Source: an uncultured Gemmatimonadales bacterium
GTDB lineage: Bacteria > Gemmatimonadota > Gemmatimonadetes > Gemmatimonadales > GWC2-71-9
Length of the DNA stretch: 64,000 nucleotides
Reading direction: 5' to 3'
Assembly: GCA_963798915.1 (NCBI GenBank)
Contig: CAWCVB010000001.1
Location: 128,001-192,000 of the forward strand
Shown: one piece after another, positions 1-64,000 of the stretch
How positions within the stretch are numbered: the stretch's first letter is position 1
How the letters are laid out: each line of letters starts with the position of its first letter
Translations under genes and position numbers: made by a program
The notes under the pieces: model-generated
The model's input: the letters and a program-made list of their open reading frames with translations, nothing else
Told to the model about the DNA's origin: nothing
Database searches by the model: none

Positions 1-169
1 AATGCATCTGCCATGGCTGCACGTGCTCGGTGTAGTCGCGGGCCGGCTGGATGTCGCGGCCCGCCTCGAGGACCAGCGTCTTGAGGCCATGCTCCGCCAG
101 CTCCTTGGCGGCCCAGCCGCCGGTGATGCCGGAGCCGATGACGATGGCGTCGTAAGGGTCGCGGGTCAT
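1..169 (-). CDS. GMC family oxidoreductase, N-terminus (runs off window edge)
   Basis: Manual minus-strand translation from ATG 169 gives MTRDPYDAIVIGSGITGGWAAKELAEHGLKTLVLEAG, an FAD-binding GxGxxG motif; lies downstream of a gluconate 2-dehydrogenase subunit 3-like gene. Confidence 0.85.
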   Translation of the reverse strand, partial: MTRDPYDAIVIGSGITGGWAAKELAEHGLKTLVLEAGRDIQPARDYTEHVQPWQMH

Positions 170-344
170 GGGTCGCGGGTCATGGGTCGTGGGTCATGGG
201 TCGCGGGTCGTGAGGTCGTGGGTCGTGGGTCGTGAGTCGTGAGTCGTGAGTCGTGAGTCGTGAGTCGTGAGTCGTGAGTCGTGAGTCGTGAGTCGTGAGT
301 CGTGAGTCGTGAGTCGTGAGTCGTGAGTCGTGAGTCGTGAGTCG
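156..344. repeat. Heptamer tandem repeat: (GAGTCGT)x15 at 234-338, preceded by degenerate GGGTCRY units
   Basis: Directly visible; degenerate units overlap the GMC start codon. Confidence 0.95.
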
Positions 345-352
345 AACAACTT

Positions 353-433
353 GTCATCCTGAGCGAAGCGAAGGATCTGCTCGCCCGGATCGGTGGGCCG
401 ACTGACAAGATTCCTTGCTTCGCTCGGAATGAC
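353..433. repeat. REP-like inverted repeat (GTCATCCTGAGCGAAGCGAAGGATCT...AGATTCCTTGCTTCGCTCGGAATGAC)
   Basis: Imperfect terminal inverted repeats; a half copy lies near 15407-15432. Confidence 0.8.
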
Positions 434-453
434 ACTGTCCGACGACCCATGCC

Positions 454-1008
454 TCACGACTCGCGACCCGCGGCCGCCATACATCCCTCCCATCGCCCCG
501 GCCAGATCTTCACCTGCATGACATCCTGCATGACCGCCTTGGACGTGAAGTAGCCGTAGATGGTGAGGCCCTTGAGCGTGCGCCAGGTGGCCGCTGCCGA
601 GCGCGGGAGCGGGTTGCTCTGCCCATCGAGCATCGCAGCAATCTGGGCCTGGGTTGCCGGAGCAAGCTCGGCGAAGGCCTCGGCGCCGTGGGCCAAGGCA
701 AGCCCATCCAGGTATCCCAGCCCGTAGAGCAAGTTGCTGCGGTCGGCGTCCGCATACCACTCGGTGAGCAGCAGGTCGATGAAGTCCACCACGCCCACGT
801 CCAGGGCCCCGGGCGTGTCGGTGCGGGGAATGATGAGATCGGCCACGGCCCTGACAGTGGCGGCTTCCGGGCCGCTCAGGGTACGGAGGGCGCCGGTGCG
901 CCCATGCGCGGCCACCCCCAGCGCCCAGAGGCGTTCCGCTGAGAGGCCGCCAAAGGCCGGAATCGCGGCCGCCGCACCCAGTGCCCGGAGCAGGTCACGT
1001 CGCTGCAT
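454..1008 (-). CDS. Gluconate 2-dehydrogenase subunit 3 family protein (Tat signal)
   Basis: MQRRDLL Tat motif, IIPRTDTPGA, LTIYGYFTS; upstream of the GMC oxidoreductase. Confidence 0.85.
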   Translation of the reverse strand: MQRRDLLRALGAAAAIPAFGGLSAERLWALGVAAHGRTGALRTLSGPEAATVRAVADLIIPRTDTPGALDVGVVDFIDLLLTEWYADADRSNLLYGLGYLDGLALAHGAEAFAELAPATQAQIAAMLDGQSNPLPRSAAATWRTLKGLTIYGYFTSKAVMQDVMQVKIWPGRWEGCMAAAGRES

Positions 1009-1120
1009 CGCTGGCCCCCTTCCACCGATAGGCACGGACAGATTACGCCGATGAGCAGCTGTCTCTAATATGCAGGCAGATTCCCGACTGCGTAATCTCC
1101 GCCAGGACGGCTCGAGCCCC

Positions 1121-3286
1121 ATGCCCGGATCATTCACTTGCTGGATCGCCCTTGCCCTGGCGCTGCCTGCCTCCCTGGAGGCCCAGGCCGCGGCGGTGCC
1201 GTTCCGGCCCGGCATGATCGTGACGACGTCCACCCGGATTCAGCCCGGCCACTACCTGGCGCCCTCAGACAGCGCGCCGGTCATCACGGTCCGCGGTCAT
1301 GATATCGTGCTCGACCTCAGAGGCGTGGAACTGGTGGGAAGCAGCAATCGTCGCCAGCCAGACCGCTTTACGGGAATTGCAGTCGAGGTGGATAGCGGGG
1401 CTCGTGTAACGGTTCGCGGCGCCCGCATCCGGGGTTTCAAGGTGGGCATCCTTGCGCGCGGCACCAACGGGCTCCGGTTGCTCGACAATGACCTTTCCGA
1501 CAATTACCGCCCTCGGCTCTTCAGCCATGTGGAGCGGGAGTCACTGGCCGACTGGCTTTCCTACCACCACAACGAAGCCGGCGAGTGGCTGCGCTATGGC
1601 GCGGGGATCTACCTGGACGGTGTCACCGGCGGCGAGCTGCGGGGAAACATCGTCCAGCGCGGCATGAACGGGCTCCTGCTCACGCGCAGCTCGGGGCTGC
1701 GAATCTGGAACAACACCTTTGCCTTCAATTCCGGGCTCGGCATCGGCCTCTATCGCTCCACCCGCGACACGATCATGCACAATCGTGCCGACTGGAATGT
1801 GCGCGGCTATTCCGACGGCTTCTTCAATCGGGGGCAGGATTCCGCTGCGCTGCTGATGTTCGAGCAGTCGAGCGACAATGTGGTGGCATTCAATTCCATG
1901 ACCCACTCGGGAGACGGGCTGTTCCTCTGGGCCGGCCAGACGACGATGGACTCCGGCACCGGCGGATCCAATGACAACCTCTTCTATCGGAACGACTTCT
2001 CGTTTGCACCCACCAACGGCATGGAGGCGACCTTCTCACGCAACGCCTTTGTCGAGAATCGTGTGGAAGGGGCCTGGCATGGCCTGTGGGGCGGATACTC
2101 CTGGGAGTCGAAGGTCGTCGGCAATTCCTTTATCCGGAATGTCGAAGCAATTGCCATCGAGCATGGCCAGCAGGTCGTCATCAGCCGCAACACCTTTGAC
2201 CACGACACCACGGCCATTCACCTCTGGTGGAACAAGATTGAGCCGTCCGACTGGGGCTACCCGAAGTACCGCGACACCCGGTCACGCGACTATCAGGTTG
2301 CCACAAACCATTTCGACGGGGTGCGCACCGCGCTTCGGGTTCAGGACACACAGGCCCTCCTGCTGTCCGGCAATTCGGTGAGCGATACCGATACGCTCAT
2401 CGTCGCCAAGGGCGACACCAGCGGCTGGCAAGGCGACCTCTCCGATGGCGATACTGCGTCAGTGCCGGACACCGTTGTCCGACTTCGCGTCGCCGCGCTC
2501 GCCGGCGGTCACGATGCGCGGTCTGCGCCCGATCTCCGGCGCGACCGGTCGTCCATCATCGTGACGGAGTGGGGTCCATACACCTGGACCTATCCCCTCC
2601 TCTGGCCGGCGGGCCGCTCCGACACGGTGCCGCTCCGGCTTCGCGTGCTGGGGCCGGCCGGCCGCTGGCGGGTGCGCTCCACCATGGGCATCGCTTCGCT
2701 GTCCAGCCGCTCGGGCGCGGTGGGTGATACGATCACCGTCATGCCGGCACCTGGGCATGCGAATGACTTTCTCGTCTCGCTGGAATACCGCGGCGCTGCC
2801 ACGACATCAGCATTCGGTGAGCCGCGGCCGGCAGGTGCACCGGTGCGCTTCAGCTGGCGGACCTATTATCCCGCGGCCAACTGGCACCTGACATACGTGC
2901 CGACCGACTCGTCCGCCCGCAATGCAGATGTGGCGCGATTGGAGACACTGCTTGCCCGGCCTGCGGCCGGCACACTCGACACCACGCGCCTGGACCTGAT
3001 GTGGTATCGCCCACCGGTCAAGGCATTGCCGGCGGAGTCGGTGCTCACCGATGCACGCACGAGCATCTCACTTCCCGAGGGACGCTACTTGCTTCGCACC
3101 ATTGCGGACGACGCCATCCGCGTGTGGGTGGATGGCCGGCTGGTGCTGGATGATTGGGTACCAGGTGATTCCCATGTGAAGGAAGTCGAGCTGCGCCTGG
3201 GCGGTACACATACCGTGCGTGCCGTCCACCTGCAGCTGGACGGGTGGTACGAATTCAGGGTCGAGCTGAAACCGCTGGGTGAGTAG
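1121..3286 (+). CDS. Secreted right-handed parallel beta-helix protein with C-terminal PA14-like domain
   Basis: Signal peptide, repeated Asn/Gly beta-helix coils (NNTFAFNSGLGIGL), C-terminal ADDAIRVWVDGRLVLDDW. Confidence 0.8.
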   Translation: MPGSFTCWIALALALPASLEAQAAAVPFRPGMIVTTSTRIQPGHYLAPSDSAPVITVRGHDIVLDLRGVELVGSSNRRQPDRFTGIAVEVDSGARVTVRGARIRGFKVGILARGTNGLRLLDNDLSDNYRPRLFSHVERESLADWLSYHHNEAGEWLRYGAGIYLDGVTGGELRGNIVQRGMNGLLLTRSSGLRIWNNTFAFNSGLGIGLYRSTRDTIMHNRADWNVRGYSDGFFNRGQDSAALLMFEQSSDNVVAFNSMTHSGDGLFLWAGQTTMDSGTGGSNDNLFYRNDFSFAPTNGMEATFSRNAFVENRVEGAWHGLWGGYSWESKVVGNSFIRNVEAIAIEHGQQVVISRNTFDHDTTAIHLWWNKIEPSDWGYPKYRDTRSRDYQVATNHFDGVRTALRVQDTQALLLSGNSVSDTDTLIVAKGDTSGWQGDLSDGDTASVPDTVVRLRVAALAGGHDARSAPDLRRDRSSIIVTEWGPYTWTYPLLWPAGRSDTVPLRLRVLGPAGRWRVRSTMGIASLSSRSGAVGDTITVMPAPGHANDFLVSLEYRGAATTSAFGEPRPAGAPVRFSWRTYYPAANWHLTYVPTDSSARNADVARLETLLARPAAGTLDTTRLDLMWYRPPVKALPAESVLTDARTSISLPEGRYLLRTIADDAIRVWVDGRLVLDDWVPGDSHVKEVELRLGGTHTVRAVHLQLDGWYEFRVELKPLGE

Positions 3287-3375
3287 GAGAGAGACGGCTG
3301 GTTCGCGCGCAATCACCTTCAGCCTTCGGCCTTCCATCTGTGCAATCGGCCTTCATCGGTGTAATCTGTGGATCC

Positions 3376-4119
3376 ATGGCCATCCTCATCGAAGCGTGCG
3401 TGGACACGGTACATTCGGCGCTGGCCGCGGAGACGGGCGGCGCCGATCGCATCGAATTGTGCGACGACCTGGTCGAAGGCGGCACCACGCCCAGCGCCGG
3501 CATGATCGAGGAGTGCGTGGCCCGGCTCGGCATTCCGGTGTTCGTCATGATCAGGCCGAGGGGAGGGGATTTCCTCTTTACGTCGAGCGAGATCACCGTC
3601 ATGCTCCGCGACATCGGCCACGCCAAACGGCTGGGTGCCGCCGGAATTGTCACGGGGGCGCTGGAGCGGGATGGCACCGTCTCGGGCAATGTGATGAGCG
3701 AGCTGCTCATTGCCGCGTCACCGCTTCCGGTCACCTTCCATCGGGCATTCGACATCTGCCGGGATCCGGCGCAGGCGCTGGAAACGCTGGTCGACCTGGG
3801 CGTCGCACGCATTCTCACGGCTGGCCAGGCCGCCAGCGCGCTTGAAGGCGCCACCGCCATCGCCGCCTCCGTGGAGCAGGCGGCGGGACGGATTGGCATC
3901 ATCGCCGGCGGTGGTGTGTCCGAGGAGAATGTTGCGGAGATTATCCGGATCACCGGCGTCAGTGAAATTCACGCGCGCGGCACCGTGCCGGTGGGCTCAG
4001 GCATGGACTGGCGCCGGGAGGGCCTCGCGCTGGTCAAGCCGGTGCTGGAGCATGATGTGCGTGCAGTGACCGATGCGGAGCGGATTCGCAGGGTGCGGGA
4101 ACGGACGCGGAACTCGTAG
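3376..4119 (+). CDS. cutC: Copper homeostasis protein CutC family
   Basis: IEACVD, GGADRIELC, GGTTPS, MIRPRGGDF, TFHRAFD, RILTAG. Confidence 0.92.
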   Translation: MAILIEACVDTVHSALAAETGGADRIELCDDLVEGGTTPSAGMIEECVARLGIPVFVMIRPRGGDFLFTSSEITVMLRDIGHAKRLGAAGIVTGALERDGTVSGNVMSELLIAASPLPVTFHRAFDICRDPAQALETLVDLGVARILTAGQAASALEGATAIAASVEQAAGRIGIIAGGGVSEENVAEIIRITGVSEIHARGTVPVGSGMDWRREGLALVKPVLEHDVRAVTDAERIRRVRERTRNS

Positions 4120-4164
4120 GGGCTCGGCTTGCCGTGCCCGGCAAGCCGGGCCCCCGCGGGTGCG

Positions 4165-5898
4165 TCATGCCGGACCGCCCCACACATCCACCCCTCCCTT
4201 TTCCGAATCCGCCGTGATCGTCATCTTCCCGCTGCCCGAGACGATCCACCGCACGGTTACGGTGGAACGCCCCGAAATATTCTCCACTTCGATTCGCTCC
4301 GGATGATGCTTCTGCTCCTCGGCGATGTCCTGCAGCGGGTTGGTGACCCGGAATCCGGCGATCACCTTGCGCCCGGTGAGCGTGATGTAATCGGGCCGGC
4401 TGATGTGGTGTTCCAGGTCCTGGGCAGTGTGGGTCGGCACGATACGATCGTTGGTAATGATGGCCGTCACTTCCGTGAGGCCGCCGCCCAGTGAGCGAGT
4501 GCGCACCGAGTCCACGCGCACCAGCGGCATCTGGCGAGCCTGATAGAGTGTAAATGCCATGTTGCGGTGGGCCTCGCCCTGCAACAGGAAGGCGGGGATG
4601 GCGCGAGTGTACTGCTTCTTGAATCCGCCCACCTCGATCTCGCCGTACTGGGGGTGCTGCACCTTGTGCCAGGGCACGAAGGCCTCGCCCATGAGCAGCA
4701 GCCGGTCGAACTTGTATTCGTCCCGGTCGTAGCGCTCGCGCTTGCTGTCCTTTTCGAAGTAGCCGAAGTCGCTCCACAGCTCGTTGCTGAAGGTGATGGC
4801 GCCGCGGGCGCCGTAGATCCAGTCGAGCTCCCCACCCCAGACGATGTACAGGTCCTTCCAGACGATCATGTACTTGTAGCCCGGCAAAATCTGCTCGCCC
4901 ACCTCGCCGAGCTGGTCGTAGACCCGTTCGTCCTGCGGGCGGTAGGCATCCTGGCGGGCGCCGGGTCCGCGCAGGATCATGCCGCCGTTGTTGTGGTAGC
5001 TCTGCGCGCCGGCGATGTTGGGATGCGCGGTGATGAAGTCCACCACGGCGCGCGTCTCCGGCAGCGAGAGCGGATAGGCATCCGACCCGCCCTGCACATA
5101 GGCCGGCTGCCAGCGCCAAGGCCAGTTGCGGTTGGGATCGTAGTAGCCTTCACCGTCCTCGTTCACCCGCCCGTCGCCGTCGTTATCAATGCCTTCGCTG
5201 CCGAGCAGGTCCCATTCACCCTTCTGGCCGGGGAGCGCGCGGATCATGATGCGGGGATCCTCGGGCGATGTGAGCCATTGTCCGTTGGGATCCCGGCGGC
5301 GCATCGTGGTAATGAACCCGTCGCCATCGAGGTCATCGAAGCCATCCTCGTTGACCAGCCCGTCGCCATCGTTGTCGCGTTCGCCGAGCCCGCTGCGGGG
5401 CGAGTGCGGCGTATTGGGTTCCTTGAGGAAATTGTCCCGGCCGTCAGGATTGATGGTCGGAATGATGTAGAAGGTGCGATTGGTGAGCATCGAGTCCACT
5501 TCCGGCACCTGCCCCGCCATCTCGCAGAGGTACCACGCGGTGTACAGCGCAATCTCGGAGCCCTGCACCTCATTCGAGTGGATGTTGCCGTCGATGTACA
5601 TGGCCGGCTTCTTCGCGGGATCGCCGACCTTGAAGTTGGAGACGGTGATGAGCCAGAGGTCCTGCCCCTTGATGCTCTTGCCGATCGAGCTGACGCGACA
5701 CAAGTCCGGATGGGCCTTTTCCAGCTTCTTGGCAAGCGCACCAAGGCCGGCGTTGTCGTAGTACCGGTCCCAGGCGATCTGCACCTTGGGGTTCTTGGGA
5801 GCGCCGACGGCGGCGAGGTTGCCTTCCTGCGCCAGGAGCGACGTGGCGGCGGTGGCAAGCAGCGCCACGAGCGCGAACGAGTGACGAATGGGACGCAT
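4165..5898 (-). CDS. Secreted M14 family zinc carboxypeptidase
   Basis: DGNIHSNE (HxxE), NPDG, DPNRNW, SYH; several DxDGDG Ca-binding loops. Confidence 0.88.
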   Translation of the reverse strand: MRPIRHSFALVALLATAATSLLAQEGNLAAVGAPKNPKVQIAWDRYYDNAGLGALAKKLEKAHPDLCRVSSIGKSIKGQDLWLITVSNFKVGDPAKKPAMYIDGNIHSNEVQGSEIALYTAWYLCEMAGQVPEVDSMLTNRTFYIIPTINPDGRDNFLKEPNTPHSPRSGLGERDNDGDGLVNEDGFDDLDGDGFITTMRRRDPNGQWLTSPEDPRIMIRALPGQKGEWDLLGSEGIDNDGDGRVNEDGEGYYDPNRNWPWRWQPAYVQGGSDAYPLSLPETRAVVDFITAHPNIAGAQSYHNNGGMILRGPGARQDAYRPQDERVYDQLGEVGEQILPGYKYMIVWKDLYIVWGGELDWIYGARGAITFSNELWSDFGYFEKDSKRERYDRDEYKFDRLLLMGEAFVPWHKVQHPQYGEIEVGGFKKQYTRAIPAFLLQGEAHRNMAFTLYQARQMPLVRVDSVRTRSLGGGLTEVTAIITNDRIVPTHTAQDLEHHISRPDYITLTGRKVIAGFRVTNPLQDIAEEQKHHPERIEVENISGRSTVTVRWIVSGSGKMTITADSEKGGVDVWGGPA

Positions 5899-5909
5899 CG
5901 GGCCGCTCC

Positions 5910-7658
5910 TCAGCGCAGGGTGAAGGTGAGGGAGGCGTGGCCAGCCGCGGGACTCGCCGCCGTCACGCTCATGCGGTCACCCGATGCGCCGCGCACGACC
6001 CAGGTGAGTTCCTGCCCCGTCCCGCCACCGCTGACCGGATCGAGCAACTGGAAGTGGCGCCCACTCACGATGTCGCGGCCGTCTCCCACGGCCAGCTCGA
6101 CGCGGACCGCTCGCGGCATCCGCACCATGTCACCCACCTTGGAACTGGTGGGAAGGTAGCCGTCGTTCGCCACCTCCACCGTCACCCGGAAGAGGCCGGA
6201 ACCCAGGGACTCCGTCATGAGCTTCCGCAGCGCGATGCTTGGGAGCATCCCCTCGAGCGCGGTGACGAAGTTGACCTGCGCGGTCGCGAGCGAATCGAGC
6301 ATCGCGGCAGGAGGGTTCACTTCCGCGTAGGGACGCAGCCCGCCGATTTCCACTTGGCGCCCCGGGAAGTCGGGATGCTTGAACGGGGTCCAGTCGAGCA
6401 CCGCGCCGGGCTCGTTGGCGCGCAGCCAGCGGATGGCATTCCGGTCGGCGGCGGCGGAATCGGCGCCGTGTTGGGGCGCACGACCGCGCGTCCGTGCGGC
6501 GCCCGAATCCGCCGCTGCCGGTGTATGGGCGGCCCGCGGGCCGCCCGAATCGGAATCGAATTCCGGAATCCACCAGGGCCGCGCTCCAAAACTCCACCGG
6601 CCCATGTCGAAGTAGCCCCACGACAGCGGGTCGCCCTCGAGCGGCGCGGAGGCGGGCCCTTTGTCCTGCCCGATGATCTTCCGGTAGCGCGAGGCGACTT
6701 CCGCGAACCAGGGCTCGTCTTCCTTGAGGATGGTCCTGAGCGGCCCGCCCGCCGAGGTGCCGGGGCGGGCGCCTTCCTTGGGTAGTTCCTTCCCTTCCCA
6801 TGGCTTCAGCAGATTGTCCTGCGGACCAAGCACGTAAAGCACCGCAATGCCGGGATGGTCCACGATGAACTGCGCCACCGCGCGTGTCTCGACTTCGGCC
6901 ATCATGCCCGAGCCGGTCGCCTCGCCGAACTGGGGAAATTCGTAGGGGAAGCTGCGGCCGATGTCCACGCCACCGGGTGGATCCTCCTGCCAGCGCTCAT
7001 CGCCGTCATTGTCCCGGCCTTCGACATACAGCTTGTAGCTGCCGCTTTCGCCCTTGGCGACGTCGGCCTTCCGCATGAGGGCCGGCTCCGCCGAATCGGC
7101 AATCCACTCGCCGGCAGGATCCTCGACCCGCATCATCGCGATGACGCCGTCTCCGTTCAGGTCCTCAGGTCCGTCCTCGTCCACCGCCGCGTCACGATCG
7201 TCATCCCACTTGCTGGCGTTGCGCACCCGCTCCACCAGCGGCGTCTGGAAGAAGGCCTCGGCGGCATCCGGATTGACTCGCGGCAGCACGTAGAGCGTTG
7301 CATGGTCCAGCAGGCGGGTGACGGTGGAGTCCTTGCCATACGCGGTCGCCAGCTGCTGCACGACACGGAGAGCCATCTCGCTCCCGACCACCTGGGGGCC
7401 CCACGCGTTGGCGATCAGGAGCACGGCGGGCCGCTGGTCCAGGTCGGCGCCGCGGCCAAGCCGGGCGGCAAGCAGGGGCAAGCCGCCGGCCGATGTACCG
7501 ATGGTGGAGACCTCCACCACGGAGCCGCCGGCACTCTTGAGCGCCGACGCGAGCGCGGAGGCAGCATGGTACCCATCTGCCGGCCGCTGGGCGGTGAGGG
7601 GCATGGCTGCGAGCAGGCACCAGCCAGCCGCGAGGAACGGAATCCGGATTGCATGCAT
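5910..7658 (-). CDS. Secreted M14 carboxypeptidase homolog, zinc ligands apparently missing
   Basis: Colinear with the neighbour (LPRVNPD, DEDGPEDLNGDG, VEIGG) but NAWGPQ replaces the HxxE segment. Confidence 0.78.
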   Translation of the reverse strand: MHAIRIPFLAAGWCLLAAMPLTAQRPADGYHAASALASALKSAGGSVVEVSTIGTSAGGLPLLAARLGRGADLDQRPAVLLIANAWGPQVVGSEMALRVVQQLATAYGKDSTVTRLLDHATLYVLPRVNPDAAEAFFQTPLVERVRNASKWDDDRDAAVDEDGPEDLNGDGVIAMMRVEDPAGEWIADSAEPALMRKADVAKGESGSYKLYVEGRDNDGDERWQEDPPGGVDIGRSFPYEFPQFGEATGSGMMAEVETRAVAQFIVDHPGIAVLYVLGPQDNLLKPWEGKELPKEGARPGTSAGGPLRTILKEDEPWFAEVASRYRKIIGQDKGPASAPLEGDPLSWGYFDMGRWSFGARPWWIPEFDSDSGGPRAAHTPAAADSGAARTRGRAPQHGADSAAADRNAIRWLRANEPGAVLDWTPFKHPDFPGRQVEIGGLRPYAEVNPPAAMLDSLATAQVNFVTALEGMLPSIALRKLMTESLGSGLFRVTVEVANDGYLPTSSKVGDMVRMPRAVRVELAVGDGRDIVSGRHFQLLDPVSGGGTGQELTWVVRGASGDRMSVTAASPAAGHASLTFTLR

Positions 7659-7750
7659 GGGACGGAAGCCTGGAAGAAGTACGCCCCGCCCGGGGGGAGG
7701 CGGGGCGCATGACCGATGAAAGTGCGGTCAAACGGCAGAGATTGCAAGCG

Positions 7751-7921
7751 CTACTCGCCGGTCTTGTGATGCTCCTCCTTGTGGTGCTTCATGACCGTAC
7801 GAGCGGCCACCTCCTCGGCGCGTCCACCGTAGCGGCCGCTATCCTCGGAGCTCTCCTTTATGTGTTCATACATCCGCTGCTCCTTCTTGCCAACGCCGCG
7901 GAGATGTTTCTTGGCTGGCAT
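7751..7921 (-). CDS. Small basic protein (RMYEHIKES...AEEVAARTV family)
   Basis: 56 aa with AGGAG RBS; resembles small proteins often labelled plasmid-stabilization-like or ChaB-like. Confidence 0.65.
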   Translation of the reverse strand: MPAKKHLRGVGKKEQRMYEHIKESSEDSGRYGGRAEEVAARTVMKHHKEEHHKTGE

Positions 7922-7980
7922 GGTGCAACTCCTGTCTGATCGTAGTGTCATACCTCATGCCGCGAACTGGTGCGGCGGTG

Positions 7981-8016
7981 AAAGACGAACGGCCCTCACC
8001 GAAGCGAGGGCCGTTC
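7981..8016 (-). terminator. Probable intrinsic terminator
   Basis: Stem GAACGGCCCTC/GAGGGCCGTTC just after the 8033 stop, short U-run on the minus strand. Confidence 0.55.
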
Positions 8017-8032
8017 ACCATGGGCGCGGTGG

Positions 8033-8920
8033 TCAGTCCTGGACCACGATCAGGTATCGCGACGCGCCCCAGAACTTCTCAGGGTCGGCAATGTGCAGTG
8101 CGCTGCCCTTGATCTTGTAGCCGTCCTTGACCTCGTTCGAGAGGAAGGCCGGGTTCTGCCGGGAAATGATCTTGTAGGTCCGGGTGGAATCCGGCAGCGA
8201 GATCACCGAGTCGTTGATCCGGTGGATCACGGTGAAGGCCGACAGATTCGGGTCGCGGGCCGGCAGCAGCTTGGTGCCGCCAAAGATCAGGAACTTGCTG
8301 CCTTCCTTGACCGCCACGCCCTCGTCCCGCAGGTCCTTCTCAGTGCCCACCGCGTAATAGACGGTGTTCATGGTGTCGACCAGGGCCTGCTTCTCGCTCT
8401 CGACCCGGCCCTTTTGCGCCGTCACCGTGTCGAGGTTGGTCGCCAAGGTCGTGATCTGGGTCTTCTGGCTGTCAATGATGGCCAGGTACTCGGTCTGCTG
8501 CTGCTCGATCTGCGTCTTCATTTCTTCGATGTTCTGCTGATATCGGGTAATCTGGGCCGCCAGACGGGAATCCTTTTTGTCAAGCGCAGCCAGCCGGGCC
8601 TTGGCCTTGTCGAGCGACTCCTCGCTGGCCTGCAGCCGGGTGATGGCATCACGGATCTTGCCGAGCACCACCTGGCGCTGGTCATTCGCCGTAGTCGCGG
8701 CCTCGCCCTTGGTCACTGGATTGGCCCCAAGGTCCTTGACCTTGGCAAGCTCGGAATTGATGGAGCTGACCATCTCAGCGTTCGCGAGCACTTCATTCAA
8801 CAGACTGTCCTTCTCGGCCGAGACCCGCTGGGACTCGGCGAGTGCGGCATTGAGCTTCTGCTTGTCAGCACAACCCGCGACGGTCAGTGCCAACGCGGCC
8901 AGCACCAGCAACTTACGCAT
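8033..8920 (-). CDS. Coiled-coil lipoprotein, resembling the Cbp1-like adhesin family
   Basis: Lipobox VAGC, long coiled coil, VYYAVGTEKDL and C-terminal IADPEKFWGASRYLIV. Confidence 0.6.
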   Translation of the reverse strand: MRKLLVLAALALTVAGCADKQKLNAALAESQRVSAEKDSLLNEVLANAEMVSSINSELAKVKDLGANPVTKGEAATTANDQRQVVLGKIRDAITRLQASEESLDKAKARLAALDKKDSRLAAQITRYQQNIEEMKTQIEQQQTEYLAIIDSQKTQITTLATNLDTVTAQKGRVESEKQALVDTMNTVYYAVGTEKDLRDEGVAVKEGSKFLIFGGTKLLPARDPNLSAFTVIHRINDSVISLPDSTRTYKIISRQNPAFLSNEVKDGYKIKGSALHIADPEKFWGASRYLIVVQD

Positions 8921-9167
8921 ACCTGCTCCTGTGACTGGGAAGGCGCACCATCGCCGGATCGCCCCCCCCGGGCGTCCTGACGGTACGTATTACTTCTGGG
9001 CGTCAAGTTATGCGACGGTACCGGGCAGCGTAGTGATGGAAGTCACAGGGGCAGGATGGGCAGGATGGGCGGGACGGGAGGAAAGGGCGAAGCCCGTAGG
9101 GGCGGGTCTCAGACCCGCCCCCCTTCCGGCCCGCCGCCCAATCCGGACACGACAGCACGGGCGAGCC

Positions 9168-12100
9168 TCATGGATTCCCGCGTTCGCGGGAATGACGATG
9201 AAACATGAACTTGGCCGCCGCGCCCGTCCTGACCGTCCTGCCCGCCCAGTTTCCCCTCACCATCGCCGGCACCACGAACATCGCCCCGATCGTGCCAGCG
9301 AGGGTGCCGCCCGCCGTGGCCAGGGCAATGGCGCCGAAGAGACTATCGGCGTCGGTGCCGATGGCAAGCGGCAGCAGACTCGCCAGCGTCGTCAGCGTCA
9401 CCATGATGATCATCCCCGCGCGATCTTCGGCTGCCTGCACCACCTGCGCAACGCTCAGCCCTGCCCGCCCAGTCCGCCCGGCCCGTCTTGTCTCCAGCGC
9501 CGCGTCCACCAGCAGAATTGATTGATTGACCGCGAGTCCCACTACCAGAATGACGCCCACTGCCGCCTCGCGGGTAAAGGCATTGCCCGTGAGCCAGAAT
9601 GCCGCCACCACTCCGCCCAGTGCCAGCGGCAAGCTGAGGAAGATCATGGCCGCCGCCCAGATCGAGTCAAAGACGAGCGCCACTGACAGAATCACCAGGA
9701 CCACACCGATGCCGAAGACCAGCCAGAGTCCCTTGGCGCTGTCATCGGGACTCCAGGCAAATTCGTCGTCGCCCACGGAATAGCCTGGCGGCACGGTAAT
9801 GCTCGCCATGAAGGCCTTGTGAGTGCGTTCCGCGAGCTTGGGCGGCCCCCGGAATTCATAGCTCACGATCCGAAGGTACTGCTGGTCCTCCCGGCTCACC
9901 GTGCCAAGCCCGGTGGCCTCATCCACGGCGGCAAGATCGCGGATGCGGACCGGTGCGTCTGATGGCGAGGGCACGATGGCCTGGCGCAAGTCGTCGAGCG
10001 AGCGCGTCTGGGCGCCGACGCGCTCCACGCTTACGGGCAGCTCCTCGTCGCCGATCTGCAGCTTCATGGCCGTGGGCCCGCCGGCCAGTTCGCGCGCCAC
10101 GGCGCCGGCAAAGTCGCCGGCCGTCACGCCATAGCGAGCCAGCGCCGCGCGATCGGGGTCCAGCACCACACTGACCGTGCGCTCGGAGCGCCAGCTCGCC
10201 GCGTTGATGTCCACGTTCCGGACCCGCGGGATCCGTTCCAGCCGCCCCTTGAGATCGAGTGCCAGCTGCTCCACACCGTCGAACGAGTAGCCCAGCAACT
10301 TGATCCGGTAGCTGGACATCCCACCGCCCCCACTGCCACCGTAATAGCCCGGCCCCTGCGGCGGTTGGACTGAGACCTGGGCCCCACCGATGAGGAGGGC
10401 GCGCTGGGTCAGCTTCTCGTAGAGCTCGTACGGAAGGGGACCGAGTCCTGCCTCGCGTTCAAAAACGACGGTCATCCGGGCGCCGTCCGGCGACCCCTGG
10501 CTCTGGACTTCATCGACGCCGGGCACGCCCACGACGATCGCCTCAAACTCGCGCATGCCGCGGTCCAGACTTTCGGGGTCTGACCCACGTGGAAAGCTGA
10601 GCCCGGCCGAAAGGGTCGTGCGCGCGTCAGGCCCAAAGCTCCAGCTCGACCTCGGCACCTTCTTGATGAAGCCCCACGTGAGCACCCCCACTGCGGCGGC
10701 CGCGAACGACAGGGTGACCCAGCGCCAGCGCACCAGGCCCCCGACCGCCTTTCCATATATATGGCGCAGCCGGGACGACCCTGACCGGTGGATCCCATGG
10801 CCGGCGCCCAGGGCCGGCACCATGATGAGCGCCGAGAGCACTGACCAGGCCAGCGCGAGGGCAAACGCGGCGGCAAAGGGGATGAAGGCCGCCCGTGCGT
10901 TCCCTTGCAGATAAAGAAACGGAAAGAGCACGACCGCCGTGGTGAGCGTGGCGCCCACGACGGCCGGCATGATCCGCCGGCCCGCTTCCGCTCGTCCGTC
11001 CGGCGTGTCCTCCGCGGTCCGCAGCCGTTCCACCACGACCAGGCCGTTGTCCACCAGAATGCCGATGCCCATGCCCAGGCCGGCCAGGGTGAGCAGGTTC
11101 GCAGGAATGTGAAGCAGGTACAGCCCGAGCGAGGTACCGGCGATCGCCACGGCAGCGCTGCCCATCACCAGCGCCACCGACTTGACATTGCGCAGCGCGA
11201 TGCCGAGCACCAGCAGCACGACGCCAAAGGCGATGGCGCCCCGCAGCATCAGCTCATTGAGCTGCCTGGCCAGCTCGACACTTTCGTCGTCCTGCAGCGT
11301 GAGGACCACGCCGGGCGGGAGGAGCCGGGTGACGTTGGCCACCTCCGCCTTGACCCGTGCGGCCGTCTTGATCGCGTCGGCACCGGGAAGGCGCGAGACC
11401 GAGAGCGCCACCGCCGTTTCGCCATTGAGACGATAGAATCGCCCGCGGTTATCCTCCGACGGGCGCACCGTCGCGAGCTCACCGAGTCGAAACACCCCGC
11501 CGCCCGGGCCGACAATGGGCAGCTTCTCGAGGTCGGACAGACTGCCGGGCTCATCGCGCACCACCACCGCGCTCTGGGTGGCACCTTGCTGTTCTTCGCC
11601 CAGCGCCTGCACCACGCGCGCGTTCTGCACCGCTGTCCGGATGGCGACCGGCGAGATCCCCAGCTGGCGCAGTCGCGAGCCATCGTATGACACCGTGACG
11701 CCCGGCGTGGCGCCACCGTAGGAATTGACACCGCTCACGCCCTCGACCGCCTGGAGCCGGGGTTTGGCGATATCGTTGCTGATCTTGAGCAATGCGCCCG
11801 GTGTGTAGGGCCCCGCCATGGTATACCGCAGCAGCGGCTGTTCCTGCAGATCGTCGGGAACGTAGTTCAAGACCTGGGGCGGCGAGACGCCGGGAGGGAA
11901 ATCACCGCGAATCGCTTCCAGGCGTTCGTGAATGGCGAGTCGCGCCATCTGCACGTCCGTTTCCGGCTCCAGCTCCACCGTGATCATGGCGGAGCCCTCG
12001 CTCGATTCGCTGCTGGTCTTCTTGACGCCGCGCACCGGCTGGATCGCTGCCTCGACGGGCGACGTAACGTAGGTCTCCATCAGCTCGGCGGAGACACCGG

Positions 12101-12248
12101 GCCAGCTGGAGGAGATCTGGAGACGTGGCAGCTCGACGGTGGTACGGGTGGCAAGCGGGAGACGGGTGAAGGCCACGCCGCCGGCCAGCAGCAGCGAGAA
12201 CGCGATGGCCCAGATAACGGCCGGGCGGTGCGCGGCCCAGCGAATCAC
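9168..12248 (-). CDS. RND efflux transporter permease (AcrB/MdtC-like)
   Basis: RND topology, NLLTLAGL...GILVDN; GTG start overlaps the upstream stop; C-terminus runs into a REP element. Confidence 0.9.
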   Translation of the reverse strand: MIRWAAHRPAVIWAIAFSLLLAGGVAFTRLPLATRTTVELPRLQISSSWPGVSAELMETYVTSPVEAAIQPVRGVKKTSSESSEGSAMITVELEPETDVQMARLAIHERLEAIRGDFPPGVSPPQVLNYVPDDLQEQPLLRYTMAGPYTPGALLKISNDIAKPRLQAVEGVSGVNSYGGATPGVTVSYDGSRLRQLGISPVAIRTAVQNARVVQALGEEQQGATQSAVVVRDEPGSLSDLEKLPIVGPGGGVFRLGELATVRPSEDNRGRFYRLNGETAVALSVSRLPGADAIKTAARVKAEVANVTRLLPPGVVLTLQDDESVELARQLNELMLRGAIAFGVVLLVLGIALRNVKSVALVMGSAAVAIAGTSLGLYLLHIPANLLTLAGLGMGIGILVDNGLVVVERLRTAEDTPDGRAEAGRRIMPAVVGATLTTAVVLFPFLYLQGNARAAFIPFAAAFALALAWSVLSALIMVPALGAGHGIHRSGSSRLRHIYGKAVGGLVRWRWVTLSFAAAAVGVLTWGFIKKVPRSSWSFGPDARTTLSAGLSFPRGSDPESLDRGMREFEAIVVGVPGVDEVQSQGSPDGARMTVVFEREAGLGPLPYELYEKLTQRALLIGGAQVSVQPPQGPGYYGGSGGGGMSSYRIKLLGYSFDGVEQLALDLKGRLERIPRVRNVDINAASWRSERTVSVVLDPDRAALARYGVTAGDFAGAVARELAGGPTAMKLQIGDEELPVSVERVGAQTRSLDDLRQAIVPSPSDAPVRIRDLAAVDEATGLGTVSREDQQYLRIVSYEFRGPPKLAERTHKAFMASITVPPGYSVGDDEFAWSPDDSAKGLWLVFGIGVVLVILSVALVFDSIWAAAMIFLSLPLALGGVVAAFWLTGNAFTREAAVGVILVVGLAVNQSILLVDAALETRRAGRTGRAGLSVAQVVQAAEDRAGMIIMVTLTTLASLLPLAIGTDADSLFGAIALATAGGTLAGTIGAMFVVPAMVRGNWAGRTVRTGAAAKFMFHRHSRERGNP

Positions 12249-15200
12249 GTTGCCTCCACCGCCTTGCCCACCGCGGCTGACCGGCGCGCGCGCCGGCGCT
12301 CCCGCCAACGCTCGGTCACGGAGTACGCCGTCGGTAGCAGGAAGAACGTGACCAGCGTCGCCGTCACCGAGCCGCCGATGATGCCGGCGGCAAGGGGCTG
12401 ATAGAGCTCACCACCACTGCCAATGCCGAGCACCAGCGGGAGCACGCCCACCACGGTGGTAAGCGACGTCATGGTGATGGCGCGGAGCCGCTGCATGCCC
12501 CCCGCCAGGATGGCGTCATTGATCGAATACCCCTCGGCGCGGAAGCGGCGGATGGCATCGAGCTTTACCACCGCATCGTTGTCCGCGATACCGATCATCA
12601 CCACCATGCCGATGAGCGAGACGGCGTTGAGACTCTGTCCCGTGATCCAGAGGACAAAGATTCCGCCCGCCGCCGCCAGCGGCACGGTGAGCATCACCAG
12701 CAGCGGCGTGGTGAAGCTGCCGAACTCGCCGGCCAGCACCAGGAAGACCAGCGCCACCGACAGAATGGCGACCACCGTGAGTTCTTTGGTGGTGCGGCGC
12801 TGTTCCACGTCGGCGCCGGTCACCTGCCAGGTGATACCGGAAGGCGGACTGAGGGTCGAGAGCAGTGACTCCACGTCGCTGGACGCCCGTGCTGTGCCGC
12901 CCTGCTCCACCACGCCTTCGACGATATTCACTGGCCGCTGGCCGGAGCGCACCACTTCGACTGGAGCCTGCACCTCCTCCACCTGCACGAGCTGGCCCAC
13001 CGGGACGCCGTTCACCGGCGTGGCCAGGGCGGTCTGGAGGTCCTCGTTGAGCGCGCCGGCAAAGCGCACGCGAATGGGAATGCGGCGGTCGGTGAGCCGC
13101 AGTTCATCGGCGGCAACGCCGCCCAGGCCGCCCGCCAGTGCGTTGACCACCTCCTGCACCGCGATGCCGCGCTGGGCCATGCGGCCGCGCAGCAGGGTCA
13201 CTTCGAGCTGGGGCTGGGTGCTGCTGTAGGCGGCGCGGACGTCGGCCAGGGTGGGCAGCTTCTCCATCAACGTCTGGATGCTGTCGGCCCACCGGTCGGC
13301 ATCCGCCGAATGGGTCGCCGAGACTTCCACCTTGACCAGCCGTCCCTCCCGGCCAATCAGGCTCCCGAACTCCGACTGGCCGGCGAGGTCGAGCGCAAGC
13401 GAGCCCGCTGCGAGATCCGGCACCGCGGCACGCAGCGCATCAGCAAAGTTGCCGGCGTCCTTGCCGTCCGGTACGGGAATGATCAGCTGCGCCGAGGCGG
13501 AGGTGCCGGGATCGGCGCCGGAGAGCACCTCTTCATCGGTGGCCTGGCCGATGCGGGCGTAGATACCGGAGGAGCCAAGCTTTTCCGCGGCATCCACGAT
13601 GCGCCTCGCCTGGCGCATCGTCTCCTCGATGGCGGTCCCCTCGGCGAGCCGCACGTCGGCCACCACGGTGCCTTCGTCCACGCGGGGAAGAATTTCACGC
13701 GGCAGCCGCATGGCCACGAGCGCCGTCACGATCACCAGCCCCAGCGCCATGCCGAACACCGCGCGCGGATGTGCCAGGGACCAGATCATCCCGTGTTCGT
13801 ACCATCGCACGGGGGCGGGCACGCGCGCGGGAGGGGCAAAGGCTAGCCTTTGCCCCTCCCGCGCGCGGCGGCGCGATTTCATCATCATCACCGGCATCAG
13901 CGTGAGGGCCAGCACCAGGGAGGCGGCGAGCGACATCACCACGCTGAGCGAGAGATCGCGGAAGAGCGCCGCGGCGAGCCCGCGCACAAAGACGATCGGC
14001 CCGAACACCAGCAGGGTAGTGAGCGTGCCGGCGATCAGCGGGCCGCTCACTTCCTCGGTGGCGCGGCGGGCGGCCTCCATGGCTGGCACGCCCCGCTCGC
14101 GATATCGCCCGGTGGCCTCGGCCACCACGATCGCATTGTCCACCAGCAGGCCGACACCGAGGGCGAGCCCGCCGAGGGAGAGGATATTGATCGTGACATC
14201 GAGGAGCTGGAGAATCACCAGCGCCACCAGCACCGACAGCGGCACGATCAGCCCGATGGCGAGCGAGGCGCGCCAGTCCTTGAGAAAGAAGAGAATCACC
14301 AGCAGTGAAAGAATCCCGCCGGCGATGATCTCCTGGGAGAGGTTGCCGAGGGCATCGTTGACAAACCGCGCCTGCGCCGCCACCACGTGCATCTTGACGT
14401 CGGGGAATTCTTCTTCCAGCTGACTGATGGATTGATACATCCCGCGGGTCACGGCCACCGTGTTGGAGCCGGCGTCCTTGTAGACCACGAGGCCCACGGC
14501 GGCCTTCCCGTCCAGCAGCGTCTCGGTGCGCGGGTCGGCGGTGGTGAGCGACACCGTGGCGAGGTCGGAGAGCTTGATGCCGGAGCCGGCCGGCCCCACC
14601 GGTGTCTCGCCGATTTCCTGCGGGGTTCGAAACTCCGCAAAGGTGCGCACCGAGAAGCGGAACTGGCCTCGGCGGATAGTGCCGCCCGGTGTGCTCCGGT
14701 TGGCATTTTCAACTGCGGTGGCGATTTCGTCGGGATTGAGGCCCAGCGCCCGCATCCGTTCGGGATCCACCTCGATCCGGATCTCGTCTTCCGGCGCACC
14801 CACTACGGCCACACTGGCCACGCCATCGAGCTGCTCCAGCCGGCGGCTGTGCACGTCACGCGCGGTGTTGGCAATGGAGCGGAGGTCGCCGGGGCCGGTG
14901 AGCGCCAGCACGGCGATGGGGCGTTCCCCCGGATCGCTGGTGAGCAGCGTGGGCCGGTCGGCCCCTTCCGGCAGCGCGCCGCGGGCGTTGTCGAGCCGCT
15001 CGCGCACGGTGAGCACCGTGCCCGCCATGTCGGTGCCCCAGGCAAAGCGTGCGGTGGTGGTCACCTCCCCGTTCCGGCTCACACTGCGGAGGTCCACCAG
15101 TCCTGGTGTCGCCGCGATGGCCTGTTCGATCGGCTCGGCGACGAGGCGGGATACTTCGGTCGCGGCGGCACCGGAGTAGGCAGTGCGGATGGTAAGCACC

Positions 15201-15328
15201 GGCAGGGTCACGTCGGGGAGCAGCGATACCGGCAGCCGGCCGATCGAGATGATGCCAAGCAGCACCACCGCGATGGTGGCGGCAATGGTACTGACCGGGC
15301 GGCGCAGTGCGGCGGAGGCGAGGGACAA
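12245..15328 (-). CDS. RND efflux transporter permease (AcrB/MdtB-like)
   Basis: ALRRPV start, NILSLGGLALGVGLLVDNAIVV, RLRAITMTSLTT. Confidence 0.92.
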   Translation of the reverse strand: MSLASAALRRPVSTIAATIAVVLLGIISIGRLPVSLLPDVTLPVLTIRTAYSGAAATEVSRLVAEPIEQAIAATPGLVDLRSVSRNGEVTTTARFAWGTDMAGTVLTVRERLDNARGALPEGADRPTLLTSDPGERPIAVLALTGPGDLRSIANTARDVHSRRLEQLDGVASVAVVGAPEDEIRIEVDPERMRALGLNPDEIATAVENANRSTPGGTIRRGQFRFSVRTFAEFRTPQEIGETPVGPAGSGIKLSDLATVSLTTADPRTETLLDGKAAVGLVVYKDAGSNTVAVTRGMYQSISQLEEEFPDVKMHVVAAQARFVNDALGNLSQEIIAGGILSLLVILFFLKDWRASLAIGLIVPLSVLVALVILQLLDVTINILSLGGLALGVGLLVDNAIVVAEATGRYRERGVPAMEAARRATEEVSGPLIAGTLTTLLVFGPIVFVRGLAAALFRDLSLSVVMSLAASLVLALTLMPVMMMKSRRRAREGQRLAFAPPARVPAPVRWYEHGMIWSLAHPRAVFGMALGLVIVTALVAMRLPREILPRVDEGTVVADVRLAEGTAIEETMRQARRIVDAAEKLGSSGIYARIGQATDEEVLSGADPGTSASAQLIIPVPDGKDAGNFADALRAAVPDLAAGSLALDLAGQSEFGSLIGREGRLVKVEVSATHSADADRWADSIQTLMEKLPTLADVRAAYSSTQPQLEVTLLRGRMAQRGIAVQEVVNALAGGLGGVAADELRLTDRRIPIRVRFAGALNEDLQTALATPVNGVPVGQLVQVEEVQAPVEVVRSGQRPVNIVEGVVEQGGTARASSDVESLLSTLSPPSGITWQVTGADVEQRRTTKELTVVAILSVALVFLVLAGEFGSFTTPLLVMLTVPLAAAGGIFVLWITGQSLNAVSLIGMVVMIGIADNDAVVKLDAIRRFRAEGYSINDAILAGGMQRLRAITMTSLTTVVGVLPLVLGIGSGGELYQPLAAGIIGGSVTATLVTFFLLPTAYSVTERWRERRRARRSAAVGKAVEAT

Positions 15329-15506
15329 GGAGTTGGGGGTTAGGGGTTAGCGATTGGCGGTCGTCGGTCTTCAGTCGTCGGTCGTCAGCATGTGGCATCC
15401 CTACTGGATTCCTCGCTGCGCTCGGAATGACACATAGAAGAATCGACGCCTGACGATCGACGACTGACGACAGACGACCGAAGACTCGCGGTTGTCGACC
15501 GTCGAC

Positions 15507-16622
15507 CTAATCCTTCGCCTCCTCCACATCCCGCCGCATCTCCACCTTCACCGGTGCATCATGCGTGAGCGTGAGATGGCCCGAGATGAGCACCGTGTCG
15601 CCGGGCGCCACCGGAATCTCGTTGCTGGCGGAATCCGGCAGGATGACCGTCTCCATGCCGTTGGATCGGCCGGGATTCACATAGGTCCACTTGGCCCGGC
15701 CTTCTTTCACCACGAAGACCAGCGGGCGCCCATCGCGCTCGAGCACGGCGGACGCCGGGACAATGATCTCGTTGGGCAGCCGGCTGCTCTCCAGCCGCAC
15801 GTCGGCGTACATGCCGGGGCGGAGCGGACCGGGGTTGGGGAGACTCACGATCACCTTGCCGGCGCGGGTGGTGCTGTCCACCAGCGGGAGCACGGCGGCG
15901 ATGCGGCCTTCGATGACGCGATCAGGAACTGCCGCCGTCGTGATGCGGGCCCGGCCACCTTGTTTGACCAGCGGGAGATCGTGTTCCAACACACTGGCTT
16001 CGAGCCGCATGCTGGCGAGACTCACCACGGTGGCGAGTTCGTCGCCAGCGGAGACCCGGGTGCCGGCTGCCACCGGCACGGCGTCAATCACGCCGCTGAA
16101 TGGGGCGGTGACGACGGCGCGGTCGCGGTCCAGCTTGGCCTTTTCGAGCTGGACCCGGGCGGCGGCGAGGCCGGAACGCGCCAGCGCATTCTGGCGGCGC
16201 TCCTTGGTCGGCGCCTGTCCTGAGACAATCGAGTCGGGGACGATGTTGTCGGTGTACTGCACCTGGGCCTGCGCCACCGCCGCCTCGGCCGACTGCACGT
16301 CCAGATCGAACGGGCGCGGATCGTACCGCACCAGTGTCTGGCCCTTGGACACGTGCTGGCCCGACTTCACCAGCACATCGGCGATGGTGCCCGGCACCTC
16401 GGCGCGGAGCCTGGCCACGTCGGCGCGGACCTGGCCATTGGTCGCGACGGTGAGGACCAGGTCGCCCTTCCGGACCACATCCCCCACCACCGGGAGCGAG
16501 AGGGTGCTGGCGCTGCGGGTGGCGGTGGAATCCGCCGTCGGACCGTCGGCCGCGCCCTTCTTGCAGGCGGACAGCGGCAGCAGCAGCGCGGCGGAGAGGG
16601 GGAGCAGGTCCCGCAGGGTCAT
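15507..16622 (-). CDS. RND periplasmic adaptor (MFP) lipoprotein
   Basis: Lipobox LSAC, VTAPFSGVI, LRPGMYADV, IVPASAV. Confidence 0.9.
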   Translation of the reverse strand: MTLRDLLPLSAALLLPLSACKKGAADGPTADSTATRSASTLSLPVVGDVVRKGDLVLTVATNGQVRADVARLRAEVPGTIADVLVKSGQHVSKGQTLVRYDPRPFDLDVQSAEAAVAQAQVQYTDNIVPDSIVSGQAPTKERRQNALARSGLAAARVQLEKAKLDRDRAVVTAPFSGVIDAVPVAAGTRVSAGDELATVVSLASMRLEASVLEHDLPLVKQGGRARITTAAVPDRVIEGRIAAVLPLVDSTTRAGKVIVSLPNPGPLRPGMYADVRLESSRLPNEIIVPASAVLERDGRPLVFVVKEGRAKWTYVNPGRSNGMETVILPDSASNEIPVAPGDTVLISGHLTLTHDAPVKVEMRRDVEEAKD

Positions 16623-16697
16623 CGGGGAGTCCGGGAATGGGAACGCGGGTCGCGTCGGGGCAGAGCCATGGCTCTGACCGTACGAGGGTCGAGGGAA

Positions 16698-16860
16698 CCG
16701 AAACTCGCCCATTTGTCATTCCCGCGAACTTCCCGCTTTCGCGGGAATGACGGGGAATCCATGAGGGCTCACCCCAGGTGAGTCGCCCCGCCCGCAATGG
16801 TCGCGGGTCACTCGACCCGAGACCCGAGACCCGAGACCCGAGACCCGAGACCCGAGACCC
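16698..16860. repeat. Composite repeat: CCGAAACTCGCCCA, GTCA-type REP, then about six ACCCGAG units
   Basis: Directly visible; related to elements at 32855 and 40448. Confidence 0.8.
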
Positions 16861-16933
16861 CAAAAAGATGCGCCCAAGGCCTCAATGGTTGCTCAACGGG
16901 TGGCTCCGAGATACAGGGCACAATGGGACGCCA

Positions 16934-17650
16934 TCAGAAGCCTGTCAACTCTGGTTGACCCGCCCCCCCCCCGACGCCCCCCCGAGGGAAGCGCGCTTCG
17001 AGTCGGAGCGCCGCCTCCACCCGCCACTCCCAGCCGACGCGGTGGCTGAACTCGTGGAGGGATACATCCAGACAGGTGCGGACGCGATGCCGCAGAGTTC
17101 GCACATCCATGTCATAGCGCCCGGCCAATCCTTCCGCCGATTCATGCGCGGCCGTTTTTATTTTCGCGAGCTGAATCACCCATTCCCAGTGCCGGGGACT
17201 GAAGTGATTGCCCTGGCTGAAACGGCGACGCACTGAGCGGCGAGACAGCTCATTGCGTCCCTCCGCCACGAGTAGCCGAAGATGGGCCGCCAGCTTTTCC
17301 TGACCCGGGCGAGAGTCCACATAACGAAGCACTTCGGTAGCCGTCGGAGGCCGGCGGTTGCGGATGGCCGAGAGAGGACTCATGCCTGGTTTCAGAAAGA
17401 CGGGCACGCCGGGCAGCGACGAGACGGCGTCATACAGCTTGTCCAGATCCACTCTGGGGGTGTCGTCGGGCTGTTTCACAACGAGGCTGCACCAAGGAGC
17501 GGAGCCACGGACACCGAGCAGCGCCTGAATGCTCGCATGATCTGACCTGAACGGCCACAGTAGGATCGAGCCCAAGGGAGGGTCGGCGTGCCACGGCGAT
17601 TCGTCTAAGTAAGGCGGGACCAATAGCTTGCAGGCGAACAACGGGGGCAT
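16934..17650 (-). CDS. Putative transcriptional regulator with AraC-like double HTH
   Basis: GGAG RBS; C-terminal LSRRSVRRRF...SPRHW...SAEGLAGRYDMDVRTLRHRVR pattern. Confidence 0.5.
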   Translation of the reverse strand: MPPLFACKLLVPPYLDESPWHADPPLGSILLWPFRSDHASIQALLGVRGSAPWCSLVVKQPDDTPRVDLDKLYDAVSSLPGVPVFLKPGMSPLSAIRNRRPPTATEVLRYVDSRPGQEKLAAHLRLLVAEGRNELSRRSVRRRFSQGNHFSPRHWEWVIQLAKIKTAAHESAEGLAGRYDMDVRTLRHRVRTCLDVSLHEFSHRVGWEWRVEAALRLEARFPRGGVGGGAGQPELTGF

Positions 17651-18074
17651 TGCTCACTCCGAGTGCGATCTGGAAGCCTCCATAGTAGGGAACGCCGCAT
17701 CACGGCGATACTGGGTTTTTCCCAATTCCGATAACTTTCCTCGGAATTCGCGATTCCGGGCAGGCGGTCCACAGGCAAGAAACGGCAGGATCTGGCCGGA
17801 GTCGGTATTCCTCGGTGCGATGGCTGCGCATTAAAGTGGATGCGCTTGAAGATTTCTCTGATATGCCTGGCCTTCTTAAGTCAGCGTAGCCACCGCAGGC
17901 ACCGAACTTTGCAACTGTAAGCGTCACCATGTCTAGCATCACCTCGCCCAGCTGCCGCTACGCACTCTCGCAATCTCGCTTGGCGCCGTCGAGTCCGTCA
18001 GGTATCTGCATGACCAATACTCAGCATCACATCCTAGCACAGTGTCGCAGCTTCATCCATCCATCGGTACTACC

Positions 18075-19139
18075 ATGAACCTGTATTCCTCGGCTCACAT
18101 TGTGGCGCTCCTCCTTCCAGTATCGCTGGCTTGTGCCGGTGAACGGAGGCCCGCAGAGACTGCCGCTATCGATAGTCCAATGCAGCCACCAGCCTTCGCA
18201 CTCCACCCGATTGGCACCATCCAGGATGACTCCGCCGGTACTTGGAGAATGGGCAAGCCTCGGGCTGTTCAGATGGCCGGGCGCAACACTCTGCTAATCC
18301 TGGATTCAGACTGGAAGCACATTTTGGTCCACGATGCCGCGACGGGCCGTCTTCTCGGAATGATCGGAAACGGCTATGGCGCTGGCCCTGGCGAATTGGC
18401 CCTTCCCGTGGCAATGGTTGTCAGCGACACTCGCGTATACATCCTTGACTATGAACTTCGAAAGGTCAGTGTGTACAAGTTAACCGGTGCCTTTGTACGC
18501 GACATCTCCATCGCCTCCGTACAGGCTCGGGATTTCATTCTGGACCGTGACTCGCTCGTTGTCCGTCTCATGTCGCCCGATTCATCTGGTGCCCTAGCAC
18601 TTTTTGACCTGCGTGGCGATACAGCCATTAGATATGCACATCCCCTTGGCAGCCATGACCGGCAACTGGCTGAAGCGGGGGCTGGCGGCGTCCTTTTAGA
18701 GGCCAATGGTCAATGGCCTTCCGCATACATAAATGGCGACGGGAGCAGCATCACAAGTACTGATGGGTCGGCCCTGCACGGACCACTTGCAGCTACGACC
18801 AAGCTCCATACAACGACAAACGCTGGCGCAGCCTTACCATGGACGATTCCGGAACGCACAGCAATCAGTGCAACGAGGCTGACCAACGGCTGGCTTGTGA
18901 TCCTTGTGTCAGTAATACCTGTGAGCCGTTTGGTGAGCGCTGATAGCGTTCGCGCTGACTATTACCTCAGCGCCTATGATGCGACTTATCGTCCGCTTGG
19001 CTCTGCGATGCTCCGCTTGAATCGGAGTGACCTTCCAGTAGCCGTCGACGCTGGCGCGGCAGATAACGACCTCTATGTCAGCATCGTGGGACCATCGGGC
19101 CGTGTCGAGCACGTCAAGCTCGACCAGCACGACTACTAA
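18075..19139 (+). CDS. 6-bladed beta-propeller lipoprotein #1
   Basis: Lipobox SLAC; IGNGYGAGPGEL; VYILD; visibly lower GC. Confidence 0.78.
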   Translation: MNLYSSAHIVALLLPVSLACAGERRPAETAAIDSPMQPPAFALHPIGTIQDDSAGTWRMGKPRAVQMAGRNTLLILDSDWKHILVHDAATGRLLGMIGNGYGAGPGELALPVAMVVSDTRVYILDYELRKVSVYKLTGAFVRDISIASVQARDFILDRDSLVVRLMSPDSSGALALFDLRGDTAIRYAHPLGSHDRQLAEAGAGGVLLEANGQWPSAYINGDGSSITSTDGSALHGPLAATTKLHTTTNAGAALPWTIPERTAISATRLTNGWLVILVSVIPVSRLVSADSVRADYYLSAYDATYRPLGSAMLRLNRSDLPVAVDAGAADNDLYVSIVGPSGRVEHVKLDQHDY

Positions 19140-19155
19140 TGTGCATGGAGACCAT

Positions 19156-19689
19156 ATGACCACGGCCCTTAAGTTCGCCGTAATCATGGCGCTCGCCTTT
19201 GTTGGTTGGCTTCTCGGTCGACTGTCCCAAGGCCACACCGCTCGCGAGAGTCCATTGATGCTTGCGGTTGGCGAGACGATACCACCTGTTACGCTTAAAG
19301 GCGACGGCGGGCGCTCGATCGGAATTCGAAGCGCGATGGAGGAAGCGGACTCGAGTGTTTTGCTCATCGTATCATCGACGTGCAGCACCTGCATTGGTGA
19401 GCTTGCTTCATGGAATAGCTGGGCCCGTCAGAGCCCATCGCATCACATCACCGTTCTCGTTTATGCGCCGGACTCCTCATGGATAGGCCGTGCCCGAGCT
19501 ATGGTGAAGCCGGTATTCGATTTGAGACGGATCGCAGACAGGAAGACGGTGGACGCTCTCGGTGCGCACTACTCACCTACGGCATATGTCGTTAACCGAG
19601 ACGCGATCGTTCTTTCAGCGTCGCGAGGCATAGCCGCCACGGCCAGACTTAAGACTCGCCTCATGGGACCTGTCTCGAGGCAACCGTGA
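19156..19689 (+). CDS. Membrane-anchored thioredoxin-like (TlpA-type) CxxC protein
   Basis: N-terminal TM segment, GETIPPVTL, SSTCSTC, cis-Pro motif YSPTAYVVN; GGAG RBS. Confidence 0.75.
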   Translation: MTTALKFAVIMALAFVGWLLGRLSQGHTARESPLMLAVGETIPPVTLKGDGGRSIGIRSAMEEADSSVLLIVSSTCSTCIGELASWNSWARQSPSHHITVLVYAPDSSWIGRARAMVKPVFDLRRIADRKTVDALGAHYSPTAYVVNRDAIVLSASRGIAATARLKTRLMGPVSRQP

Positions 19690-19980
19690 CCTGCGAATCG
19701 CATGTGCTGTTTGAACACACTCTGAGATCTCAATGGACGCACTCCCGTCCGCCCTTTGTGGGCGTTTGCGTCGGACAGCAGCGGATTCGTCGCCATCTGG
19801 GCGCCTGAGACGCATGCCGAGGATGCCTCACCTAGTACCTTGGCGCGCCTTCAGGTCTGGACTATCACTCGCGAGTGCGGGCGGGCAATGCATCGGCGTC
19901 CGAGTATGAGCGATCAGGTACGTATGAAGAGCCCTTGCGTGGGGTCGTTCGCTGTGTCATCTAGAAGGAGGTGAGAGATA

Positions 19981-20226
19981 ATGTCAAATCACGTTTCAAG
20001 CGTGCTTTACCCAGTGCTGGCTACCGCGGTGTTTGTCGTTGCGGCCGCGCTCGGGTCAAGCCGGGCCGCTCAGGCAGCCGAGCAGACGGACTTCTGCCCT
20101 GGCGCAGATTACTGTTACACGGCCGGTGGATGCTCTGCATGCAAGAATACCGCGTGCATCACCGGCGGTAACTGCCCTGATCCAGGCACCCAAGGAAGCA
20201 ACTGTTACGTGTGTGCTGCTCCCTAA
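19981..20226 (+). CDS. Secreted cysteine-rich peptide A (8 Cys)
   Basis: Strong RBS AGAAGGAGGTGA; hydrophobic signal ending AQA; mature part FCPGADYCYTAGGCSACKNTACITGGNCPDPGTQGSNCYVCAAP. Confidence 0.8.
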   Translation: MSNHVSSVLYPVLATAVFVVAAALGSSRAAQAAEQTDFCPGADYCYTAGGCSACKNTACITGGNCPDPGTQGSNCYVCAAP

Positions 20227-20309
20227 GGAACCATGCCGGTTCTAGACGCATGTGATCGATTGCAAAAGTTAACCGCAGGGCAAGTTGACCCACGCAAGGG
20301 AACTCCTGC

Positions 20310-21350
20310 ATGCAAGCGACTTGGTCCATCACAGTCGCCACCGTGTTGGTCGCAGCCTGTTCCTATTCTGAGGACTCTGCCGGCAGCTTGGCGCGGTCCG
20401 AGTTTCCTGCCAGCTGGACGCGCGTCGCAGCATTCGCCGCACCAAGCTCGCTCACATTGGGCGACGTCGGCGCGGCGGCCATTGCAGCGGACGGCACGAC
20501 ATTTATCCTCGATCCGTTCGAAGGCCGGGTGTACATCCGGCCAACGGATGGCGCAATCCGGTCCTTCGGGCGGATGGGCGACGGTCCCGGAGAGTTCCGC
20601 CAGCCGTTCAGGTTGATTGCCTTTGCGCCACATCGCATCGGCGTCGTGGACCGCACCCACGAAAATCTCACCATCTTCACCACGGATTCCGCGCCACCGC
20701 AACTGATCGCGGCGCACTCCTTACCCGCTGCACCGCTCGACTATTGCATCGGCCAGGGCTACGCCGCCGAACTGACGAGTGATCCGGCCAAGAGCATCCT
20801 GCTGCTGGATTCATCCTGGAGCCTAGTCGCTACGGTTGCGCTCAGCTCTGGGGTCGATAGCACGAGGCCGGAGACGCAGGCGACCGCCTTCTTCCGGCGG
20901 CAGGGATTCCTCGTCTGCGCGAGCTCCACGCGGCTCGTCCACGTCTCGCAGTCCGCGGGCCTCGTCAGCCTCGTTGACGTCGCAGCCCATCGTGTCATCG
21001 GCACCGACACGATTCCCGGATTCATTCCCTCGAGACTCTCGATTCGCCCCGGCGGAGTCCGCCTCGATATCGATCCCGAGCGTGGCGTAGCGGATCGCGT
21101 GATCAGCGGGGTCATGCTCTGTCCCGAAGTGGCGGGCTTCATTGTCATGGAGGACCGGCCCCGGCAGGATACCACACCACGACGGGTCTTCATGGCCGCC
21201 TACAATCTGATAACCGGGCACTTCGACAGCCTCCTGGGGGAAACGCCCGAATTCCTGGCGCTCGATCATGGCCTCGCCGTCTCGCGTGTTCGCGATCCGG
21301 AGCCCTCGGCGCAAATCTGGACGGTCGAGTCACACTGCGACGAACGATAG
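20310..21350 (+). CDS. 6-bladed beta-propeller lipoprotein #2
   Basis: Lipobox VAAC; FGRMGDGPGEFR. Confidence 0.8.
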   Translation: MQATWSITVATVLVAACSYSEDSAGSLARSEFPASWTRVAAFAAPSSLTLGDVGAAAIAADGTTFILDPFEGRVYIRPTDGAIRSFGRMGDGPGEFRQPFRLIAFAPHRIGVVDRTHENLTIFTTDSAPPQLIAAHSLPAAPLDYCIGQGYAAELTSDPAKSILLLDSSWSLVATVALSSGVDSTRPETQATAFFRRQGFLVCASSTRLVHVSQSAGLVSLVDVAAHRVIGTDTIPGFIPSRLSIRPGGVRLDIDPERGVADRVISGVMLCPEVAGFIVMEDRPRQDTTPRRVFMAAYNLITGHFDSLLGETPEFLALDHGLAVSRVRDPEPSAQIWTVESHCDER

Positions 21351-21442
21351 CCTGATGCGCTGTCGGAGCCTGGACGACCGTGCGCCGCTTGCGGGCTCCG
21401 ACCTCCAGGGTACCTTGGGAAGACTTCCACCCCGGACGAGGA

Positions 21443-22543
21443 ATGCGCAGAGTCTGCTTCGCCGGCGGCCTTGTATTCTGCATCGCTAGCTGCCGCCAGT
21501 ATCAACATCCCACCGGTAGTGCCGTGCTCACAGTGGACACTGTCCCCATCACCGAGGCGCGCGCGACTGGGCCGGGCGGAGCGGTCGTCCTCGGCGATGC
21601 CGCGGCGGCCACGCGCCTCTCCAACGGCAATGTGGTCATCGCAGATGACAACAAGGGTGACATCGCGCTGCGCGTTTTTGACAGCACTGGCAGGCATTTG
21701 TTTGACTTCGGACACAAGGGCCGGGGGCCCGGCGAAGTCGAGGACGTCTCTTCCCTCGCGCGCTGCGGCCGGGATTCCATATTCGTACTCGACTCAAGGC
21801 AGCATCGCGTGGTTGTGTTCAGCCCGGCAGGTACGCTGGGGCGCACCAGCGCCGTTGAACCGATGGTCATGCTGGTCTGTTCCACCCATGGAGCGTCACT
21901 TGCCATCGGACCCATCCTCGATTTCTTCCGACCGACCGAACAGAACGCAGGACGCCTCCAGCATATGCACGTGGACTTGATGACTCCATCGGATACGGTC
22001 CGGCTGTACGACAGTCTGCCGGCCATTGACCCTCGCTTCGGCGGCAGGGTCCCAGCCTTTGCCATCGCGGGGAACCGGGCAATCGTCGGGCTGACGGATT
22101 CCGCCTTCGCCGCTGTGTTCGGGCCCGACGGAACCGAGTCCCCACCGATCCGAGTCTCCGACGATCCTGAACCGCAAACCCAGGCTGGCTTTGAGCGCAC
22201 GATCGAGGCGTTCTTCGCACACTATCCGGGACTGGCCGACCAGAAGGCCTCGTTCCTGAAGCTCCCACATCCTGCTCTGGCGCCCGCCTTCTTTGCGCTC
22301 TACGGCAGTCCGAACGGCGCGCTCTGGACTCAGCTGAGTGCACCGGACGATTCCACCGTACGCCTCCGCGCAACAGACTCGCTCGGCGCCGCTATCGGCC
22401 ACGTCACCCTGCCCTTCCCGCTCACCATCTTCGAAATCGGCGACGACTACATCCTGGGGCGTCGGGAAAACGAGTTGGGAGAGCAGCGGGTGGTTGTGTA
22501 CAGGATTGGCGGGATGGGCAAGATGGGCGGGACGGGCAGGTAA
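21443..22543 (+). CDS. 6-bladed beta-propeller lipoprotein #3
   Basis: IASC lipobox; FGHKGRGPGEV; C-terminal EIGDDYILG...VVVYRI. Confidence 0.8.
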   Translation: MRRVCFAGGLVFCIASCRQYQHPTGSAVLTVDTVPITEARATGPGGAVVLGDAAAATRLSNGNVVIADDNKGDIALRVFDSTGRHLFDFGHKGRGPGEVEDVSSLARCGRDSIFVLDSRQHRVVVFSPAGTLGRTSAVEPMVMLVCSTHGASLAIGPILDFFRPTEQNAGRLQHMHVDLMTPSDTVRLYDSLPAIDPRFGGRVPAFAIAGNRAIVGLTDSAFAAVFGPDGTESPPIRVSDDPEPQTQAGFERTIEAFFAHYPGLADQKASFLKLPHPALAPAFFALYGSPNGALWTQLSAPDDSTVRLRATDSLGAAIGHVTLPFPLTIFEIGDDYILGRRENELGEQRVVVYRIGGMGKMGGTGR

Positions 22544-22613
22544 ACCGGCGGGTGCAGTCGGATCGTTGCGGGTACACCCTGCGTCATGAGTTTCACCGCA
22601 ATTCGGAGCCCCC

Positions 22614-23819
22614 ATGCGCACCGAACACCTGCTTGTGCTCGCCTTTGGCCTCTCCCTCGGTTGCGCTGAGACGCATGGAGGTGAGGCAGTCTCCACCAGC
22701 GCCTCGACTCAGGGCGACACGGCAGTAGTCACGATTAGCGCACCCGAGTCGCTCCCGGCGCTGCTGGTGACACTCGACTCGGCCCGGGTGATCTGGACGC
22801 CGGAGGAGCTGGGCCGACCCAATGGCATGGCCGTGGGGCCCGATGGCCGACTTATGGCGAGTGATGGCCGGCACCTGTATGCCCGGCAACCAGGCGCCGA
22901 CACCACTGAAGTTGTCAGCCGGGAGGGCGCCGGACCCGGCGAATACCGTTCGGTCCGAGCGTTGCTCGCTGAGGACGATGGGTCATTCCTCGTGCTGGAC
23001 GCGCGACAACGGCGGATGATCCACTTCGCCCATGATGGCGCCCCGGACAGTACCTGGTCACTGAACCGGGACTTCGCGCAGGTCTCCTTCATGGCGCTCA
23101 TGAACGATAGCCCCGTCATCCTGGTCGGCCCGCGGCTGGTGCGCACCGGCGAACCACCGGACACGCTCTACCTCAAGCCGGCCAGTGGTGACACGGCAGC
23201 GGTGCTTGGCAGGCTCACGCAGTACGTATGGGCGCAGGCTCCGGGTGGCATGCTCCTGCCTCGGGATGCGTATCCGCCCCAGGCGCTCGTGGCCGGCACG
23301 GCAAGCGGCGGCTTCGCCTTCAGCGACGGCCTGCAATATGAAGTCCGCTGGTGGCGGCCCGATGCCTCACCGCGCTGGCTCCGGATTTCGCGCGCCTGGG
23401 CGCCACCGCCGACATCGAGTGACCGGGAGCCACCGGACAGCCTGCTCAGCCAGATGCGAGGCGGTGGCACGCAGATGCGGGAGATGGTCGGCGGAATGCA
23501 AAGGGGCAGCCACAAGTACAGCCTGGAAGATGTGGAACTCATGCCGGGCGGCACCCTCTGGACCAGGCCGATCGACAGCTCCTATGTATATCACCCGTGG
23601 TACTACAACTCGCTCAGCGAGCTCCGACAGCCCACTCGGCTCTGGGAAGTCTTCGGCCGGGACGGCAAACTGCGCGCCCAGGTGCGGCTCTCCTCGATGT
23701 TCACGCCCAAGACCGTACGCGCCTGCCAGCTCTATGGGTTCCTCGAGGACAACGACGGCGCGTACTCAATCGCTGCGATTCCGCTGGGGAAAGAATGCAA
23801 GAGGCTGGCTCAGTCGTGA
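22614..23819 (+). CDS. 6-bladed beta-propeller lipoprotein #4
   Basis: SLGC lipobox; SREGAGPGEYR; WEVFGRDGKL. Confidence 0.8.
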   Translation: MRTEHLLVLAFGLSLGCAETHGGEAVSTSASTQGDTAVVTISAPESLPALLVTLDSARVIWTPEELGRPNGMAVGPDGRLMASDGRHLYARQPGADTTEVVSREGAGPGEYRSVRALLAEDDGSFLVLDARQRRMIHFAHDGAPDSTWSLNRDFAQVSFMALMNDSPVILVGPRLVRTGEPPDTLYLKPASGDTAAVLGRLTQYVWAQAPGGMLLPRDAYPPQALVAGTASGGFAFSDGLQYEVRWWRPDASPRWLRISRAWAPPPTSSDREPPDSLLSQMRGGGTQMREMVGGMQRGSHKYSLEDVELMPGGTLWTRPIDSSYVYHPWYYNSLSELRQPTRLWEVFGRDGKLRAQVRLSSMFTPKTVRACQLYGFLEDNDGAYSIAAIPLGKECKRLAQS

Positions 23820-25030
23820 CGGGCAAGGCGGACAAAGCGGGCAGGACGGGCTGGTTGCTCCTTCTCCTTCTGCTTTTGGTTGCCTGCAGTGAGGAGTCAC
23901 CGGCTGCGCGGACGCGGGTGTTCGACAGCGCTGGCATCACCATCGTCGAGAACAGTGACGCAGCCGAGCCAGCCATTGCCTCAAGGCTGGTAGAATCCCA
24001 CCCCATTCTGCGTATAGGCCAGGAAGACGGACCTGAGGCGTATCGCTTCGATGGCGTGCGAGATATCGCTCGGCTCTCTGACAGCACCATCGTCGTGGCC
24101 GACCGATCCGGCTCGATTCGCTTCTTCGACAAGCGCGGTCAGTTTCTTCGTGCTGTCGGCCGTCACGGTGAGGGGCCCGGCGAATATCGCGTCATCAACT
24201 TCATGCGACGCATTCGGAGCGATTCGCTGCTGGTCTGGGATTTCCCCGCCCGGCGCATCACGATACTCGCGCCTGACGGAACTCTTCAGCGCAGCGAGCC
24301 CGGTCCGGTGACGGAGGGGTTCTTCTATGGCTTGGACGCGTTCGCCGAAGGATCGCTCCTGGGCTCCTATGATGGTCCGCTCACTGGCGCCAGACCTGCG
24401 AATGGCATTCTCCGCACGACTTCGGCCGTGGTCCGGTTCTCGCCCTCGTCAGGCACGATGGATACGCTGGCACTGATCACCATCGGCAGCTCGTATGTGT
24501 CGGGAGGCGAACACTTCAGGATCTCCAGTATGCCCTACCCAGCCGAGGCCATGGCGATCGCGGCCGGACGCTCCGCGTATGTTGGAAGCAGCGAGCGTTT
24601 CGAAATCGCCTTCCGCAATGAGAACGGCCAATTGGTGCGTCTGATCCGCCTCGACCGTGCGCCTGCGGCAATCGATGACTCCACTCGCGAGCGCTACATC
24701 GCCGACCAGCTCTTGCACGCCCGCACTGAGGCCGGTCGGGAGCGGCTGAAGGCACTCTACGCCGAGTTGCCGTTCCCCAAGACCCTGCCCGCGTTTGGCG
24801 CGCTGGCGGTGGATGCTGATTCCAACCTCTGGGTGAGCGCCTACGCGCTCACGGACACGCTCCCGACGCGCTGGACCATCTTCGACCCGGCCGGCCGCAT
24901 CCTCGCCGAAGCCCGGACGCCGGCGCGGTTCAAGGTCTTCGCCATTGCCCGCGAAGATATCATCGGCGTGCGCTCGGACAGCGTGGGGACTGAGCAGGTG
25001 CAGGTGCTGCGGTTGCGGAAAGTCCAATGA
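23816..25030 (+). CDS. 6-bladed beta-propeller lipoprotein #5
   Basis: GTGA coupling to #4; LVAC lipobox; DSAGITIVEN; VGRHGEGPGEYR; WTIFDPAGR. Confidence 0.82.
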   Translation: MTGKADKAGRTGWLLLLLLLLVACSEESPAARTRVFDSAGITIVENSDAAEPAIASRLVESHPILRIGQEDGPEAYRFDGVRDIARLSDSTIVVADRSGSIRFFDKRGQFLRAVGRHGEGPGEYRVINFMRRIRSDSLLVWDFPARRITILAPDGTLQRSEPGPVTEGFFYGLDAFAEGSLLGSYDGPLTGARPANGILRTTSAVVRFSPSSGTMDTLALITIGSSYVSGGEHFRISSMPYPAEAMAIAAGRSAYVGSSERFEIAFRNENGQLVRLIRLDRAPAAIDDSTRERYIADQLLHARTEAGRERLKALYAELPFPKTLPAFGALAVDADSNLWVSAYALTDTLPTRWTIFDPAGRILAEARTPARFKVFAIAREDIIGVRSDSVGTEQVQVLRLRKVQ

Positions 25031-25266
25031 AGCGAGTGGGCAGGATGGACCAGCGTCGCGTCACCCTGCGGGCGCCGACCCCCGCTTTCCCGAAGGGAAC
25101 AGCGGCTATCGGGGCGGGTTCGAGAAGGCGACCGCGCTGCCCCAAACCGTGGCGATTCCGCTACGAATACGGTACCGGCCGCACTTTCGGGGTGATAGAG
25201 GGCTACGGGCTGCAGGCGATCCTGGCGCATGCCCCCTTGCCAACTCCTGCCGCCGAGCCGAGCCTT

Positions 25267-25854
25267 ATGGGTATGCCTGATACAGCTGGACGCGAGACGC
25301 GGGACGCGAGACGCTGGACCCGGGACGCGGTGCTCGCGCTCCCCGACGATGGCCGTCGCTACGAACTCATTGACGGTCAGCTGGTCGTGACGTCGGCGCC
25401 CTCCGGCGGCCACCAGGTGGCCGTCACCACCCTGCTGCTGCGCATCGGGCCTGTCCTGAAGCAGGCAGCCGACACCAGCGCCCGCATCCTGGTGTCCCCG
25501 GCGGACATCAGCCTGGGTGAGGAGGAAATTCTCCAGCCCGACCTGTTCATCTATCTGGCCGAAACCGGGCGACAGCTCACTGAATGGAGCGACATTTCAT
25601 CGCTCCTGGTCGCCATCGAGATCCTGTCGCCTTCGACGGCGCGGTACGACAGAGGACTCAAGCGACTGCGCTACCAGCGCGCGCTCGTGCCGGAATACTG
25701 GATCGTGGATCTGGACGGAAGACTGGTGGAGCGCTGGCGACCGGACGACACGCGGCCGGAGGTGTTGCGCGAGCGATTGCTCTGGGCGTCGGGTGACGGA
25801 GCCGAAGTGGATCTAGACCTGCGGGAATTCTTCAGGGAAGTGGCGGGAACATGA
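25267..25854 (+). CDS. Uma2 family (DUF820) endonuclease-like protein, copy 1
   Basis: LPDDGRRYELIDG, HQ, QPDL, IEILSPST, YQRALVPEYWIVD. Confidence 0.9.
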   Translation: MGMPDTAGRETRDARRWTRDAVLALPDDGRRYELIDGQLVVTSAPSGGHQVAVTTLLLRIGPVLKQAADTSARILVSPADISLGEEEILQPDLFIYLAETGRQLTEWSDISSLLVAIEILSPSTARYDRGLKRLRYQRALVPEYWIVDLDGRLVERWRPDDTRPEVLRERLLWASGDGAEVDLDLREFFREVAGT

Positions 25855-26101
25855 AGGGCAGACGGACAGGGCGCATCTGACGTAGCACATCATTGCGAGG
25901 AGGCGCCGACGGCGCCGACGAAGCAATGACGAATTGGCAAGCTGTCGCCGCAGGCGACGCCTGCCGAGCCACGGTCATCAGCCGCGGGAAACCCGGCACC
26001 AATCCGCCACCGGCCGCGTTTCCTCGATGACAGCGAGCAGTGCGGCGCTGGCGATCCTGAGGCATGCCCCCTTGCCAACTCCCGCCGCCGAGCCGAGCCT
26101 T

Positions 26102-26689
26102 ATGGGTATGCCTGATACAGCTGGACGCGAGACGCGGGACGCGAGACGCTGGACCCGGGACGCGGTGCTCGCGCTCCCCGACGATGGCCGTCGCTACGAG
26201 CTTATTGACGGCGAACTGGTGGTGACGCCGGCGCCCGCTTGGCGGCACCAGGGAGCTGTCACCACGTTATGCGCCGTCCTGAAGCAGGCCTTGGATCGCG
26301 CTCCGGGCACCGTTGCGCGATTGCTGGTCTCCCCGGCGGACATCCAACTTGGTGAAGAAGAGATCCTTCAGCCGGATCTGTTCGTCTACACGATCGCGTC
26401 CGGACCGCGGGCGGAGGATTGGGGTGATATTTCGGGGCTCCTGCTCGTGATTGAAGTCCTCTCGCCCTCCACCGCGCGCTACGACCGGGGCCTGAAGCGG
26501 CTGCGATACCAGCGGGCCCGGGTGCCCGAATACTGGATCGTGGATCTCGACGGCCGCGTCGTGGAACGCTGGCGCCCGGATGATGCGCGGCCGGAGGTAC
26601 TGGCTGATCGGCTGCAGTGGTCGTCGGGCGATGGGGCTGAGGTGAACCTGGATCTGGAGGCGTTCTTCAGGGAAGTGGCGGGAACATGA
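26102..26689 (+). CDS. Uma2 family endonuclease-like protein, copy 2
   Basis: Same motifs; starts 835 bp after copy 1. Confidence 0.9.
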   Translation: MGMPDTAGRETRDARRWTRDAVLALPDDGRRYELIDGELVVTPAPAWRHQGAVTTLCAVLKQALDRAPGTVARLLVSPADIQLGEEEILQPDLFVYTIASGPRAEDWGDISGLLLVIEVLSPSTARYDRGLKRLRYQRARVPEYWIVDLDGRVVERWRPDDARPEVLADRLQWSSGDGAEVNLDLEAFFREVAGT

Positions 26690-26936
26690 AGGGCGGGCGG
26701 ACTAGGCGCATCTGACGTAGCACGTCATTGCGAGGAGGCGCCGACGGCGCCGACGAAGCAATGACGAATTGGCAAGCTGTCGCCGCAGGCGACGCCTGCC
26801 GAGCCACGGTCATCAGCCGCGGGAAACCCGGCACCAATCCGCCACCGGCCGCGTTTTCTCGATGACAGCGAGCAGTGCGGCGCTGGCGATCCTGAGGCAT
26901 GCCCCCTTGCCAACTCCCGCTGCCGAGCCGAGCCTT

Positions 26937-27521
26937 ATGGGTATGCCTGATACAGCTGGACGCGAGACGCGGGACGCGAGACGCTGGACCCGGGACGCGG
27001 TGCTCGCGCTCCCCGACGACGGCCGGCGCCGCGAACTTATTGACGGCGAACTGGTCGTGACGCCGTCGCCGTCCGATTCCCATCAGCGTGCTGTTGGGGA
27101 GCTGTATTTCCTGCTTCGGCTGGCGCTATCGCGAACCCCGGAAACTGCGGCGAGCCTTCTCTTCTCCCCAGCCGATATCAGCCTCGGCGAGGATGAAATC
27201 CTTCAGCCGGACCTCTTCATCTACCGAACCGCCAGCGGACGGATTCGGGAATGGAGCGACATAGCTTCGCTCCTGGTCGCCATCGAGATTCTCTCCCCCT
27301 CCACCGCGCGCTACGATCGCGGCCTCAAGCGGCTGCGCTACCAGCGGGCCCGGGTGCCCGAATACTGGATCGTGGATCTCGACGGCCGCGTCGTGGAACG
27401 CTGGCGCCCGGATGATGCGCGGCCGGAGGTACTGGCTGATCGGCTGCAGTGGTCGTCGGGCGATGGGGCTGAGGTGAACCTGGATCTGGAGGCGTTCTTC
27501 AGGGAAGTGGCGGGAGAGTAG
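26937..27521 (+). CDS. Uma2 family endonuclease-like protein, copy 3
   Basis: Same motifs; starts 835 bp after copy 2. Confidence 0.9.
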   Translation: MGMPDTAGRETRDARRWTRDAVLALPDDGRRRELIDGELVVTPSPSDSHQRAVGELYFLLRLALSRTPETAASLLFSPADISLGEDEILQPDLFIYRTASGRIREWSDIASLLVAIEILSPSTARYDRGLKRLRYQRARVPEYWIVDLDGRVVERWRPDDARPEVLADRLQWSSGDGAEVNLDLEAFFREVAGE

Positions 27522-27659
27522 GACAGACGGACGGCTGGACGGCTGGACGGCTGGACGGGCCGAAGCTGACCTGGAGCTCCGGCCCTTCGCTCGCGGTGCT
27601 CGCTCAGAGTGACATATCTCGCGACGCCTCGACGCCTCGACCTGCGACCGCCTAGCCGC

Positions 27660-28742
27660 CTAGCCGCCTAGCCGCCTAGCAAACCTCTCCAGCACCCGAA
27701 ACCCGTCCTCATCCTCGCCCACCGTATAGACCCACTTCGCAGTCACCGCCACGACTTGGCGATCACCCGGCACGACGACGGTCCGGGTTGACGGGCCCGA
27801 CAGGGGGAACAGCTCGAAACGCGAGACACTATCCCCCGCCTCGGTGCTGAGCTTCGCCCAGACTTCGCCGTCAGGTGCCGCCACGGCACCGTTCTGGAAC
27901 GGCCCCTTCGTGTCCGCCATCGGTCTGTAGATCGTGTCGCCCGGCGCTATGAATCGGCCGGTCAGCATCTGACGATCAGCCTCCGTTGCCTTGATCGGCA
28001 TCCACGCCCTCGGCGCGCCGGAAGTCCATGCACCTTCGGGGCTCCGCCGGTCCACCCGGTTCTGCTGGCCACGCAGGATCCAGATCGAGCCGTCCGGCAG
28101 CACGCCCCACTGATCCTGACTCTCGTACAACCGCCGCATCCGGCTCATGCCACCACCCTTGAGCCGAAGCACTTCCCAGCCGATGTCGTGGAGGCGCGCT
28201 ACCGTGTCCCGTCCGCTCTCGGGCGGATGCATCCGGTAAATCCACGTGGAGTCCTTGGGGCTGGTAGAATCAATCTCCTGACCCACCATCGTGAAGCCGG
28301 CGCTGGGCAGCTGTTCAGCGTAGAGATTGCCGAGCGTGTCCACGCGAAGTTCGAAGGAAACGATGTCGAGGATCGAGACCGCGGTGTCGAGAGTGCCGTC
28401 GGGATTCCAGAAGGTGATCCGGTGCTGCATGGGGTCGAGGACGCCGGGGTGGCCATGCCGCACCAGGCCAAGTGTCGGATTCCGATATTCGCCCGGCCCG
28501 TCCCCGTTGCGGCCGAGGGAATCCACCGTGCCGTCGTCAAGGTTGGCGAGGAGCACCGGGCCATCGTATTGAGGAATGACGATCCGGCCATCGGGCAGTT
28601 CGGCGATGGCACCGAAGTACCCAAGCTGGCCCAGCGTGGCGGAGGGCGAGCCGAGGCGGAGCACGTTCGCAGCGCCGGGAACATCCCTGGAGGCGCAACC
28701 AGCAACCAGTGCAAGCAGAGTCAGCATCCGAGCTTTCAGCAT
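27660..28742 (-). CDS. Beta-propeller lipoprotein #6
   Basis: VAGC lipobox; LGRNGDGPGEYR; DEDGF C-terminal motif. Confidence 0.8.
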   Translation of the reverse strand: MLKARMLTLLALVAGCASRDVPGAANVLRLGSPSATLGQLGYFGAIAELPDGRIVIPQYDGPVLLANLDDGTVDSLGRNGDGPGEYRNPTLGLVRHGHPGVLDPMQHRITFWNPDGTLDTAVSILDIVSFELRVDTLGNLYAEQLPSAGFTMVGQEIDSTSPKDSTWIYRMHPPESGRDTVARLHDIGWEVLRLKGGGMSRMRRLYESQDQWGVLPDGSIWILRGQQNRVDRRSPEGAWTSGAPRAWMPIKATEADRQMLTGRFIAPGDTIYRPMADTKGPFQNGAVAAPDGEVWAKLSTEAGDSVSRFELFPLSGPSTRTVVVPGDRQVVAVTAKWVYTVGEDEDGFRVLERFARRLGG

Positions 28743-28761
28743 TGCCTGCTCCCATATCAGT

Positions 28762-28934
28762 GGAATCAACCGCAGAGACGCAGAGAGCGCGGAGACTATT
28801 GCGATGGGATCGCGCATCGGATTCACCGCGTAAACCACAAAGACTCGTCGATGCCTGCAATGCGGCTCTCATCCGCGTACGAGCCCTTTGCGTTCCCTCC
28901 GCGCCCTCTGCGTCTCTGCGTTGAACTGCCTCGA
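28762..28934. repeat. Palindromic intergenic element (AACCGCAGAGACGCAGAG...CTCTGCGTCTCTGCGTT)
   Basis: Related copies at 30100-30205 and 31470-31503. Confidence 0.8.
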
Positions 28935-28949
28935 AACCACGGCCCGCGT

Positions 28950-30065
28950 TTACTGTACCACCTCGTACACCACAATCTTCTGCAGCCCTTCCTCATCCGC
29001 CTGCACCTCGTACAGCCGCCCATTGCGGATTACATATGGCACGTCAAGATCCCGATCGGGTGCTGGCATGGCGGCGATCTGCCGGCCAGCGGTGTCGTAC
29101 ACCGCAAGCATCATGGTGCCGTGCTGCATGCCTTCCACCCATGCTCTGCCGTGATCGTCAAATTCGACGGCGTTGAGCAACCAGACGGTCTCGGGCTTCC
29201 GGAGGCTCCCAGCATCGCAGTCCGCTCCCGCCCAATCCTTACGCCACTTCTGGTAATCGGCGAGATCCTGCGCCCACATCGAATCGGTCAGGGGAATCGG
29301 CGCCTGATCATAGGTGATGACGTGCACCGTCTGGCTATCGTCGCGCGTGAAGGTCAGCCGATACTGATCGGTGCGCCAGGTGACCAGATCACCATCAGGA
29401 GAGACCGCGGTCCGAAACTGAGGCGCATATCGGCTTGACTCAAACCCGATGCCTCGATCGCTCCGGCAGGTCAAGGTGAACGACTGGCCGATGTCATTCT
29501 CCGGTATGATGATGGTATCAGGGGCGACGCCGAGGCCAGCACGGATGAGGGACGCGTGGATGCGATCATCGCCCGTCACCTTCTGGTACGATGGCCGGAA
29601 GAACGCACTGGGCCCCGATTGATGGAGCCGGATATCGCCGCCGCTGATTCGCAGACTTGGCTCCGAGGCAACCCAGTTGCCCATACGGTCCACGAATTCC
29701 ACTCGCCCATTCTCGGGGTCATACACCGCCAGCGTATCACCAGCCCACGCCAGCGAGTAGCGATTGTTGAACTCGCCCGGTCCCGACCCCGCGCGTCCGA
29801 GTACCCGAAGCGGCTGACCTGCTGCATCGAAGACGTGGATTCCGCCCGCTCCATAGCCAGCGACGTAGACATTCCCATCACGATCGGCGGCGATGGACCG
29901 GACGGCCGCCGTCATCCCAGCCGCCTCGGGATCGATCATCGCCACGCGCCGGAGATTCCAGTGCGCCACGTCCGGATTACTGGCGCTACGGCTCGCCTCG
30001 CCATTGCAGCCCGCAGCAAGCGAGATCAGGATTGCCGTGCCGAACTTCCACCAACTCAAAGTCAT
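28950..30065 (-). CDS. 6-bladed beta-propeller lipoprotein #7
   Basis: AAGC lipobox; LGRAGSGPGEFN; DEEGLQKIVVY. Confidence 0.82.
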   Translation of the reverse strand: MTLSWWKFGTAILISLAAGCNGEASRSASNPDVAHWNLRRVAMIDPEAAGMTAAVRSIAADRDGNVYVAGYGAGGIHVFDAAGQPLRVLGRAGSGPGEFNNRYSLAWAGDTLAVYDPENGRVEFVDRMGNWVASEPSLRISGGDIRLHQSGPSAFFRPSYQKVTGDDRIHASLIRAGLGVAPDTIIIPENDIGQSFTLTCRSDRGIGFESSRYAPQFRTAVSPDGDLVTWRTDQYRLTFTRDDSQTVHVITYDQAPIPLTDSMWAQDLADYQKWRKDWAGADCDAGSLRKPETVWLLNAVEFDDHGRAWVEGMQHGTMMLAVYDTAGRQIAAMPAPDRDLDVPYVIRNGRLYEVQADEEGLQKIVVYEVVQ

Positions 30066-30270
30066 GCCCGCTACTCCTGTCAGGCGTTCCGTGCGCCTCG
30101 GAATCAACCGCGGAGGCGCAGAGAGCGCTGAGTATCCCGCGCTTCCACACGGAGCCCTCTGCGTTTCCTCCGCGTCCTTTGCGTCTCTGCGTTGAAGTGC
30201 CTCGACGCCATGGCTTGAATTGAAGTGCCTCGACGCCATGCCTTGCGCTGCAGTGCCTCGATGCCCGGCG

Positions 30271-31449
30271 CTATTTCTTCACCAGCCGATACACCACGAA
30301 CGACGCGAGGCCGTCGCTGTCCGCCTCCCGGACCAGCACACGATCAGTACCCCGCCAGAGCACGTGCGCCGAGGAAGGCCATGGCGCGCGCACCGTCCCC
30401 TGCCAGATGCCTTCAGGCCTGAACACATCGTAGAATGATGCGGACGTGTCGGCGGATGCGGTCCGCACCCAGATACGGCCCGTGGCATCCAGATCCAGCG
30501 CCTGCATCGGCGGGCGCTCGGTGGGCATGTCATAGAGGTGGAAGTTGGCCTGGATCACGTCCGCCGGCAGGAATCGCGAGATCACCTCGGTGAGCTTGCC
30601 GAACCGCGCCGTGCGTTCTGATTCCGGTACCTTGATCGGCGCCCATGACCGGGTGAAAACCCGGGTCGTATCCGTGCCGTTGGTTTGGAGCGCAAGCGCA
30701 TAAATCGCCGACCATCCGCGCAGCAGCGCGCCCGATCCGGTGACTGTCACGAGATCCGCGGGGCCGCCGGGGATGCCGTAGGTCGCCCGACCGTTCGGTC
30801 GCTCCACCACCCACACTGCTGGCGCATGGCTTTGCTGCAACCAGAGGGTGTCAAGCAGAGTGCCCGTCGTGTCGTAGCGGAGCAGGGTCACCGCATGCTG
30901 GGGAGTCTCTGGTGCGGAAATGCGAAGGTAGAGCCGCGACTTGTCGTCCACTGAGATCGCGCCGGGCCCGTAGAAGCTCCCGTCGGTGACAAAACTGCTG
31001 ATGAACGAGCCGGCAGTATCGAAGATGCTGAGCCGCCTGAGCCGCGGGTCCTGCACATAGAGCCGGGCGCCACGGATCGCCAGAAGCGGCGAGCGATATT
31101 CGCCCGGCCCCGCGCCGTCGCGCCCGATGGTGCGTAGGTATGTGCCGGCGGAATCGAACACCTTGATGCGGGTGGGACTGTCATCCACGACGTAGGCGCG
31201 CCCGGCAGCATCCATCACCGCCGAGAAGACGGGATTGACCAATACCGTGGCGCCACTGTCGCCGGTCGGGAGGCGAGTCAGCTCTTCGAAGCGCCAGCCA
31301 CTGGAATCGGTCCAGCCGGAGGGCGTTAGGTTGTGGACGGCGACGATGCCGCCGGGGAGGGTATCAATGAGACTGGTCGCGAGACGCGAGTCGCGGGTGG
31401 TGCAGCCGGCGAGCAACGCCAGCAGGGCCAGCTTCGTCAGGCGCGGCAC
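30271..31449 (-). CDS. 6-bladed beta-propeller lipoprotein #8
   Basis: GTG start with GGGAG RBS; LAGC; IGRDGAGPGEYR; close paralog of #9. Confidence 0.82.
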   Translation of the reverse strand: MPRLTKLALLALLAGCTTRDSRLATSLIDTLPGGIVAVHNLTPSGWTDSSGWRFEELTRLPTGDSGATVLVNPVFSAVMDAAGRAYVVDDSPTRIKVFDSAGTYLRTIGRDGAGPGEYRSPLLAIRGARLYVQDPRLRRLSIFDTAGSFISSFVTDGSFYGPGAISVDDKSRLYLRISAPETPQHAVTLLRYDTTGTLLDTLWLQQSHAPAVWVVERPNGRATYGIPGGPADLVTVTGSGALLRGWSAIYALALQTNGTDTTRVFTRSWAPIKVPESERTARFGKLTEVISRFLPADVIQANFHLYDMPTERPPMQALDLDATGRIWVRTASADTSASFYDVFRPEGIWQGTVRAPWPSSAHVLWRGTDRVLVREADSDGLASFVVYRLVKK

Positions 31450-31518
31450 GTCTGAACTCCCGGGATCATGGAATCGACCGCGGAGACGCAGAGGGCGCGG
31501 AGGCGGCAAGCACGCTCA

Positions 31519-32751
31519 TCAATCCTGCTCGCCCTGCCCGCCTTGCCCGTCCTGCCCGTCCTGTATCACCCATCGCCGTACCTCCGGAAATCCAGTCTCG
31601 TCGGTGGTCGAGAGGTACAGGGTGCCGCCGCTGACAAGCAGCGGATCATATGGCGAGAGCTCGGCCGGCAGGTCCACGGCGCCCAGGTAGCGACCGGCCG
31701 GGCCGAACACGGCGAAGGTCGTATGACCGCCCTGGCTCAGACCCTGGGCCCAGGTGTTCCCGGCATCGTCAGTCATCAGCCGCAAGAAGCTCGGCTCGGT
31801 GGTCGGAACGTCGGCCATGTGAAAGGCATTCCGCAACGTGACCTCGTCGGCCTGGCCACCCTTGATCCGCTCGATCATCTGCTCCACGCGGGCGGTCCGG
31901 ACGCTGTCCGGAAGGGCACCTGGTGTCCAGGTCCGCCGCATGATCAACGTGGTATCATGCCCGGCGCCGGAGCGCATGATGGCGAACTCGGTGCTGGCAC
32001 CGAAGACGAGGCCGCTGTCCGGGCCAAAACCCTCCACCGTCTGTGGCGCGAAGGGGATGCTCACCGCCATGAACCTGCGGCCATTCTTCTCCACCGACCA
32101 GGACTGATCCTCGGTAAGCTGCGGGACCGAAATGGTGTCGAGCAATGTCCCGACCGTGTCGAAGCGGACCTTGTACATGGCCCGCTTGGGCACGCCTTCC
32201 GTCCCCGGACCCCGCACAACGATGAGCGGCAGGACCGCTCTCCAGGCAGCATCCAGTGCTACAGGGCCAAAGTAGTTGCCGACCGAGTGGAAGCTGCGGA
32301 TGAAGGTGCCGCTGGTATCGAATAGCGAGGTCCGCTGTAACTGCGGATCGTGTACCAGCAGCCGGTTGCCGCGGATGGCGATGTAGGCGCTCCGGAACTC
32401 CCCCGGGCCGTCACCTTCATGGCCAATGAGCCGGACGAAGGCGCCGGCGGAATCGAACACCTTGATGTTGACGGGCTTGTCGTCAGCCAGGTAGAGGCGA
32501 TGCTGGGCATCCACCGCGAGACTGCTGGGGTCGATGAGCTCCGCCACGGTGCCCTGCTCCGGCTGAATCGGCGGCAGGTCCGCCAGGCGCCAGCCGCTGG
32601 TGTCGGCCCAGGCTGTCGGACCGCTGCTGGTGACCCGCACGATGCCGCCCGGCAGCGTATCAATGACCGCGGTCGCGAGTCGGGAAGAAGAATCGGCACA
32701 TGCGGCAAGGAGAGCCAAAGCAAGCGGGAGCGTGCAATGTCGGGGACCCAT
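31519..32751 (-). CDS. 6-bladed beta-propeller lipoprotein #9
   Basis: LAAC; IDTLPGGIV; IGHEGDGPGEFR. Confidence 0.82.
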   Translation of the reverse strand: MGPRHCTLPLALALLAACADSSSRLATAVIDTLPGGIVRVTSSGPTAWADTSGWRLADLPPIQPEQGTVAELIDPSSLAVDAQHRLYLADDKPVNIKVFDSAGAFVRLIGHEGDGPGEFRSAYIAIRGNRLLVHDPQLQRTSLFDTSGTFIRSFHSVGNYFGPVALDAAWRAVLPLIVVRGPGTEGVPKRAMYKVRFDTVGTLLDTISVPQLTEDQSWSVEKNGRRFMAVSIPFAPQTVEGFGPDSGLVFGASTEFAIMRSGAGHDTTLIMRRTWTPGALPDSVRTARVEQMIERIKGGQADEVTLRNAFHMADVPTTEPSFLRLMTDDAGNTWAQGLSQGGHTTFAVFGPAGRYLGAVDLPAELSPYDPLLVSGGTLYLSTTDETGFPEVRRWVIQDGQDGQGGQGEQD

Positions 32752-32785
32752 GCCCCAACTTGCAGAGAGGTGGAAGCAGGGGCAA

Positions 32786-32965
32786 GGCAGGATGGGCAGG
32801 ATGGGCAGGATGGGCAGGATGGGCAGGATGGGCAGGATGGGCAGGATGGGCAGGCCGAAGCTCGCCCAATCGTCACCCCGGTGCAAACCGGGGTCCGCGA
32901 GAGGCTCGTGCGGGGCGACTCAGTCGGGGTGAGCCCTCATGGATTTCGCCTTCCGGCGGAATGAC
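32786..32965. repeat. (GGCAGGATG)x7, CCGAAGCTCGCCCA, then a ~94 bp GTCA...TGAC element
   Basis: Element resembles the reverse complement of 40465-40559. Confidence 0.85.
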
Positions 32966-33024
32966 CAGCGAGCATCTCGATCCCCGGGCCGCCGAGTTGA
33001 CCGGACCGACCAGCGACGACCGAT

Positions 33025-34104
33025 CTACGTCTTTCGCCTTCCAACCTCCCTCCACTCACACCCTTCCGCGGAAATCAGGTACCGGTGCACCACCGTCCGC
33101 ACCGGATCACGATCGGCCTCCTGCTCGGTGACCAGCAGGGTATCGCCCTGGAAGCCGGTGAAGGGATGCCCGCCACCGTGCACCGGCACCGCACCATCCA
33201 CGCAGGCATGCTTCCGGTCCGCCGAGAGCAGCGAGAGCCAGGCCACGCTCTGGATGGCGTTGCCGTCCAGCACCTGGTCCATGTGCACCGCGGCGATCTG
33301 GCCGGTGGAGAGGCGATGCAGCTGGAACAGTCCGGACAGCGCCGAGAATCGCTCGGGAAACGGCGTCCCGGGAGCGGCCATCAGGGCGAGACCTCTGTCG
33401 GTGACGCCCTTGCGCCGCGCGACCGGCAGCTCGATCCGTTCGAGCGGTCGGCCGGCGGTGTCGAGCAGCACGATCTCGTTGCTGCCGGAGTAGCCGCCCA
33501 CAATGGTGTCGCCCCATACATCGAGGGCCACGATGGTGAAGATGCCACGGAGCGGCGGGCTCGCCTTGTAGGACGCAGGAAACGGGAAGAGCCTCCGGAA
33601 CGCGGTGTCCCCATCCCACCGGGCGATTCCGGTCTCGCTCCCCTGCTCCACGCCGCCGAACCAGACGGCGTCATTGCGCGCCACCACGTTGCGGAGGATG
33701 CCGGCATAGGGCACCTCGCCAATGCGCGCGCCGCTCGAGTCGAACAGGGTAAGCCGCCGAAGCTGGTCGTCGCCCACGGCAAATCGCCCCTCAGCCAGCG
33801 GCACCGCCTGGGTGGGCCCGCGAAACTCGCCCGGCCCGTCGCCCTTCCGGCCGACCACGTCGAGCCACTGCCCATCGGGAGCGAATCGCACCACCCGCGC
33901 CTGCGCCATGTCGGTTACGAGGTACCGGCCCCCGCCATCTTCCGCCACTCCACCCAGCTGGGCAACATATTCCGCTCCGCTTTCGCTCAGGACCACACTG
34001 TCAACCAGCGAAAGGGCGGGTCCGGTATCCTCGCGCGACCGGGGGGTGTCGCTCCCACACGCTGCAACGCCGAGCCCCAGGCTCACCGCGGCGATGAACC
34101 TCAT
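33025..34104 (-). CDS. 6-bladed beta-propeller lipoprotein #10
   Basis: VAAC; VGRKGDGPGEFR; ATGA-coupled to the upstream peptide gene. Confidence 0.82.
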   Translation of the reverse strand: MRFIAAVSLGLGVAACGSDTPRSREDTGPALSLVDSVVLSESGAEYVAQLGGVAEDGGGRYLVTDMAQARVVRFAPDGQWLDVVGRKGDGPGEFRGPTQAVPLAEGRFAVGDDQLRRLTLFDSSGARIGEVPYAGILRNVVARNDAVWFGGVEQGSETGIARWDGDTAFRRLFPFPASYKASPPLRGIFTIVALDVWGDTIVGGYSGSNEIVLLDTAGRPLERIELPVARRKGVTDRGLALMAAPGTPFPERFSALSGLFQLHRLSTGQIAAVHMDQVLDGNAIQSVAWLSLLSADRKHACVDGAVPVHGGGHPFTGFQGDTLLVTEQEADRDPVRTVVHRYLISAEGCEWREVGRRKT

Positions 34105-34289
34105 CGGGGCATCGGAACGGTCCAGCGCCAACAGGGACAGCGGTAGGTGTCGTTGTTGCAGTCATCCATGCAGTTACCGCTGATATCCCGCCAGTGATAC
34201 TTCCAGGGCACGGCGGTGGTGGCGCGCGCTCCGGACGCAAGCCCCGCAAGCATCAGGACCACGACGGACAGCACCTTGAGATTTGCCAT
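34101..34289 (-). CDS. Secreted cysteine-rich peptide B2 (4 Cys)
   Basis: GAGGAGG RBS; signal peptide; YHWRDISGNCMDDCNNDTYRCPCW; paralog of B1. Confidence 0.8.
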   Translation of the reverse strand: MANLKVLSVVVLMLAGLASGARATTAVPWKYHWRDISGNCMDDCNNDTYRCPCWRWTVPMPR

Positions 34290-34301
34290 GTCCACGCCTC
34301 C

Positions 34302-34514
34302 TCAAACATTGATCCAGAATCCGCCGCCCGATATCGGCCAGCAGGGACACTGGTAGGTGTGACCGCAACTCGACACGCATTTCCCGTCCAGATCCCGCCA
34401 TTGGTAGTAGCCCGCCTCGAACGGAAAGATGTAGATGGGCACGGCGTGGAGCGCCGGCGCGAGCACACTGATGAGCAGGCCCACCAGCAGGAGGCGACGA
34501 CCAAGATTTCGCAT
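34302..34514 (-). CDS. Secreted cysteine-rich peptide B1 (4 Cys)
   Basis: TAATG coupling to the thioredoxin-like gene; signal ending LHA; YQWRDLDGKCVSSCGHTYQCPCW. Confidence 0.8.
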   Translation of the reverse strand: MRNLGRRLLLVGLLISVLAPALHAVPIYIFPFEAGYYQWRDLDGKCVSSCGHTYQCPCWPISGGGFWINV

Positions 34515-34936
34515 TATTTCCTCGCTTGGGGAACGGTGAAGAGCTGCGCGGGACCGGCTTCGCCACTCCAGACCTCGCGGCCGGCGACGAGCAGCACGAC
34601 TCGCATGGTGCGGCCTTCGACCAGCCAGCCCGCCCCGGGCAGCAGGCCATCCACATCGGCACGTCCTGCCCGGAGCTGACGGCGCTCACCCTCGGTTGGC
34701 CTGGCGGTCAGGACCAGGCGAACCTGGCCGGGATGCTGCTTGCGCCAGGCTATCCAGTCGGGCAGGGTGCTGCCACAGGAGAAGCAGCGGGAGGGATTGT
34801 AGAACAGCACCGCAGTGCTTTCCGCGCCAGCCAGCTCGGCCACGCGCCGGCCATCGTCGAGGAGGAGGCGCCCCGCATCAGCGGGACGCCCGCAGGCGGC
34901 AGGGAGAACGGCGAGGAGGAAAAGCAGACGGCGCAT
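34514..34936 (-). CDS. Thioredoxin-like CxxC lipoprotein
   Basis: PAAC lipobox; beta-strand TAVLFY followed by RCFSC, helix, then VRLVL strand. Confidence 0.62.
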   Translation of the reverse strand: MRRLLFLLAVLPAACGRPADAGRLLLDDGRRVAELAGAESTAVLFYNPSRCFSCGSTLPDWIAWRKQHPGQVRLVLTARPTEGERRQLRAGRADVDGLLPGAGWLVEGRTMRVVLLVAGREVWSGEAGPAQLFTVPQARK

Positions 34937-34978
34937 GAGCCACGATAGCCATGCGCCGTCAACCGAATGTCAAAACGA

Positions 34979-36125
34979 TCAGGGTTTGGGGTAGCGCTGC
35001 AGGTACCACAATCCATCGTCATCGGTGCGCGCCGCGTAGATGCCGCGGACACCGACCGCGACCAGGCGGGTCCTGGCCGGGAGCCGGACCTGGCGAAGCA
35101 GGTCGCCGGTCGGGCCGAAGATATCGACCAGTTCGGCCGCGCCCGCTGGCTGGGCACGCTCAACCCAGACCTCGCCTTCCGGCGACGTGATGGCGGTATT
35201 GGGCATGAAGGGCGGCTTGGTCTCGGGCCAGTCCACCTTGGGCGGCTCCGGCGCCACGGGCGGGCGCCCGCCCGATGGACGACTGCCCCCTCCGTCCCTG
35301 GTGTATGCGAAGTGCGCCCCGGTTGTCCTTCTGGCGCTCCTCCAATTCCTTCTTGTCGGCGTCGGTCACGGGCACCGGCGTGTACGAGACCGCAGCACCC
35401 GTCCTCGGTGCGGGCGCGCTCCACTCGGTGTGATACCGGCCGGCGCGCACGAACGCGACCCGGCCGGCATTGGTCACCGCCCAGTCGTCGGACACCGGGA
35501 ATGGCTGCTGCCGCATCATGACCGACCGGTTGCCCGCCGAGCCGGCGGTCGAGACGGCGACGGCAGGGAGCTTTACTTTGCCGATCTCGGTCAGCTGGTC
35601 GGCCTTGCGATCCCAGCGCAGCACCGGCGCGGAATCCGGCAGCGAGCGCGGATCTCCGGGCCCGTCGGCGCCAAAACCCGACCCCTGCACGTAGAGTCGG
35701 CCCATGGCGTCCGCGCCCTTGAAACGTCCGAACCCGGAAAGCCGGTCGGGAAAGGCCACCGTCCCGGTGGGGGTCCCGTCCGGCAAGATCACCAGGAAGC
35801 GGCTCTGGGCCGGGTCCACCACCCAGGTCGTGTCACCAGGCAGGGGCATCAGGCCCATCGGGAAGCCAAATTCCCTGGGCCCCTGTCCTTCCCGCCCGAT
35901 CGCCTTGGCATCGTCGGCCTTGAGGTCAACCAGCGACACGGTCCGCGCAAACACGTCGGCCACCACCAGCCGCCCATCGCTCAGCTCACGGACTGCCGTG
36001 ACCTGGTCGAACGGTTCCGACAACTCGGCATCAGGCCTGGAAAGCTGAACGATGGGAACCTGCTGCGCGCCCGCAGGCAGGACGACGGCAAGGATCAGGC
36101 TGGCCAGCGGGAGGGCACTGCGCAT
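34979..36125 (-). pseudogene. Secreted beta-propeller protein #11 with a +1 frameshift near 35304 (pseudogene or sequencing error)
   Basis: IGREGQGPREF in the N-terminal frame; C-terminal blade (SPEGEVWV...DDDGLWYLQRY) in another frame; removing one base joins them. Confidence 0.7.
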
Positions 36126-36257
36126 CGGCTCGGCTCGCGAAGGAGGTCGGTCAGATGATGCGCGAAGCGGGTCGAGGGTTGCGCGTTGGGAAAAAGGGGC
36201 TCGGGCTTGGGGGTTCGGGCGCACAGCGCACAGCGCACAGCGCACAGCGCACGGCGC

Positions 36258-36446
36258 CTAACGCTTGACGGCAGGCCGGCGAACCTGGCTCTCGAGTCCG
36301 ACCTCGGGCCGGATCACCAGAAAGACGGTCTTCTCGCCCACACCCACCACCGGCTTGCGCTCGGGCAGTGGAACTTCTCCGATGGGCCGGCCGCGGTCGA
36401 GGATCACGTAATGTCCTGGAGTCTTTTCAATCATTGGCGGTGTCAT
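36258..36446 (-). CDS. Small protein resembling a propeller C-terminal blade
   Basis: YVILDRGRPIGEVPLPERKPVVGVGEKTVFLV resembles the end of #11 (VDIFGPTGDLLRQVRLPARTRLVAVG). Confidence 0.45.
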   Translation of the reverse strand: MTPPMIEKTPGHYVILDRGRPIGEVPLPERKPVVGVGEKTVFLVIRPEVGLESQVRRPAVKR

Positions 36447-36596
36447 CTCATCCTGCACGGTGTTTGTGTACCTATGAGATGATACGAATGAGCGAATGGT
36501 TGCGTTGTGACAGGACGGGCAGGGCGCGCAGGACGGGCGAGGCGGGCAGGATGGGCAGGATGGGCAGGATGGGCAGAGCGAAGTTCGCCACGCGCT

Positions 36597-36681
36597 GTCA
36601 TTGCGCCGACGAAGCAATCGAGTCGCTTGGATCCAGAAGTTGACCACCCGATTGCTTCGGCCCTTCGGGCCTCGCAATGAC
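36597..36681. repeat. REP-like element GTCATTGCG...GAAGCAATC...GATTGCTTCG...CTCGCAATGAC
   Basis: Inverted repeat; full copy at 43838-43938, partial copies in the Uma2 spacers. Confidence 0.8.
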
Positions 36682-36813
36682 GTACTTGCCATCACCCGCC
36701 CATCCTGCCCATCTCGCCTTTCCCGCCCCGCCCGCCCTGACGAAACCCTTTCCCCCACCCCGGTGTCATATGATCGTGAACGGCGCGCCCGACCTCTTGC
36801 TCCAGGGAGACCG

Positions 36814-37347
36814 GTGGACGAAGCCCAGTTAATCGATCGAGTCCTCGCGAAAGACCCGGTGGCGGAGCGCGCGCTCTATGACGCGCATGTGGACCGCATC
36901 TACCGGCTGGTCTACCGCATGGTGGGCGATGGCGACACCGCGGCCGACTGCGTCCAGGAGACCTTCATCAAGGCCTTCGACCGCCTGGCGGATTTCCGGC
37001 GGGAATCGGCGCTCGGGTCCTGGATCGGCGCGATCGCGGTCTCGGTCGCCCTCAATGCGCTCCGGACCCGGAAGCGGATGGCCGGCCGCCAGGTGCCGAT
37101 CGAGTTCGCGGAGGAGGCGGGCGCCACGTCCCGGCGCGGCGAACCCGACCTCCGATCCGGGATTCACCGGGCCATCAACGCCCTGCCGGACGGCTATCGC
37201 ACCGTCTTCGTGATGCACGATATCGAGGGTTACACCCATGAGGAAATCGGTCAGACCCTCTCGATCAATAGCGGCACATCCAAGGCGCAGCTCTTCCGGG
37301 CTCGCGCCAAACTGCGGAAAGCCCTCGCGGCCCACGCACCGGAGTGA
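36814..37347 (+). CDS. ECF sigma-70 factor
   Basis: DCVQETFIKAF, FRRESALGSW, region 4 LPDGYRTVFVMHDIEGYTHEEIG...GTSKAQLFRAR. Confidence 0.92.
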   Translation: MDEAQLIDRVLAKDPVAERALYDAHVDRIYRLVYRMVGDGDTAADCVQETFIKAFDRLADFRRESALGSWIGAIAVSVALNALRTRKRMAGRQVPIEFAEEAGATSRRGEPDLRSGIHRAINALPDGYRTVFVMHDIEGYTHEEIGQTLSINSGTSKAQLFRARAKLRKALAAHAPE

Positions 37348-37350
37348 TGT

Positions 37351-38094
37351 ATGAGCGATGAATTCCGCAAAGATGAGGAGAAAGAGTCGTCGGTCGTCGG
37401 TCGCCGGTCGTCGAATGACCGAAGACAGACGACTGACGACCTGCTCCATGAGCCCCTCGACGAGACGCTCATGGCCCACGCCCGCGACTACAACAGGCCA
37501 GGCGAAGTGCCGCGTGAGGCCATGTGGGACAGGATACGGGATGGGCGAGATGGGCGGGATGGGCGGGATGGACGGGTGCTGCCGTTCCGACGCGTAGTGC
37601 GGATTGCCCTGCCGATCGCAGCGGTGCTGGCGGTGGGGATCCTGATCGGGCGGATGAGCCAGATGAAAGTCGTCGGTCATCAGTCGTCAGTCATCGCCGA
37701 AGACACGCATCCGTCGACCGAAGACGGACGACCCTCGACGGTCTTCGCGGTCGCCGCTGAACGGCACCTGGCCCAGGCCGAGTCGTTCCTGACGCTGTTC
37801 CGCGCGTCGGCGCGCGAGGGCCGGGACCAATCGCTGGCGCCCGCCACCGCACGCGAGCTGCTGGTGAACAACCGGCTGCTCATGGATTCGCCGGCTGCAA
37901 CCGACCCCAAGGTTGGCCGCCTGCTGGACGACATCGAGCTGGTATTGGCGCAGATCGCCCAGTTGCCGGCCGAAGGCCGGCGGGCCGACGCCCAGATCAT
38001 CACCGACGGTCTCGATGCCGGCGGCATTCTTACCCGGATCCGGTCCGAAGTCCGGCCCGGTCCAGCCGCGGCGCTGCCGCAAGGAGCACTCTGA
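37351..38094 (+). CDS. Putative single-TM anti-sigma factor
   Basis: Follows the ECF gene; PREAMWDRI, one TM helix, LLDDIELVLAQIAQL. Confidence 0.7.
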   Translation: MSDEFRKDEEKESSVVGRRSSNDRRQTTDDLLHEPLDETLMAHARDYNRPGEVPREAMWDRIRDGRDGRDGRDGRVLPFRRVVRIALPIAAVLAVGILIGRMSQMKVVGHQSSVIAEDTHPSTEDGRPSTVFAVAAERHLAQAESFLTLFRASAREGRDQSLAPATARELLVNNRLLMDSPAATDPKVGRLLDDIELVLAQIAQLPAEGRRADAQIITDGLDAGGILTRIRSEVRPGPAAALPQGAL

Positions 38095-39644
38095 TGTCGC
38101 GTTTTGTAATGGCTCTTGCCGGGGTACTACTTCTCGGTGCCGGCGTCCAGGCGCCAGTGGCAGTCGACGGTCAACGGTCAAGAGTCAATGGTCAACGGTC
38201 AACGGTCAACAGTCAACGGTCAACGGTCCACAGTCCACGGTCAACGGTCAACGGTCAACGGACAACCGTCATCGGACAACCGTCGACCGTCGACCGTCGG
38301 CCCTCGACCATTGTCCCTGCCCCCTGGCTCACCGCCGACCCCGCCGACTCGCTCTACCGGGCAGCGCGTGAGGCGCTCAACCACAACCGCTACCGCGAGG
38401 CGTTGGACACTTTCCGCGAACTCGAGCGCCGCTATCCCAGGTCGGGCTACGTCGCCGACGGGCTCTACTGGCAGGCGTTTGCGCTCTACCGTCTCGGCGG
38501 CCGAGCCAACCTGCAGAGGGCGCGGTCACAGCTGGATGAACAGAAGAACCGGTTCCCCGCAGCCGCGACCCGGGGCGACGCCGACGCGCTCGCCGTACGG
38601 ATCAGCTCCGCGCTGGTGCAGTATGGCGACGCCTCGGCGGACGAGGCGCTGTACAACGAGGCCCGGCTCGCGCAGACAGCGCCGCCGGCGCCACCCAGAG
38701 CGCCTCACATGCCGCCTTCAATCCCAGCTGCCAGGCTGGCGCCGGCACCCGGCATGGGCGACGACGACTGCGGCTCTGGTGACGATGCCAAGGCCATGGC
38801 CCTGCAGGGCATCATGCGGAACAACCCGGAGCGGGCTGTGCCCATCCTGGAGAAGGTGCTGGCCCGTCGTGACCCCGAGTCGGTCTGCCTCCGCCGGCAT
38901 GCACTATTCGTCCTGGCCTCCAGCAACAATCCGGCGGGCAGCAGGCTGCTGCTGCAGGCAGTGTCGAGCGATCCCGACAAGGAGGTACGGGAAGGCGCGG
39001 TGTTCTGGCTGGCGCAGACCCACGACCCGAAGGCCGTCGCGCTGCTCGACTCGGTACTCAAGGCATCGACGGACGAGGATGTGCAGCAGGCAGCGATGTT
39101 CGCGCTGAGCACCAAGAGGGATCCGGAGGCCCGGCGGGTCATGAAGAGTTACCTCAACAAGCCCGGTGTGTCGCCGGACGTGGCCGGAATGGCGCTGTTT
39201 CAGCTGGCGCGGGATCCGGAGACCACACCCGCCGAGCTGAAGCAGTACTACGCCAACGCCAGCAGCACCGAGATGAAGTCGCAGGTCCTGGTGGCGATGA
39301 TGACCCGGCGTGACAAGGACACCGACTGGTTGATGTCCATTGCCACCAACAAGAATGAGGACCACGAGCTTCGGCAGCAGGCGCTCATGGCCATGGTGCA
39401 GAGTGGCATGCCCACGGCCGAGCTGCTCAAGGTGTTCGATGCCATCCCGCCGGATGACGAGATGCAGGGCATGATGATGATGCTGATGGCGCAGCGGCCC
39501 AACGATCCGGCCATCGTGGACCGGCTCATGTCCATCGCCCGCTCGTCGAAGAACAAGGAGATGCAGCAGCAGGCCATCTTCTGGCTGAGCCAGTCGAAGG
39601 ACCCGCGTGCGACCAAGCTGCTCGAGGAGATCCTGGAACAATGA
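38094..39644 (+). CDS. Secreted TPR-like/HEAT-repeat protein
   Basis: ADSLYRAAREAL, YPRSGYVADGLYW, repeated A(V/I)FWL HEAT units. Confidence 0.82.
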   Translation: MSRFVMALAGVLLLGAGVQAPVAVDGQRSRVNGQRSTVNSQRSTVHSPRSTVNGQRTTVIGQPSTVDRRPSTIVPAPWLTADPADSLYRAAREALNHNRYREALDTFRELERRYPRSGYVADGLYWQAFALYRLGGRANLQRARSQLDEQKNRFPAAATRGDADALAVRISSALVQYGDASADEALYNEARLAQTAPPAPPRAPHMPPSIPAARLAPAPGMGDDDCGSGDDAKAMALQGIMRNNPERAVPILEKVLARRDPESVCLRRHALFVLASSNNPAGSRLLLQAVSSDPDKEVREGAVFWLAQTHDPKAVALLDSVLKASTDEDVQQAAMFALSTKRDPEARRVMKSYLNKPGVSPDVAGMALFQLARDPETTPAELKQYYANASSTEMKSQVLVAMMTRRDKDTDWLMSIATNKNEDHELRQQALMAMVQSGMPTAELLKVFDAIPPDDEMQGMMMMLMAQRPNDPAIVDRLMSIARSSKNKEMQQQAIFWLSQSKDPRATKLLEEILEQ

Positions 39645-40387
39645 GGGTGTCATGGCTGGTCGCCGTCCTGCTCGCGCCCGGGATGCTCCGGGCGCAGGCG
39701 GTGACGGAACGGGTCGGGCGGGCTCCCGATGGCACCGTGCGGATGAGCTACGCGGCGCGTGAGGGGGTCTGCGGCAACGGCAGCAACATCAGCATGTCGG
39801 ACGACGGCGATCGCCAGTGGAAGAGCGACTGCCAGCACGGACCGATCCGGCTCACCTTCCAGAAGTCCGGCACCACCATCAGCCACATCAAGGTGCGGGT
39901 GGGCGGTGCCTGGCGCACCGACGCGCCGCCTGCCACCGACCTCGGCATGGTGCCGGCAGCCGAAGCGGCGGACTTCCTGCTCAAGCTTGCCGCGAGCGGT
40001 GCAGCCGATGGTGACGACGCGATCATGGGCGCTCAGCTGGCCGACAGTGTGATGGTATGGCCCCGGCTGCTCGATCTGACCCGGAACAGGGACCTGCCCC
40101 CGAAGACCAGGCAGTCGGCCATCTTCTGGGTAGCGCAGGCGGCCGGCGACAAGGTAGTCAAGACCATGGGCGACATTGCCGCCGACCGGAGCGAGAATCG
40201 GGAGGTGCGCTCGAGTGCGCTGTTTGCTTTGAGCAGACGGCCGGCGGACGAGAGCGTGCCGGCGCTGATCCGGCTTTCCAGTGACGACCGGGACCCGGAA
40301 ATCAGGCGCGAGGCGATGTTCTGGCTGGGCCAGAGCAAGGATCCGCGGGCACTGGAGTATTTCGAGAAGGTGCTGACGGCAAGATAG
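39641..40387 (+). CDS. Secreted HEAT-repeat protein
   Basis: AIFWVAQ, ALFALS, AMFWLGQSKDPRA. Confidence 0.82.
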   Translation: MRVSWLVAVLLAPGMLRAQAVTERVGRAPDGTVRMSYAAREGVCGNGSNISMSDDGDRQWKSDCQHGPIRLTFQKSGTTISHIKVRVGGAWRTDAPPATDLGMVPAAEAADFLLKLAASGAADGDDAIMGAQLADSVMVWPRLLDLTRNRDLPPKTRQSAIFWVAQAAGDKVVKTMGDIAADRSENREVRSSALFALSRRPADESVPALIRLSSDDRDPEIRREAMFWLGQSKDPRALEYFEKVLTAR

Positions 40388-40559
40388 GGCGGGATGGGCG
40401 GGATGGGCGGGATGGGCGGGATGGGCGGGATGGGCGGGATGGGCGGGCCGAAACTCGCCCATACGTCATTCCCGCGAAAGCGGGAATCCATGAGGGCCAC
40501 CCCCGGGCCAAGTCGCCATGAGCAAGCCTCTCATGGACCCCCGCCTGCGCGGGGGTGAC
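40387..40559. repeat. (GGGCGGGAT)x6, CCGAAACTCGCCCA, then a 95 bp GTCA...TGAC element containing ATTCCC-N8-GGGAAT
   Basis: Directly visible. Confidence 0.85.
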
Positions 40560-40588
40560 GATCATGCGAGCGCCCGCTCCTCCAGCTC

Positions 40589-42060
40589 TCAGCCGCCCTC
40601 TTCCTTCACTTCCCCAGCATGCTCATTGAAGAACACCGTCGAATCGAGGGCGCCGCGCAGAATGTCGGCCGGATTGGTGGGGTGGCCCATGATCGTCGCT
40701 CGTCGGGCGAGTTCCTGCAGGTACACCGAGTCCAGCGCGGCGGCTGGAGAAGATCGGCTCATTGAGCAGCAGGTGGCGAGGGACCAAGATAGAGATAGGC
40801 ATCCACCCTCGCCGGGATGCCGCCGCGGCCTCCGCTTTCATTAGAGAAGAAGTATCCGTAGTCGAGATCAGCGAGCCAGGTGCCCCGAAGTGAAACGAGC
40901 GACGGCACCGGCCAGGACCTGAGCCGCGATTCCAGGTCATCGTTGTACCTGGTCAGTGGCGAACGGTTGCCGAAGCCGTTGTGGGCCATGATCACGTAGG
41001 TCATGTGCCGTCCGCCACCCGACTCAAATTTTCGTTCGTACATGGCGACCGCGCCGCCACCACCATGCATCAGGTGGCGAATCCCGAAAATCATGAGCGC
41101 CTTGCGGTGCCTGGCCAGGACTTCCCGCTCCATGACGGCAGCGATGTTTGCATCGCGATTCTGGAACGGTTGCACGTCATCACGATTGCTGACCTTGCTC
41201 CAGTCCACCGGCGGATCGCCCGCGAGCACTCGCAACCGCTTGCCTCGGGGCAGCGACAAGTTGATCTGGCGCACCAGCGGGAAGAGCTGCTCATAGAAGG
41301 TCGCCAGTCCGCACATCGGCTGCGTCGTATTGCGCCAGGCATTGCGGGCCTCGGCGAGCGGCACGTCCTCGCCGGCGATGTAGCGGTCCAGCACCGGCTG
41401 ATAGAGCGAGTTGCCGCATTCCACCACGATGTCGTTTACCGTTTCCGGAAAAGCAGGGTCCCGGATGAGCCCGAGCATGAAGTGGTCAAAGTCCTGATTG
41501 GCGTAGGAGAGAATGCCGAGCCCGACCACCTCATGCGTGGCGAAGGCGTCGAGGATCGCCTTTGGTGCATCCACCGGTTTCGGCTCTCGCCCCTTCGGAT
41601 GAGGAGGTTCGGCACCGATGGCGTGAGTGACATGCCGATTACCACCGCCGCCCTGGCGGCCGGACGCCTGACCTGAGCCGCCTTTGGTGAGCACAAATGG
41701 CAGGGTCATGCCCTCTTGAGGATTGGTGATGGATCCTCGCATCTGCTTGCCGACAATGGTTGCCGTAGCCGTGAACCGGTCCGAGCCACCCTCCGGATGT
41801 GTGACATTGACCTCGAAGGAGAGCTGCGCGCCTTCGATCGTGCCGTTCTCGATTGCCAGCGGAGCATCGTTGGGTGGCGCGCTTGCAGTACCGGTCAGGG
41901 TGTCGCCCCTCGCCGCGAGGTTCAACACCAGGTCGATGGCGTTGCCATCCTGGTCGGTTGCCTCGCCCGACCATACTCCGTTCACATCCGTGGTCGGCGC
42001 CGCGCAGGCGGCGAGTGCCAGAAGCAGCACCGCAACTGGTGTGGCGATGTTCATGTTCAC
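40589..42060 (-). CDS. Lipoprotein with N-terminal beta domain and ChaN/EreA-like C-terminal domain; two apparent +1 frameshifts near 40782 and 40751
   Basis: LAAC lipobox; DIVVECGNSLYQ, RVLAGDPPVDW, VDAYLYLGP; plausible continuation LDSVYLQELARR in a shifted frame. Confidence 0.6.
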
Positions 42061-42365
42061 GGCCTGGTCATGGTGTGGGGGATACCATTGGCCGGCTGAC
42101 TGCTCGACATTCCTCTGCTGCTGGCAAGCGCAAAAAAGATCAGGAGCAACAAGGCGCCGACCAGGGCCACCCGTACACGCGCTTGAATCAGCGCATGGCG
42201 ACCGATGGCCATGGCGCCGCCGAGCGCCCAGCGGAGCGCAGGGACGTCGCCCTCCACGTAGTCCAATTCGTTCAGCATCGCGTCGGCCCAGCGCCGGCTC
42301 TCGCCGGGTGCAAGACATGCGGCGCCCCGGAGGATCCGGAAGGCCATTCCCCGGATGAATGGCAT
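42057..42365 (-). CDS. Small membrane protein of the PadR-associated type
   Basis: RRWADAMLNEL...ALRWALGG plus a TM segment; coupled to PadR. Confidence 0.6.
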   Translation of the reverse strand: MPFIRGMAFRILRGAACLAPGESRRWADAMLNELDYVEGDVPALRWALGGAMAIGRHALIQARVRVALVGALLLLIFFALASSRGMSSSQPANGIPHTMTRP

Positions 42366-42679
42366 CAGCCCTCCGACTCGGCGAGACGCGCCCGTGCGGC
42401 ATGGCGCGGGGCATGGGCCCGCACATACTCTCGGGCCGCCTGCACGCCGGACCGGGTGAGGCGATAGACGTGCCGCGGGGGGCGACCGGTCCGGGTCTTC
42501 TCCCACATGGACTCGAGCAGCATGTTCGCTTCAAGCCGCATGAGGATGGGATAGAGGGTGCCGGACTTCACTCCGGTGTCCCGGCTGATGTCGTACCCGT
42601 AGCGCCAGTCACCCGGGGAGGCAAGGAAGGCCTGGAGCACCAGGAGCGTCTGTGGCGAGCGGCGAAGTGGCAGGGGCAT
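42365..42679 (-). CDS. PadR family regulator
   Basis: YGYDISRDTGVKSGTLYPILMRLE...RPPRHVYRLT. Confidence 0.9.
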   Translation of the reverse strand: MPLPLRRSPQTLLVLQAFLASPGDWRYGYDISRDTGVKSGTLYPILMRLEANMLLESMWEKTRTGRPPRHVYRLTRSGVQAAREYVRAHAPRHAARARLAESEG

Positions 42680-42684
42680 GGGTA

Positions 42685-42702
42685 AATCTATATATGTAGA
42701 TT
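42685..42702. promoter_or_regulatory. Probable PadR operator palindrome AATCTATATATGTAGATT
   Basis: AT-rich inverted repeat immediately upstream of the padR start. Confidence 0.55.
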
Positions 42703-42775
42703 ACTAAATGGCAAGGGAGGCTCGAGGCCGGCTTCCCTTCGCACGCTGTGGAGGAGGAGTCTTTACATTTCCCGG

Positions 42776-43807
42776 ATGCGCATCCACCTCCTCGCGGGCA
42801 CCCTTTTGCTTGGCGCCTGCGGCAAGCCGGCTCCGCCTGCTCCGCCCGTGCTCCTCACCGCCGGTGCCGATACCATCCACGTGAGCATCCAGCAGGACGC
42901 CGACGCCGTGTGGCTTGGCGCCCAGCGCTACGCTGTCCTGTCCCCGGGCGACAACAGCATCGCCCTGCTCGATTTCGGGACGAAGAGCTCGACCCTCCTC
43001 AAGGTTGGCAACCGGATCGAGCACCCGGTCCGGATCTTTGGCCTGGCGGATACCCTGTTCGTGGGCGACTGGGGACGCCAGCGGGTCACCGCCTGGACCG
43101 CAGGCGGCGATTTCGTGCGGGAGATGCCGATCACGGGCGGCGCCGTGCCGGCGGCGATCGATCGCCGGGAGCAGTTGTATGCTGCGCTTGCGCCCGATCC
43201 GCGGCCGGACGGCAGCGGCAATCGCGACAGCGCGGCGGTGGTCCGGTTTGCGGCCGGTGGAGCTCAGGCCGATACCGTGGCTCGGCTCACGCCGCTCGAC
43301 CTCGCGAAGGTGGTGACTGACCAGGGCACCAGGTTCGACCGCCGCATCTTCAGCGGCGAGGACGCCTGGGGCGCGCTCGATGACGGGTCGGTCTGGGTCG
43401 CCCGCCACTATCACAATCGGGTTGACTGGCGCGACACCACCGGCAAGTGGCACAGGGGCCAGCCGCTCGAGGACCGGATACTGGAGGTCACACCGACCGA
43501 CCGCGAGCGCTTCATCGCGAGCTTTCCGCCCGAGCTCCGCCACACCGCCAACATGCTCCAGTTCGCGCCAGTCAAGCCACCGTTCGTGCGGGCCTTCTCC
43601 GGCGCGGACGGTCACGTCTGGCTCGAGAAGAGCCGCTACGTGGCGGACACCATGCAGATGTACCACGAGGTAGGACGCGACGGAAAGCTGGTGAACACCG
43701 TCGAGGTACATGGCTGGAGCCGGATCCTCGCCGTCTCACCCGACCAGGTGCTGATCTCGACACCGGATTCGACAGGCGGATTTACGATGGGAGTGGCGGG
43801 AAGATAG
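42776..43807 (+). CDS. Beta-propeller lipoprotein (same broad family, lacking the GPGE motif)
   Basis: LGAC; EDAWGALDDGSVWVAR resembles #6 (QDQWGVLPDGSIWILR); KPPF...ADGHVWL. Confidence 0.7.
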   Translation: MRIHLLAGTLLLGACGKPAPPAPPVLLTAGADTIHVSIQQDADAVWLGAQRYAVLSPGDNSIALLDFGTKSSTLLKVGNRIEHPVRIFGLADTLFVGDWGRQRVTAWTAGGDFVREMPITGGAVPAAIDRREQLYAALAPDPRPDGSGNRDSAAVVRFAAGGAQADTVARLTPLDLAKVVTDQGTRFDRRIFSGEDAWGALDDGSVWVARHYHNRVDWRDTTGKWHRGQPLEDRILEVTPTDRERFIASFPPELRHTANMLQFAPVKPPFVRAFSGADGHVWLEKSRYVADTMQMYHEVGRDGKLVNTVEVHGWSRILAVSPDQVLISTPDSTGGFTMGVAGR

Positions 43808-43820
43808 GCGGACAGATGGA

Positions 43821-43938
43821 CCGAAGCTCGCCCATGCGTCATTGCGAGCACGCCATCGGTGTGCGAAGCAATCGGGTGGCCCGGACAGGGCGCTCCCGCG
43901 ACCCGATTGCTTCGGCCGCCATGCGGCCTCGCAATGAC
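43821..43938. repeat. CCGAAGCTCGCCCA followed by a GTCATTGCGAG-type REP
   Basis: Inverted termini GTCATTGCGAG/CTCGCAATGAC. Confidence 0.8.
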
Positions 43939-44096
43939 GCGCGAGGATGATGTCGCGGCGGGCGAATCCGCCAGGTAATCCGGACTGACACCCATGCCGA
44001 CCTCCGCAGGCCGCCGAGCCGTCGAGCCCCGTCTGTCGAATACCGGTCTGCTCATTCGACGTGATGGCAGAGACATCCTTGACGACGGAGACGACC

Positions 44097-45041
44097 GTGA
44101 AGATCAAAATTGCCATCGCTTGGCTTGCCACGGCGGCAGGATTAGCCGCCGCACCCGCCCACGCTCAGACTCAAACTCCTGAAGGAGCACGCCCTGTGGA
44201 GGCCTCCGTCCCCAAACCGGTGAAGACCGGCTACGTCACCGCCAATGGCATCAAGTACTACTACGCCACTTATGGAAAAGGCGATCCTCTCCTGTTGCTT
44301 CATGGCGGGCTGGGGCAGATCGAGATGTTCGTGCCAGTACTGGGCGCGCTTGCCGCCGAGCGGCAGGTCATCGGCGTTGATCTGCAGGGGCACGGCCGCA
44401 CCCGCCTGGGCAATCGGCCGATCAATCTGGTCGATATCGGCGACGACCTTGCAGTCATCATCCAGACGCTCGGGTACAAGCAGGTGGACGTCATGGGTTA
44501 TTCCTTCGGTGGGGGCGCCGCGCTCCGGCTCGCCGCTCAGCACCCGTCGCTGGTGCGCCGGCTCGTCCTCGTGTCCACCCCATTCGCGCGCGACGGCTTC
44601 TATCCGGAGATGCTTCCGCAGCAGGCGCAGGTGGGTGCCGCCATGGCCGACATGATGAAGGACACGCCCATGTATAAATCCTACATGGCGATCGCGCCGG
44701 ATCCGGGCGAGTTCCCGAAACTGCTCGATGCGATGGGTGCATTCATGCGCCAGCCGTACAACTGGTCGGGTGACGTGAAGCGGCTGACGATGCCGGTGAT
44801 GCTCGTCTACGGTGACGCCGACATGATCCGTCTCGACCACGCCGCCGAGTTCTACCACCTCCTCGGCGGAGCCCAGCGCGACGCCGGCTGGAACCGTGAG
44901 CACATGGCGCGGAATCGGCTGGCGATCCTGCCGGACCTTACGCACTACGAGATTGGCGTCTCGCCTGTGCTCGTGCGAACGGTGCTCCCATTCTTGAATG
45001 GCGTGAGCGGGGCGCAGGGCTGGAGCGGGGACGTGCGCTAG
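44097..45041 (+). CDS. Secreted alpha/beta hydrolase
   Basis: LLLHGG, DLQGHGRT, GYSFG nucleophile elbow. Confidence 0.88.
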   Translation: MKIKIAIAWLATAAGLAAAPAHAQTQTPEGARPVEASVPKPVKTGYVTANGIKYYYATYGKGDPLLLLHGGLGQIEMFVPVLGALAAERQVIGVDLQGHGRTRLGNRPINLVDIGDDLAVIIQTLGYKQVDVMGYSFGGGAALRLAAQHPSLVRRLVLVSTPFARDGFYPEMLPQQAQVGAAMADMMKDTPMYKSYMAIAPDPGEFPKLLDAMGAFMRQPYNWSGDVKRLTMPVMLVYGDADMIRLDHAAEFYHLLGGAQRDAGWNREHMARNRLAILPDLTHYEIGVSPVLVRTVLPFLNGVSGAQGWSGDVR

Positions 45042-45213
45042 GTAGCTGGCTGGCCAGTTAACCCGGTATCATCCGGCCGAGCTCCACTGAGTATGAGGCG
45101 TCGGCGCGCGCATGCGCGGCACGCCTCAGCTCTCAGCTCTTGGCCTTCAGCGCTTAGCCTTCAGCGCTTAGCGCTTAGCGCTCAGCGCTCAGCTCTCAGC
45201 CTTCAGCATCACA

Positions 45214-45561
45214 TCACCCCTCCACCAGCCGCTTCAGCCTCCCGATCGCCGCATCCCATTGCGCCGACACCTGGTCGAGGTAGCGCCGGGCCACCTCCAG
45301 CCGCTTCGTTTCGAGCGACCAGACCTGTTCCCTTCCCAGACGTGTGCCATGCGCGAGCCCCGCTTCCTCGAGCGCATGCAGATGCTTGGTCACCGCCTGG
45401 CGGGTGACGCTGGTACCTTCGCTGAGCCGGCTGATGGAGAGCGGCCCTTCCCGGCAGAGCCGGGTAACGAGGCCCAGGCGGGTCTCGTCTCCCAGTGCCG
45501 AGAAGATCGGTGCGGCGCCGCTAGGGGCGGCCCGCGGGCCGCCCCTACTCGGCGCCGACAT
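45214..45561 (-). CDS. ArsR/SmtB family regulator
   Basis: FSALGDETRL, TRQAVTKHLHALEEAGL. Confidence 0.88.
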   Translation of the reverse strand: MSAPSRGGPRAAPSGAAPIFSALGDETRLGLVTRLCREGPLSISRLSEGTSVTRQAVTKHLHALEEAGLAHGTRLGREQVWSLETKRLEVARRYLDQVSAQWDAAIGRLKRLVEG

Positions 45562-46021
45562 ACTTCTGAATGTTCCTGATCTGCCCGTTCCATCCGCCGT
45601 CGTTCATCCGGAACGCTTCGACCCGGCGGTCCGCCGGCAGGGCGTCGAAGCCCGACTCGATGATCGTGAGCTCGGTGCCGCCTTCGGAGCCTTTGGCGTC
45701 GGCCAGGTGAAACTCCACCAGCGTCATTCGCTCCGCCGAGTAGTCCACCTTGGGGTCAACGGCACCGGGATGCCAGCGGTAGGAGAACAGCGTCTCCGGC
45801 TTCATCTGCTCCACCCGGATTTCGAGTGTGACGTGCTCGTAGCCGGGAACGGTGAGCTGGCCCTGAAGGGTGACGCCGGGCTTGAATGCGCCATCGATCT
45901 TCATCTGGAACCATTGGCCGAACTCCTGGGCGTCGGCGATGGCGCGCCAGACCCGGCTCCGCGGGGCGTTGAGGGTGACGTGTTTTTCGATGCGGTCGGT
46001 GGTGGAGCTGGCGGCGGTCAT
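45545..46021 (-). CDS. SRPBCC/AHSA1 family protein
   Basis: IEKHVTLNAPRSRVWRAI, FSYRWHP, TELTIIESGF. Confidence 0.9.
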   Translation of the reverse strand: MTAASSTTDRIEKHVTLNAPRSRVWRAIADAQEFGQWFQMKIDGAFKPGVTLQGQLTVPGYEHVTLEIRVEQMKPETLFSYRWHPGAVDPKVDYSAERMTLVEFHLADAKGSEGGTELTIIESGFDALPADRRVEAFRMNDGGWNGQIRNIQKYVGAE

Positions 46022-46085
46022 GATGGACTCCGATGGTCCTGGTTCGGGGTTGGCCGGCTGTGCGGCGGGCGACTGGATCCAATAT

Positions 46086-46105
46086 ATGCAACCTATTAGT
46101 TGCGT
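46086..46105. promoter_or_regulatory. Probable ArsR operator ATGCAAC-N6-GTTGCGT
   Basis: Inverted repeat upstream of the SRPBCC-ArsR operon. Confidence 0.55.
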
Positions 46106-46248
46106 GTCAAGATGGCCCTGCCAAGCCTTGGCGCGACCGTCAGCGCTCAGCTTCAGCCTGCAATCGTCGGCAAGACCTTGTGCCGCAATCACATGCTTGA
46201 TTGCCTGCCGATTACTCAATGAAATGAGCAGTTTTACTCGTGAGTAAA

Positions 46249-46538
46249 ATGCTCTGCACGCGCTCTCCCGAGCCGAGACGCCTGATCCAGTTCGCAGCCC
46301 GCGACGAATGCGAGCTGTTTGCTGGCGCGACCGCAACCGTGAGGTGGACTTCGTGCTCCAGCGGGGGAAGCGGATCGTGGCCGTCGAAGTGAAGAGCGGC
46401 CTGGCGAGTAGCTCGCGGTCCGGGCTGACCGCATTCAGCGAAAAGTATCAGCCGACGCGGACGCTTCTGGTAGGCGGCGACGGGATCCCCTTGGGAGAAT
46501 TTCTGGCGATGCCGGTGGGGCACTGGCTGCAATCTTGA
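46249..46538 (+). pseudogene. Remnant of an AAA ATPase/DUF4143 protein (C-terminal nuclease-like end only)
   Basis: WRDRNREVDFVLQRGKRIVAVEVKSG; no Walker A region present. Confidence 0.7.
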
Positions 46539-46944
46539 CGGACGATCGCTGGGCATCCTGACCAATTGATGTTTCTGACCAAAACGCGCGGCGAGATCTC
46601 GCGCAGAAATATGAAGTTAGTCGACACGCTCTCACTCTTCGTCTCGTAAGGCTTCAACTCCTCGCCGACCAGGAGGATCGCCTCCACACGCTTCCATCCT
46701 CGTCATGGCTGTGCTCGAAATCACCAAACGCAATCGCCCCGGTTGCGAATGAGCTCCTGTACTGCCCTGGACCGATTGTTCGTGCCCCCTTTCATATCGT
46801 CCCGAGCGTCTCACATAGATGCTTCCCATGCTGAGCATGGGAACCTTTGAGGCATCGCTGGGATACAGGATGCGCTACGGGGCGCCTTGCTCCACGCCCG
46901 CCCGGATTGCACAAGCGTCAAGCAGGCCGCATCTTAGAGCGTCC

Positions 46945-47205
46945 ATGCCCCAGCCAACAATGCTCGCCCTGATCCTCGGGGCACTGTTCTTCACCATGGC
47001 GTCGGTGCTGCTGCTCGGCTTCGCCATCCAGCGGCGGCCTAATCAGGAGAAGGGAATCGACTTTCGCCGGCCCCAGAGGAGCCTCGGACTTTGGAACCCC
47101 AGCGATTACACGCGCCGGGGACGGAGATATCTGTACCGGCCGTGGCTGACGAATATCATCGGAGCTGGCTGCGGGTGCGTGCTAATCAGGCACCACTGCC
47201 ACTGA
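46945..47205 (+). CDS. Small membrane protein
   Basis: Hydrophobic N-terminal helix. Confidence 0.4.
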   Translation: MPQPTMLALILGALFFTMASVLLLGFAIQRRPNQEKGIDFRRPQRSLGLWNPSDYTRRGRRYLYRPWLTNIIGAGCGCVLIRHHCH

Positions 47206-47254
47206 GAATCCCACACGCGTCATGACCTTAACGCTGGCGGCCGAAGGAGCTCCC

Positions 47255-47824
47255 ATGACTGAAGCGTCCGTCGCTGCGATTCCGCCAGTCCCCCGCTCCA
47301 CCTTTGTCAGCGTGCTCGCGTGGCTGGGGATTATCCTCTTCGGCTCCGGCGCCCTCATGTTTGGTGTTGAAGGAATCGTGTTCCGGCCCATCATCGAGCA
47401 GACCGTCGTGACGCGGATGACGGCAGATTCACTGACACCCTTGGGACCCCAGACGGCAGCGGCCGGCGCCGCGATGATGCCATACTTCTTCCTCGCCTTC
47501 GTCGCCGTCATGGCGCTTGGCGTCGCGGCATCCATCGGCCTGCTCCACCGCCGCAACTGGGGACGGATCATGATCATCGCCTTCCTGATCCTGAACACGA
47601 TCGGCGCCCTGTTCGGCTTGCTCGGCGGGCTCATGCTGGGCAGCATTCCAATGGCCGGGCCGCCATCTGGACTCACGAGCGGCCCGGCATTCGATCAGAT
47701 GATGAGCGCCATGCGGATTCTCATGATCGGCGGGTCAATCGTAGTGGCGCTTATCGGCGGCTGGCTCACCTACCGGTTGTTATCGAAGTCCGTAAGTAAA
47801 GAATTTGCGGCGGAGACTGACTGA
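47255..47824 (+). CDS. Four-TM membrane protein
   Basis: AAGGAG RBS; PRSTFVSVLAW, GLLHRRNWGR. Confidence 0.7.
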   Translation: MTEASVAAIPPVPRSTFVSVLAWLGIILFGSGALMFGVEGIVFRPIIEQTVVTRMTADSLTPLGPQTAAAGAAMMPYFFLAFVAVMALGVAASIGLLHRRNWGRIMIIAFLILNTIGALFGLLGGLMLGSIPMAGPPSGLTSGPAFDQMMSAMRILMIGGSIVVALIGGWLTYRLLSKSVSKEFAAETD

Positions 47825-47995
47825 CCAGTGAATTGCTCGACGGTCCAGGTTCAACGGTCCACAGGATGAAGACCTACGGCCAAAGACCGACGAGTCTGTC
47901 GTGCTTGCGTGCTTTCGTCTCTCCGTGAGCAACCTTCCGTCACCGGCCTTCCCCTCAATCGCTTCGCCAGAAAGAGAAGGCGTCCGAGATTGGCC

Positions 47996-48325
47996 GTGAA
48001 CACATCGCTTGCTATTCGACTGATTCTGGCTGCCTTCGGTCTCAAGCTGATGGCCGGCCAGGTCCGCAATTACGCTGCCTACCGACGCGAGCGCCGTCGT
48101 TATCCCTTTCGCCCTCCCGATCGGTTGTGGTCACAATGGGAAATGGGCGGCCTTGTCGCCATCGGTGGATTTGTCGCAGGAGTTGTGGCGCTGACCAGCG
48201 ACTGGCCGGAACCGGTGTGGTGGATTTGCTGGGGCATCATGATGGTCGGAGTCGCGCTGGTCGCCGTAACTGGTAACCGCATCAGGCATCGGAAATCTGG
48301 CAAAGAAAGCCCCCGGAAGCCATGA
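47996..48325 (+). CDS. Small membrane protein
   Basis: Three hydrophobic segments. Confidence 0.45.
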   Translation: MNTSLAIRLILAAFGLKLMAGQVRNYAAYRRERRRYPFRPPDRLWSQWEMGGLVAIGGFVAGVVALTSDWPEPVWWICWGIMMVGVALVAVTGNRIRHRKSGKESPRKP

Positions 48326-48450
48326 CTCCCCGGGCGGCTGCCCAGTTCGCCTGGTGCCCGATTCCTGCGGGAACTTCGCCGGAGAGCACGGTCGAGCTGA
48401 AAGGTTAGGACGTCCCCAGGGCGCTCCTGCATGAACCCTCGTCTCTCGCG

Positions 48451-49569
48451 CTACTTTCCTCGGCTCCCTCTGACCCGCCTCAGCACCCCCACCACCGCAT
48501 CACCCACGCGGTGGCGCCAGGTGCGATAGCGGAGCCCTCGCACGGCCGCGCGGACCGGCGTCGGGTCAAGCGCGCGCTGGGCGTCCGCCCACTGGCCTTC
48601 GAGATGATGGGGAATGGCCCAGAGCGCCCGGATGCGGGCCGGCAGGTCAATGGGCCCGAAGCAGGTGAGACGGTCCAAGGCGCCTGCCGCCGCGAACTGC
48701 ACCTGCGTGCGGACACATTTCTCGCACTCCCCGCAGTTGAGCGCGGCAGCGCGATTCTCCCAGCACACCCGCAGGTGCGCATGCACCAGTGGCTCGTTGG
48801 CGATAGCCGCCACCTTATCGAGCCGCGAGACCCCAGGGCTGCCGGTCCCGACGGTGACCGCGCCCGAGGACCAGCAACGGTCGAGTTCCACCGTCGAGCC
48901 GTGGGGCGGCTTCACGTCGCTGCTCGCGATGAGCACGTGGCCCAGGTGCGGCGCCAATAGCTGAGCCACCGCACCAAGAGCGGCGCCATGAGTGAGCTTG
49001 CCCCACGGTGCGGCGCGGAACAGCGGATGCTGTTTCAGGTTGGTCCGGACCGTGAGCACGCGGAGGTCCAGCGCCGCAGCGACCTGCTCCAACAGCTGGC
49101 GGGTCCCCGTAAGGCGGTCTGTGTCCGTGAGCAAGACATCGAAACCCTCGACAAAGATCAGAGCCCGGACGATATCGCGATTAATCAGCAACGAATGAAA
49201 CGAATCCACGCCACCGGTGAAGAAGACACCGGTCGCCTCCGCCAGCGGCTCCAGCGACGTCCGCGCGGCGATGACGTCGCCACCGCTGAATCCCCAATAG
49301 CGCCGAGCAATGTCCCGCGCCTCCGTGGCATGCGCAGCCCATGTGCTGCAGACGGCGTCCTCCGAGCGCACCGACCGGCCGCTTCGCATCGCCGGGATCA
49401 GGAACGCCGAGAGGAACGCTTCGGCGCTTGGCCGCAACGGGACCGTGGACTCGAAGTAGACCTCGTCACCCTCGACCGTCGCTGTGACTCGGCACACTCC
49501 GGACTGGTTGACGATCTGGACGTGGCCGATGTCGAGCAGAGCAGACGCTGATGGTGCTGGTGAGGTCAT
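48451..49569 (-). CDS. PP-loop (QueC-like) ATP-utilising protein with Cys cluster
   Basis: FFTGGVDS; VCW...NCGECEKC. Confidence 0.7.
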   Translation of the reverse strand: MTSPAPSASALLDIGHVQIVNQSGVCRVTATVEGDEVYFESTVPLRPSAEAFLSAFLIPAMRSGRSVRSEDAVCSTWAAHATEARDIARRYWGFSGGDVIAARTSLEPLAEATGVFFTGGVDSFHSLLINRDIVRALIFVEGFDVLLTDTDRLTGTRQLLEQVAAALDLRVLTVRTNLKQHPLFRAAPWGKLTHGAALGAVAQLLAPHLGHVLIASSDVKPPHGSTVELDRCWSSGAVTVGTGSPGVSRLDKVAAIANEPLVHAHLRVCWENRAAALNCGECEKCVRTQVQFAAAGALDRLTCFGPIDLPARIRALWAIPHHLEGQWADAQRALDPTPVRAAVRGLRYRTWRHRVGDAVVGVLRRVRGSRGK

Positions 49570-49720
49570 CGGGACAGGACTCCGAGTCCAGAATAGAGAG
49601 ATGTGCCTGCTTGATCTGCTCGACGCAGCGCCACTGCTGCCTGCGACCTGTTCGCCTCCGCGCGTTGTGCAGTTCGGGAGCGGAGCATGCCGACCCCCGA
49701 ATCTATTATAGTTTGCGATC

Positions 49721-51991
49721 ATGACGAGCGTGCGGCCCCATCCCTCCACAGTGTCGGACGTCACATATGACGCCCAGCGCGTGTGCGATGAGTATCGCAC
49801 CAATGCCCGGCGCATTCCACCGGAAACCATCGGATCCTGGCACCAGGATGGCCTGGATCATCTCGGGACCCTGGTGGCCCGGCCCGAGCTTCGGCCGCTC
49901 GCCGAGGGCGTCAGATTTGGACTGCACCATGAGGGACCGGTCTACATGCTGCGGGACGGCCTCGTCTCCCTCCACACCATCCTCCTTGAACGGTCAGATG
50001 CCGCCGCTGCCACGGTTCTCCGGCATGCGCTGGAGGTCGCGCTTCTCGATCGGCTGCTGCCCGGCGATGACGACGCTCAGATCGCGGCACTGGGCCTGGC
50101 GTGCCAGGTGGCGCGCGGCTACCTGGATGGCCTGACTGCCGCTGAGTCGGAGCTGGCCCTCAACCCATGGCCCGCATGGACGGACAGCCTTGTGGCTCCC
50201 TGCACCGACGACGCAGCGGGCCTGCTCGAGCACACTTTCCGCCATGCCGCTGCCCTGTTCGCGCTCAGGGCCTGGGATGCTGACGCTGCGCTCGAGCGCT
50301 TCCAGAGCCCGGAACTGCAGCGACGAGTGCTGGGCCGCCTGACGGCGCTTCTCCCGCTCGCACTGCCGACCGAACGCCTGCTCACACTTGGTGGAGACAG
50401 CCGCCTCCCGATCGACCCGGCCACCGGATTGAACCGCTATGGCTGCAGTCCAAGGCCGCGGCCCTGGGCCAATACATTCTCCTCGTGCACCGCCACGTCG
50501 GTGTCGGAAGTCGGTTTCAAGGCCGCCGAGCGCTGCCGGCAGCGTCTGATAACCGCGGTAAGCCACGATGGCTTCAAGGAAGCGATCCTCGATCACTCGG
50601 AAAGCATTCGCCGGGCGATCCTTCACCAGCTGCAACTGGACGAGGTGCCGGGCACCGAGCTGGTGCTCACATCGTCAGGCACTGACGCGGAACTGCTGGC
50701 GCTGTACTTCGCGTGCGGGGACAGCGAATCCGCGATTACCACGGTGGTGCTCGCGCCAACTGAAGTCGGGAGCGGGACCCTGCCCGCTGCCGCCGGCAAG
50801 CACTTCGACAGCCTGACGCCCCTTGGCGGCCCGGCTCATGCCGGATCGCCTGTGGCCGGTCTGCCCGCCGAGCGACTGGAATTGCTGCAGATCCCGGTGC
50901 GAAACGAGGATGGAACACTGATCGCCGCGTCCGACCTCGACGCTGTTATCGAGGCGACGGTGCGGGACCGTTGCGAAGCCGGAGGAATCGTCCTGTTGCA
51001 TCTGGTGGACAGCTCGAAGACCGGCGTCGGAGCGCCCAGCGTCGGCCTGGCACGGAGGCTGGCGGATCGGTATCCGACGCAGCTCACCGTTGTGGTCGAT
51101 GCCGCCCAGATGCGCGTCAGCCGGCCGGCGCTGCGTCGCTATCTGGACCACGGATTCCTGCTGCTCATCACCGGCTCGAAATTCTTTACCGGGCCGCCAT
51201 TCTCCGGCGGCCTGGTGGTGCCGCCGGCCATGGCCGGGCGGGTGGACCGGTTGCCGCCGCTGCCGGCGGGCCTCGCCGCCTATACCAGCCGAAGCGATTT
51301 CCCGCTCCGGTGGCGAGGCCTGACCCGCGGCATTTCCCTCGGCACCAATGTGGGCAGCCTGCTCCGCTGGAGAGCGGCGCTGTGGCAAATGGAGGCGTTC
51401 TTCGCCGTCCCGCCCGAGCGGCAGTTCTCCGCCGTGCGCCATTTCGTGAAGGGACTTACCGACGCCGTGGCCAGGAGTCCGTGGGTGGACATGGTGGACG
51501 CCCCGGCGCTGACACGGCATCCGGACGGGGGCGAGCAGGCGTGGGATTCGACGCAGACGATCTTTTCATTGCTGGTGCGACACGCCGATGTCCCCGCCGG
51601 CGAGCCGCCCTATCTCACACTGGAAGAAGCGCAGCGGCTCTATCGGTGGCTGAACGCCGATATTTCGTCGCTGCTCCCCGAGGGGACCAGCGACGACGAG
51701 CACCGCATCGCCTCTTCGCGCTGCCATCTCGGCCAACCAGTGGTGATCTTCACCGACCGCGGCCGGAAGTATGCCGCCATCCGCATTGCCTTCGGCGCAC
51801 GCCTCTGCTCGCGAGTCGAGATGGACCCGCTGCTCGGCGAGACCGATGAGGCCCGCAAGCAGTGGGAGTTGGGCAGCGCACTGGCCGTGCTCGCCAAGAT
51901 CGAGCTCATCGCGCGTCACTGGGCGGTGCTCTGCGAGATGGAGGAGACGAGGCCCGGCTGGCAGCTGCCTCTCGCCGGCGCGCCCTACTGA
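49721..51991 (+). CDS. Large PLP-dependent fold-type-I-like protein (class V aminotransferase-like)
   Basis: LTSSGTDA, VVDAAQ, ITGSKFFTGPPFSG; start uncertain. Confidence 0.65.
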   Translation: MTSVRPHPSTVSDVTYDAQRVCDEYRTNARRIPPETIGSWHQDGLDHLGTLVARPELRPLAEGVRFGLHHEGPVYMLRDGLVSLHTILLERSDAAAATVLRHALEVALLDRLLPGDDDAQIAALGLACQVARGYLDGLTAAESELALNPWPAWTDSLVAPCTDDAAGLLEHTFRHAAALFALRAWDADAALERFQSPELQRRVLGRLTALLPLALPTERLLTLGGDSRLPIDPATGLNRYGCSPRPRPWANTFSSCTATSVSEVGFKAAERCRQRLITAVSHDGFKEAILDHSESIRRAILHQLQLDEVPGTELVLTSSGTDAELLALYFACGDSESAITTVVLAPTEVGSGTLPAAAGKHFDSLTPLGGPAHAGSPVAGLPAERLELLQIPVRNEDGTLIAASDLDAVIEATVRDRCEAGGIVLLHLVDSSKTGVGAPSVGLARRLADRYPTQLTVVVDAAQMRVSRPALRRYLDHGFLLLITGSKFFTGPPFSGGLVVPPAMAGRVDRLPPLPAGLAAYTSRSDFPLRWRGLTRGISLGTNVGSLLRWRAALWQMEAFFAVPPERQFSAVRHFVKGLTDAVARSPWVDMVDAPALTRHPDGGEQAWDSTQTIFSLLVRHADVPAGEPPYLTLEEAQRLYRWLNADISSLLPEGTSDDEHRIASSRCHLGQPVVIFTDRGRKYAAIRIAFGARLCSRVEMDPLLGETDEARKQWELGSALAVLAKIELIARHWAVLCEMEETRPGWQLPLAGAPY

Positions 51992-51999
51992 CGGGCGCG

Positions 52000-52311
52000 C
52001 TACTCTTCGAGTCGGAAAATCTCCCGCCGCCCATGATCAACGAGATCGTGGTACCCCTCCATGATCCGCTCGAACTCCTTCTGCAGCTCGTCAGTCATGC
52101 CCTTGCCCTGCATCATCTCCTCGAAGGCCTGCAGGCTCGGCACTTCAAACTCGGCTATCACGGTCCAATACTGCTCGCCACAGAAGTCGGTCATGATCCG
52201 GAACTTTGGCTGGCCCGCCGCGGCGTTGAGCTTCGACATGGCCTGGAACTTCTCGACCAACGGGCGCACCTTGCCCGGCTTGCACCGAAAGATTTCTCGA
52301 ATGACCAGCAT
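52000..52311 (-). CDS. Small NIPSNAP-like alpha+beta barrel protein
   Basis: IREIFRCKPGK...GRREIF. Confidence 0.65.
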   Translation of the reverse strand: MLVIREIFRCKPGKVRPLVEKFQAMSKLNAAAGQPKFRIMTDFCGEQYWTVIAEFEVPSLQAFEEMMQGKGMTDELQKEFERIMEGYHDLVDHGRREIFRLEE

Positions 52312-52494
52312 GATCCCGCTCGATGGTTTGTGTCAGTATTCCGCAGGGCCGTCGACCAATCGTCGCAGAACGGTACGGCGTTCTGATGGAGCCCTGAATC
52401 AGCCAACATAGCTGAACGCCCGGGTGACCGCGGCCCTCGACGTCGGTCCTGACGCCTCGACGTCCGGCACTGACCCGCCGTACATTCCGCTACC

Positions 52495-55362
52495 ATGACG
52501 ACATCCCGACTGCCTCGTGCCATCGCCTGCGCCACCTGCCTCGCGCTGCTCGCCGGCTCGCTCCAGGCCCAGACTGCTCCCGAATCTCCCATCCCGCTGC
52601 CCGAGCAACCCCGCCCCGACTTTGCCCGTGCCGAGTGGCTCAATTTGAACGGCAGATGGCGCTTCACCTTCGATTCGGCGAATGAGGGACTCAGGGCCGG
52701 ATGGAGCAACGGCCAGTTGCCAGGCAGCCGGCAGATCCTGGTGCCCTTCTCCTGGGCGGCGCCGCTCTCAGGCATTGCCGACACCGGGCAGATCGGGTGG
52801 TACAGCCGGAGCATGACGATACCCGACGCTTGGCAAGGCAAGCGCGTCTTCCTCGTCATCGGCGCCGCCGACTGGCGCACCACCGCCTGGCTCGATGGCG
52901 ACTCCCTCGGCACGCACCAGGGCGGCTATACCCCGTTCGCCTTCGAGCTGACTGGTGGTGCTCGTTGGGGCATGCCGCAGACGCTCGCCATCCGGGTGGA
53001 TGATACGCCCCATCCCTTCAAGCTCGAAGGGAAACAAGGCTACGGCCACGCGAGCGGGATCTGGCAGACGGTATACCTCGAGGCTCGCGGCAGCGACCCG
53101 TTGGATGCGGTGCACTTCACACCCCACGCCGACCTGAACGGCGTGGACGTGGATGTGCGGCTGCTGGAACCGGCGCCGGAGAATCTCAAGCTGCAAGTGA
53201 AGTTTGCAGGTGACAGTAGGGGCGGCCTGCGGCCGCCCATGGACGTGAGACGCGGGACGCGGAAGATGCATTTCAGCATTCCGCTGCCCAACGCTCACCG
53301 TTGGACGCTGGACGATCCGTTCCTGCACCAGGTGACCGCCACGCTGACCGGTGGCCGCGACTTCGTCGCCGATTCGGTGCAGACCTATTTCGGGATGCGG
53401 ACGATTTCGGTGGTGGATGGTCCGCGGTCTACGGTCAACGGTCAACGGTCGACTGTAGACCGTCGACTGTTGACATTCCCCTACGTCGCCCTCAACGGCA
53501 CGCCCATCTACCTTCAGCTCGCGCTCGACCAGGCGTACCATCCCGACGGGTTCTACACTTTCCCCTCTGACAGCGTCCTCAAGGAGGAGATTCTCCGCGC
53601 CCGCCGGATCGGCCTCAACGGTCTCCGCGAGCACATCAAGATCGAATCTCCGCGAAAGTTCTACTGGGCCGATCGATTGGGCGTGCTGATCATGGCGGAT
53701 GTGCCCAACTGGTGGGGCCCGCCCGACTCGGTCGCCTTCCACGAGCACGACTTGGCACTCCGCGGGATGATCGACCGCGACTACAACCATCCGGCCATCT
53801 TCTCCTGGGTCCTCTTCAATGAATCGTGGGGACTGATCAGCAAGGTGGACAGTAGCGAAGACTACCTGCCCGATACCCAGCGCCGAGTGGCCGCCGATTA
53901 CCGGCTGGCCAAGTCCCTCGATTCCACCCGCCTGGTCGAGGATAATTCGGTGTGCTGCGGCTGGCAGCATACCGAAACGGACCTCAACTCCTGGCACGCC
54001 TATCTCCCTGGCTGGCGCTGGGCGACATATGACCAGCGCATCAGTGACAGCACCTTCTCCGGCTCGACCTGGAATTTTGCCCCAGGCTGGAAGCAGGCGC
54101 ATCAACCGATGCTCAATTCCGAGTTCGGCAATGTCTGGGGTTATGAGGGCAGCACCGGTGACGTGGACTGGAGCTGGGACTACCATCGTGCAGTAGACGC
54201 GTTTCGTCGGAATCCGGAGATTGCCGGCTGGCTGTACACCGAGCATCACGACGTGATCAACGAGTGGAACGGCTACTGGCGATTTGACCGGACGCCCAAG
54301 GAAACCGGGTTCGGCGGCCTGGTCGATGGGATGACACTCACCGACCTCCACTCACAGCTCTATATCGCCATCGGCGACTCGGCGCTGGCCCGGAGCGTCC
54401 GTCCAGGCCAGGAAGTCCAGGTGCCGCTCTACGCATCCTTCCTCAGCGGGAGCACGGCGCTGCCCGACTCGCTCACGCTTCACTTCGAGCTGCGCGGCTG
54501 GAATGCACTGGGCGAAGAAGCGGTGTACGACACCTCCGCACGCAGGATTCCCTATCAGCCCTGGATGACGGAGTCCCTGGCACCCGTCAGTGTCACCATG
54601 CCGAACGAGCCAGCCGTCGCCGTGCTTTCGGTCCGGCTCGAGGACGCCACAGGGACGGTGCTGCAGCGCAACTTTACCACCTTCGTGGTCGAGGGAGCGA
54701 CGCCGGACAGCGCGGTGCTCGCCGACGGCCGCCGAGCGGTCGTGGCCCATGTCTCAGCCACAGCGGTCCGGGATGCGCACTGGTCGCTCAAGCAGTGGAC
54801 CGTGATGGACAGTCTCAAGCTGGATGGCGCCGGCAGCGGATATTTCGAATACGCCATTCCCTGGCCGGCCAGTCTCGAGCTGAAAGACGTGGCCGAGGCA
54901 AGTTTTCTCGTCGAGGCGTCGGCCAAGCGACTCAACGGCAAGGACCGCGATACCACGTCCTCCGACAATGGCGACTACATGCGGGGCGGCGGCTTGCACG
55001 ACCGGAGCCGGAACCCCAACAGCTATCCGATGACCAGTGTGTACCAATATCCCAGCGCGGTCACCATCACGGTCAACGGCCACCTGGCCGGCCGATGGGA
55101 GTTGGCCGACGATCCGGCCGACTCGCGCGGCATCCTGAGCTGGCATGCGCAGCCGCATGATGGGTACCTCCACGAAGCTGGTTCCTACGGTGAATTGCTG
55201 CGCGTCCCCATTCCCGCCGAGGCGCTGGCTGAAGCGGCGCGGAGAGGCGAAGTGATCATTCGGCTCAGCGTGGATGAGGCGCTGCCGGGCGGGCTCGCCA
55301 TCTATGGCGCGCACTTCGGGCGGTATCCGGTGGACCCGACCGTCGTGTGGGTGGTGAAGTAG
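52495..55362 (+). CDS. Secreted glycoside hydrolase family 2
   Basis: PRPDFARAEWLNLNGRW, HQGGYTPF, RDYNHPAIFSWVLFNESWG, SEFG. Confidence 0.9.
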   Translation: MTTSRLPRAIACATCLALLAGSLQAQTAPESPIPLPEQPRPDFARAEWLNLNGRWRFTFDSANEGLRAGWSNGQLPGSRQILVPFSWAAPLSGIADTGQIGWYSRSMTIPDAWQGKRVFLVIGAADWRTTAWLDGDSLGTHQGGYTPFAFELTGGARWGMPQTLAIRVDDTPHPFKLEGKQGYGHASGIWQTVYLEARGSDPLDAVHFTPHADLNGVDVDVRLLEPAPENLKLQVKFAGDSRGGLRPPMDVRRGTRKMHFSIPLPNAHRWTLDDPFLHQVTATLTGGRDFVADSVQTYFGMRTISVVDGPRSTVNGQRSTVDRRLLTFPYVALNGTPIYLQLALDQAYHPDGFYTFPSDSVLKEEILRARRIGLNGLREHIKIESPRKFYWADRLGVLIMADVPNWWGPPDSVAFHEHDLALRGMIDRDYNHPAIFSWVLFNESWGLISKVDSSEDYLPDTQRRVAADYRLAKSLDSTRLVEDNSVCCGWQHTETDLNSWHAYLPGWRWATYDQRISDSTFSGSTWNFAPGWKQAHQPMLNSEFGNVWGYEGSTGDVDWSWDYHRAVDAFRRNPEIAGWLYTEHHDVINEWNGYWRFDRTPKETGFGGLVDGMTLTDLHSQLYIAIGDSALARSVRPGQEVQVPLYASFLSGSTALPDSLTLHFELRGWNALGEEAVYDTSARRIPYQPWMTESLAPVSVTMPNEPAVAVLSVRLEDATGTVLQRNFTTFVVEGATPDSAVLADGRRAVVAHVSATAVRDAHWSLKQWTVMDSLKLDGAGSGYFEYAIPWPASLELKDVAEASFLVEASAKRLNGKDRDTTSSDNGDYMRGGGLHDRSRNPNSYPMTSVYQYPSAVTITVNGHLAGRWELADDPADSRGILSWHAQPHDGYLHEAGSYGELLRVPIPAEALAEAARRGEVIIRLSVDEALPGGLAIYGAHFGRYPVDPTVVWVVK

Positions 55363-55510
55363 GCGGGAAGGCGGGAAGGCGGGAAGACGGGATGGCGGGA
55401 AGACGGGATGGCGGGCGGTAGGGGGCGGCCCGCATACCGCCCCTGCAGCATTCAAACGCTCTGCCTCACCCCGGCATCCAACCCCGTAGATTCTCTCGGG
55501 GGGACAGTAC

Positions 55511-56518
55511 ATGACCGTGATCTCGACGCATCGCTCCGGTGTTCTTGCCGCGTTTGGGCTTGGGTTGTGCCTGGCCCTCGCCGCCGCCAGCGGCAAGCCC
55601 GCGACCATCGCCTTCGCGTCGAAGGTTGGCGACAATTATCAGATCCATACTGCCGAGGCGGACGGACGCGGCAATCGGCAGCTCACCACCGGATCGGCCA
55701 ACCGGTTTCCCGTCTGGTCACCCGATGGAAGACGGATTGCCTTCGCCTCACTGCGCTCTGGCCATTGGCAACTCTGGGTCATGAATGCCGATGGCAGCGA
55801 CGCCAGGTTCCTCGCCCGTGATGTGGTCGCCAAGAGCCCACGGTACTGGTCGCCTGATGGCAGCCGCCTGCTCTTCGAGTCGGACCGGAATGGAAATACC
55901 GACATCCAGACGGTTGCCATCGCCGGCGGGCCGCCTCGGCGTCTCACCGACGGACCTGCGGCCGATCGCAGCCCGGCCTGGTCGCCCGATGGGACTCGCA
56001 TCGCGTTTGTCTCCGCACGCTCCGGCACAGGCGAGCTGTATCTGATGAATGCCGATGGCACGCAGCAGCAGGCCATCACCCGTGGCGGCGATGCCGTCGA
56101 AGTCTCCAGCCCTGCCTGGTCGCCGGATGGCGGCGTGATCGCGTTTGCTTCATCGCGGGATGGCAACCGCGAGATCTATCTGATTTGTCCCGACGGCACC
56201 GCACTCAGGCGCCTCACTGGCGATGCGGCCGATGAGCAGCAGCCTGCCTGGTCACCCGATGGGCGGCGGATCGCCTTCCAATCCATTCGTGGGAAGAACT
56301 ACGACATCGAAGTGATGGACGCCGACGGCCGGAGTCGCCGGCGACTTACAACCTCCCACGCATACGATGGCCAATTTTCCTGGTCGCCCGACGGAACCAT
56401 GCTCGCCTTTATCTCAGGGCGAGATGGCGATGATGCGCTCTATGTCATGCGGCCGGATGGGAGCGCGGCGCATCGGCTTACCGCCCGGCCTGCCCTCGAT
56501 CCGCGCTGGAGGCCATGA
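55511..56518 (+). CDS. TolB-like PD40 repeat protein
   Basis: Six WSPDG repeats. Confidence 0.9.
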   Translation: MTVISTHRSGVLAAFGLGLCLALAAASGKPATIAFASKVGDNYQIHTAEADGRGNRQLTTGSANRFPVWSPDGRRIAFASLRSGHWQLWVMNADGSDARFLARDVVAKSPRYWSPDGSRLLFESDRNGNTDIQTVAIAGGPPRRLTDGPAADRSPAWSPDGTRIAFVSARSGTGELYLMNADGTQQQAITRGGDAVEVSSPAWSPDGGVIAFASSRDGNREIYLICPDGTALRRLTGDAADEQQPAWSPDGRRIAFQSIRGKNYDIEVMDADGRSRRRLTTSHAYDGQFSWSPDGTMLAFISGRDGDDALYVMRPDGSAAHRLTARPALDPRWRP

Positions 56519-56618
56519 GACAAGGCGGGCGGGACGGGCGGGATGCGCAGGTAGTCGCCGGTCAGCAGATCGTCCGGCCGCTGTGCGGCCTCTGAATGAC
56601 AGCTGCTACGAGACCCAC

Positions 56619-56759
56619 CTGAGGCTTTGTCGCCGTAGGCGACATGAGCCGAGCAGGGGCTTTCAGCCCCGTAAGAAGGCCGCGAACCTCTGAGGCATTG
56701 TCGCCGTAGGCGACACGAGCCGAGCAGGGGCTTTCAGCCCCGTAAGAATGCCGCGAACC
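56619..56759. repeat. Two direct 71-bp units with hairpins GTCGCCGTAGGCGAC and GGGGCTTTCAGCCCC (REP-like)
   Basis: Directly visible. Confidence 0.85.
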
Positions 56760-56846
56760 CCCTTGATCCGCGACTCGCACCCGCCTCTGTGACCCGCATC
56801 GCTGCGCCAGAAGCCATCAGGCCGGAGCTTGGGCTTGGGAGGCATC

Positions 56847-57647
56847 ATGCTCAACCGCACCGCACAACTGGCGGCCATCCTGGCGCTTGGCGCGCTGGTC
56901 CCCGCCCTGCCCCATGCATTGCGCCAAGCCGACGACGACAACCCCGTTGCAGTCCGCTACTCGGAAGGCACCGCGCACGGCTTCCTGCATCTGACGACCG
57001 CAGGCGGGCAGCATCTTGCCTCGGGCGACCTGTTGCAGGTTCCCCGCGATCGCCACATCCGGACCCGCATGGTTTTCCACTTTGCCGACTCCTCCTATTT
57101 CGAGGAGACGGTCACCTTCACGCAGCACGACGTGTTTCGACTGCTCTCCTATCATCTGGTTCATCGCGGGCCCTCATTCCCCGCTGACCTGGATGCCTCC
57201 TTCGAAGCCAACGGGCATTACGTGGTGAAGGCCACGTCGCACGATGACGGGAAGGTGGAGCAATACGAGGACACGCTCGACCTTCCGGCAGACGTATCGA
57301 ACGGACTACCCATCGTCCTGCTCAAGAACCTGGTGCCGGATGAAGCTCGGACCGTGCACATCGTTGCCTTCACACCCAAACCCAGGCTGATCGGCCTCGA
57401 GCTGACTCCGGTCGCGAAACATCACGTACTCGATGTGAAGCGGAGGGAATCGGTGGTGGAGTATGCGCTCAAGCCCAAGCTCGGGTTGATTACCGGCCTG
57501 TTCGCCAAGCTGCTGGCAAAGACACCGCCCGATTCGCACGTCTGGATCGTGACGGAGGGTGTGCCGGCCTTTGTGCGTTTCGAAGGGCCGCTCTACATGG
57601 GGCCGGTCTGGCGGATTGACCTGACGGCCCCACACTGGCCGGAGTGA
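56847..57647 (+). CDS. Conserved-looking hypothetical secreted protein
   Basis: GGAGG RBS, signal peptide, typical codon usage. Confidence 0.7.
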   Translation: MLNRTAQLAAILALGALVPALPHALRQADDDNPVAVRYSEGTAHGFLHLTTAGGQHLASGDLLQVPRDRHIRTRMVFHFADSSYFEETVTFTQHDVFRLLSYHLVHRGPSFPADLDASFEANGHYVVKATSHDDGKVEQYEDTLDLPADVSNGLPIVLLKNLVPDEARTVHIVAFTPKPRLIGLELTPVAKHHVLDVKRRESVVEYALKPKLGLITGLFAKLLAKTPPDSHVWIVTEGVPAFVRFEGPLYMGPVWRIDLTAPHWPE

Positions 57648-57809
57648 GGCACGGGGGCGGGATGGGCGGGATGGGCGGGATGGGCGAGCCCGAAACTCGC
57701 CCAATCGTACGGGCGGCCCGCGGGCCGCCCTCTACACGGACCTCGACCTGCGACCCGCGACCTGTGGCCCTCGGCCCGCGACCCTCGGCCCGCGACCCGC
57801 GACCCGCCC

Positions 57810-59779
<1,970 letters not shown>

Positions 59780-59815
59780 GTCCTTCACCTTTCCCGTCCG
59801 CGACCGGCGGGGGAC

Positions 59816-62800
59816 CTAGAACCGGCCCTGCAGAAGCCGCGCGATACCGCGAAGCGGAATACCGACCCAGTCAGGCCGGTGGTTGAGTTCGTATCCGAGT
59901 TCATAGACTGCCTTCTCGAGCATGGTCACCCGGAGCAGCATTTCCAGGCCCGCACGCGCGGCCGGCAGCATCGGGTTGTCACCGGCAGCCCGCAGGTATT
60001 CGCCAAGGAAGCTGGCGCTCACCCAGCTGTACCAGTAGCCGGCCCATGGCTCGAGCGTCTTGAGATCCTCGACGCGAAGCATGCCTCGTCCACCTGGCCC
60101 CATGACCAGCGAGTGCACCGCGTAGTCGAACGACCGCAGCATGCCCGCCACGTCATGCAAGGGTGATCGCTTGAGCCGCCGCTCGCCCACCGGCCGATCC
60201 GGCTCGCCTTCGAAGTCGATCACCACAAAGTCGCGGCCGGTGTAGAGTACCTGGCCAAGATGGTAATCGCCGTGAATCCGGATGCGCCGGGCCTCGAGCT
60301 TCCGCGTCGTGAGCTCGCGGAAGGTCTGCAGCAATCGCTCCTTCTGGCCCAGCAGCCGCCGGGCTGCCTTCGCATGCTCGTCCGGGATGGTGCCGATCCG
60401 CTCGTCCAGGGTCGCCATGACGCGGCTGGTCAGGTTGCGCATCGACTGGTAGAGCGAACGCTGGTAGAGCGAGGTGAACGGCTCCGGCTCAAAGGCCTCG
60501 TCCTCGGTCTCGGTGGCGAGCGCGAGGTGCATTTCCGCGGTCAGGCGGCCCAGGCGGGTGGCGTCGTTCAGGTAGCCGCCGATGGTTTCCCGCGCCAGCT
60601 CGGTCGGTTCGGTGCTGGCCAGGCTGAAGAGCCCGAGGCTCGGCCGTGGCACCTTGGCCTCATGAACCGTCCGAACCAGGACGCGCTCGAAGTAGCGCTG
60701 CAGTTCGTCCACGGTGAACTGCCAGGCGTCGCCCGTGTTGGGCACGAAGCCGAGCAGGACCCCAAGCGTCAGTGCGGCATCGCGCGGCCGCCGGTACTCA
60801 AGGTGCCCGGCCACCGGTGCAATCTGCCCGAAGCCCCGCTCCTCGGTGAGGTAGCCGCTCATTTCCAGCTCCGGGTTGATCCCGTCCACCGGCCGCCGGA
60901 ACAGCTTGAGCATGAGGCGTTCGCCGTACGCCACGGAGCTGTTGGATTGCTCCTGCCGCAGCAGCCTGGGTTCGAGACTGGACTCGGGCCCCCGCAATTC
61001 CCGGAAACGCGACCCCGGGAACGCGCTGAGTTCGCCGGCACGGCCCTTCCAGACCCGGCGGCGACTCACACCATCGAGAAGCGCGCGACCGAAGCTGCCT
61101 TCTTCCAGCGCATCGTAGATGACGCCCTGTTCCCTGCCGGCACGGCCCGTCACGTCCACTTCGGCCACGATAGCTGCCTCGTGATACTTCCGGATCTCGT
61201 CGGCGCGGGCGCCCGTCGCAAACACCGTCGGAACCACGTACGTCTCCGCCGCACCAGCCGCGTAGGTCGCTTCCAGCAGGAGCAGTTGTGCCGACGTGGC
61301 GTCCATCGGCATGGCGACGGCATCGGTGATGCGCACCGAACGCAATTCACGGGCATGTCCCGCAAACCAGCGGTGCCGCCGCAGCCATCCCGGCAAATTG
61401 GCCTCCACCACTTCGGCAGCATCGCCCCGGAACGCCGCATCCCAGCTGCCGCGAAGCTGCAGCTCGGGCCGGGTGAATCCGGCACCGGCAGCGACATGGG
61501 CGCCTTCTTTCGCTCCGGCCAGCTCGAACCAGTAGAATGCATGCGGCGTGAGCGTGAGGAGATACGGAAGGTCGCCGACCTGGGGGAAGCGGTTCCCGCC
61601 GAACACCTCGACTGGCACCGAGCCACGGAACGCCGACAGGTCGAGTTCGGCGTATTCGACCGAGCGCGAGAGATTGGCCACGACCAGGATGCGCTCGCCC
61701 TCATGTTCCCGAATGAACGCGAGCACCTTCCGGTTGGATGGCGTCAGGAAGGTGATGCTGCCCCGCCCGAACGCGCCATAGCGGCGTCGCAGCCCGATCA
61801 GCCGCTTCATCCAGAGCAGCAGCGAGTTCAGGCTGTTCTGCTGGTTCTCGACATTGAGGCTTTCGTAGTGATACTCGGGGTCGATGATGACCGGCAGGTA
61901 GAGCTGCTGCGGGTTGGCTCGGGAAAAGCCGGCGTTGCGGTCGGCGCTCCATTGCATCGGCGTCCGGACCCCGTTCCGGTCGCCCAGGTAGAAGTTGTCG
62001 CCCATGCCGATTTCATCCCCATAGTACAGCACCGGCGTCCCGGGAAGACTGAAGAGCAACCCGTTCATCAGCTCGATCTGTCGCCGGTCGTTGCGCAGCA
62101 GCGGGGCCAGGCGGCGCCGGATGCCCAGGTTGACCCGGGCGCGGTTGTCGTGCGCGTAGACGCGGTACATGTAGTCGCGTTCCTCGTCGGTGACCATCTC
62201 GAGCGTGAGCTCGTCATGATTGCGGAGGAAGAGCGCCCACTGGCACGATTCGGGAATGGGCGGCGTCTGGGCCAGGATGTCCATGATGGGATAGCGATCC
62301 TCCATCTGGACACCCATGAAGAGACGGGGCATGACGGGAAAGTGAAATGCGGCGTGGCATTCGTCGCCATCGCCGAAATAGGCGACGGCGTCTTCGGGCC
62401 ACTGGTTGGCCTCTGCCAGGAGCATGCGGTTGTCCCAGCGCTCATCGACGTGGCGGCGCAGCGCCTTCAGGAACTCGTGGGTCTCCGGCAGGTTCTCGCA
62501 GTTGGTGCCGTCGCGTTCGTGCAGGTAGGGAATGGCATCGAGCCGCAGCCCGTCCACCCCCATGCGGAACCAGTAGTCGAGGGTGCGGAACACGGCGCGG
62601 CGGACATCCGGATGCTCGAAGTTGAGGTCCGGCTGGTGGGCGTAGAAGCGGTGCCAGAAGTACGCCTTGGCCACCGGGTCCCAGGTCCAGTTGGACGGCT
62701 CGAAGTCCTGGAAGATGATGCGCGCCTCGCGATAGCGTTCCGGCGTGTCGCTCCACACGTAATAATCCCGGAGCCGGCTGCCAGGCGGGGCACGGCGCGC

Positions 62801-63175
62801 CTGCTGGAACCACGGATGCTGATCCGAGGTGTGGTTGATGACCAGCTCGGTGATGACCTTGAGCTCGCGATGGTGTGCCTCCCGCAGGAAGTAGCGGAAG
62901 TCTTCCATCGAGCCGCAGTCCGGGTGGATGCTCTCATAATCGGAGATGTCGTAGCCATCGTCCTTGAGCGGCGACGGGTAGAAGGGAAGCAACCACAGCG
63001 CGGTCACGCCCAGGTCCTGCAGGTAATCCAGCTTCTCGGCGAGGCCGCGGAAATCGCCGATCCCGTCGCCGTCACTGTCGTAGAAGGCACGCACGCGTGC
63101 CTCGTAGATCACCGCATCCTTGTACCACAGGGGTGCGCGTTCGGGGCTGCTGCGTGGTGTCCGTCGGCGGGCCAT
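59816..63175 (-). CDS. treS: Trehalose synthase TreS fused to maltokinase (Pep2/Mak)
   Basis: WYKDAVIYE, RLDAIPY, FLRNHDELT; C-terminal EQSNSS, RIHGDYHLGQVL, IDFEGEP. Confidence 0.95.
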   Translation of the reverse strand: MARRRTPRSSPERAPLWYKDAVIYEARVRAFYDSDGDGIGDFRGLAEKLDYLQDLGVTALWLLPFYPSPLKDDGYDISDYESIHPDCGSMEDFRYFLREAHHRELKVITELVINHTSDQHPWFQQARRAPPGSRLRDYYVWSDTPERYREARIIFQDFEPSNWTWDPVAKAYFWHRFYAHQPDLNFEHPDVRRAVFRTLDYWFRMGVDGLRLDAIPYLHERDGTNCENLPETHEFLKALRRHVDERWDNRMLLAEANQWPEDAVAYFGDGDECHAAFHFPVMPRLFMGVQMEDRYPIMDILAQTPPIPESCQWALFLRNHDELTLEMVTDEERDYMYRVYAHDNRARVNLGIRRRLAPLLRNDRRQIELMNGLLFSLPGTPVLYYGDEIGMGDNFYLGDRNGVRTPMQWSADRNAGFSRANPQQLYLPVIIDPEYHYESLNVENQQNSLNSLLLWMKRLIGLRRRYGAFGRGSITFLTPSNRKVLAFIREHEGERILVVANLSRSVEYAELDLSAFRGSVPVEVFGGNRFPQVGDLPYLLTLTPHAFYWFELAGAKEGAHVAAGAGFTRPELQLRGSWDAAFRGDAAEVVEANLPGWLRRHRWFAGHARELRSVRITDAVAMPMDATSAQLLLLEATYAAGAAETYVVPTVFATGARADEIRKYHEAAIVAEVDVTGRAGREQGVIYDALEEGSFGRALLDGVSRRRVWKGRAGELSAFPGSRFRELRGPESSLEPRLLRQEQSNSSVAYGERLMLKLFRRPVDGINPELEMSGYLTEERGFGQIAPVAGHLEYRRPRDAALTLGVLLGFVPNTGDAWQFTVDELQRYFERVLVRTVHEAKVPRPSLGLFSLASTEPTELARETIGGYLNDATRLGRLTAEMHLALATETEDEAFEPEPFTSLYQRSLYQSMRNLTSRVMATLDERIGTIPDEHAKAARRLLGQKERLLQTFRELTTRKLEARRIRIHGDYHLGQVLYTGRDFVVIDFEGEPDRPVGERRLKRSPLHDVAGMLRSFDYAVHSLVMGPGGRGMLRVEDLKTLEPWAGYWYSWVSASFLGEYLRAAGDNPMLPAARAGLEMLLRVTMLEKAVYELGYELNHRPDWVGIPLRGIARLLQGRF

Positions 63176-63190
63176 TGACGTGCCTTCGAA

Positions 63191-64000
63191 TCAGAGGAAG
63201 TAGTCGAAATCCTGTTCGGTGCGGAGCCTCCGTCTGATGCGGAAGATGTGGGCCGGCGTGCTGGCGGGATCGAGCCCCACGAAGTTGGTCGGCCCATTCC
63301 ACAGATACCGGGCGTCGCCCAGCAGGTCGTGCACCTGATACGGGTGCTCCGCGTCGATGCCGAGGTCATCGAGCGGCAGGGTGACCCAGCCGTGCTGTGC
63401 GTGGTGGGGATCCAGGTTGACCACGGTCACGATGAGGTTGCCGTCCTCCGCCGCGGTCTTGGCGTAGGCCAGCAGCTCGGGGTTGTCCACCTCCAGGAAC
63501 CGGAGGGAGTTGTTGCGCTGGAGCGCCGGGTTCTCCCGCCGGATCGCGTTCACCCGGGCGACAAAGTCACGGAGGCTTCCGGGCTGGTCCAGCTGCCAAT
63601 GCCGCACCTGGTACTTCTCCGAGTCCAGGTACTCCTCGGTGCCCGGCACCGCGCGCACGTCCACCAGCTCGAACGCCGGTCCGTAGATGCCGTAGCTCGC
63701 TGACAGCGTGGCCGCGAGCACGAGCCGCGCGCGCGAGCCAGCCTTGCCGCCCGTCTGCAGGTATTCGTGCAGGATGTCCGGTGTGTTGACGAAGAAGTTG
63801 GGGCGGAGAAACTCCGACACCGGCGGCGTGGTGAGCGTGGTGAGGTACTCTTCCAGCTCTGCCCGCGTGTTGCGCCAGGTGAAGTAGGTATACGACTGCG
63901 AGAACCCTGACTTGGCGAGGTATTCCATCACCCGCGGACGGGTGAAGGCCTCCGACAGGAAGATGACGCCCGGATGCCGGCGGCGGACTTCGTCGATGAC
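63191..64000 (-). CDS. glgE: Alpha-1,4-glucan:maltose-1-phosphate maltosyltransferase, C-terminal part
   Basis: LSEAFTRP, GFSQSYTYFTWRN, RPNFFVNTPDIL, EEYLDSEKYQ. Confidence 0.93.
   Translation of the reverse strand, partial: VIDEVRRRHPGVIFLSEAFTRPRVMEYLAKSGFSQSYTYFTWRNTRAELEEYLTTLTTPPVSEFLRPNFFVNTPDILHEYLQTGGKAGSRARLVLAATLSASYGIYGPAFELVDVRAVPGTEEYLDSEKYQVRHWQLDQPGSLRDFVARVNAIRRENPALQRNNSLRFLEVDNPELLAYAKTAAEDGNLIVTVVNLDPHHAQHGWVTLPLDDLGIDAEHPYQVHDLLGDARYLWNGPTNFVGLDPASTPAHIFRIRRRLRTEQDFDYFL

Follow-up and report, generated by a model that had tools for sequence, protein, structure and literature searches.

The window, the whole 64,000-nucleotide stretch of a Gemmatimonadales contig that was analysed, contains two cassettes on opposite strands, each composed of a thioredoxin-fold CxxC protein, one or two Cys-rich peptides with a Sec signal, and a six-bladed NHL-type propeller (Table 1). 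This layout, proposed in a first-pass annotation of the DNA, was confirmed from the genes, as was its count of 11 propeller genes with a GP-E motif between 18075 and 36125, one of them frameshifted; a twelfth propeller gene lies at 42776-43807. A family scan likewise bore out the membrane fusion protein (MFP) and two AcrB-family RND permeases near the cassettes, and no radical SAM, lanthipeptide, YcaO or C39 family was present among the 41 window proteins scanned, as had been claimed. The gene annotated as AraC-like does encode an HTH regulator, while the AraC label comes from a weak match (HTH_18, E 0.007, below the cut-off). The regulator has a single paralog in the genome (E 1e-8), which is divergent from a cassette on contig C4. 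It was rejected as a cassette marker, since a cassette gene was found within 1.5 kb at just 9 of 24 regulator loci; the association is enriched, not dedicated. The locus is broken up by Uma2 genes, by repeats between genes and by an insert of low GC. Compared with an intact ortholog, the propeller gene at 34979-36125 carries a frameshift between about 35297 and 35237, due to mutation or assembly error; its lineage was found again at many pump loci.

Table 1. Genes of the cassettes, the pump and the propeller arrays in the window.
Feature	Coordinates	Strand	Remark
RND permease A (RND-A), 1026 aa	9168-12248	-	probably passive subunit
RND permease B (RND-B), 1027 aa	12245-15328	-	likely proton-coupled subunit
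MFP, lipoprotein	15507-16622	-	
HTH regulator	16934-17650	-	divergent from cassette 1
Cassette-type propeller lipoprotein	18075-19139	+	DUF5128 match; GC3 0.58
Membrane-anchored TlpA/redoxin-like CxxC protein	19156-19689	+	cassette 1; CSTC; GC3 0.61
Peptide 1, 81 aa	19981-20226	+	cassette 1; Sec signal, acidic mature region with 8 Cys
Cassette-type propeller lipoprotein	20310-21350	+	cassette 1; 3' of peptide 1
Three array propellers (21443-22543, 22614-23819, 23816-25030)	21443-25030	+	outside cassette-type branch
Three tandem Uma2 genes	25330-27521	+	835-nt period; passengers between arrays
Four array propellers (27660-28742, 28950-30065, 30271-31449, 31519-32751)	27660-32751	-	
Cassette-type propeller lipoprotein (propeller 33025)	33025-34104	-	cassette 2; six-bladed NHL-type model, pLDDT 89
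Peptide B, 62 aa	34101-34289	-	cassette 2; 4 Cys
Peptide A, 70 aa	34302-34514	-	cassette 2; 4 Cys; family shared with peptide B
Thioredoxin-fold CxxC lipoprotein, ResA/StoA/TlpA-like	34514-34936	-	cassette 2; CFSC
Array propeller, cleavable non-lipoprotein signal peptide	34979-36125	-	frameshifted

All three peptide genes are preceded by purine-rich ribosome-binding sites, and the peptide leaders are hydrophobic Sec signals with A-x-A-type cleavage sites; no double-glycine leader was seen. The family of peptides A and B carries the motif W-x-D-x-x-G-x-C...C-x-C, and in its 28 members Met1 and four Cys are invariant and nothing else is. For peptide B, pN was 0.19-0.24 versus pS of 0.53-0.67 in comparisons with the two nearest orthologs, and pN was below pS in all eight comparisons of window peptides with relatives. 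By this measure the peptides are under purifying selection. The number of Cys was even in 41 of 46 peptides. Four of the five exceptions come from two close genomes, each with a tandem pair in which both peptides are odd; this arrangement suggests that an interchain disulfide joins the partners. The count of the fifth includes a Cys of the signal peptide. In about eight of the 28 family members the C terminus is a hydrophobic tail of the P-x-I-I-V type, which we take to resemble a TonB box; a genome motif scan yielded one plausible receptor in 18 matches, and a TonB-box reading of the tails was left unsupported. Neither the three peptides nor the genome matched PF14055 (NVEALA), and control genomes gave no match either.

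Small ORFs of the whole genome were filtered strictly for a signal peptide and at least four Cys. Five of the seven ORFs recovered lay within 1 kb of a same-strand propeller, compared with 52 of 3509 small intergenic ORFs at baseline (p 1e-8), with a filter that was designed after the peptides had been seen and that misses peptide 1; outside the window, the figure was three of five. The complex of peptide B with propeller 33025, predicted from alignments, scored 0.01 against a mark of 0.32, with controls unfolded and the peptide fold uncertain; such a score counts neither for nor against binding.

Neither CxxC protein of the window had a significant Pfam or NCBIfam match, and compared with each other they share just 30% identity over 56 aa (E 0.06). 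The cassette 1 protein resembles Redoxin/TlpA clusters (atlas score 0.96), and the model of the cassette 2 protein folds like ResA/StoA/TlpA (pLDDT 88, Foldseek E 2e-4); as in TlpA, ResA and StoA, the first helix of the thioredoxin fold opens with CxxC. The cassette 2 protein belongs to a family without a name that spans at least 513 clusters (50% identity), and the two Cys of the motif are present in 93% and 100% of 150 family members. A column that probably corresponds to the cis-Pro holds Pro in 87% of the family; neither the window copy nor its nearest orthologs have this Pro. Since, in addition, ResA, StoA and TlpA are usually reductases, an oxidase activity of the window protein is putative.

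Four of the 11 window propellers matched DUF5128 (PF17170) above the cut-off and three more matched below it, and the fold was that of a six-bladed DUF5128 propeller: the model of propeller 33025 could be superimposed on PDB 3s9j with Z 21.6 and rmsd 3.8 over 313 aligned residues. Among 104 non-redundant propellers, just structural Gly, Asp and Arg residues and the GP-E motif were conserved, with no common catalytic set. In 45 non-redundant members of the cassette-type subfamily, Cys301 and Cys349 (numbering of propeller 33025) are kept in 100% and 96%, respectively, and R231, S257, D276 and D303 are invariant. A tree of the 24 propellers of this genome contained a cassette-type branch of eight (support 90/85, not starred), with five of the genome's six cassette propellers and none of the eight array propellers of the window. 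Clustering of the cassette label in this tree was not significant (5 changes; 201 of 500 shuffles as low), and a single clade of seven cassette-type propellers was neither rejected (p-AU 0.10) nor demonstrated. Array propellers 35160, 30271, 31519, 27660 and 28950 have counterparts, 38-73% identical, at pump loci of other genomes, and the counterparts of the four-propeller array at 27660-32751 sit directly upstream of MFP-RND-RND in relatives. No thioredoxin or peptide was found within 1.5 kb at 20 of 33 cassette-type propeller loci, including one in this genome, on contig C3. Because such solo copies exist, a listener or immunity role may be considered for them.

In agreement with the first-pass annotation, for which the trio should recur in relatives, a gene-neighbourhood check revealed two further copies in this genome, at unlinked sites, and trios in 18 other genomes. 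Out of 27 loci anchored on the thioredoxin, 25 had a propeller within 1.5 kb, both exceptions being at contig ends, and 19 had a called peptide. Overall gene order varies among relatives, and in 18 of 18 complete thioredoxin-anchored cases the peptide stands ahead of the propeller. In G003 a single strand carries a propeller, the thioredoxin, two peptides, four further propellers, the MFP and both permeases; in sister-clade loci, propeller genes are interleaved among pump genes.

In a sample of 301 Gemmatimonadota genomes, 113 carried the pump clade. A profile of 194 genomes of the order, which are related and not independent and for which 2-6 candidates were scored per genome per search, gave 61 that were RND-A-positive and propeller-rich, 115 with neither, 10 with the RND only and 8 with propellers only; a renewed search of the last group detected pump homologs in seven. 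We conclude that RND pair and propeller family co-occur throughout the phylum and that most discordant genomes are detection misses. In other families, RND-A was found in 39 of 69 propeller-rich genomes, and 28 of the remaining 30 contained an RND-B match of 37-49%, while none of nine propeller-poor controls had one above 31%. RND-A was present in 38 of 40 genomes with a cassette thioredoxin or a cassette-type propeller, versus a background of 71 of 194 (37%). Among informative GTDB pump loci, 11 of 14 had propellers and seven had a called peptide; no adjacent propeller was found at 12 of 16 sister-clade and 3 of 14 near-clade pump loci, and several pump loci carry 6-8 propellers with no called peptide. 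The A/B peptide family was not found in five pump-positive genomes, in a search run without a positive control. Given these peptide-less loci and genomes, peptide export is perhaps just one part of the pump's job. Two genomes depart from the pattern: G175, which is 93% complete, lacks a pump ortholog while encoding a solo propeller; in G132, which is 98% complete, a full cassette is present and the RND-B match is just 35%.

The RND pair is about 25-30% identical to generic RNDs and forms a separate single-copy clade tied to propeller genes. RND-A lacks equivalents of K940, R971 and T978 (AcrB numbering). Its TM4 Asp is retained in the window copy; of 46 near orthologs, at least 37 have Gln at this position. 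RND-B retains the R971 and T978 equivalents together with a conserved TM10 acid and Lys, and its TM4 Asp is kept in 39 of 39 orthologs. From these residues, RND-A is probably the passive subunit and RND-B likely the proton-coupled one. The pump operon of many relatives includes a TolC gene, and no channel gene is present in the window; the best match here to that TolC is C1:30668-31984 (42-47%). A TolC-type channel is probably supplied in trans in this genome, with C1:30668-31984 as the putative partner. The MFP, two permeases and outer-membrane factor of a heteromeric RND tripartite pump can all be assigned, the last of them as a candidate outside the window. MdtB and MdtC form an asymmetric permease pair. 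The locus resembles MdtABC in having an MFP and two different permeases with apparently asymmetric proton-relay residues, and differs in that its pair belongs to the propeller-linked clade described above.

Several other known systems share parts of the architecture. The route from Sec through DsbA to MacAB-TolC that the E. coli heat-stable enterotoxin STII takes (PMC5985334) is a precedent for the export path proposed below. STII is made by the ribosome as a small peptide, carries a Sec signal and two disulfides, and is expelled from the periplasm by a tripartite pump, but it borrows the housekeeping DsbA and an ABC-type pump. The window locus instead has two different RND permeases, a cassette-specific oxidoreductase and propellers of a large family. 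Bacteroidetocins (class IIf) also combine a four-Cys peptide with an adjoining thiol oxidoreductase gene but their leader is of the double-glycine type and they depend on a peptidase-ABC transporter and a 5-TM protein; propellers are not mentioned in the main text of that source (PMC6671954); at the window locus there are a Sec signal, an RND pair and propellers. As in class II bacteriocin loci, a thiol-disulfide oxidoreductase gene adjoins the peptides, while the double-glycine leader and the C39 peptidase-ABC of such loci were absent, no C39 or ABC protein being present among the 41 window proteins. The modifying enzymes of modified RiPPs were likewise not detected by Pfam and NCBIfam scans of the locus. 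Bacteroidota propeller lipoproteins of the DUF5128/DUF4221/BF0058 type (PF17170; PDB 3s9j, 4raa) share the fold and the Pfam match; identity to the two structures, to which no function has been assigned, is 10-12%. NHLRC2 and SOQ1, whose chains matched with Z of about 17.8, combine a thioredoxin-like domain with a six-bladed NHL propeller, but their domains are fused, their motif is CC(I/V)NC and their bacterial homologs lack conserved neighbours (PMC6107167). Here the two proteins are encoded by separate genes, the motif is CxxC, and the peptide and pump context is conserved.

The architecture fitted none of the named systems tested, and its function is one that we infer. No description of a trio-plus-pump system was found in a literature search that had most subscription journals and supplementary tables outside its range. 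The sequences show that these are genuine genes, inherited together and subject to purifying selection, and that Cys in the peptides are paired. The whole points to an undescribed peptide export system. In our preferred reading, to which we give a probability of roughly 0.42, the propellers would act in the periplasm as adaptors or chaperones, loading peptides, once folded, onto a dedicated pump of RND, MFP and TolC. Such a modular secretion system would consist of a shared platform (the single-copy heteromeric RND pair, the MFP, a TolC-type channel and conserved array propellers) and swappable cartridges (a regulator, one or more Sec-signal peptides, a dedicated TlpA/ResA-type thiol-disulfide protein and a cassette-type propeller). 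Sec would carry the peptide across the inner membrane; the CxxC protein would form or shuffle its disulfides, and possibly the conserved disulfide of the propeller; the periplasmic propeller would bind the 4-6 kDa peptide once it is folded and pass it to the pump, much as CusF serves CusCBA. Subunit B would then provide proton coupling and subunit A help to recognise the cargo, which would exit through TolC. More tentatively, secretion through the RND pump may be programmable, with swappable propeller adaptors (about 24 here) setting its specificity, so that one pump serves hundreds of different ribosomal mini-proteins phylum-wide and perhaps clears foreign peptides; some adaptors would travel in cartridges, each with a regulator, a folding enzyme and a disulfide-rich peptide cargo of its own.

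Several elements of the first-pass interpretation are supported: Sec export, predicted from the signals; disulfide bonding, supported by Cys parity; a dedicated thioredoxin-fold partner, given the linkage at thioredoxin loci; and a functional connection with the RND pump, given the genome-level co-occurrence. Its bacteriocin analogy is weak, since none of 46 peptides had a net charge of +3 or more (median -2, neutral or acidic, atypical for cationic bacteriocins) and both the double-glycine leader and the C39 transporter are absent. Exported peptides are more likely to be specific ligands (signals, inhibitors or receptor-targeted toxins) than membrane-lytic bacteriocins. The annotation had also regarded the peptides as secreted toxins or signals, the adjacent propeller as cognate immunity protein or receptor, and surplus propellers as a library against foreign peptides. 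We consider this rather unlikely. The peptide does lie directly upstream of the propeller and, in the two nearest orthologous cassettes, diverges faster than its cassette partners (pN 0.19-0.36 versus 0.13-0.15); loops assigned to the propeller top face are variable (mean conservation 0.36 versus 0.45 for bottom loops), solo copies are frequent, and cassette 1 seems recently acquired (GC3 0.58-0.61 versus about 0.8). However, the orphan library is not supported, the eight array propellers all lying outside the cassette-type branch and five of them having pump-locus counterparts elsewhere; the peptides are neutral or acidic with pN nowhere above pS, immunity genes would have no need to track a pump across the genomes of the phylum, and the regulator, read by eye, has no obvious membrane sensor segment.

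Alternatively, the peptide could be a small disulfide-rich subunit or lid kept on the propeller, forming an envelope-resident two-chain binding protein or enzyme, with the RND pair handling the acylated propellers themselves or a product. The methylamine dehydrogenase cluster mauBEDA offers a parallel, as it encodes a Cys-rich small chain (MauA), a propeller chain (MauB) and a thioredoxin-like maturation factor (MauD), together with two invariant small-chain Trp (TTQ), MauG and MauE; the thioredoxin-propeller cleft of NHLRC2-like proteins is another. This is an unlikely explanation, albeit one with some backing: the pump tracks the propeller family and not the peptides, cassette-type propellers have their own invariant Cys pair and the four further invariant residues, and fold matches include six-bladed binders of small Cys-rich modules (nidogen/laminin, LRP6/DKK1; Z about 17). 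The window peptides, however, have 40-55 residues, are highly variable and lack an invariant Trp in their family, let alone a pair; no MauG- or MauE-type gene was seen among the window proteins; and no fusion to a propeller occurred among the best 150 thioredoxin-family matches, all of 281 aa or less. The TolC bore is too narrow to admit a folded propeller of 40 kDa, and one or two peptides per propeller in variable order suit cargo better than a fixed subunit. It is very unlikely that the locus serves metal or redox detoxification, in which a TlpA-type reductase would keep acidic Cys-rich peptides reduced so that they bind periplasmic metal and are expelled. Peptide acidity, the reductase-type fold and matches of the permeases to CusA/CzcA models below the cut-off agree with it, but paired Cys numbers and conserved spacing indicate disulfides, the extreme diversity of the peptides is unexpected in a metal sink, and the closest solved relative of RND-A is MdtB (PDB 9lyq, E 3e-60), not CusA. 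That there is no system at all, just an insertion hotspot where members of an expanded lipoprotein family came to lie with an ordinary efflux pump and small genes unrelated to them, is hardly credible: the interruptions of the locus would suit it, but trios at unlinked sites here and in the 18 other genomes, and the co-occurrence with the pump, have largely refuted it already.

If the adaptor reading is true, it would assign a function to the DUF5128-type propellers, a lipoprotein family that is very large and uncharacterised, and to the pump clade, and would reveal a new way of setting RND specificity, through external adaptors. It would also open a reservoir of natural disulfide-rich mini-proteins that is invisible to mining for modifying enzymes, on a scale indicated by the 513 or more clusters of one thioredoxin family alone; one cartridge comprises four genes and the pump three. 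A plasmid collection contained no match to propeller 23816 or to RND-A (E limit 1e-60 for the latter). A metagenome scan with a cassette-type propeller recovered four loci, and the thioredoxin and a peptide were present at all four.

The window spans 128001-192000 of contig C1 in a genome (G000) 3.3 Mb long and 85% complete, and every element listed in the first-pass annotation was found where it had been placed; named homologs of a window propeller and permease came from Gemmatimonadales and other Gemmatimonadota. Both CxxC proteins have a thioredoxin fold and are of the TlpA/ResA/StoA type. Cassette 1 is preceded by one more propeller and a divergent HTH gene, and GC3 in its first three genes is 0.58-0.61, versus ca. 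0.8 in the genes of the pump (an MFP and the permeases RND-A and RND-B); GC3 of cassette 2 is host-like. Eleven propeller genes, mostly less than 35% identical in pairs, lie within 18075-36125, and the whole genome holds 24 that are near full length. The predicted structure of propeller 33025 (propellers are named by their start) is a six-bladed NHL-type fold, whose closest bacterial structures, DUF4221 and BF0058, have no known function.

Coordinates of the cassettes and of other features (window positions unless a contig or locus is named)
Feature	Location	Strand	Content
Pump	9168-16622	-	MFP, RND-A, RND-B
Cassette 1	19156-21350	+	membrane-anchored CxxC protein, 81-aa peptide with 8 Cys, propeller
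Cassette 2	34936-33025	-	CxxC lipoprotein, two paralogous 4-Cys peptides (A, B), propeller
Same genome	contig C4		regulator, two 6-Cys peptides, propeller, CxxC protein
Same genome	contig C5		4-Cys peptide, CxxT protein, propeller
Same genome	contig C2		propeller, then 176-aa secreted Cys-rich protein
Longer secreted protein (L003)	G000:C2:415675-416205
Tandem peptide pairs	L049:15108-15530; L072:1067-1493		extra Cys in both partners
Propeller no. 12	42776-43807	+	outside the finding; relative of 27660/35160 lineage
62-aa ORF	36258-36446	-	by eye like final propeller blade, possibly a remnant; no Pfam or NCBIfam match
Uma2 genes	25330-27521	+	three in tandem, period 835 nt
Coiled-coil lipoprotein	8033-8920	-	295 aa, downstream of RND-A; no family match above cut-off
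M14 zinc carboxypeptidases	4165-7658	-	tandem pair downstream of pump operon
ECF sigma block	36814-40387	+	ECF sigma factor, putative anti-sigma, two HEAT-repeat proteins; divergent from propeller operon
9-mer arrays	32788-32857; 36502-36580; 9043-9121; 22492-22579		intergenic
39-nt element	16756-16794; 32907-32945		intergenic; inverted orientation, 16 kb apart
7-mer array	16814-16862		intergenic

Elsewhere in the genome, the sole significant paralogs of the window regulator and of the second (cassette 2) thioredoxin are the regulator and CxxC protein of contig C4. Five of seven strict peptide candidates had a propeller on their own strand no more than 1 kb away, compared to 52 of 3509 background ORFs, the candidate filter having been written after the peptides had been seen. 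Some propellers (L003, L200, L201) also have beside them a longer secreted protein whose N-terminal module is Cys-rich, and such proteins may form an extended class of cargo.

Of 401 genomes searched in the order, 19 had a match to a profile of the second thioredoxin. At the 27 loci picked this way outside the source genome, a propeller was present within 1.5 kb in 25 and a called peptide in 19. The genes of the thioredoxin-peptide-propeller arrangement recurred in varying order, which in the 19 peptide loci was thioredoxin-peptide-propeller in eight, peptide-thioredoxin-propeller in six, peptide-propeller-thioredoxin in three, mixed in one and truncated in one. The converse association is weaker: at 33 loci picked by a cassette-type propeller (from the branch that holds most of the cassette propellers), a thioredoxin was found in 13, a peptide in 12, and the propeller alone in 20.

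Four Cys are invariant in the family of peptides A and B (28 sequences), and for both peptides pN was below pS against every relative tested (four for each). Among 46 distinct peptides, collected beside propellers or thioredoxins with at least three Cys required and near-identical relatives counted, 23 have four Cys, 16 have six, two have eight and five have five; net charge is below +3 in every case, and zero or negative in 43. Four of the five 5-Cys peptides are the two tandem partners found in each of the relatives G003 and G007; the one extra Cys in every partner (a single evolutionary event) suggests a disulfide-linked heterodimer or two-chain product. A hydrophobic C-terminal tail of the P-x-I-I-V type is common to ca. 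8 of the 28 family peptides (loci L060, L062, L066, L067, L068, L073, L085 and L108), and is possibly a beta-strand docking or export signal. The analysis shows that the genes are real and co-inherited, that the peptides, which carry export signals, have paired Cys, and that the CxxC proteins have a thioredoxin fold.

The pump and the propellers are coupled at the genome level. RND-A orthologs were found in 113 of 301 phylum genomes, nearly always in single copy. With propeller-rich genomes defined, in the same sample, by at least three matches in the propeller-family search, the 194 genomes in the order's two large families comprised 61 with both, 115 with neither, 10 with the pump only and eight with propellers only. 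Other searches found propellers in at least four "pump only" genomes (G016, G115, G160, G252), and a repeated search found the pump in seven of the eight "propellers only" ones. In other families, RND-A or a 37-49% RND-B match (several spanning the N-terminal half only) was present in 67 of 69 propeller-rich genomes and in none of nine propeller-poor controls. The contrast persists within several genera (g13, g18, g46), and 38 of 40 genomes with a cassette thioredoxin or cassette-type propeller carry RND-A. All these tallies are uncorrected counts over related genomes. In family f7 (G439, G457, G488, G473), a first look with the propeller profile gave 360-451 candidates per genome versus 95 here, which are not copy numbers but hint at very large expansions.

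The relative G003 carries a complete set of cassette, propeller and pump genes on a single strand, and the window looks like an operon of this type with an interrupting block at ca. 16.9-27.5 kb. In G138, G089, G206, G116 and G136, at loci selected partly for nearby cartridge matches, the pump has a regulator-peptide-propeller cartridge upstream of it; a GTDB set taken without such selection had propellers at 11 of its 14 informative loci and a called peptide at seven. The sister-clade operon order is MFP-TolC-RND-B-RND-A, with adjacent propellers at 4 of 16 loci in one sample and 4 of 4 in another. Proton-relay-type residues are retained in RND-B and mostly lost in near-clade RND-A.

By the defining features of mau clusters, the window system is not one of them, nor is it a modified-RiPP cluster. 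It also falls outside the bacteroidetocin-type clusters and NHLRC2/SOQ1, as PMC6671954 and PMC6107167 describe them, and a literature search found no paper on it. We conclude that the system is modular, real and undescribed; its architecture is new and its function inferred. In the model that we favor, pump and array propellers form a shared platform, served by swappable cartridges of regulator, peptide(s), CxxC protein and cassette-type propeller. The propellers are very likely linked functionally to the pump, and a dedicated enzyme probably carries out oxidative folding. That the peptides are cargo, each loaded by its own propeller, is more tentative (probability about 0.42). STII, according to PMC5985334, is folded in the periplasm and then expelled by a tripartite pump, and the cassette peptides match it in size.

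The surplus propellers had been proposed to be a library for foreign peptides. This was not supported for the array: in both a 130-sequence FastTree tree, where cassette-type sequences were over-sampled by design, and a 24-sequence own-genome tree, cassette propellers 18075, 20310 and 33025 clustered with those of contigs C4 and C5, while eight array genes fell in other lineages and five had counterparts, 38-73% identical, at other pump loci. The array is therefore better read as a conserved platform component than as a set of captured immunity genes. The cassette-type grouping has moderate branch support, and a label test was not significant because solo cassette-type genes intermingle. That a propeller is the cognate immunity protein or receptor of its peptide is unlikely; a peptide-propeller complex that is permanent, the pump then serving lipoproteins or a product, is about as unlikely. 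No conserved catalytic constellation was found across the propeller family; the cassette-type subfamily has an invariant Cys pair, a few invariant polar residues, and variable loops on the presumed top face, as assigned from secondary structure alone. Metal handling is improbable, and a mere hotspot more improbable still.

Several neighbors of the platform recur. An ECF sigma and an anti-sigma-like gene also flank the array in G003 (L049), G033 (L053) and L134, and the window pair is a candidate platform regulator. L050, L122, L123 and L134 also have the coiled-coil lipoprotein downstream of their pump, and Uma2 genes adjoin propellers on contig C3, in L092 and in L186. An 18-nt probe for the 9-mer arrays, with up to two mismatches, gave 148 matches genome-wide, and the first 20 nt of the 39-nt element gave 20.

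Follow-up and report, generated by a model that had tools for sequence, protein, structure and literature searches.

Two small cysteine-containing peptide genes, B1 and B2, lie between the genes of a CxxC lipoprotein and a propeller lipoprotein in an uncultured Gemmatimonadales bacterium from soil, within the 64,000-nucleotide stretch of DNA analysed here (the window). We consider it somewhat probable that these genes encode the cargo of a cassette dedicated to folding peptides outside the cytoplasm, whose product would be disulfide-bonded and made of two peptides. What stays constant in this cassette is the CxxC lipoprotein and the propeller downstream, and the B1/B2 family is one of several occupants, a context that the first-pass annotation had missed. 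The set of paired peptides, CxxC lipoprotein and propeller lipoprotein is not described in the literature that we searched: NVEALA, DUF5128 and BF3164 returned no paper beyond one unrelated mention, and DUF4934, DUF4221, PF17170 and PF14055 did not occur in the listed papers.

Both peptide genes are on the minus strand and start with ATG. B1 (34302..34514) encodes a 70-aa precursor, with a signal-peptide-like N-terminus of about 24 aa and a 46-aa aromatic-rich mature part that contains the motif W-R-D-L-D-G-K-C-x3-C-x5-C-P-C-W. B2 (34101..34289) is the shorter paralogue, a 62-aa precursor with the cysteine motif C-x3-C-x6-C-P-C, and it is always the propeller-proximal copy. The couplings proposed for these genes could each be read directly from the sequence. 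At TAATG (34516..34512), the TAA stop of the CxxC gene overlaps the ATG of B1; the GAGGAGG ribosome-binding site of B2 (34297..34303, minus strand) overlaps the TGA stop of B1; and at ATGA (34104..34101), the TGA stop of B2 overlaps the ATG of the propeller. The open frame of B2 could be extended to a GTG at 34295 in the ORF listing; its ATG start is fixed by the GAGGAGG with a 7-nt spacer and is consistent with database entry P0002, of 62 aa. By inspection, both N-termini present basic residues, a hydrophobic run and small residues, followed by V-P, a pattern that fits the signal peptides suggested for both. Many cassette signal peptides carry paired arginines, which suggests that they may use the Tat route.

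The two frames had been called paralogous, and BLASTP agreed: B1 and B2 share 23 of 60 residues (38%), with an E-value of 1e-10 for this single comparison. They agree at 13 of the 23 positions in the core that runs from Y-x-W-R-D to C-P-C-W. When the window was translated in six frames, the spacing C-x3-C-x5/6-C-P-C appeared twice; each of 20 shuffles had none, so the paralogous motif goes beyond chance. The first-pass annotation had also argued that conserved residues over diverged DNA made these real genes. The conclusion stood, but that argument for it is weak: B1 and B2 agree at 47 of the 69 core nucleotides, and for 10 of the 13 identical residues the codon itself is shared. It is the conservation in orthologues, with dN/dS below 1, that marks B1 and B2 as coding. 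For B1, dN/dS was 0.17–0.19 in the mature part vs. 0.64–1.1 in the signal part; for B2 it was 0.67–0.68, with 42–45% identity to the syntenic orthologues. At the sequence level, B1 and B2 are thus confirmed as real genes, and these ratios indicate that the mature part of B1 is under purifying selection and that B2 evolves faster. Many spurious ORFs arise in GC-rich DNA; however, the frame and the cysteines are kept in orthologues, dN/dS is below 1, and a ribosome-binding site and start/stop overlaps are present. Chance open frames are already refuted by the conservation data, and we give them next to no probability.

The relatives of B1 and B2 are rare short proteins found solely in Gemmatimonadales and metagenomes. 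For B1, we retrieved 10 metagenomic homologues (51–64% identity), and a profile search of further loci gave two metagenome loci. A small family with conserved cysteine spacing had been expected, and these homologues do keep that spacing: in the family alignment, W-x-D, C-x3-C and C-P-C are invariant (four cysteines plus W, D and P), and there is no conserved His or Met. The family also remained without a name, as first reported. B1 and B2 matched no Pfam or NCBIfam family at E ≤ 1, including no NVEALA-type match in the Pfam scan; the peptide profile had no relevant match among PDB sequences; and the ESM Atlas gave no usable match. The AF2 model of B1 (pLDDT 76) displays a small all-beta fold behind the signal helix, for which Foldseek found no PDB match at E ≤ 0.001 and a wide VIA-align search gave a best Z of only 2.3. 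A representative search also returned 35 long matches, which we rejected as a fused form of the peptide. All four of those scanned were SdrD_B repeat proteins, and the 35 cover only about 20 profile positions, a likeness at the level of the motif G-x-Y-x-W-x-D-x-D-G. B1 itself has no match to PF17210, the full 112-residue SdrD_B domain, and we discarded that assignment as well.

The suggestion that the paralogues form a two-component pair was reinforced. All 11 distinct loci hold exactly two members in the same order, and the cysteine counts within a pair are never mixed: 4 + 4 in nine loci and 5 + 5 in two, L015 and L028 of G369/G519, so that in the one odd-cysteine lineage both partners have five. 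The tree largely separates “first” from “second” copies, with two label changes vs. a shuffled mean of 7.6, and the 10 “second” copies outside genome G157 form one group (support 86/72). Each peptide would carry two disulfides, and B1 would pair physically with B2. Pairing does not hold for the cassette in general, since the more distant examples seem to carry only one peptide. A complex prediction with the propeller, B1 and B2 as alignments and B2 as the partner, run without controls, scored 0.14 vs. a mark of 0.32 and speaks neither for nor against a complex.

The gene upstream of B1 encodes the CxxC lipoprotein (34514..34936, minus strand; 140 aa, C-F-S-C). Sequence profiles detect nothing for it: it has no match in Pfam or NCBIfam, none of 24 family members matches the thioredoxin-type Pfam models, and its profile finds nothing below E 0.2 among PDB sequences. 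Against a set of 5.8 billion proteins, the profile retrieved only 16 small proteins, unannotated or doubtfully named. In the family alignment, no column except those of the two cysteines is invariant. On the basis of its AF2 model (pLDDT 86.9, pTM 0.81), the protein is predicted to have a ResA/TlpA-like thioredoxin fold, with the CxxC at the start of helix 1 as in the ResA, TlpA and DsbE types. The best Foldseek matches were ResA, StoA, FetE, TlpA and DsbE (E 3e-4 to 3e-3, TM about 0.5, with TlpA and DsbE at E up to 3e-3). At E ≤ 1e-3 there were 10 PDB matches, nearly all of the ResA/StoA type (eight of them ResA entries). ResA/TlpA-type proteins are usually reductants, so the redox direction of the CxxC protein is not fixed by its fold.

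Downstream of B2, the propeller lipoprotein of the “33025-type” (33025..34104, minus strand) is of the six-bladed NHL type, probably DUF5128-like, and has two conserved cysteines in its C-terminal region. It scored 19.5–19.7 bits against PF17170 (DUF5128), vs. a gathering cut-off of 22.9, and the neighbouring propeller paralogues scored 24.6–36.6 bits, above the cut-off; at E ≤ 0.01, 15 of the 18 cassette propellers matched this model. Against the PDB, the propeller profile matched NHL domains at E 1e-40 to 1e-4 (Thin, TRIM71, TRIM2, Brat, PknD, PAL and SOQ1), in line with a six-bladed NHL fold. PAL (3fvz, E 4.6e-17) is peptidyl-alpha-hydroxyglycine lyase, an enzyme with conserved zinc-binding histidines. 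We rejected PAL-like catalysis, since the 18-row propeller alignment has no invariant or near-invariant His. A second propeller, of the “35160-type” (35160..36125, minus strand), lies upstream of the CxxC gene; the ORF listing starts it at GTG 36245, and orthologue alignments begin at Met 36125. It is syntenic in four related MAG contigs (L006–L009) at 62–72% identity and also in L028 and L073. The DUF5128 propellers of Bacteroidota are probably of the same Pfam family as the cassette propeller, but the phylum and the peptide families differ. The two phyla, Gemmatimonadota and Bacteroidota, are members of one superphylum.

The combination of a TlpA-like thioredoxin fold and an NHL propeller, located outside the cytoplasm or in a lumen, resembles NHLRC2 and SOQ1, in which, according to abstracts on them, a thioredoxin-like domain is fused to a six-bladed NHL propeller. 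The SOQ1 NHL domain was itself a weak match of the propeller profile (7djl, E 1.3e-4), and the likeness of the thioredoxin part is by fold only. NHLRC2 and SOQ1 are single polypeptides and SOQ1 acts on a lipocalin pathway, whereas here the two parts are separate lipoprotein genes with B1 and B2 between them, and the accompaniment by small cysteine-rich peptide genes is particular to the cassette.

In every case, the B1/B2-type pair has as neighbours the genes of a CxxC lipoprotein and of an NHL propeller lipoprotein resembling DUF5128. Of 401 genomes from the family, 22 contain a match to the CxxC profile; of 401 sampled from the whole phylum, 38 do, spread over four of 12 sampled families. 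A propeller adjoined the CxxC gene at 29/29 loci of the family search and 6/6 of the phylum search; it was of the 33025-type in 27 of those 29, the other two being contig fragments. Beside the CxxC-propeller pair, small secreted-type cysteine-rich ORFs were present at about 27 of 33 places (4/6 in the phylum search). Peptides were not found at the other six or so, two of which are contig ends. The cassette peptides display at least four unrelated cysteine patterns, and the source genome alone has three such cassettes with three peptide families.

This diversity bears on whether B1 and B2 are periplasmic metal-binding peptides, for copper for instance, that bind through C-x3-C and C-P-C and are served by a Sco/TlpA-like protein. 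Both motifs resemble metal sites, and the fold matches of the CxxC protein include TlpA in complex with ScoI and with CoxB. However, the cysteine number (4, 5, 6 or 8) and spacing vary freely between cassettes, and the counts are nearly always even, so structural disulfides fit better than a conserved metal site; the peptides also lack a conserved His or Met. We regard metal binding as very improbable.

B1 and B2 could also reside permanently in the periplasm, as small subunits of the propeller lipoproteins or as ligands that regulate them, much as the light subunit of methylamine dehydrogenase is seated on the propeller subunit, with the CxxC protein in the role of MauD. The mau cluster has a propeller heavy subunit, a small disulfide-rich light subunit and the thioredoxin-like MauD, and its likeness to the present locus lies in the propeller, the thioredoxin-like protein and a small exported protein with Cys and Trp. 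The translational coupling of B2 to the propeller, the constant co-occurrence of peptide, thioredoxin-like and propeller genes, and the invariant W, D and cysteines all agree with it, as Trp, Asp and Cys are residue types used in Trp/Cys-derived cofactors. The 14 propeller paralogues in the genome can be read in its favor, but they face only two peptides. Moreover, the mau propeller is seven-bladed, not six-bladed of the NHL type, the propeller here has no conserved His or metal site, and B1 and B2 are much smaller and variable. MauE (PF07291) is absent from the B1/B2 locus, its two weak matches both being on another contig (C2). Since peptide families with differing cysteine patterns are interchangeable between cassettes, cargo fits better than a conserved cofactor carrier, and we consider the subunit explanation unlikely.

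Divergent from the cassette are genes for an ECF sigma factor (36601-37347, plus strand; Pfam Sigma70_r2 and r4_2, start uncertain) and, beside it, a putative anti-sigma protein (37351-38094, plus strand). This raises a third explanation, in which B1 and B2 are secreted signalling peptides read by the sigma/anti-sigma pair. Both regulatory genes keep their synteny with the B1/B2 locus in 4/4 related MAG contigs (L006–L009), and B2 diverges fast between close relatives, as pheromone alleles can. Nevertheless, the other cassettes that we looked at closely, those of G157 and C4, have no adjoining ECF pair, and the putative anti-sigma gene has no Pfam match and no receptor-like domain that we could find. 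Signalling through this pair therefore seems improbable to us. The window also contains RND genes.

For a folding cassette with peptide cargo, the nearest precedent comes from the bacteroidetocins, class IIf bacteriocins of Bacteroidales. These small exported peptides have four cysteines and a length of about 42 aa; their loci carry a dedicated gene for a thiol oxidoreductase next to the peptide gene, and deleting it attenuates toxin activity (PMC6671954). B1 and B2 share with them the plan of a small exported-type four-cysteine peptide next to a thiol oxidoreductase-like gene, although the two groups have no sequence similarity. Bacteroidetocins have a double-glycine leader, a C39-peptidase ABC exporter and a five-TM protein, in contrast to the signal-peptide-like N-termini of B1 and B2, which lack a GG leader; and the propeller lipoprotein as a constant third partner sets the present cassette apart from the bacteroidetocin loci. 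We found no C39 peptidase (PF03412) in the genome (84.8% complete) and no ABC gene among the scanned neighbours. The ORFs scanned around the cassette included no RiPP maturase (radical SAM, YcaO, lanthionine or similar).

The folding-cassette reading draws on the real genes, the fixed pair, the CxxC-B1 and B2-propeller couplings, the thioredoxin-fold model, the NHL propeller, the varied peptide families and the bacteroidetocin precedent. The N-terminal signal peptide would export each precursor through the inner membrane, with cleavage just before V-P. In each peptide, the CxxC lipoprotein would then link the four invariant cysteines into two disulfides or shuffle these bonds, and the NHL propeller may act as a platform that binds or holds the aromatic, proline-containing ends of the peptides. 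By analogy, the two lipoproteins would be the unfused counterpart of the thioredoxin-plus-NHL arrangement in NHLRC2 and SOQ1, and the end product would be the B1-B2 pair, most likely a heterodimer. Some observations count against this reading: peptides are missing at about six of the 33 places, the cassette shows no evident way for the peptides to cross the outer membrane, and the genome contains a VKOR homologue, so general disulfide formation may already exist.

Regarding the end use, our leading guess is a bacteriocin-like competition peptide, and we hold it tentatively. Many bacteriocins are cationic, and the roughly neutral charge of mature B1 and B2 counts against it. In second place, as a doubtful possibility, we put a role as ligand or small subunit of the propellers; a signal comes third and is rather unlikely.

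Finally, B1 and B2 might possibly represent one peptide family of an undescribed production system, widespread in the Gemmatimonadota-Bacteroidota superphylum, in which an unfused NHLRC2/SOQ1-like pair matures cysteine-rich peptides that are hypervariable and bear signal peptides, and B1-B2 is an obligate disulfide-stabilised heterodimer. If this tentative reading is true, these peptides would be the first defined clients for a thioredoxin-plus-NHL module and a new scaffold class of bacterial secreted peptides. The cassette could also hint at the role of that combination in NHLRC2 and SOQ1. Gemmatimonadota are abundant in soil and, to our knowledge, have almost no characterised secreted products. 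In them, B1 and B2 provide a rare peptide family with a testable genetic logic –two peptides, one lipoprotein with a predicted thioredoxin fold and one propeller–, and should the two helpers indeed fold and hold these peptides, the cassette would be a compact extracytoplasmic disulfide-peptide system and a source of new scaffolds.

B1 (34302..34514, minus strand, 70 aa) and B2 (34101..34289, minus strand, 62 aa) are two paralogous mini-protein genes, as the first-pass annotation had proposed: BLASTP aligned them at 38% identity (E 1e-10), and 13 of 23 core residues are identical. That annotation also argued that conserved residues over diverged DNA made them real genes. They are real on other grounds, but this argument is weak because 47 of the 69 core nucleotides are identical too. 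Across its six reading frames, the window has two occurrences of C-x3-C-x5/6-C-P-C, and none of 20 shuffles has any. The couplings described earlier were all read in the sequence. The TAA stop of the gene for a 140-aa CxxC lipoprotein (C-F-S-C; 34514..34936, minus strand), upstream of B1, overlaps the B1 ATG (TAATG); the B2 ATG lies 7 nt after GAGGAGG; and the B2 TGA overlaps the ATG of the downstream propeller lipoprotein gene (ATGA; 33025..34104, minus strand). Many signal peptides of the B1/B2 type (window 34443-34514, 34221-34289 and orthologues) carry paired arginines (R-R-L...), and those of the B2 type often have an arginine close to the cleavage site. From the paired arginines, a Tat route for these precursors is conceivable.

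The peptides form a new family. Neither matched Pfam or NCBIfam, in agreement with the earlier failure to recognise a named family. A word-indexed search retrieved 10 further proteins (57-73 aa), all B1-like, with 51-64% identity. An exhaustive search of 1.84 billion representatives gave 47 proteins at E <= 1e-3, in two groups. Twelve short proteins (56-75 aa) are family members and divide into B1-like, B2-like, and two distant ones. The likeness of the 35 long ones (396-5934 aa) is at motif level, since only about 20 profile positions matched; all four that were scanned are SdrD_B repeat proteins. The search for homologues with conserved cysteine spacing, suggested in the first-pass annotation, thus found relatives: across 20 members, W39, D41, P57 and the four cysteines (C46, C50, C56, C58; B1 numbering) are invariant, and G44 nearly so. 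Scanning one genome per species for the pattern gave four loci, every one titled as a Gemmatimonadales MAG, and a metagenome scan added two. Profile scoring of 401 genomes from the order, limited to 14 candidates per genome and so liable to undercount the family, detected it in three, the window's genome included; the only copies in the latter are B1 and B2.

The idea of a two-component pair held at the level of the genes. The 15 locus identifiers examined correspond to 11 distinct loci (four were the same contigs fetched twice), and each has exactly two family members, the B1-like copy always lying 5' of the other. A maximum-likelihood tree of the 22 cores largely separates the copies: the first/second label changed twice, whereas shuffled labels needed 7.6 changes on average and none of 500 shuffles was as low. 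The 10 second copies outside G157, a relative genome whose pair sits on a long branch with unsettled placement, group together with support that is not strong (86/72). Nine loci have four cysteines in each partner (4+4), two have five in each (5+5), and no locus is mixed. An intermolecular disulfide would need an odd cysteine on each side, as the 5+5 loci have; this is suggestive, but comes from a single lineage, since those two loci belong to close relatives (G369 and G519).

Selection was compared between the window and three syntenic MAG loci (L006-L008), with dN/dS ratios that are rough because dS (0.5-1.1) is near saturation. They were 0.11-0.13 for the CxxC protein, 0.18-0.27 for the propeller, 0.31-0.36 for B1 (mature part 0.17-0.19, signal part 0.64-1.1), and 0.67-0.68 for B2. 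B2 shares 42-45% identity with its orthologues, against 76-84% for the neighbouring genes, and at least two B2 subtypes exist among otherwise syntenic loci. The neighbouring ECF sigma pair is also syntenic with the locus and might read the product as a signal.

The CxxC protein had no match in Pfam or NCBIfam, its profile had none below E 0.2 among PDB sequences, and none of 24 family members matched thioredoxin-type Pfam models. Its AlphaFold2 model, built on a 24-row alignment, was confident (pLDDT 86.9, pTM 0.81), and the best PDB fold matches were the extracytoplasmic thioredoxin-fold oxidoreductases ResA, StoA, FetE, TlpA, and DsbE (E 3e-4 to 3e-3, TM ~0.5). Apart from the two cysteines, no column of the family alignment is invariant.

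Judged from its profile, the propeller beside B2 is of the NHL type. The 18-row profile matches the NHL domains of Thin and TRIM71 (E 1e-40 to 1e-36), as well as PAL (4.6e-17), PknD, and SOQ1 (1.3e-4), and 15 of 18 cassette propellers match Pfam DUF5128 at E <= 0.01. Two cysteines are conserved close to the C-terminus. A PAL-like zinc site is unlikely, since no histidine is conserved in the 18-row alignment.

Within the taxonomic family, the CxxC profile found 33 places, spread over 22 of 401 genomes; across the phylum, it matched in 38 of 401 sampled genomes, from four of the 12 families sampled. A propeller adjoins the CxxC gene in every one of the 29 fetched loci (27 have the type encoded beside B2; the other two are contig fragments) and in all six loci from other families. 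Using a crude filter (signal-like N-terminus and cysteines in the tail), small cysteine ORFs lay beside the CxxC gene in 21 of 29 loci under strict settings; longer flanks and a looser filter added three of the 29 and two of three additional places. Overall, they accompany about 27 of 33 places, window counted (two of the six misses are contig ends), and four of the six loci from other families. The cysteine patterns of these peptides are of at least four unrelated kinds; B1 and B2 belong to the commonest, a broad W...C-x3-C...C-x-C group. Many of the peptides end in a proline-containing hydrophobic tail. The order in G157 is peptide, CxxC, peptide, propeller, so the four genes remain together even when reordered. 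On contig C22 of that genome (L058, ~5000-5540, plus strand), another CxxC gene is preceded, in the same frame, by a signal-like stretch and then E-G-D-W-R-I-R-D-D-G without the cysteine core, possibly a peptide gene that has decayed or suffered a frameshift.

The window's genome holds three such cassettes, that of B1/B2 included. One of the others spans window 18042-21350 (plus strand), where GC is 0.56-0.58 against 0.65-0.70 elsewhere. It starts with a propeller (18042-19139) and a C-S-T-C thioredoxin-like ORF with a membrane anchor and a weak match to the CxxC protein (19075-19689); a secreted eight-cysteine peptide of 81 aa (19981-20226) and a second propeller (20310-21350) come after these. 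The remaining one, on contig C4 (L020 3730-5973, minus strand, a lower-GC stretch), encodes a pair of paralogous secreted peptides with six cysteines each (C-x-Q-x-W-D...C-Y-C-T-W type), followed by a full-length propeller of the B2-adjacent type and a C-L-F-C lipoprotein. HTH-regulator-like ORFs lie beside three other cassettes (window 16934-17650, minus; L020 6265-7047, plus; L016 8308-8856, plus); only the first has a Pfam match, to HTH_18, weak and below cut-off (E 0.0067). Two AcrB-type RND transporter genes and an HlyD-type membrane-fusion gene (window 9168-16712, minus strand) are directly beside the propeller array, 17 kb from the B1/B2 cassette. Three tandem Uma2-family (PF05685) genes (window 25027-27521, plus strand) each carry a GGACGCG repeat array at the matching place (25288, 26123, 26958), 835 bp apart. 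GC-rich 7-9-nt tandem repeats, such as GGCAGGATG x7.7 (100% matches) and GTCAACG x17, are found in the gaps between the propeller, sigma-factor, and HEAT-repeat genes or where these genes begin (31524-31563, 32786-32854, 36511-36576, 37537-37576, 38163-38298).

No paper on DUF5128, NVEALA, or such a cassette was found in the literature searched. The cassette would work like a bacteriocin locus that has its own thiol oxidoreductase, but the leader and exporter features that define that family are missing here, and no C39 exporter was found in the window's genome (84.8% complete). NHLRC2 and SOQ1 are likewise described as joining Trx-like and NHL propeller parts, but in the B1/B2 cassette these parts are unfused; the mau trio is alike in kind only.

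A dedicated cassette for folding outside the cytoplasm is the reading with the best support; beyond the constant co-occurrence of the genes, we infer its steps. Both precursors would be exported via their signal peptides, the thioredoxin-fold lipoprotein would form or shuffle disulfides, the NHL propeller would act as holder or platform, and the outcome would be a two-peptide product. DsbB was not found in the 84.8% complete assembly; a VKOR homologue is present, so a re-oxidation route exists, and general disulfide formation may exist too. For the end use, we tentatively rank a ligand or subunit of the propeller second, a signal read by the ECF sigma pair third, and metal binding fourth. A bacteriocin-like product comes first in this tentative order, given the hypervariable cargo, several cassettes per genome, the fast-evolving B2, and the precedent of bacteroidetocins (PMC6671954).
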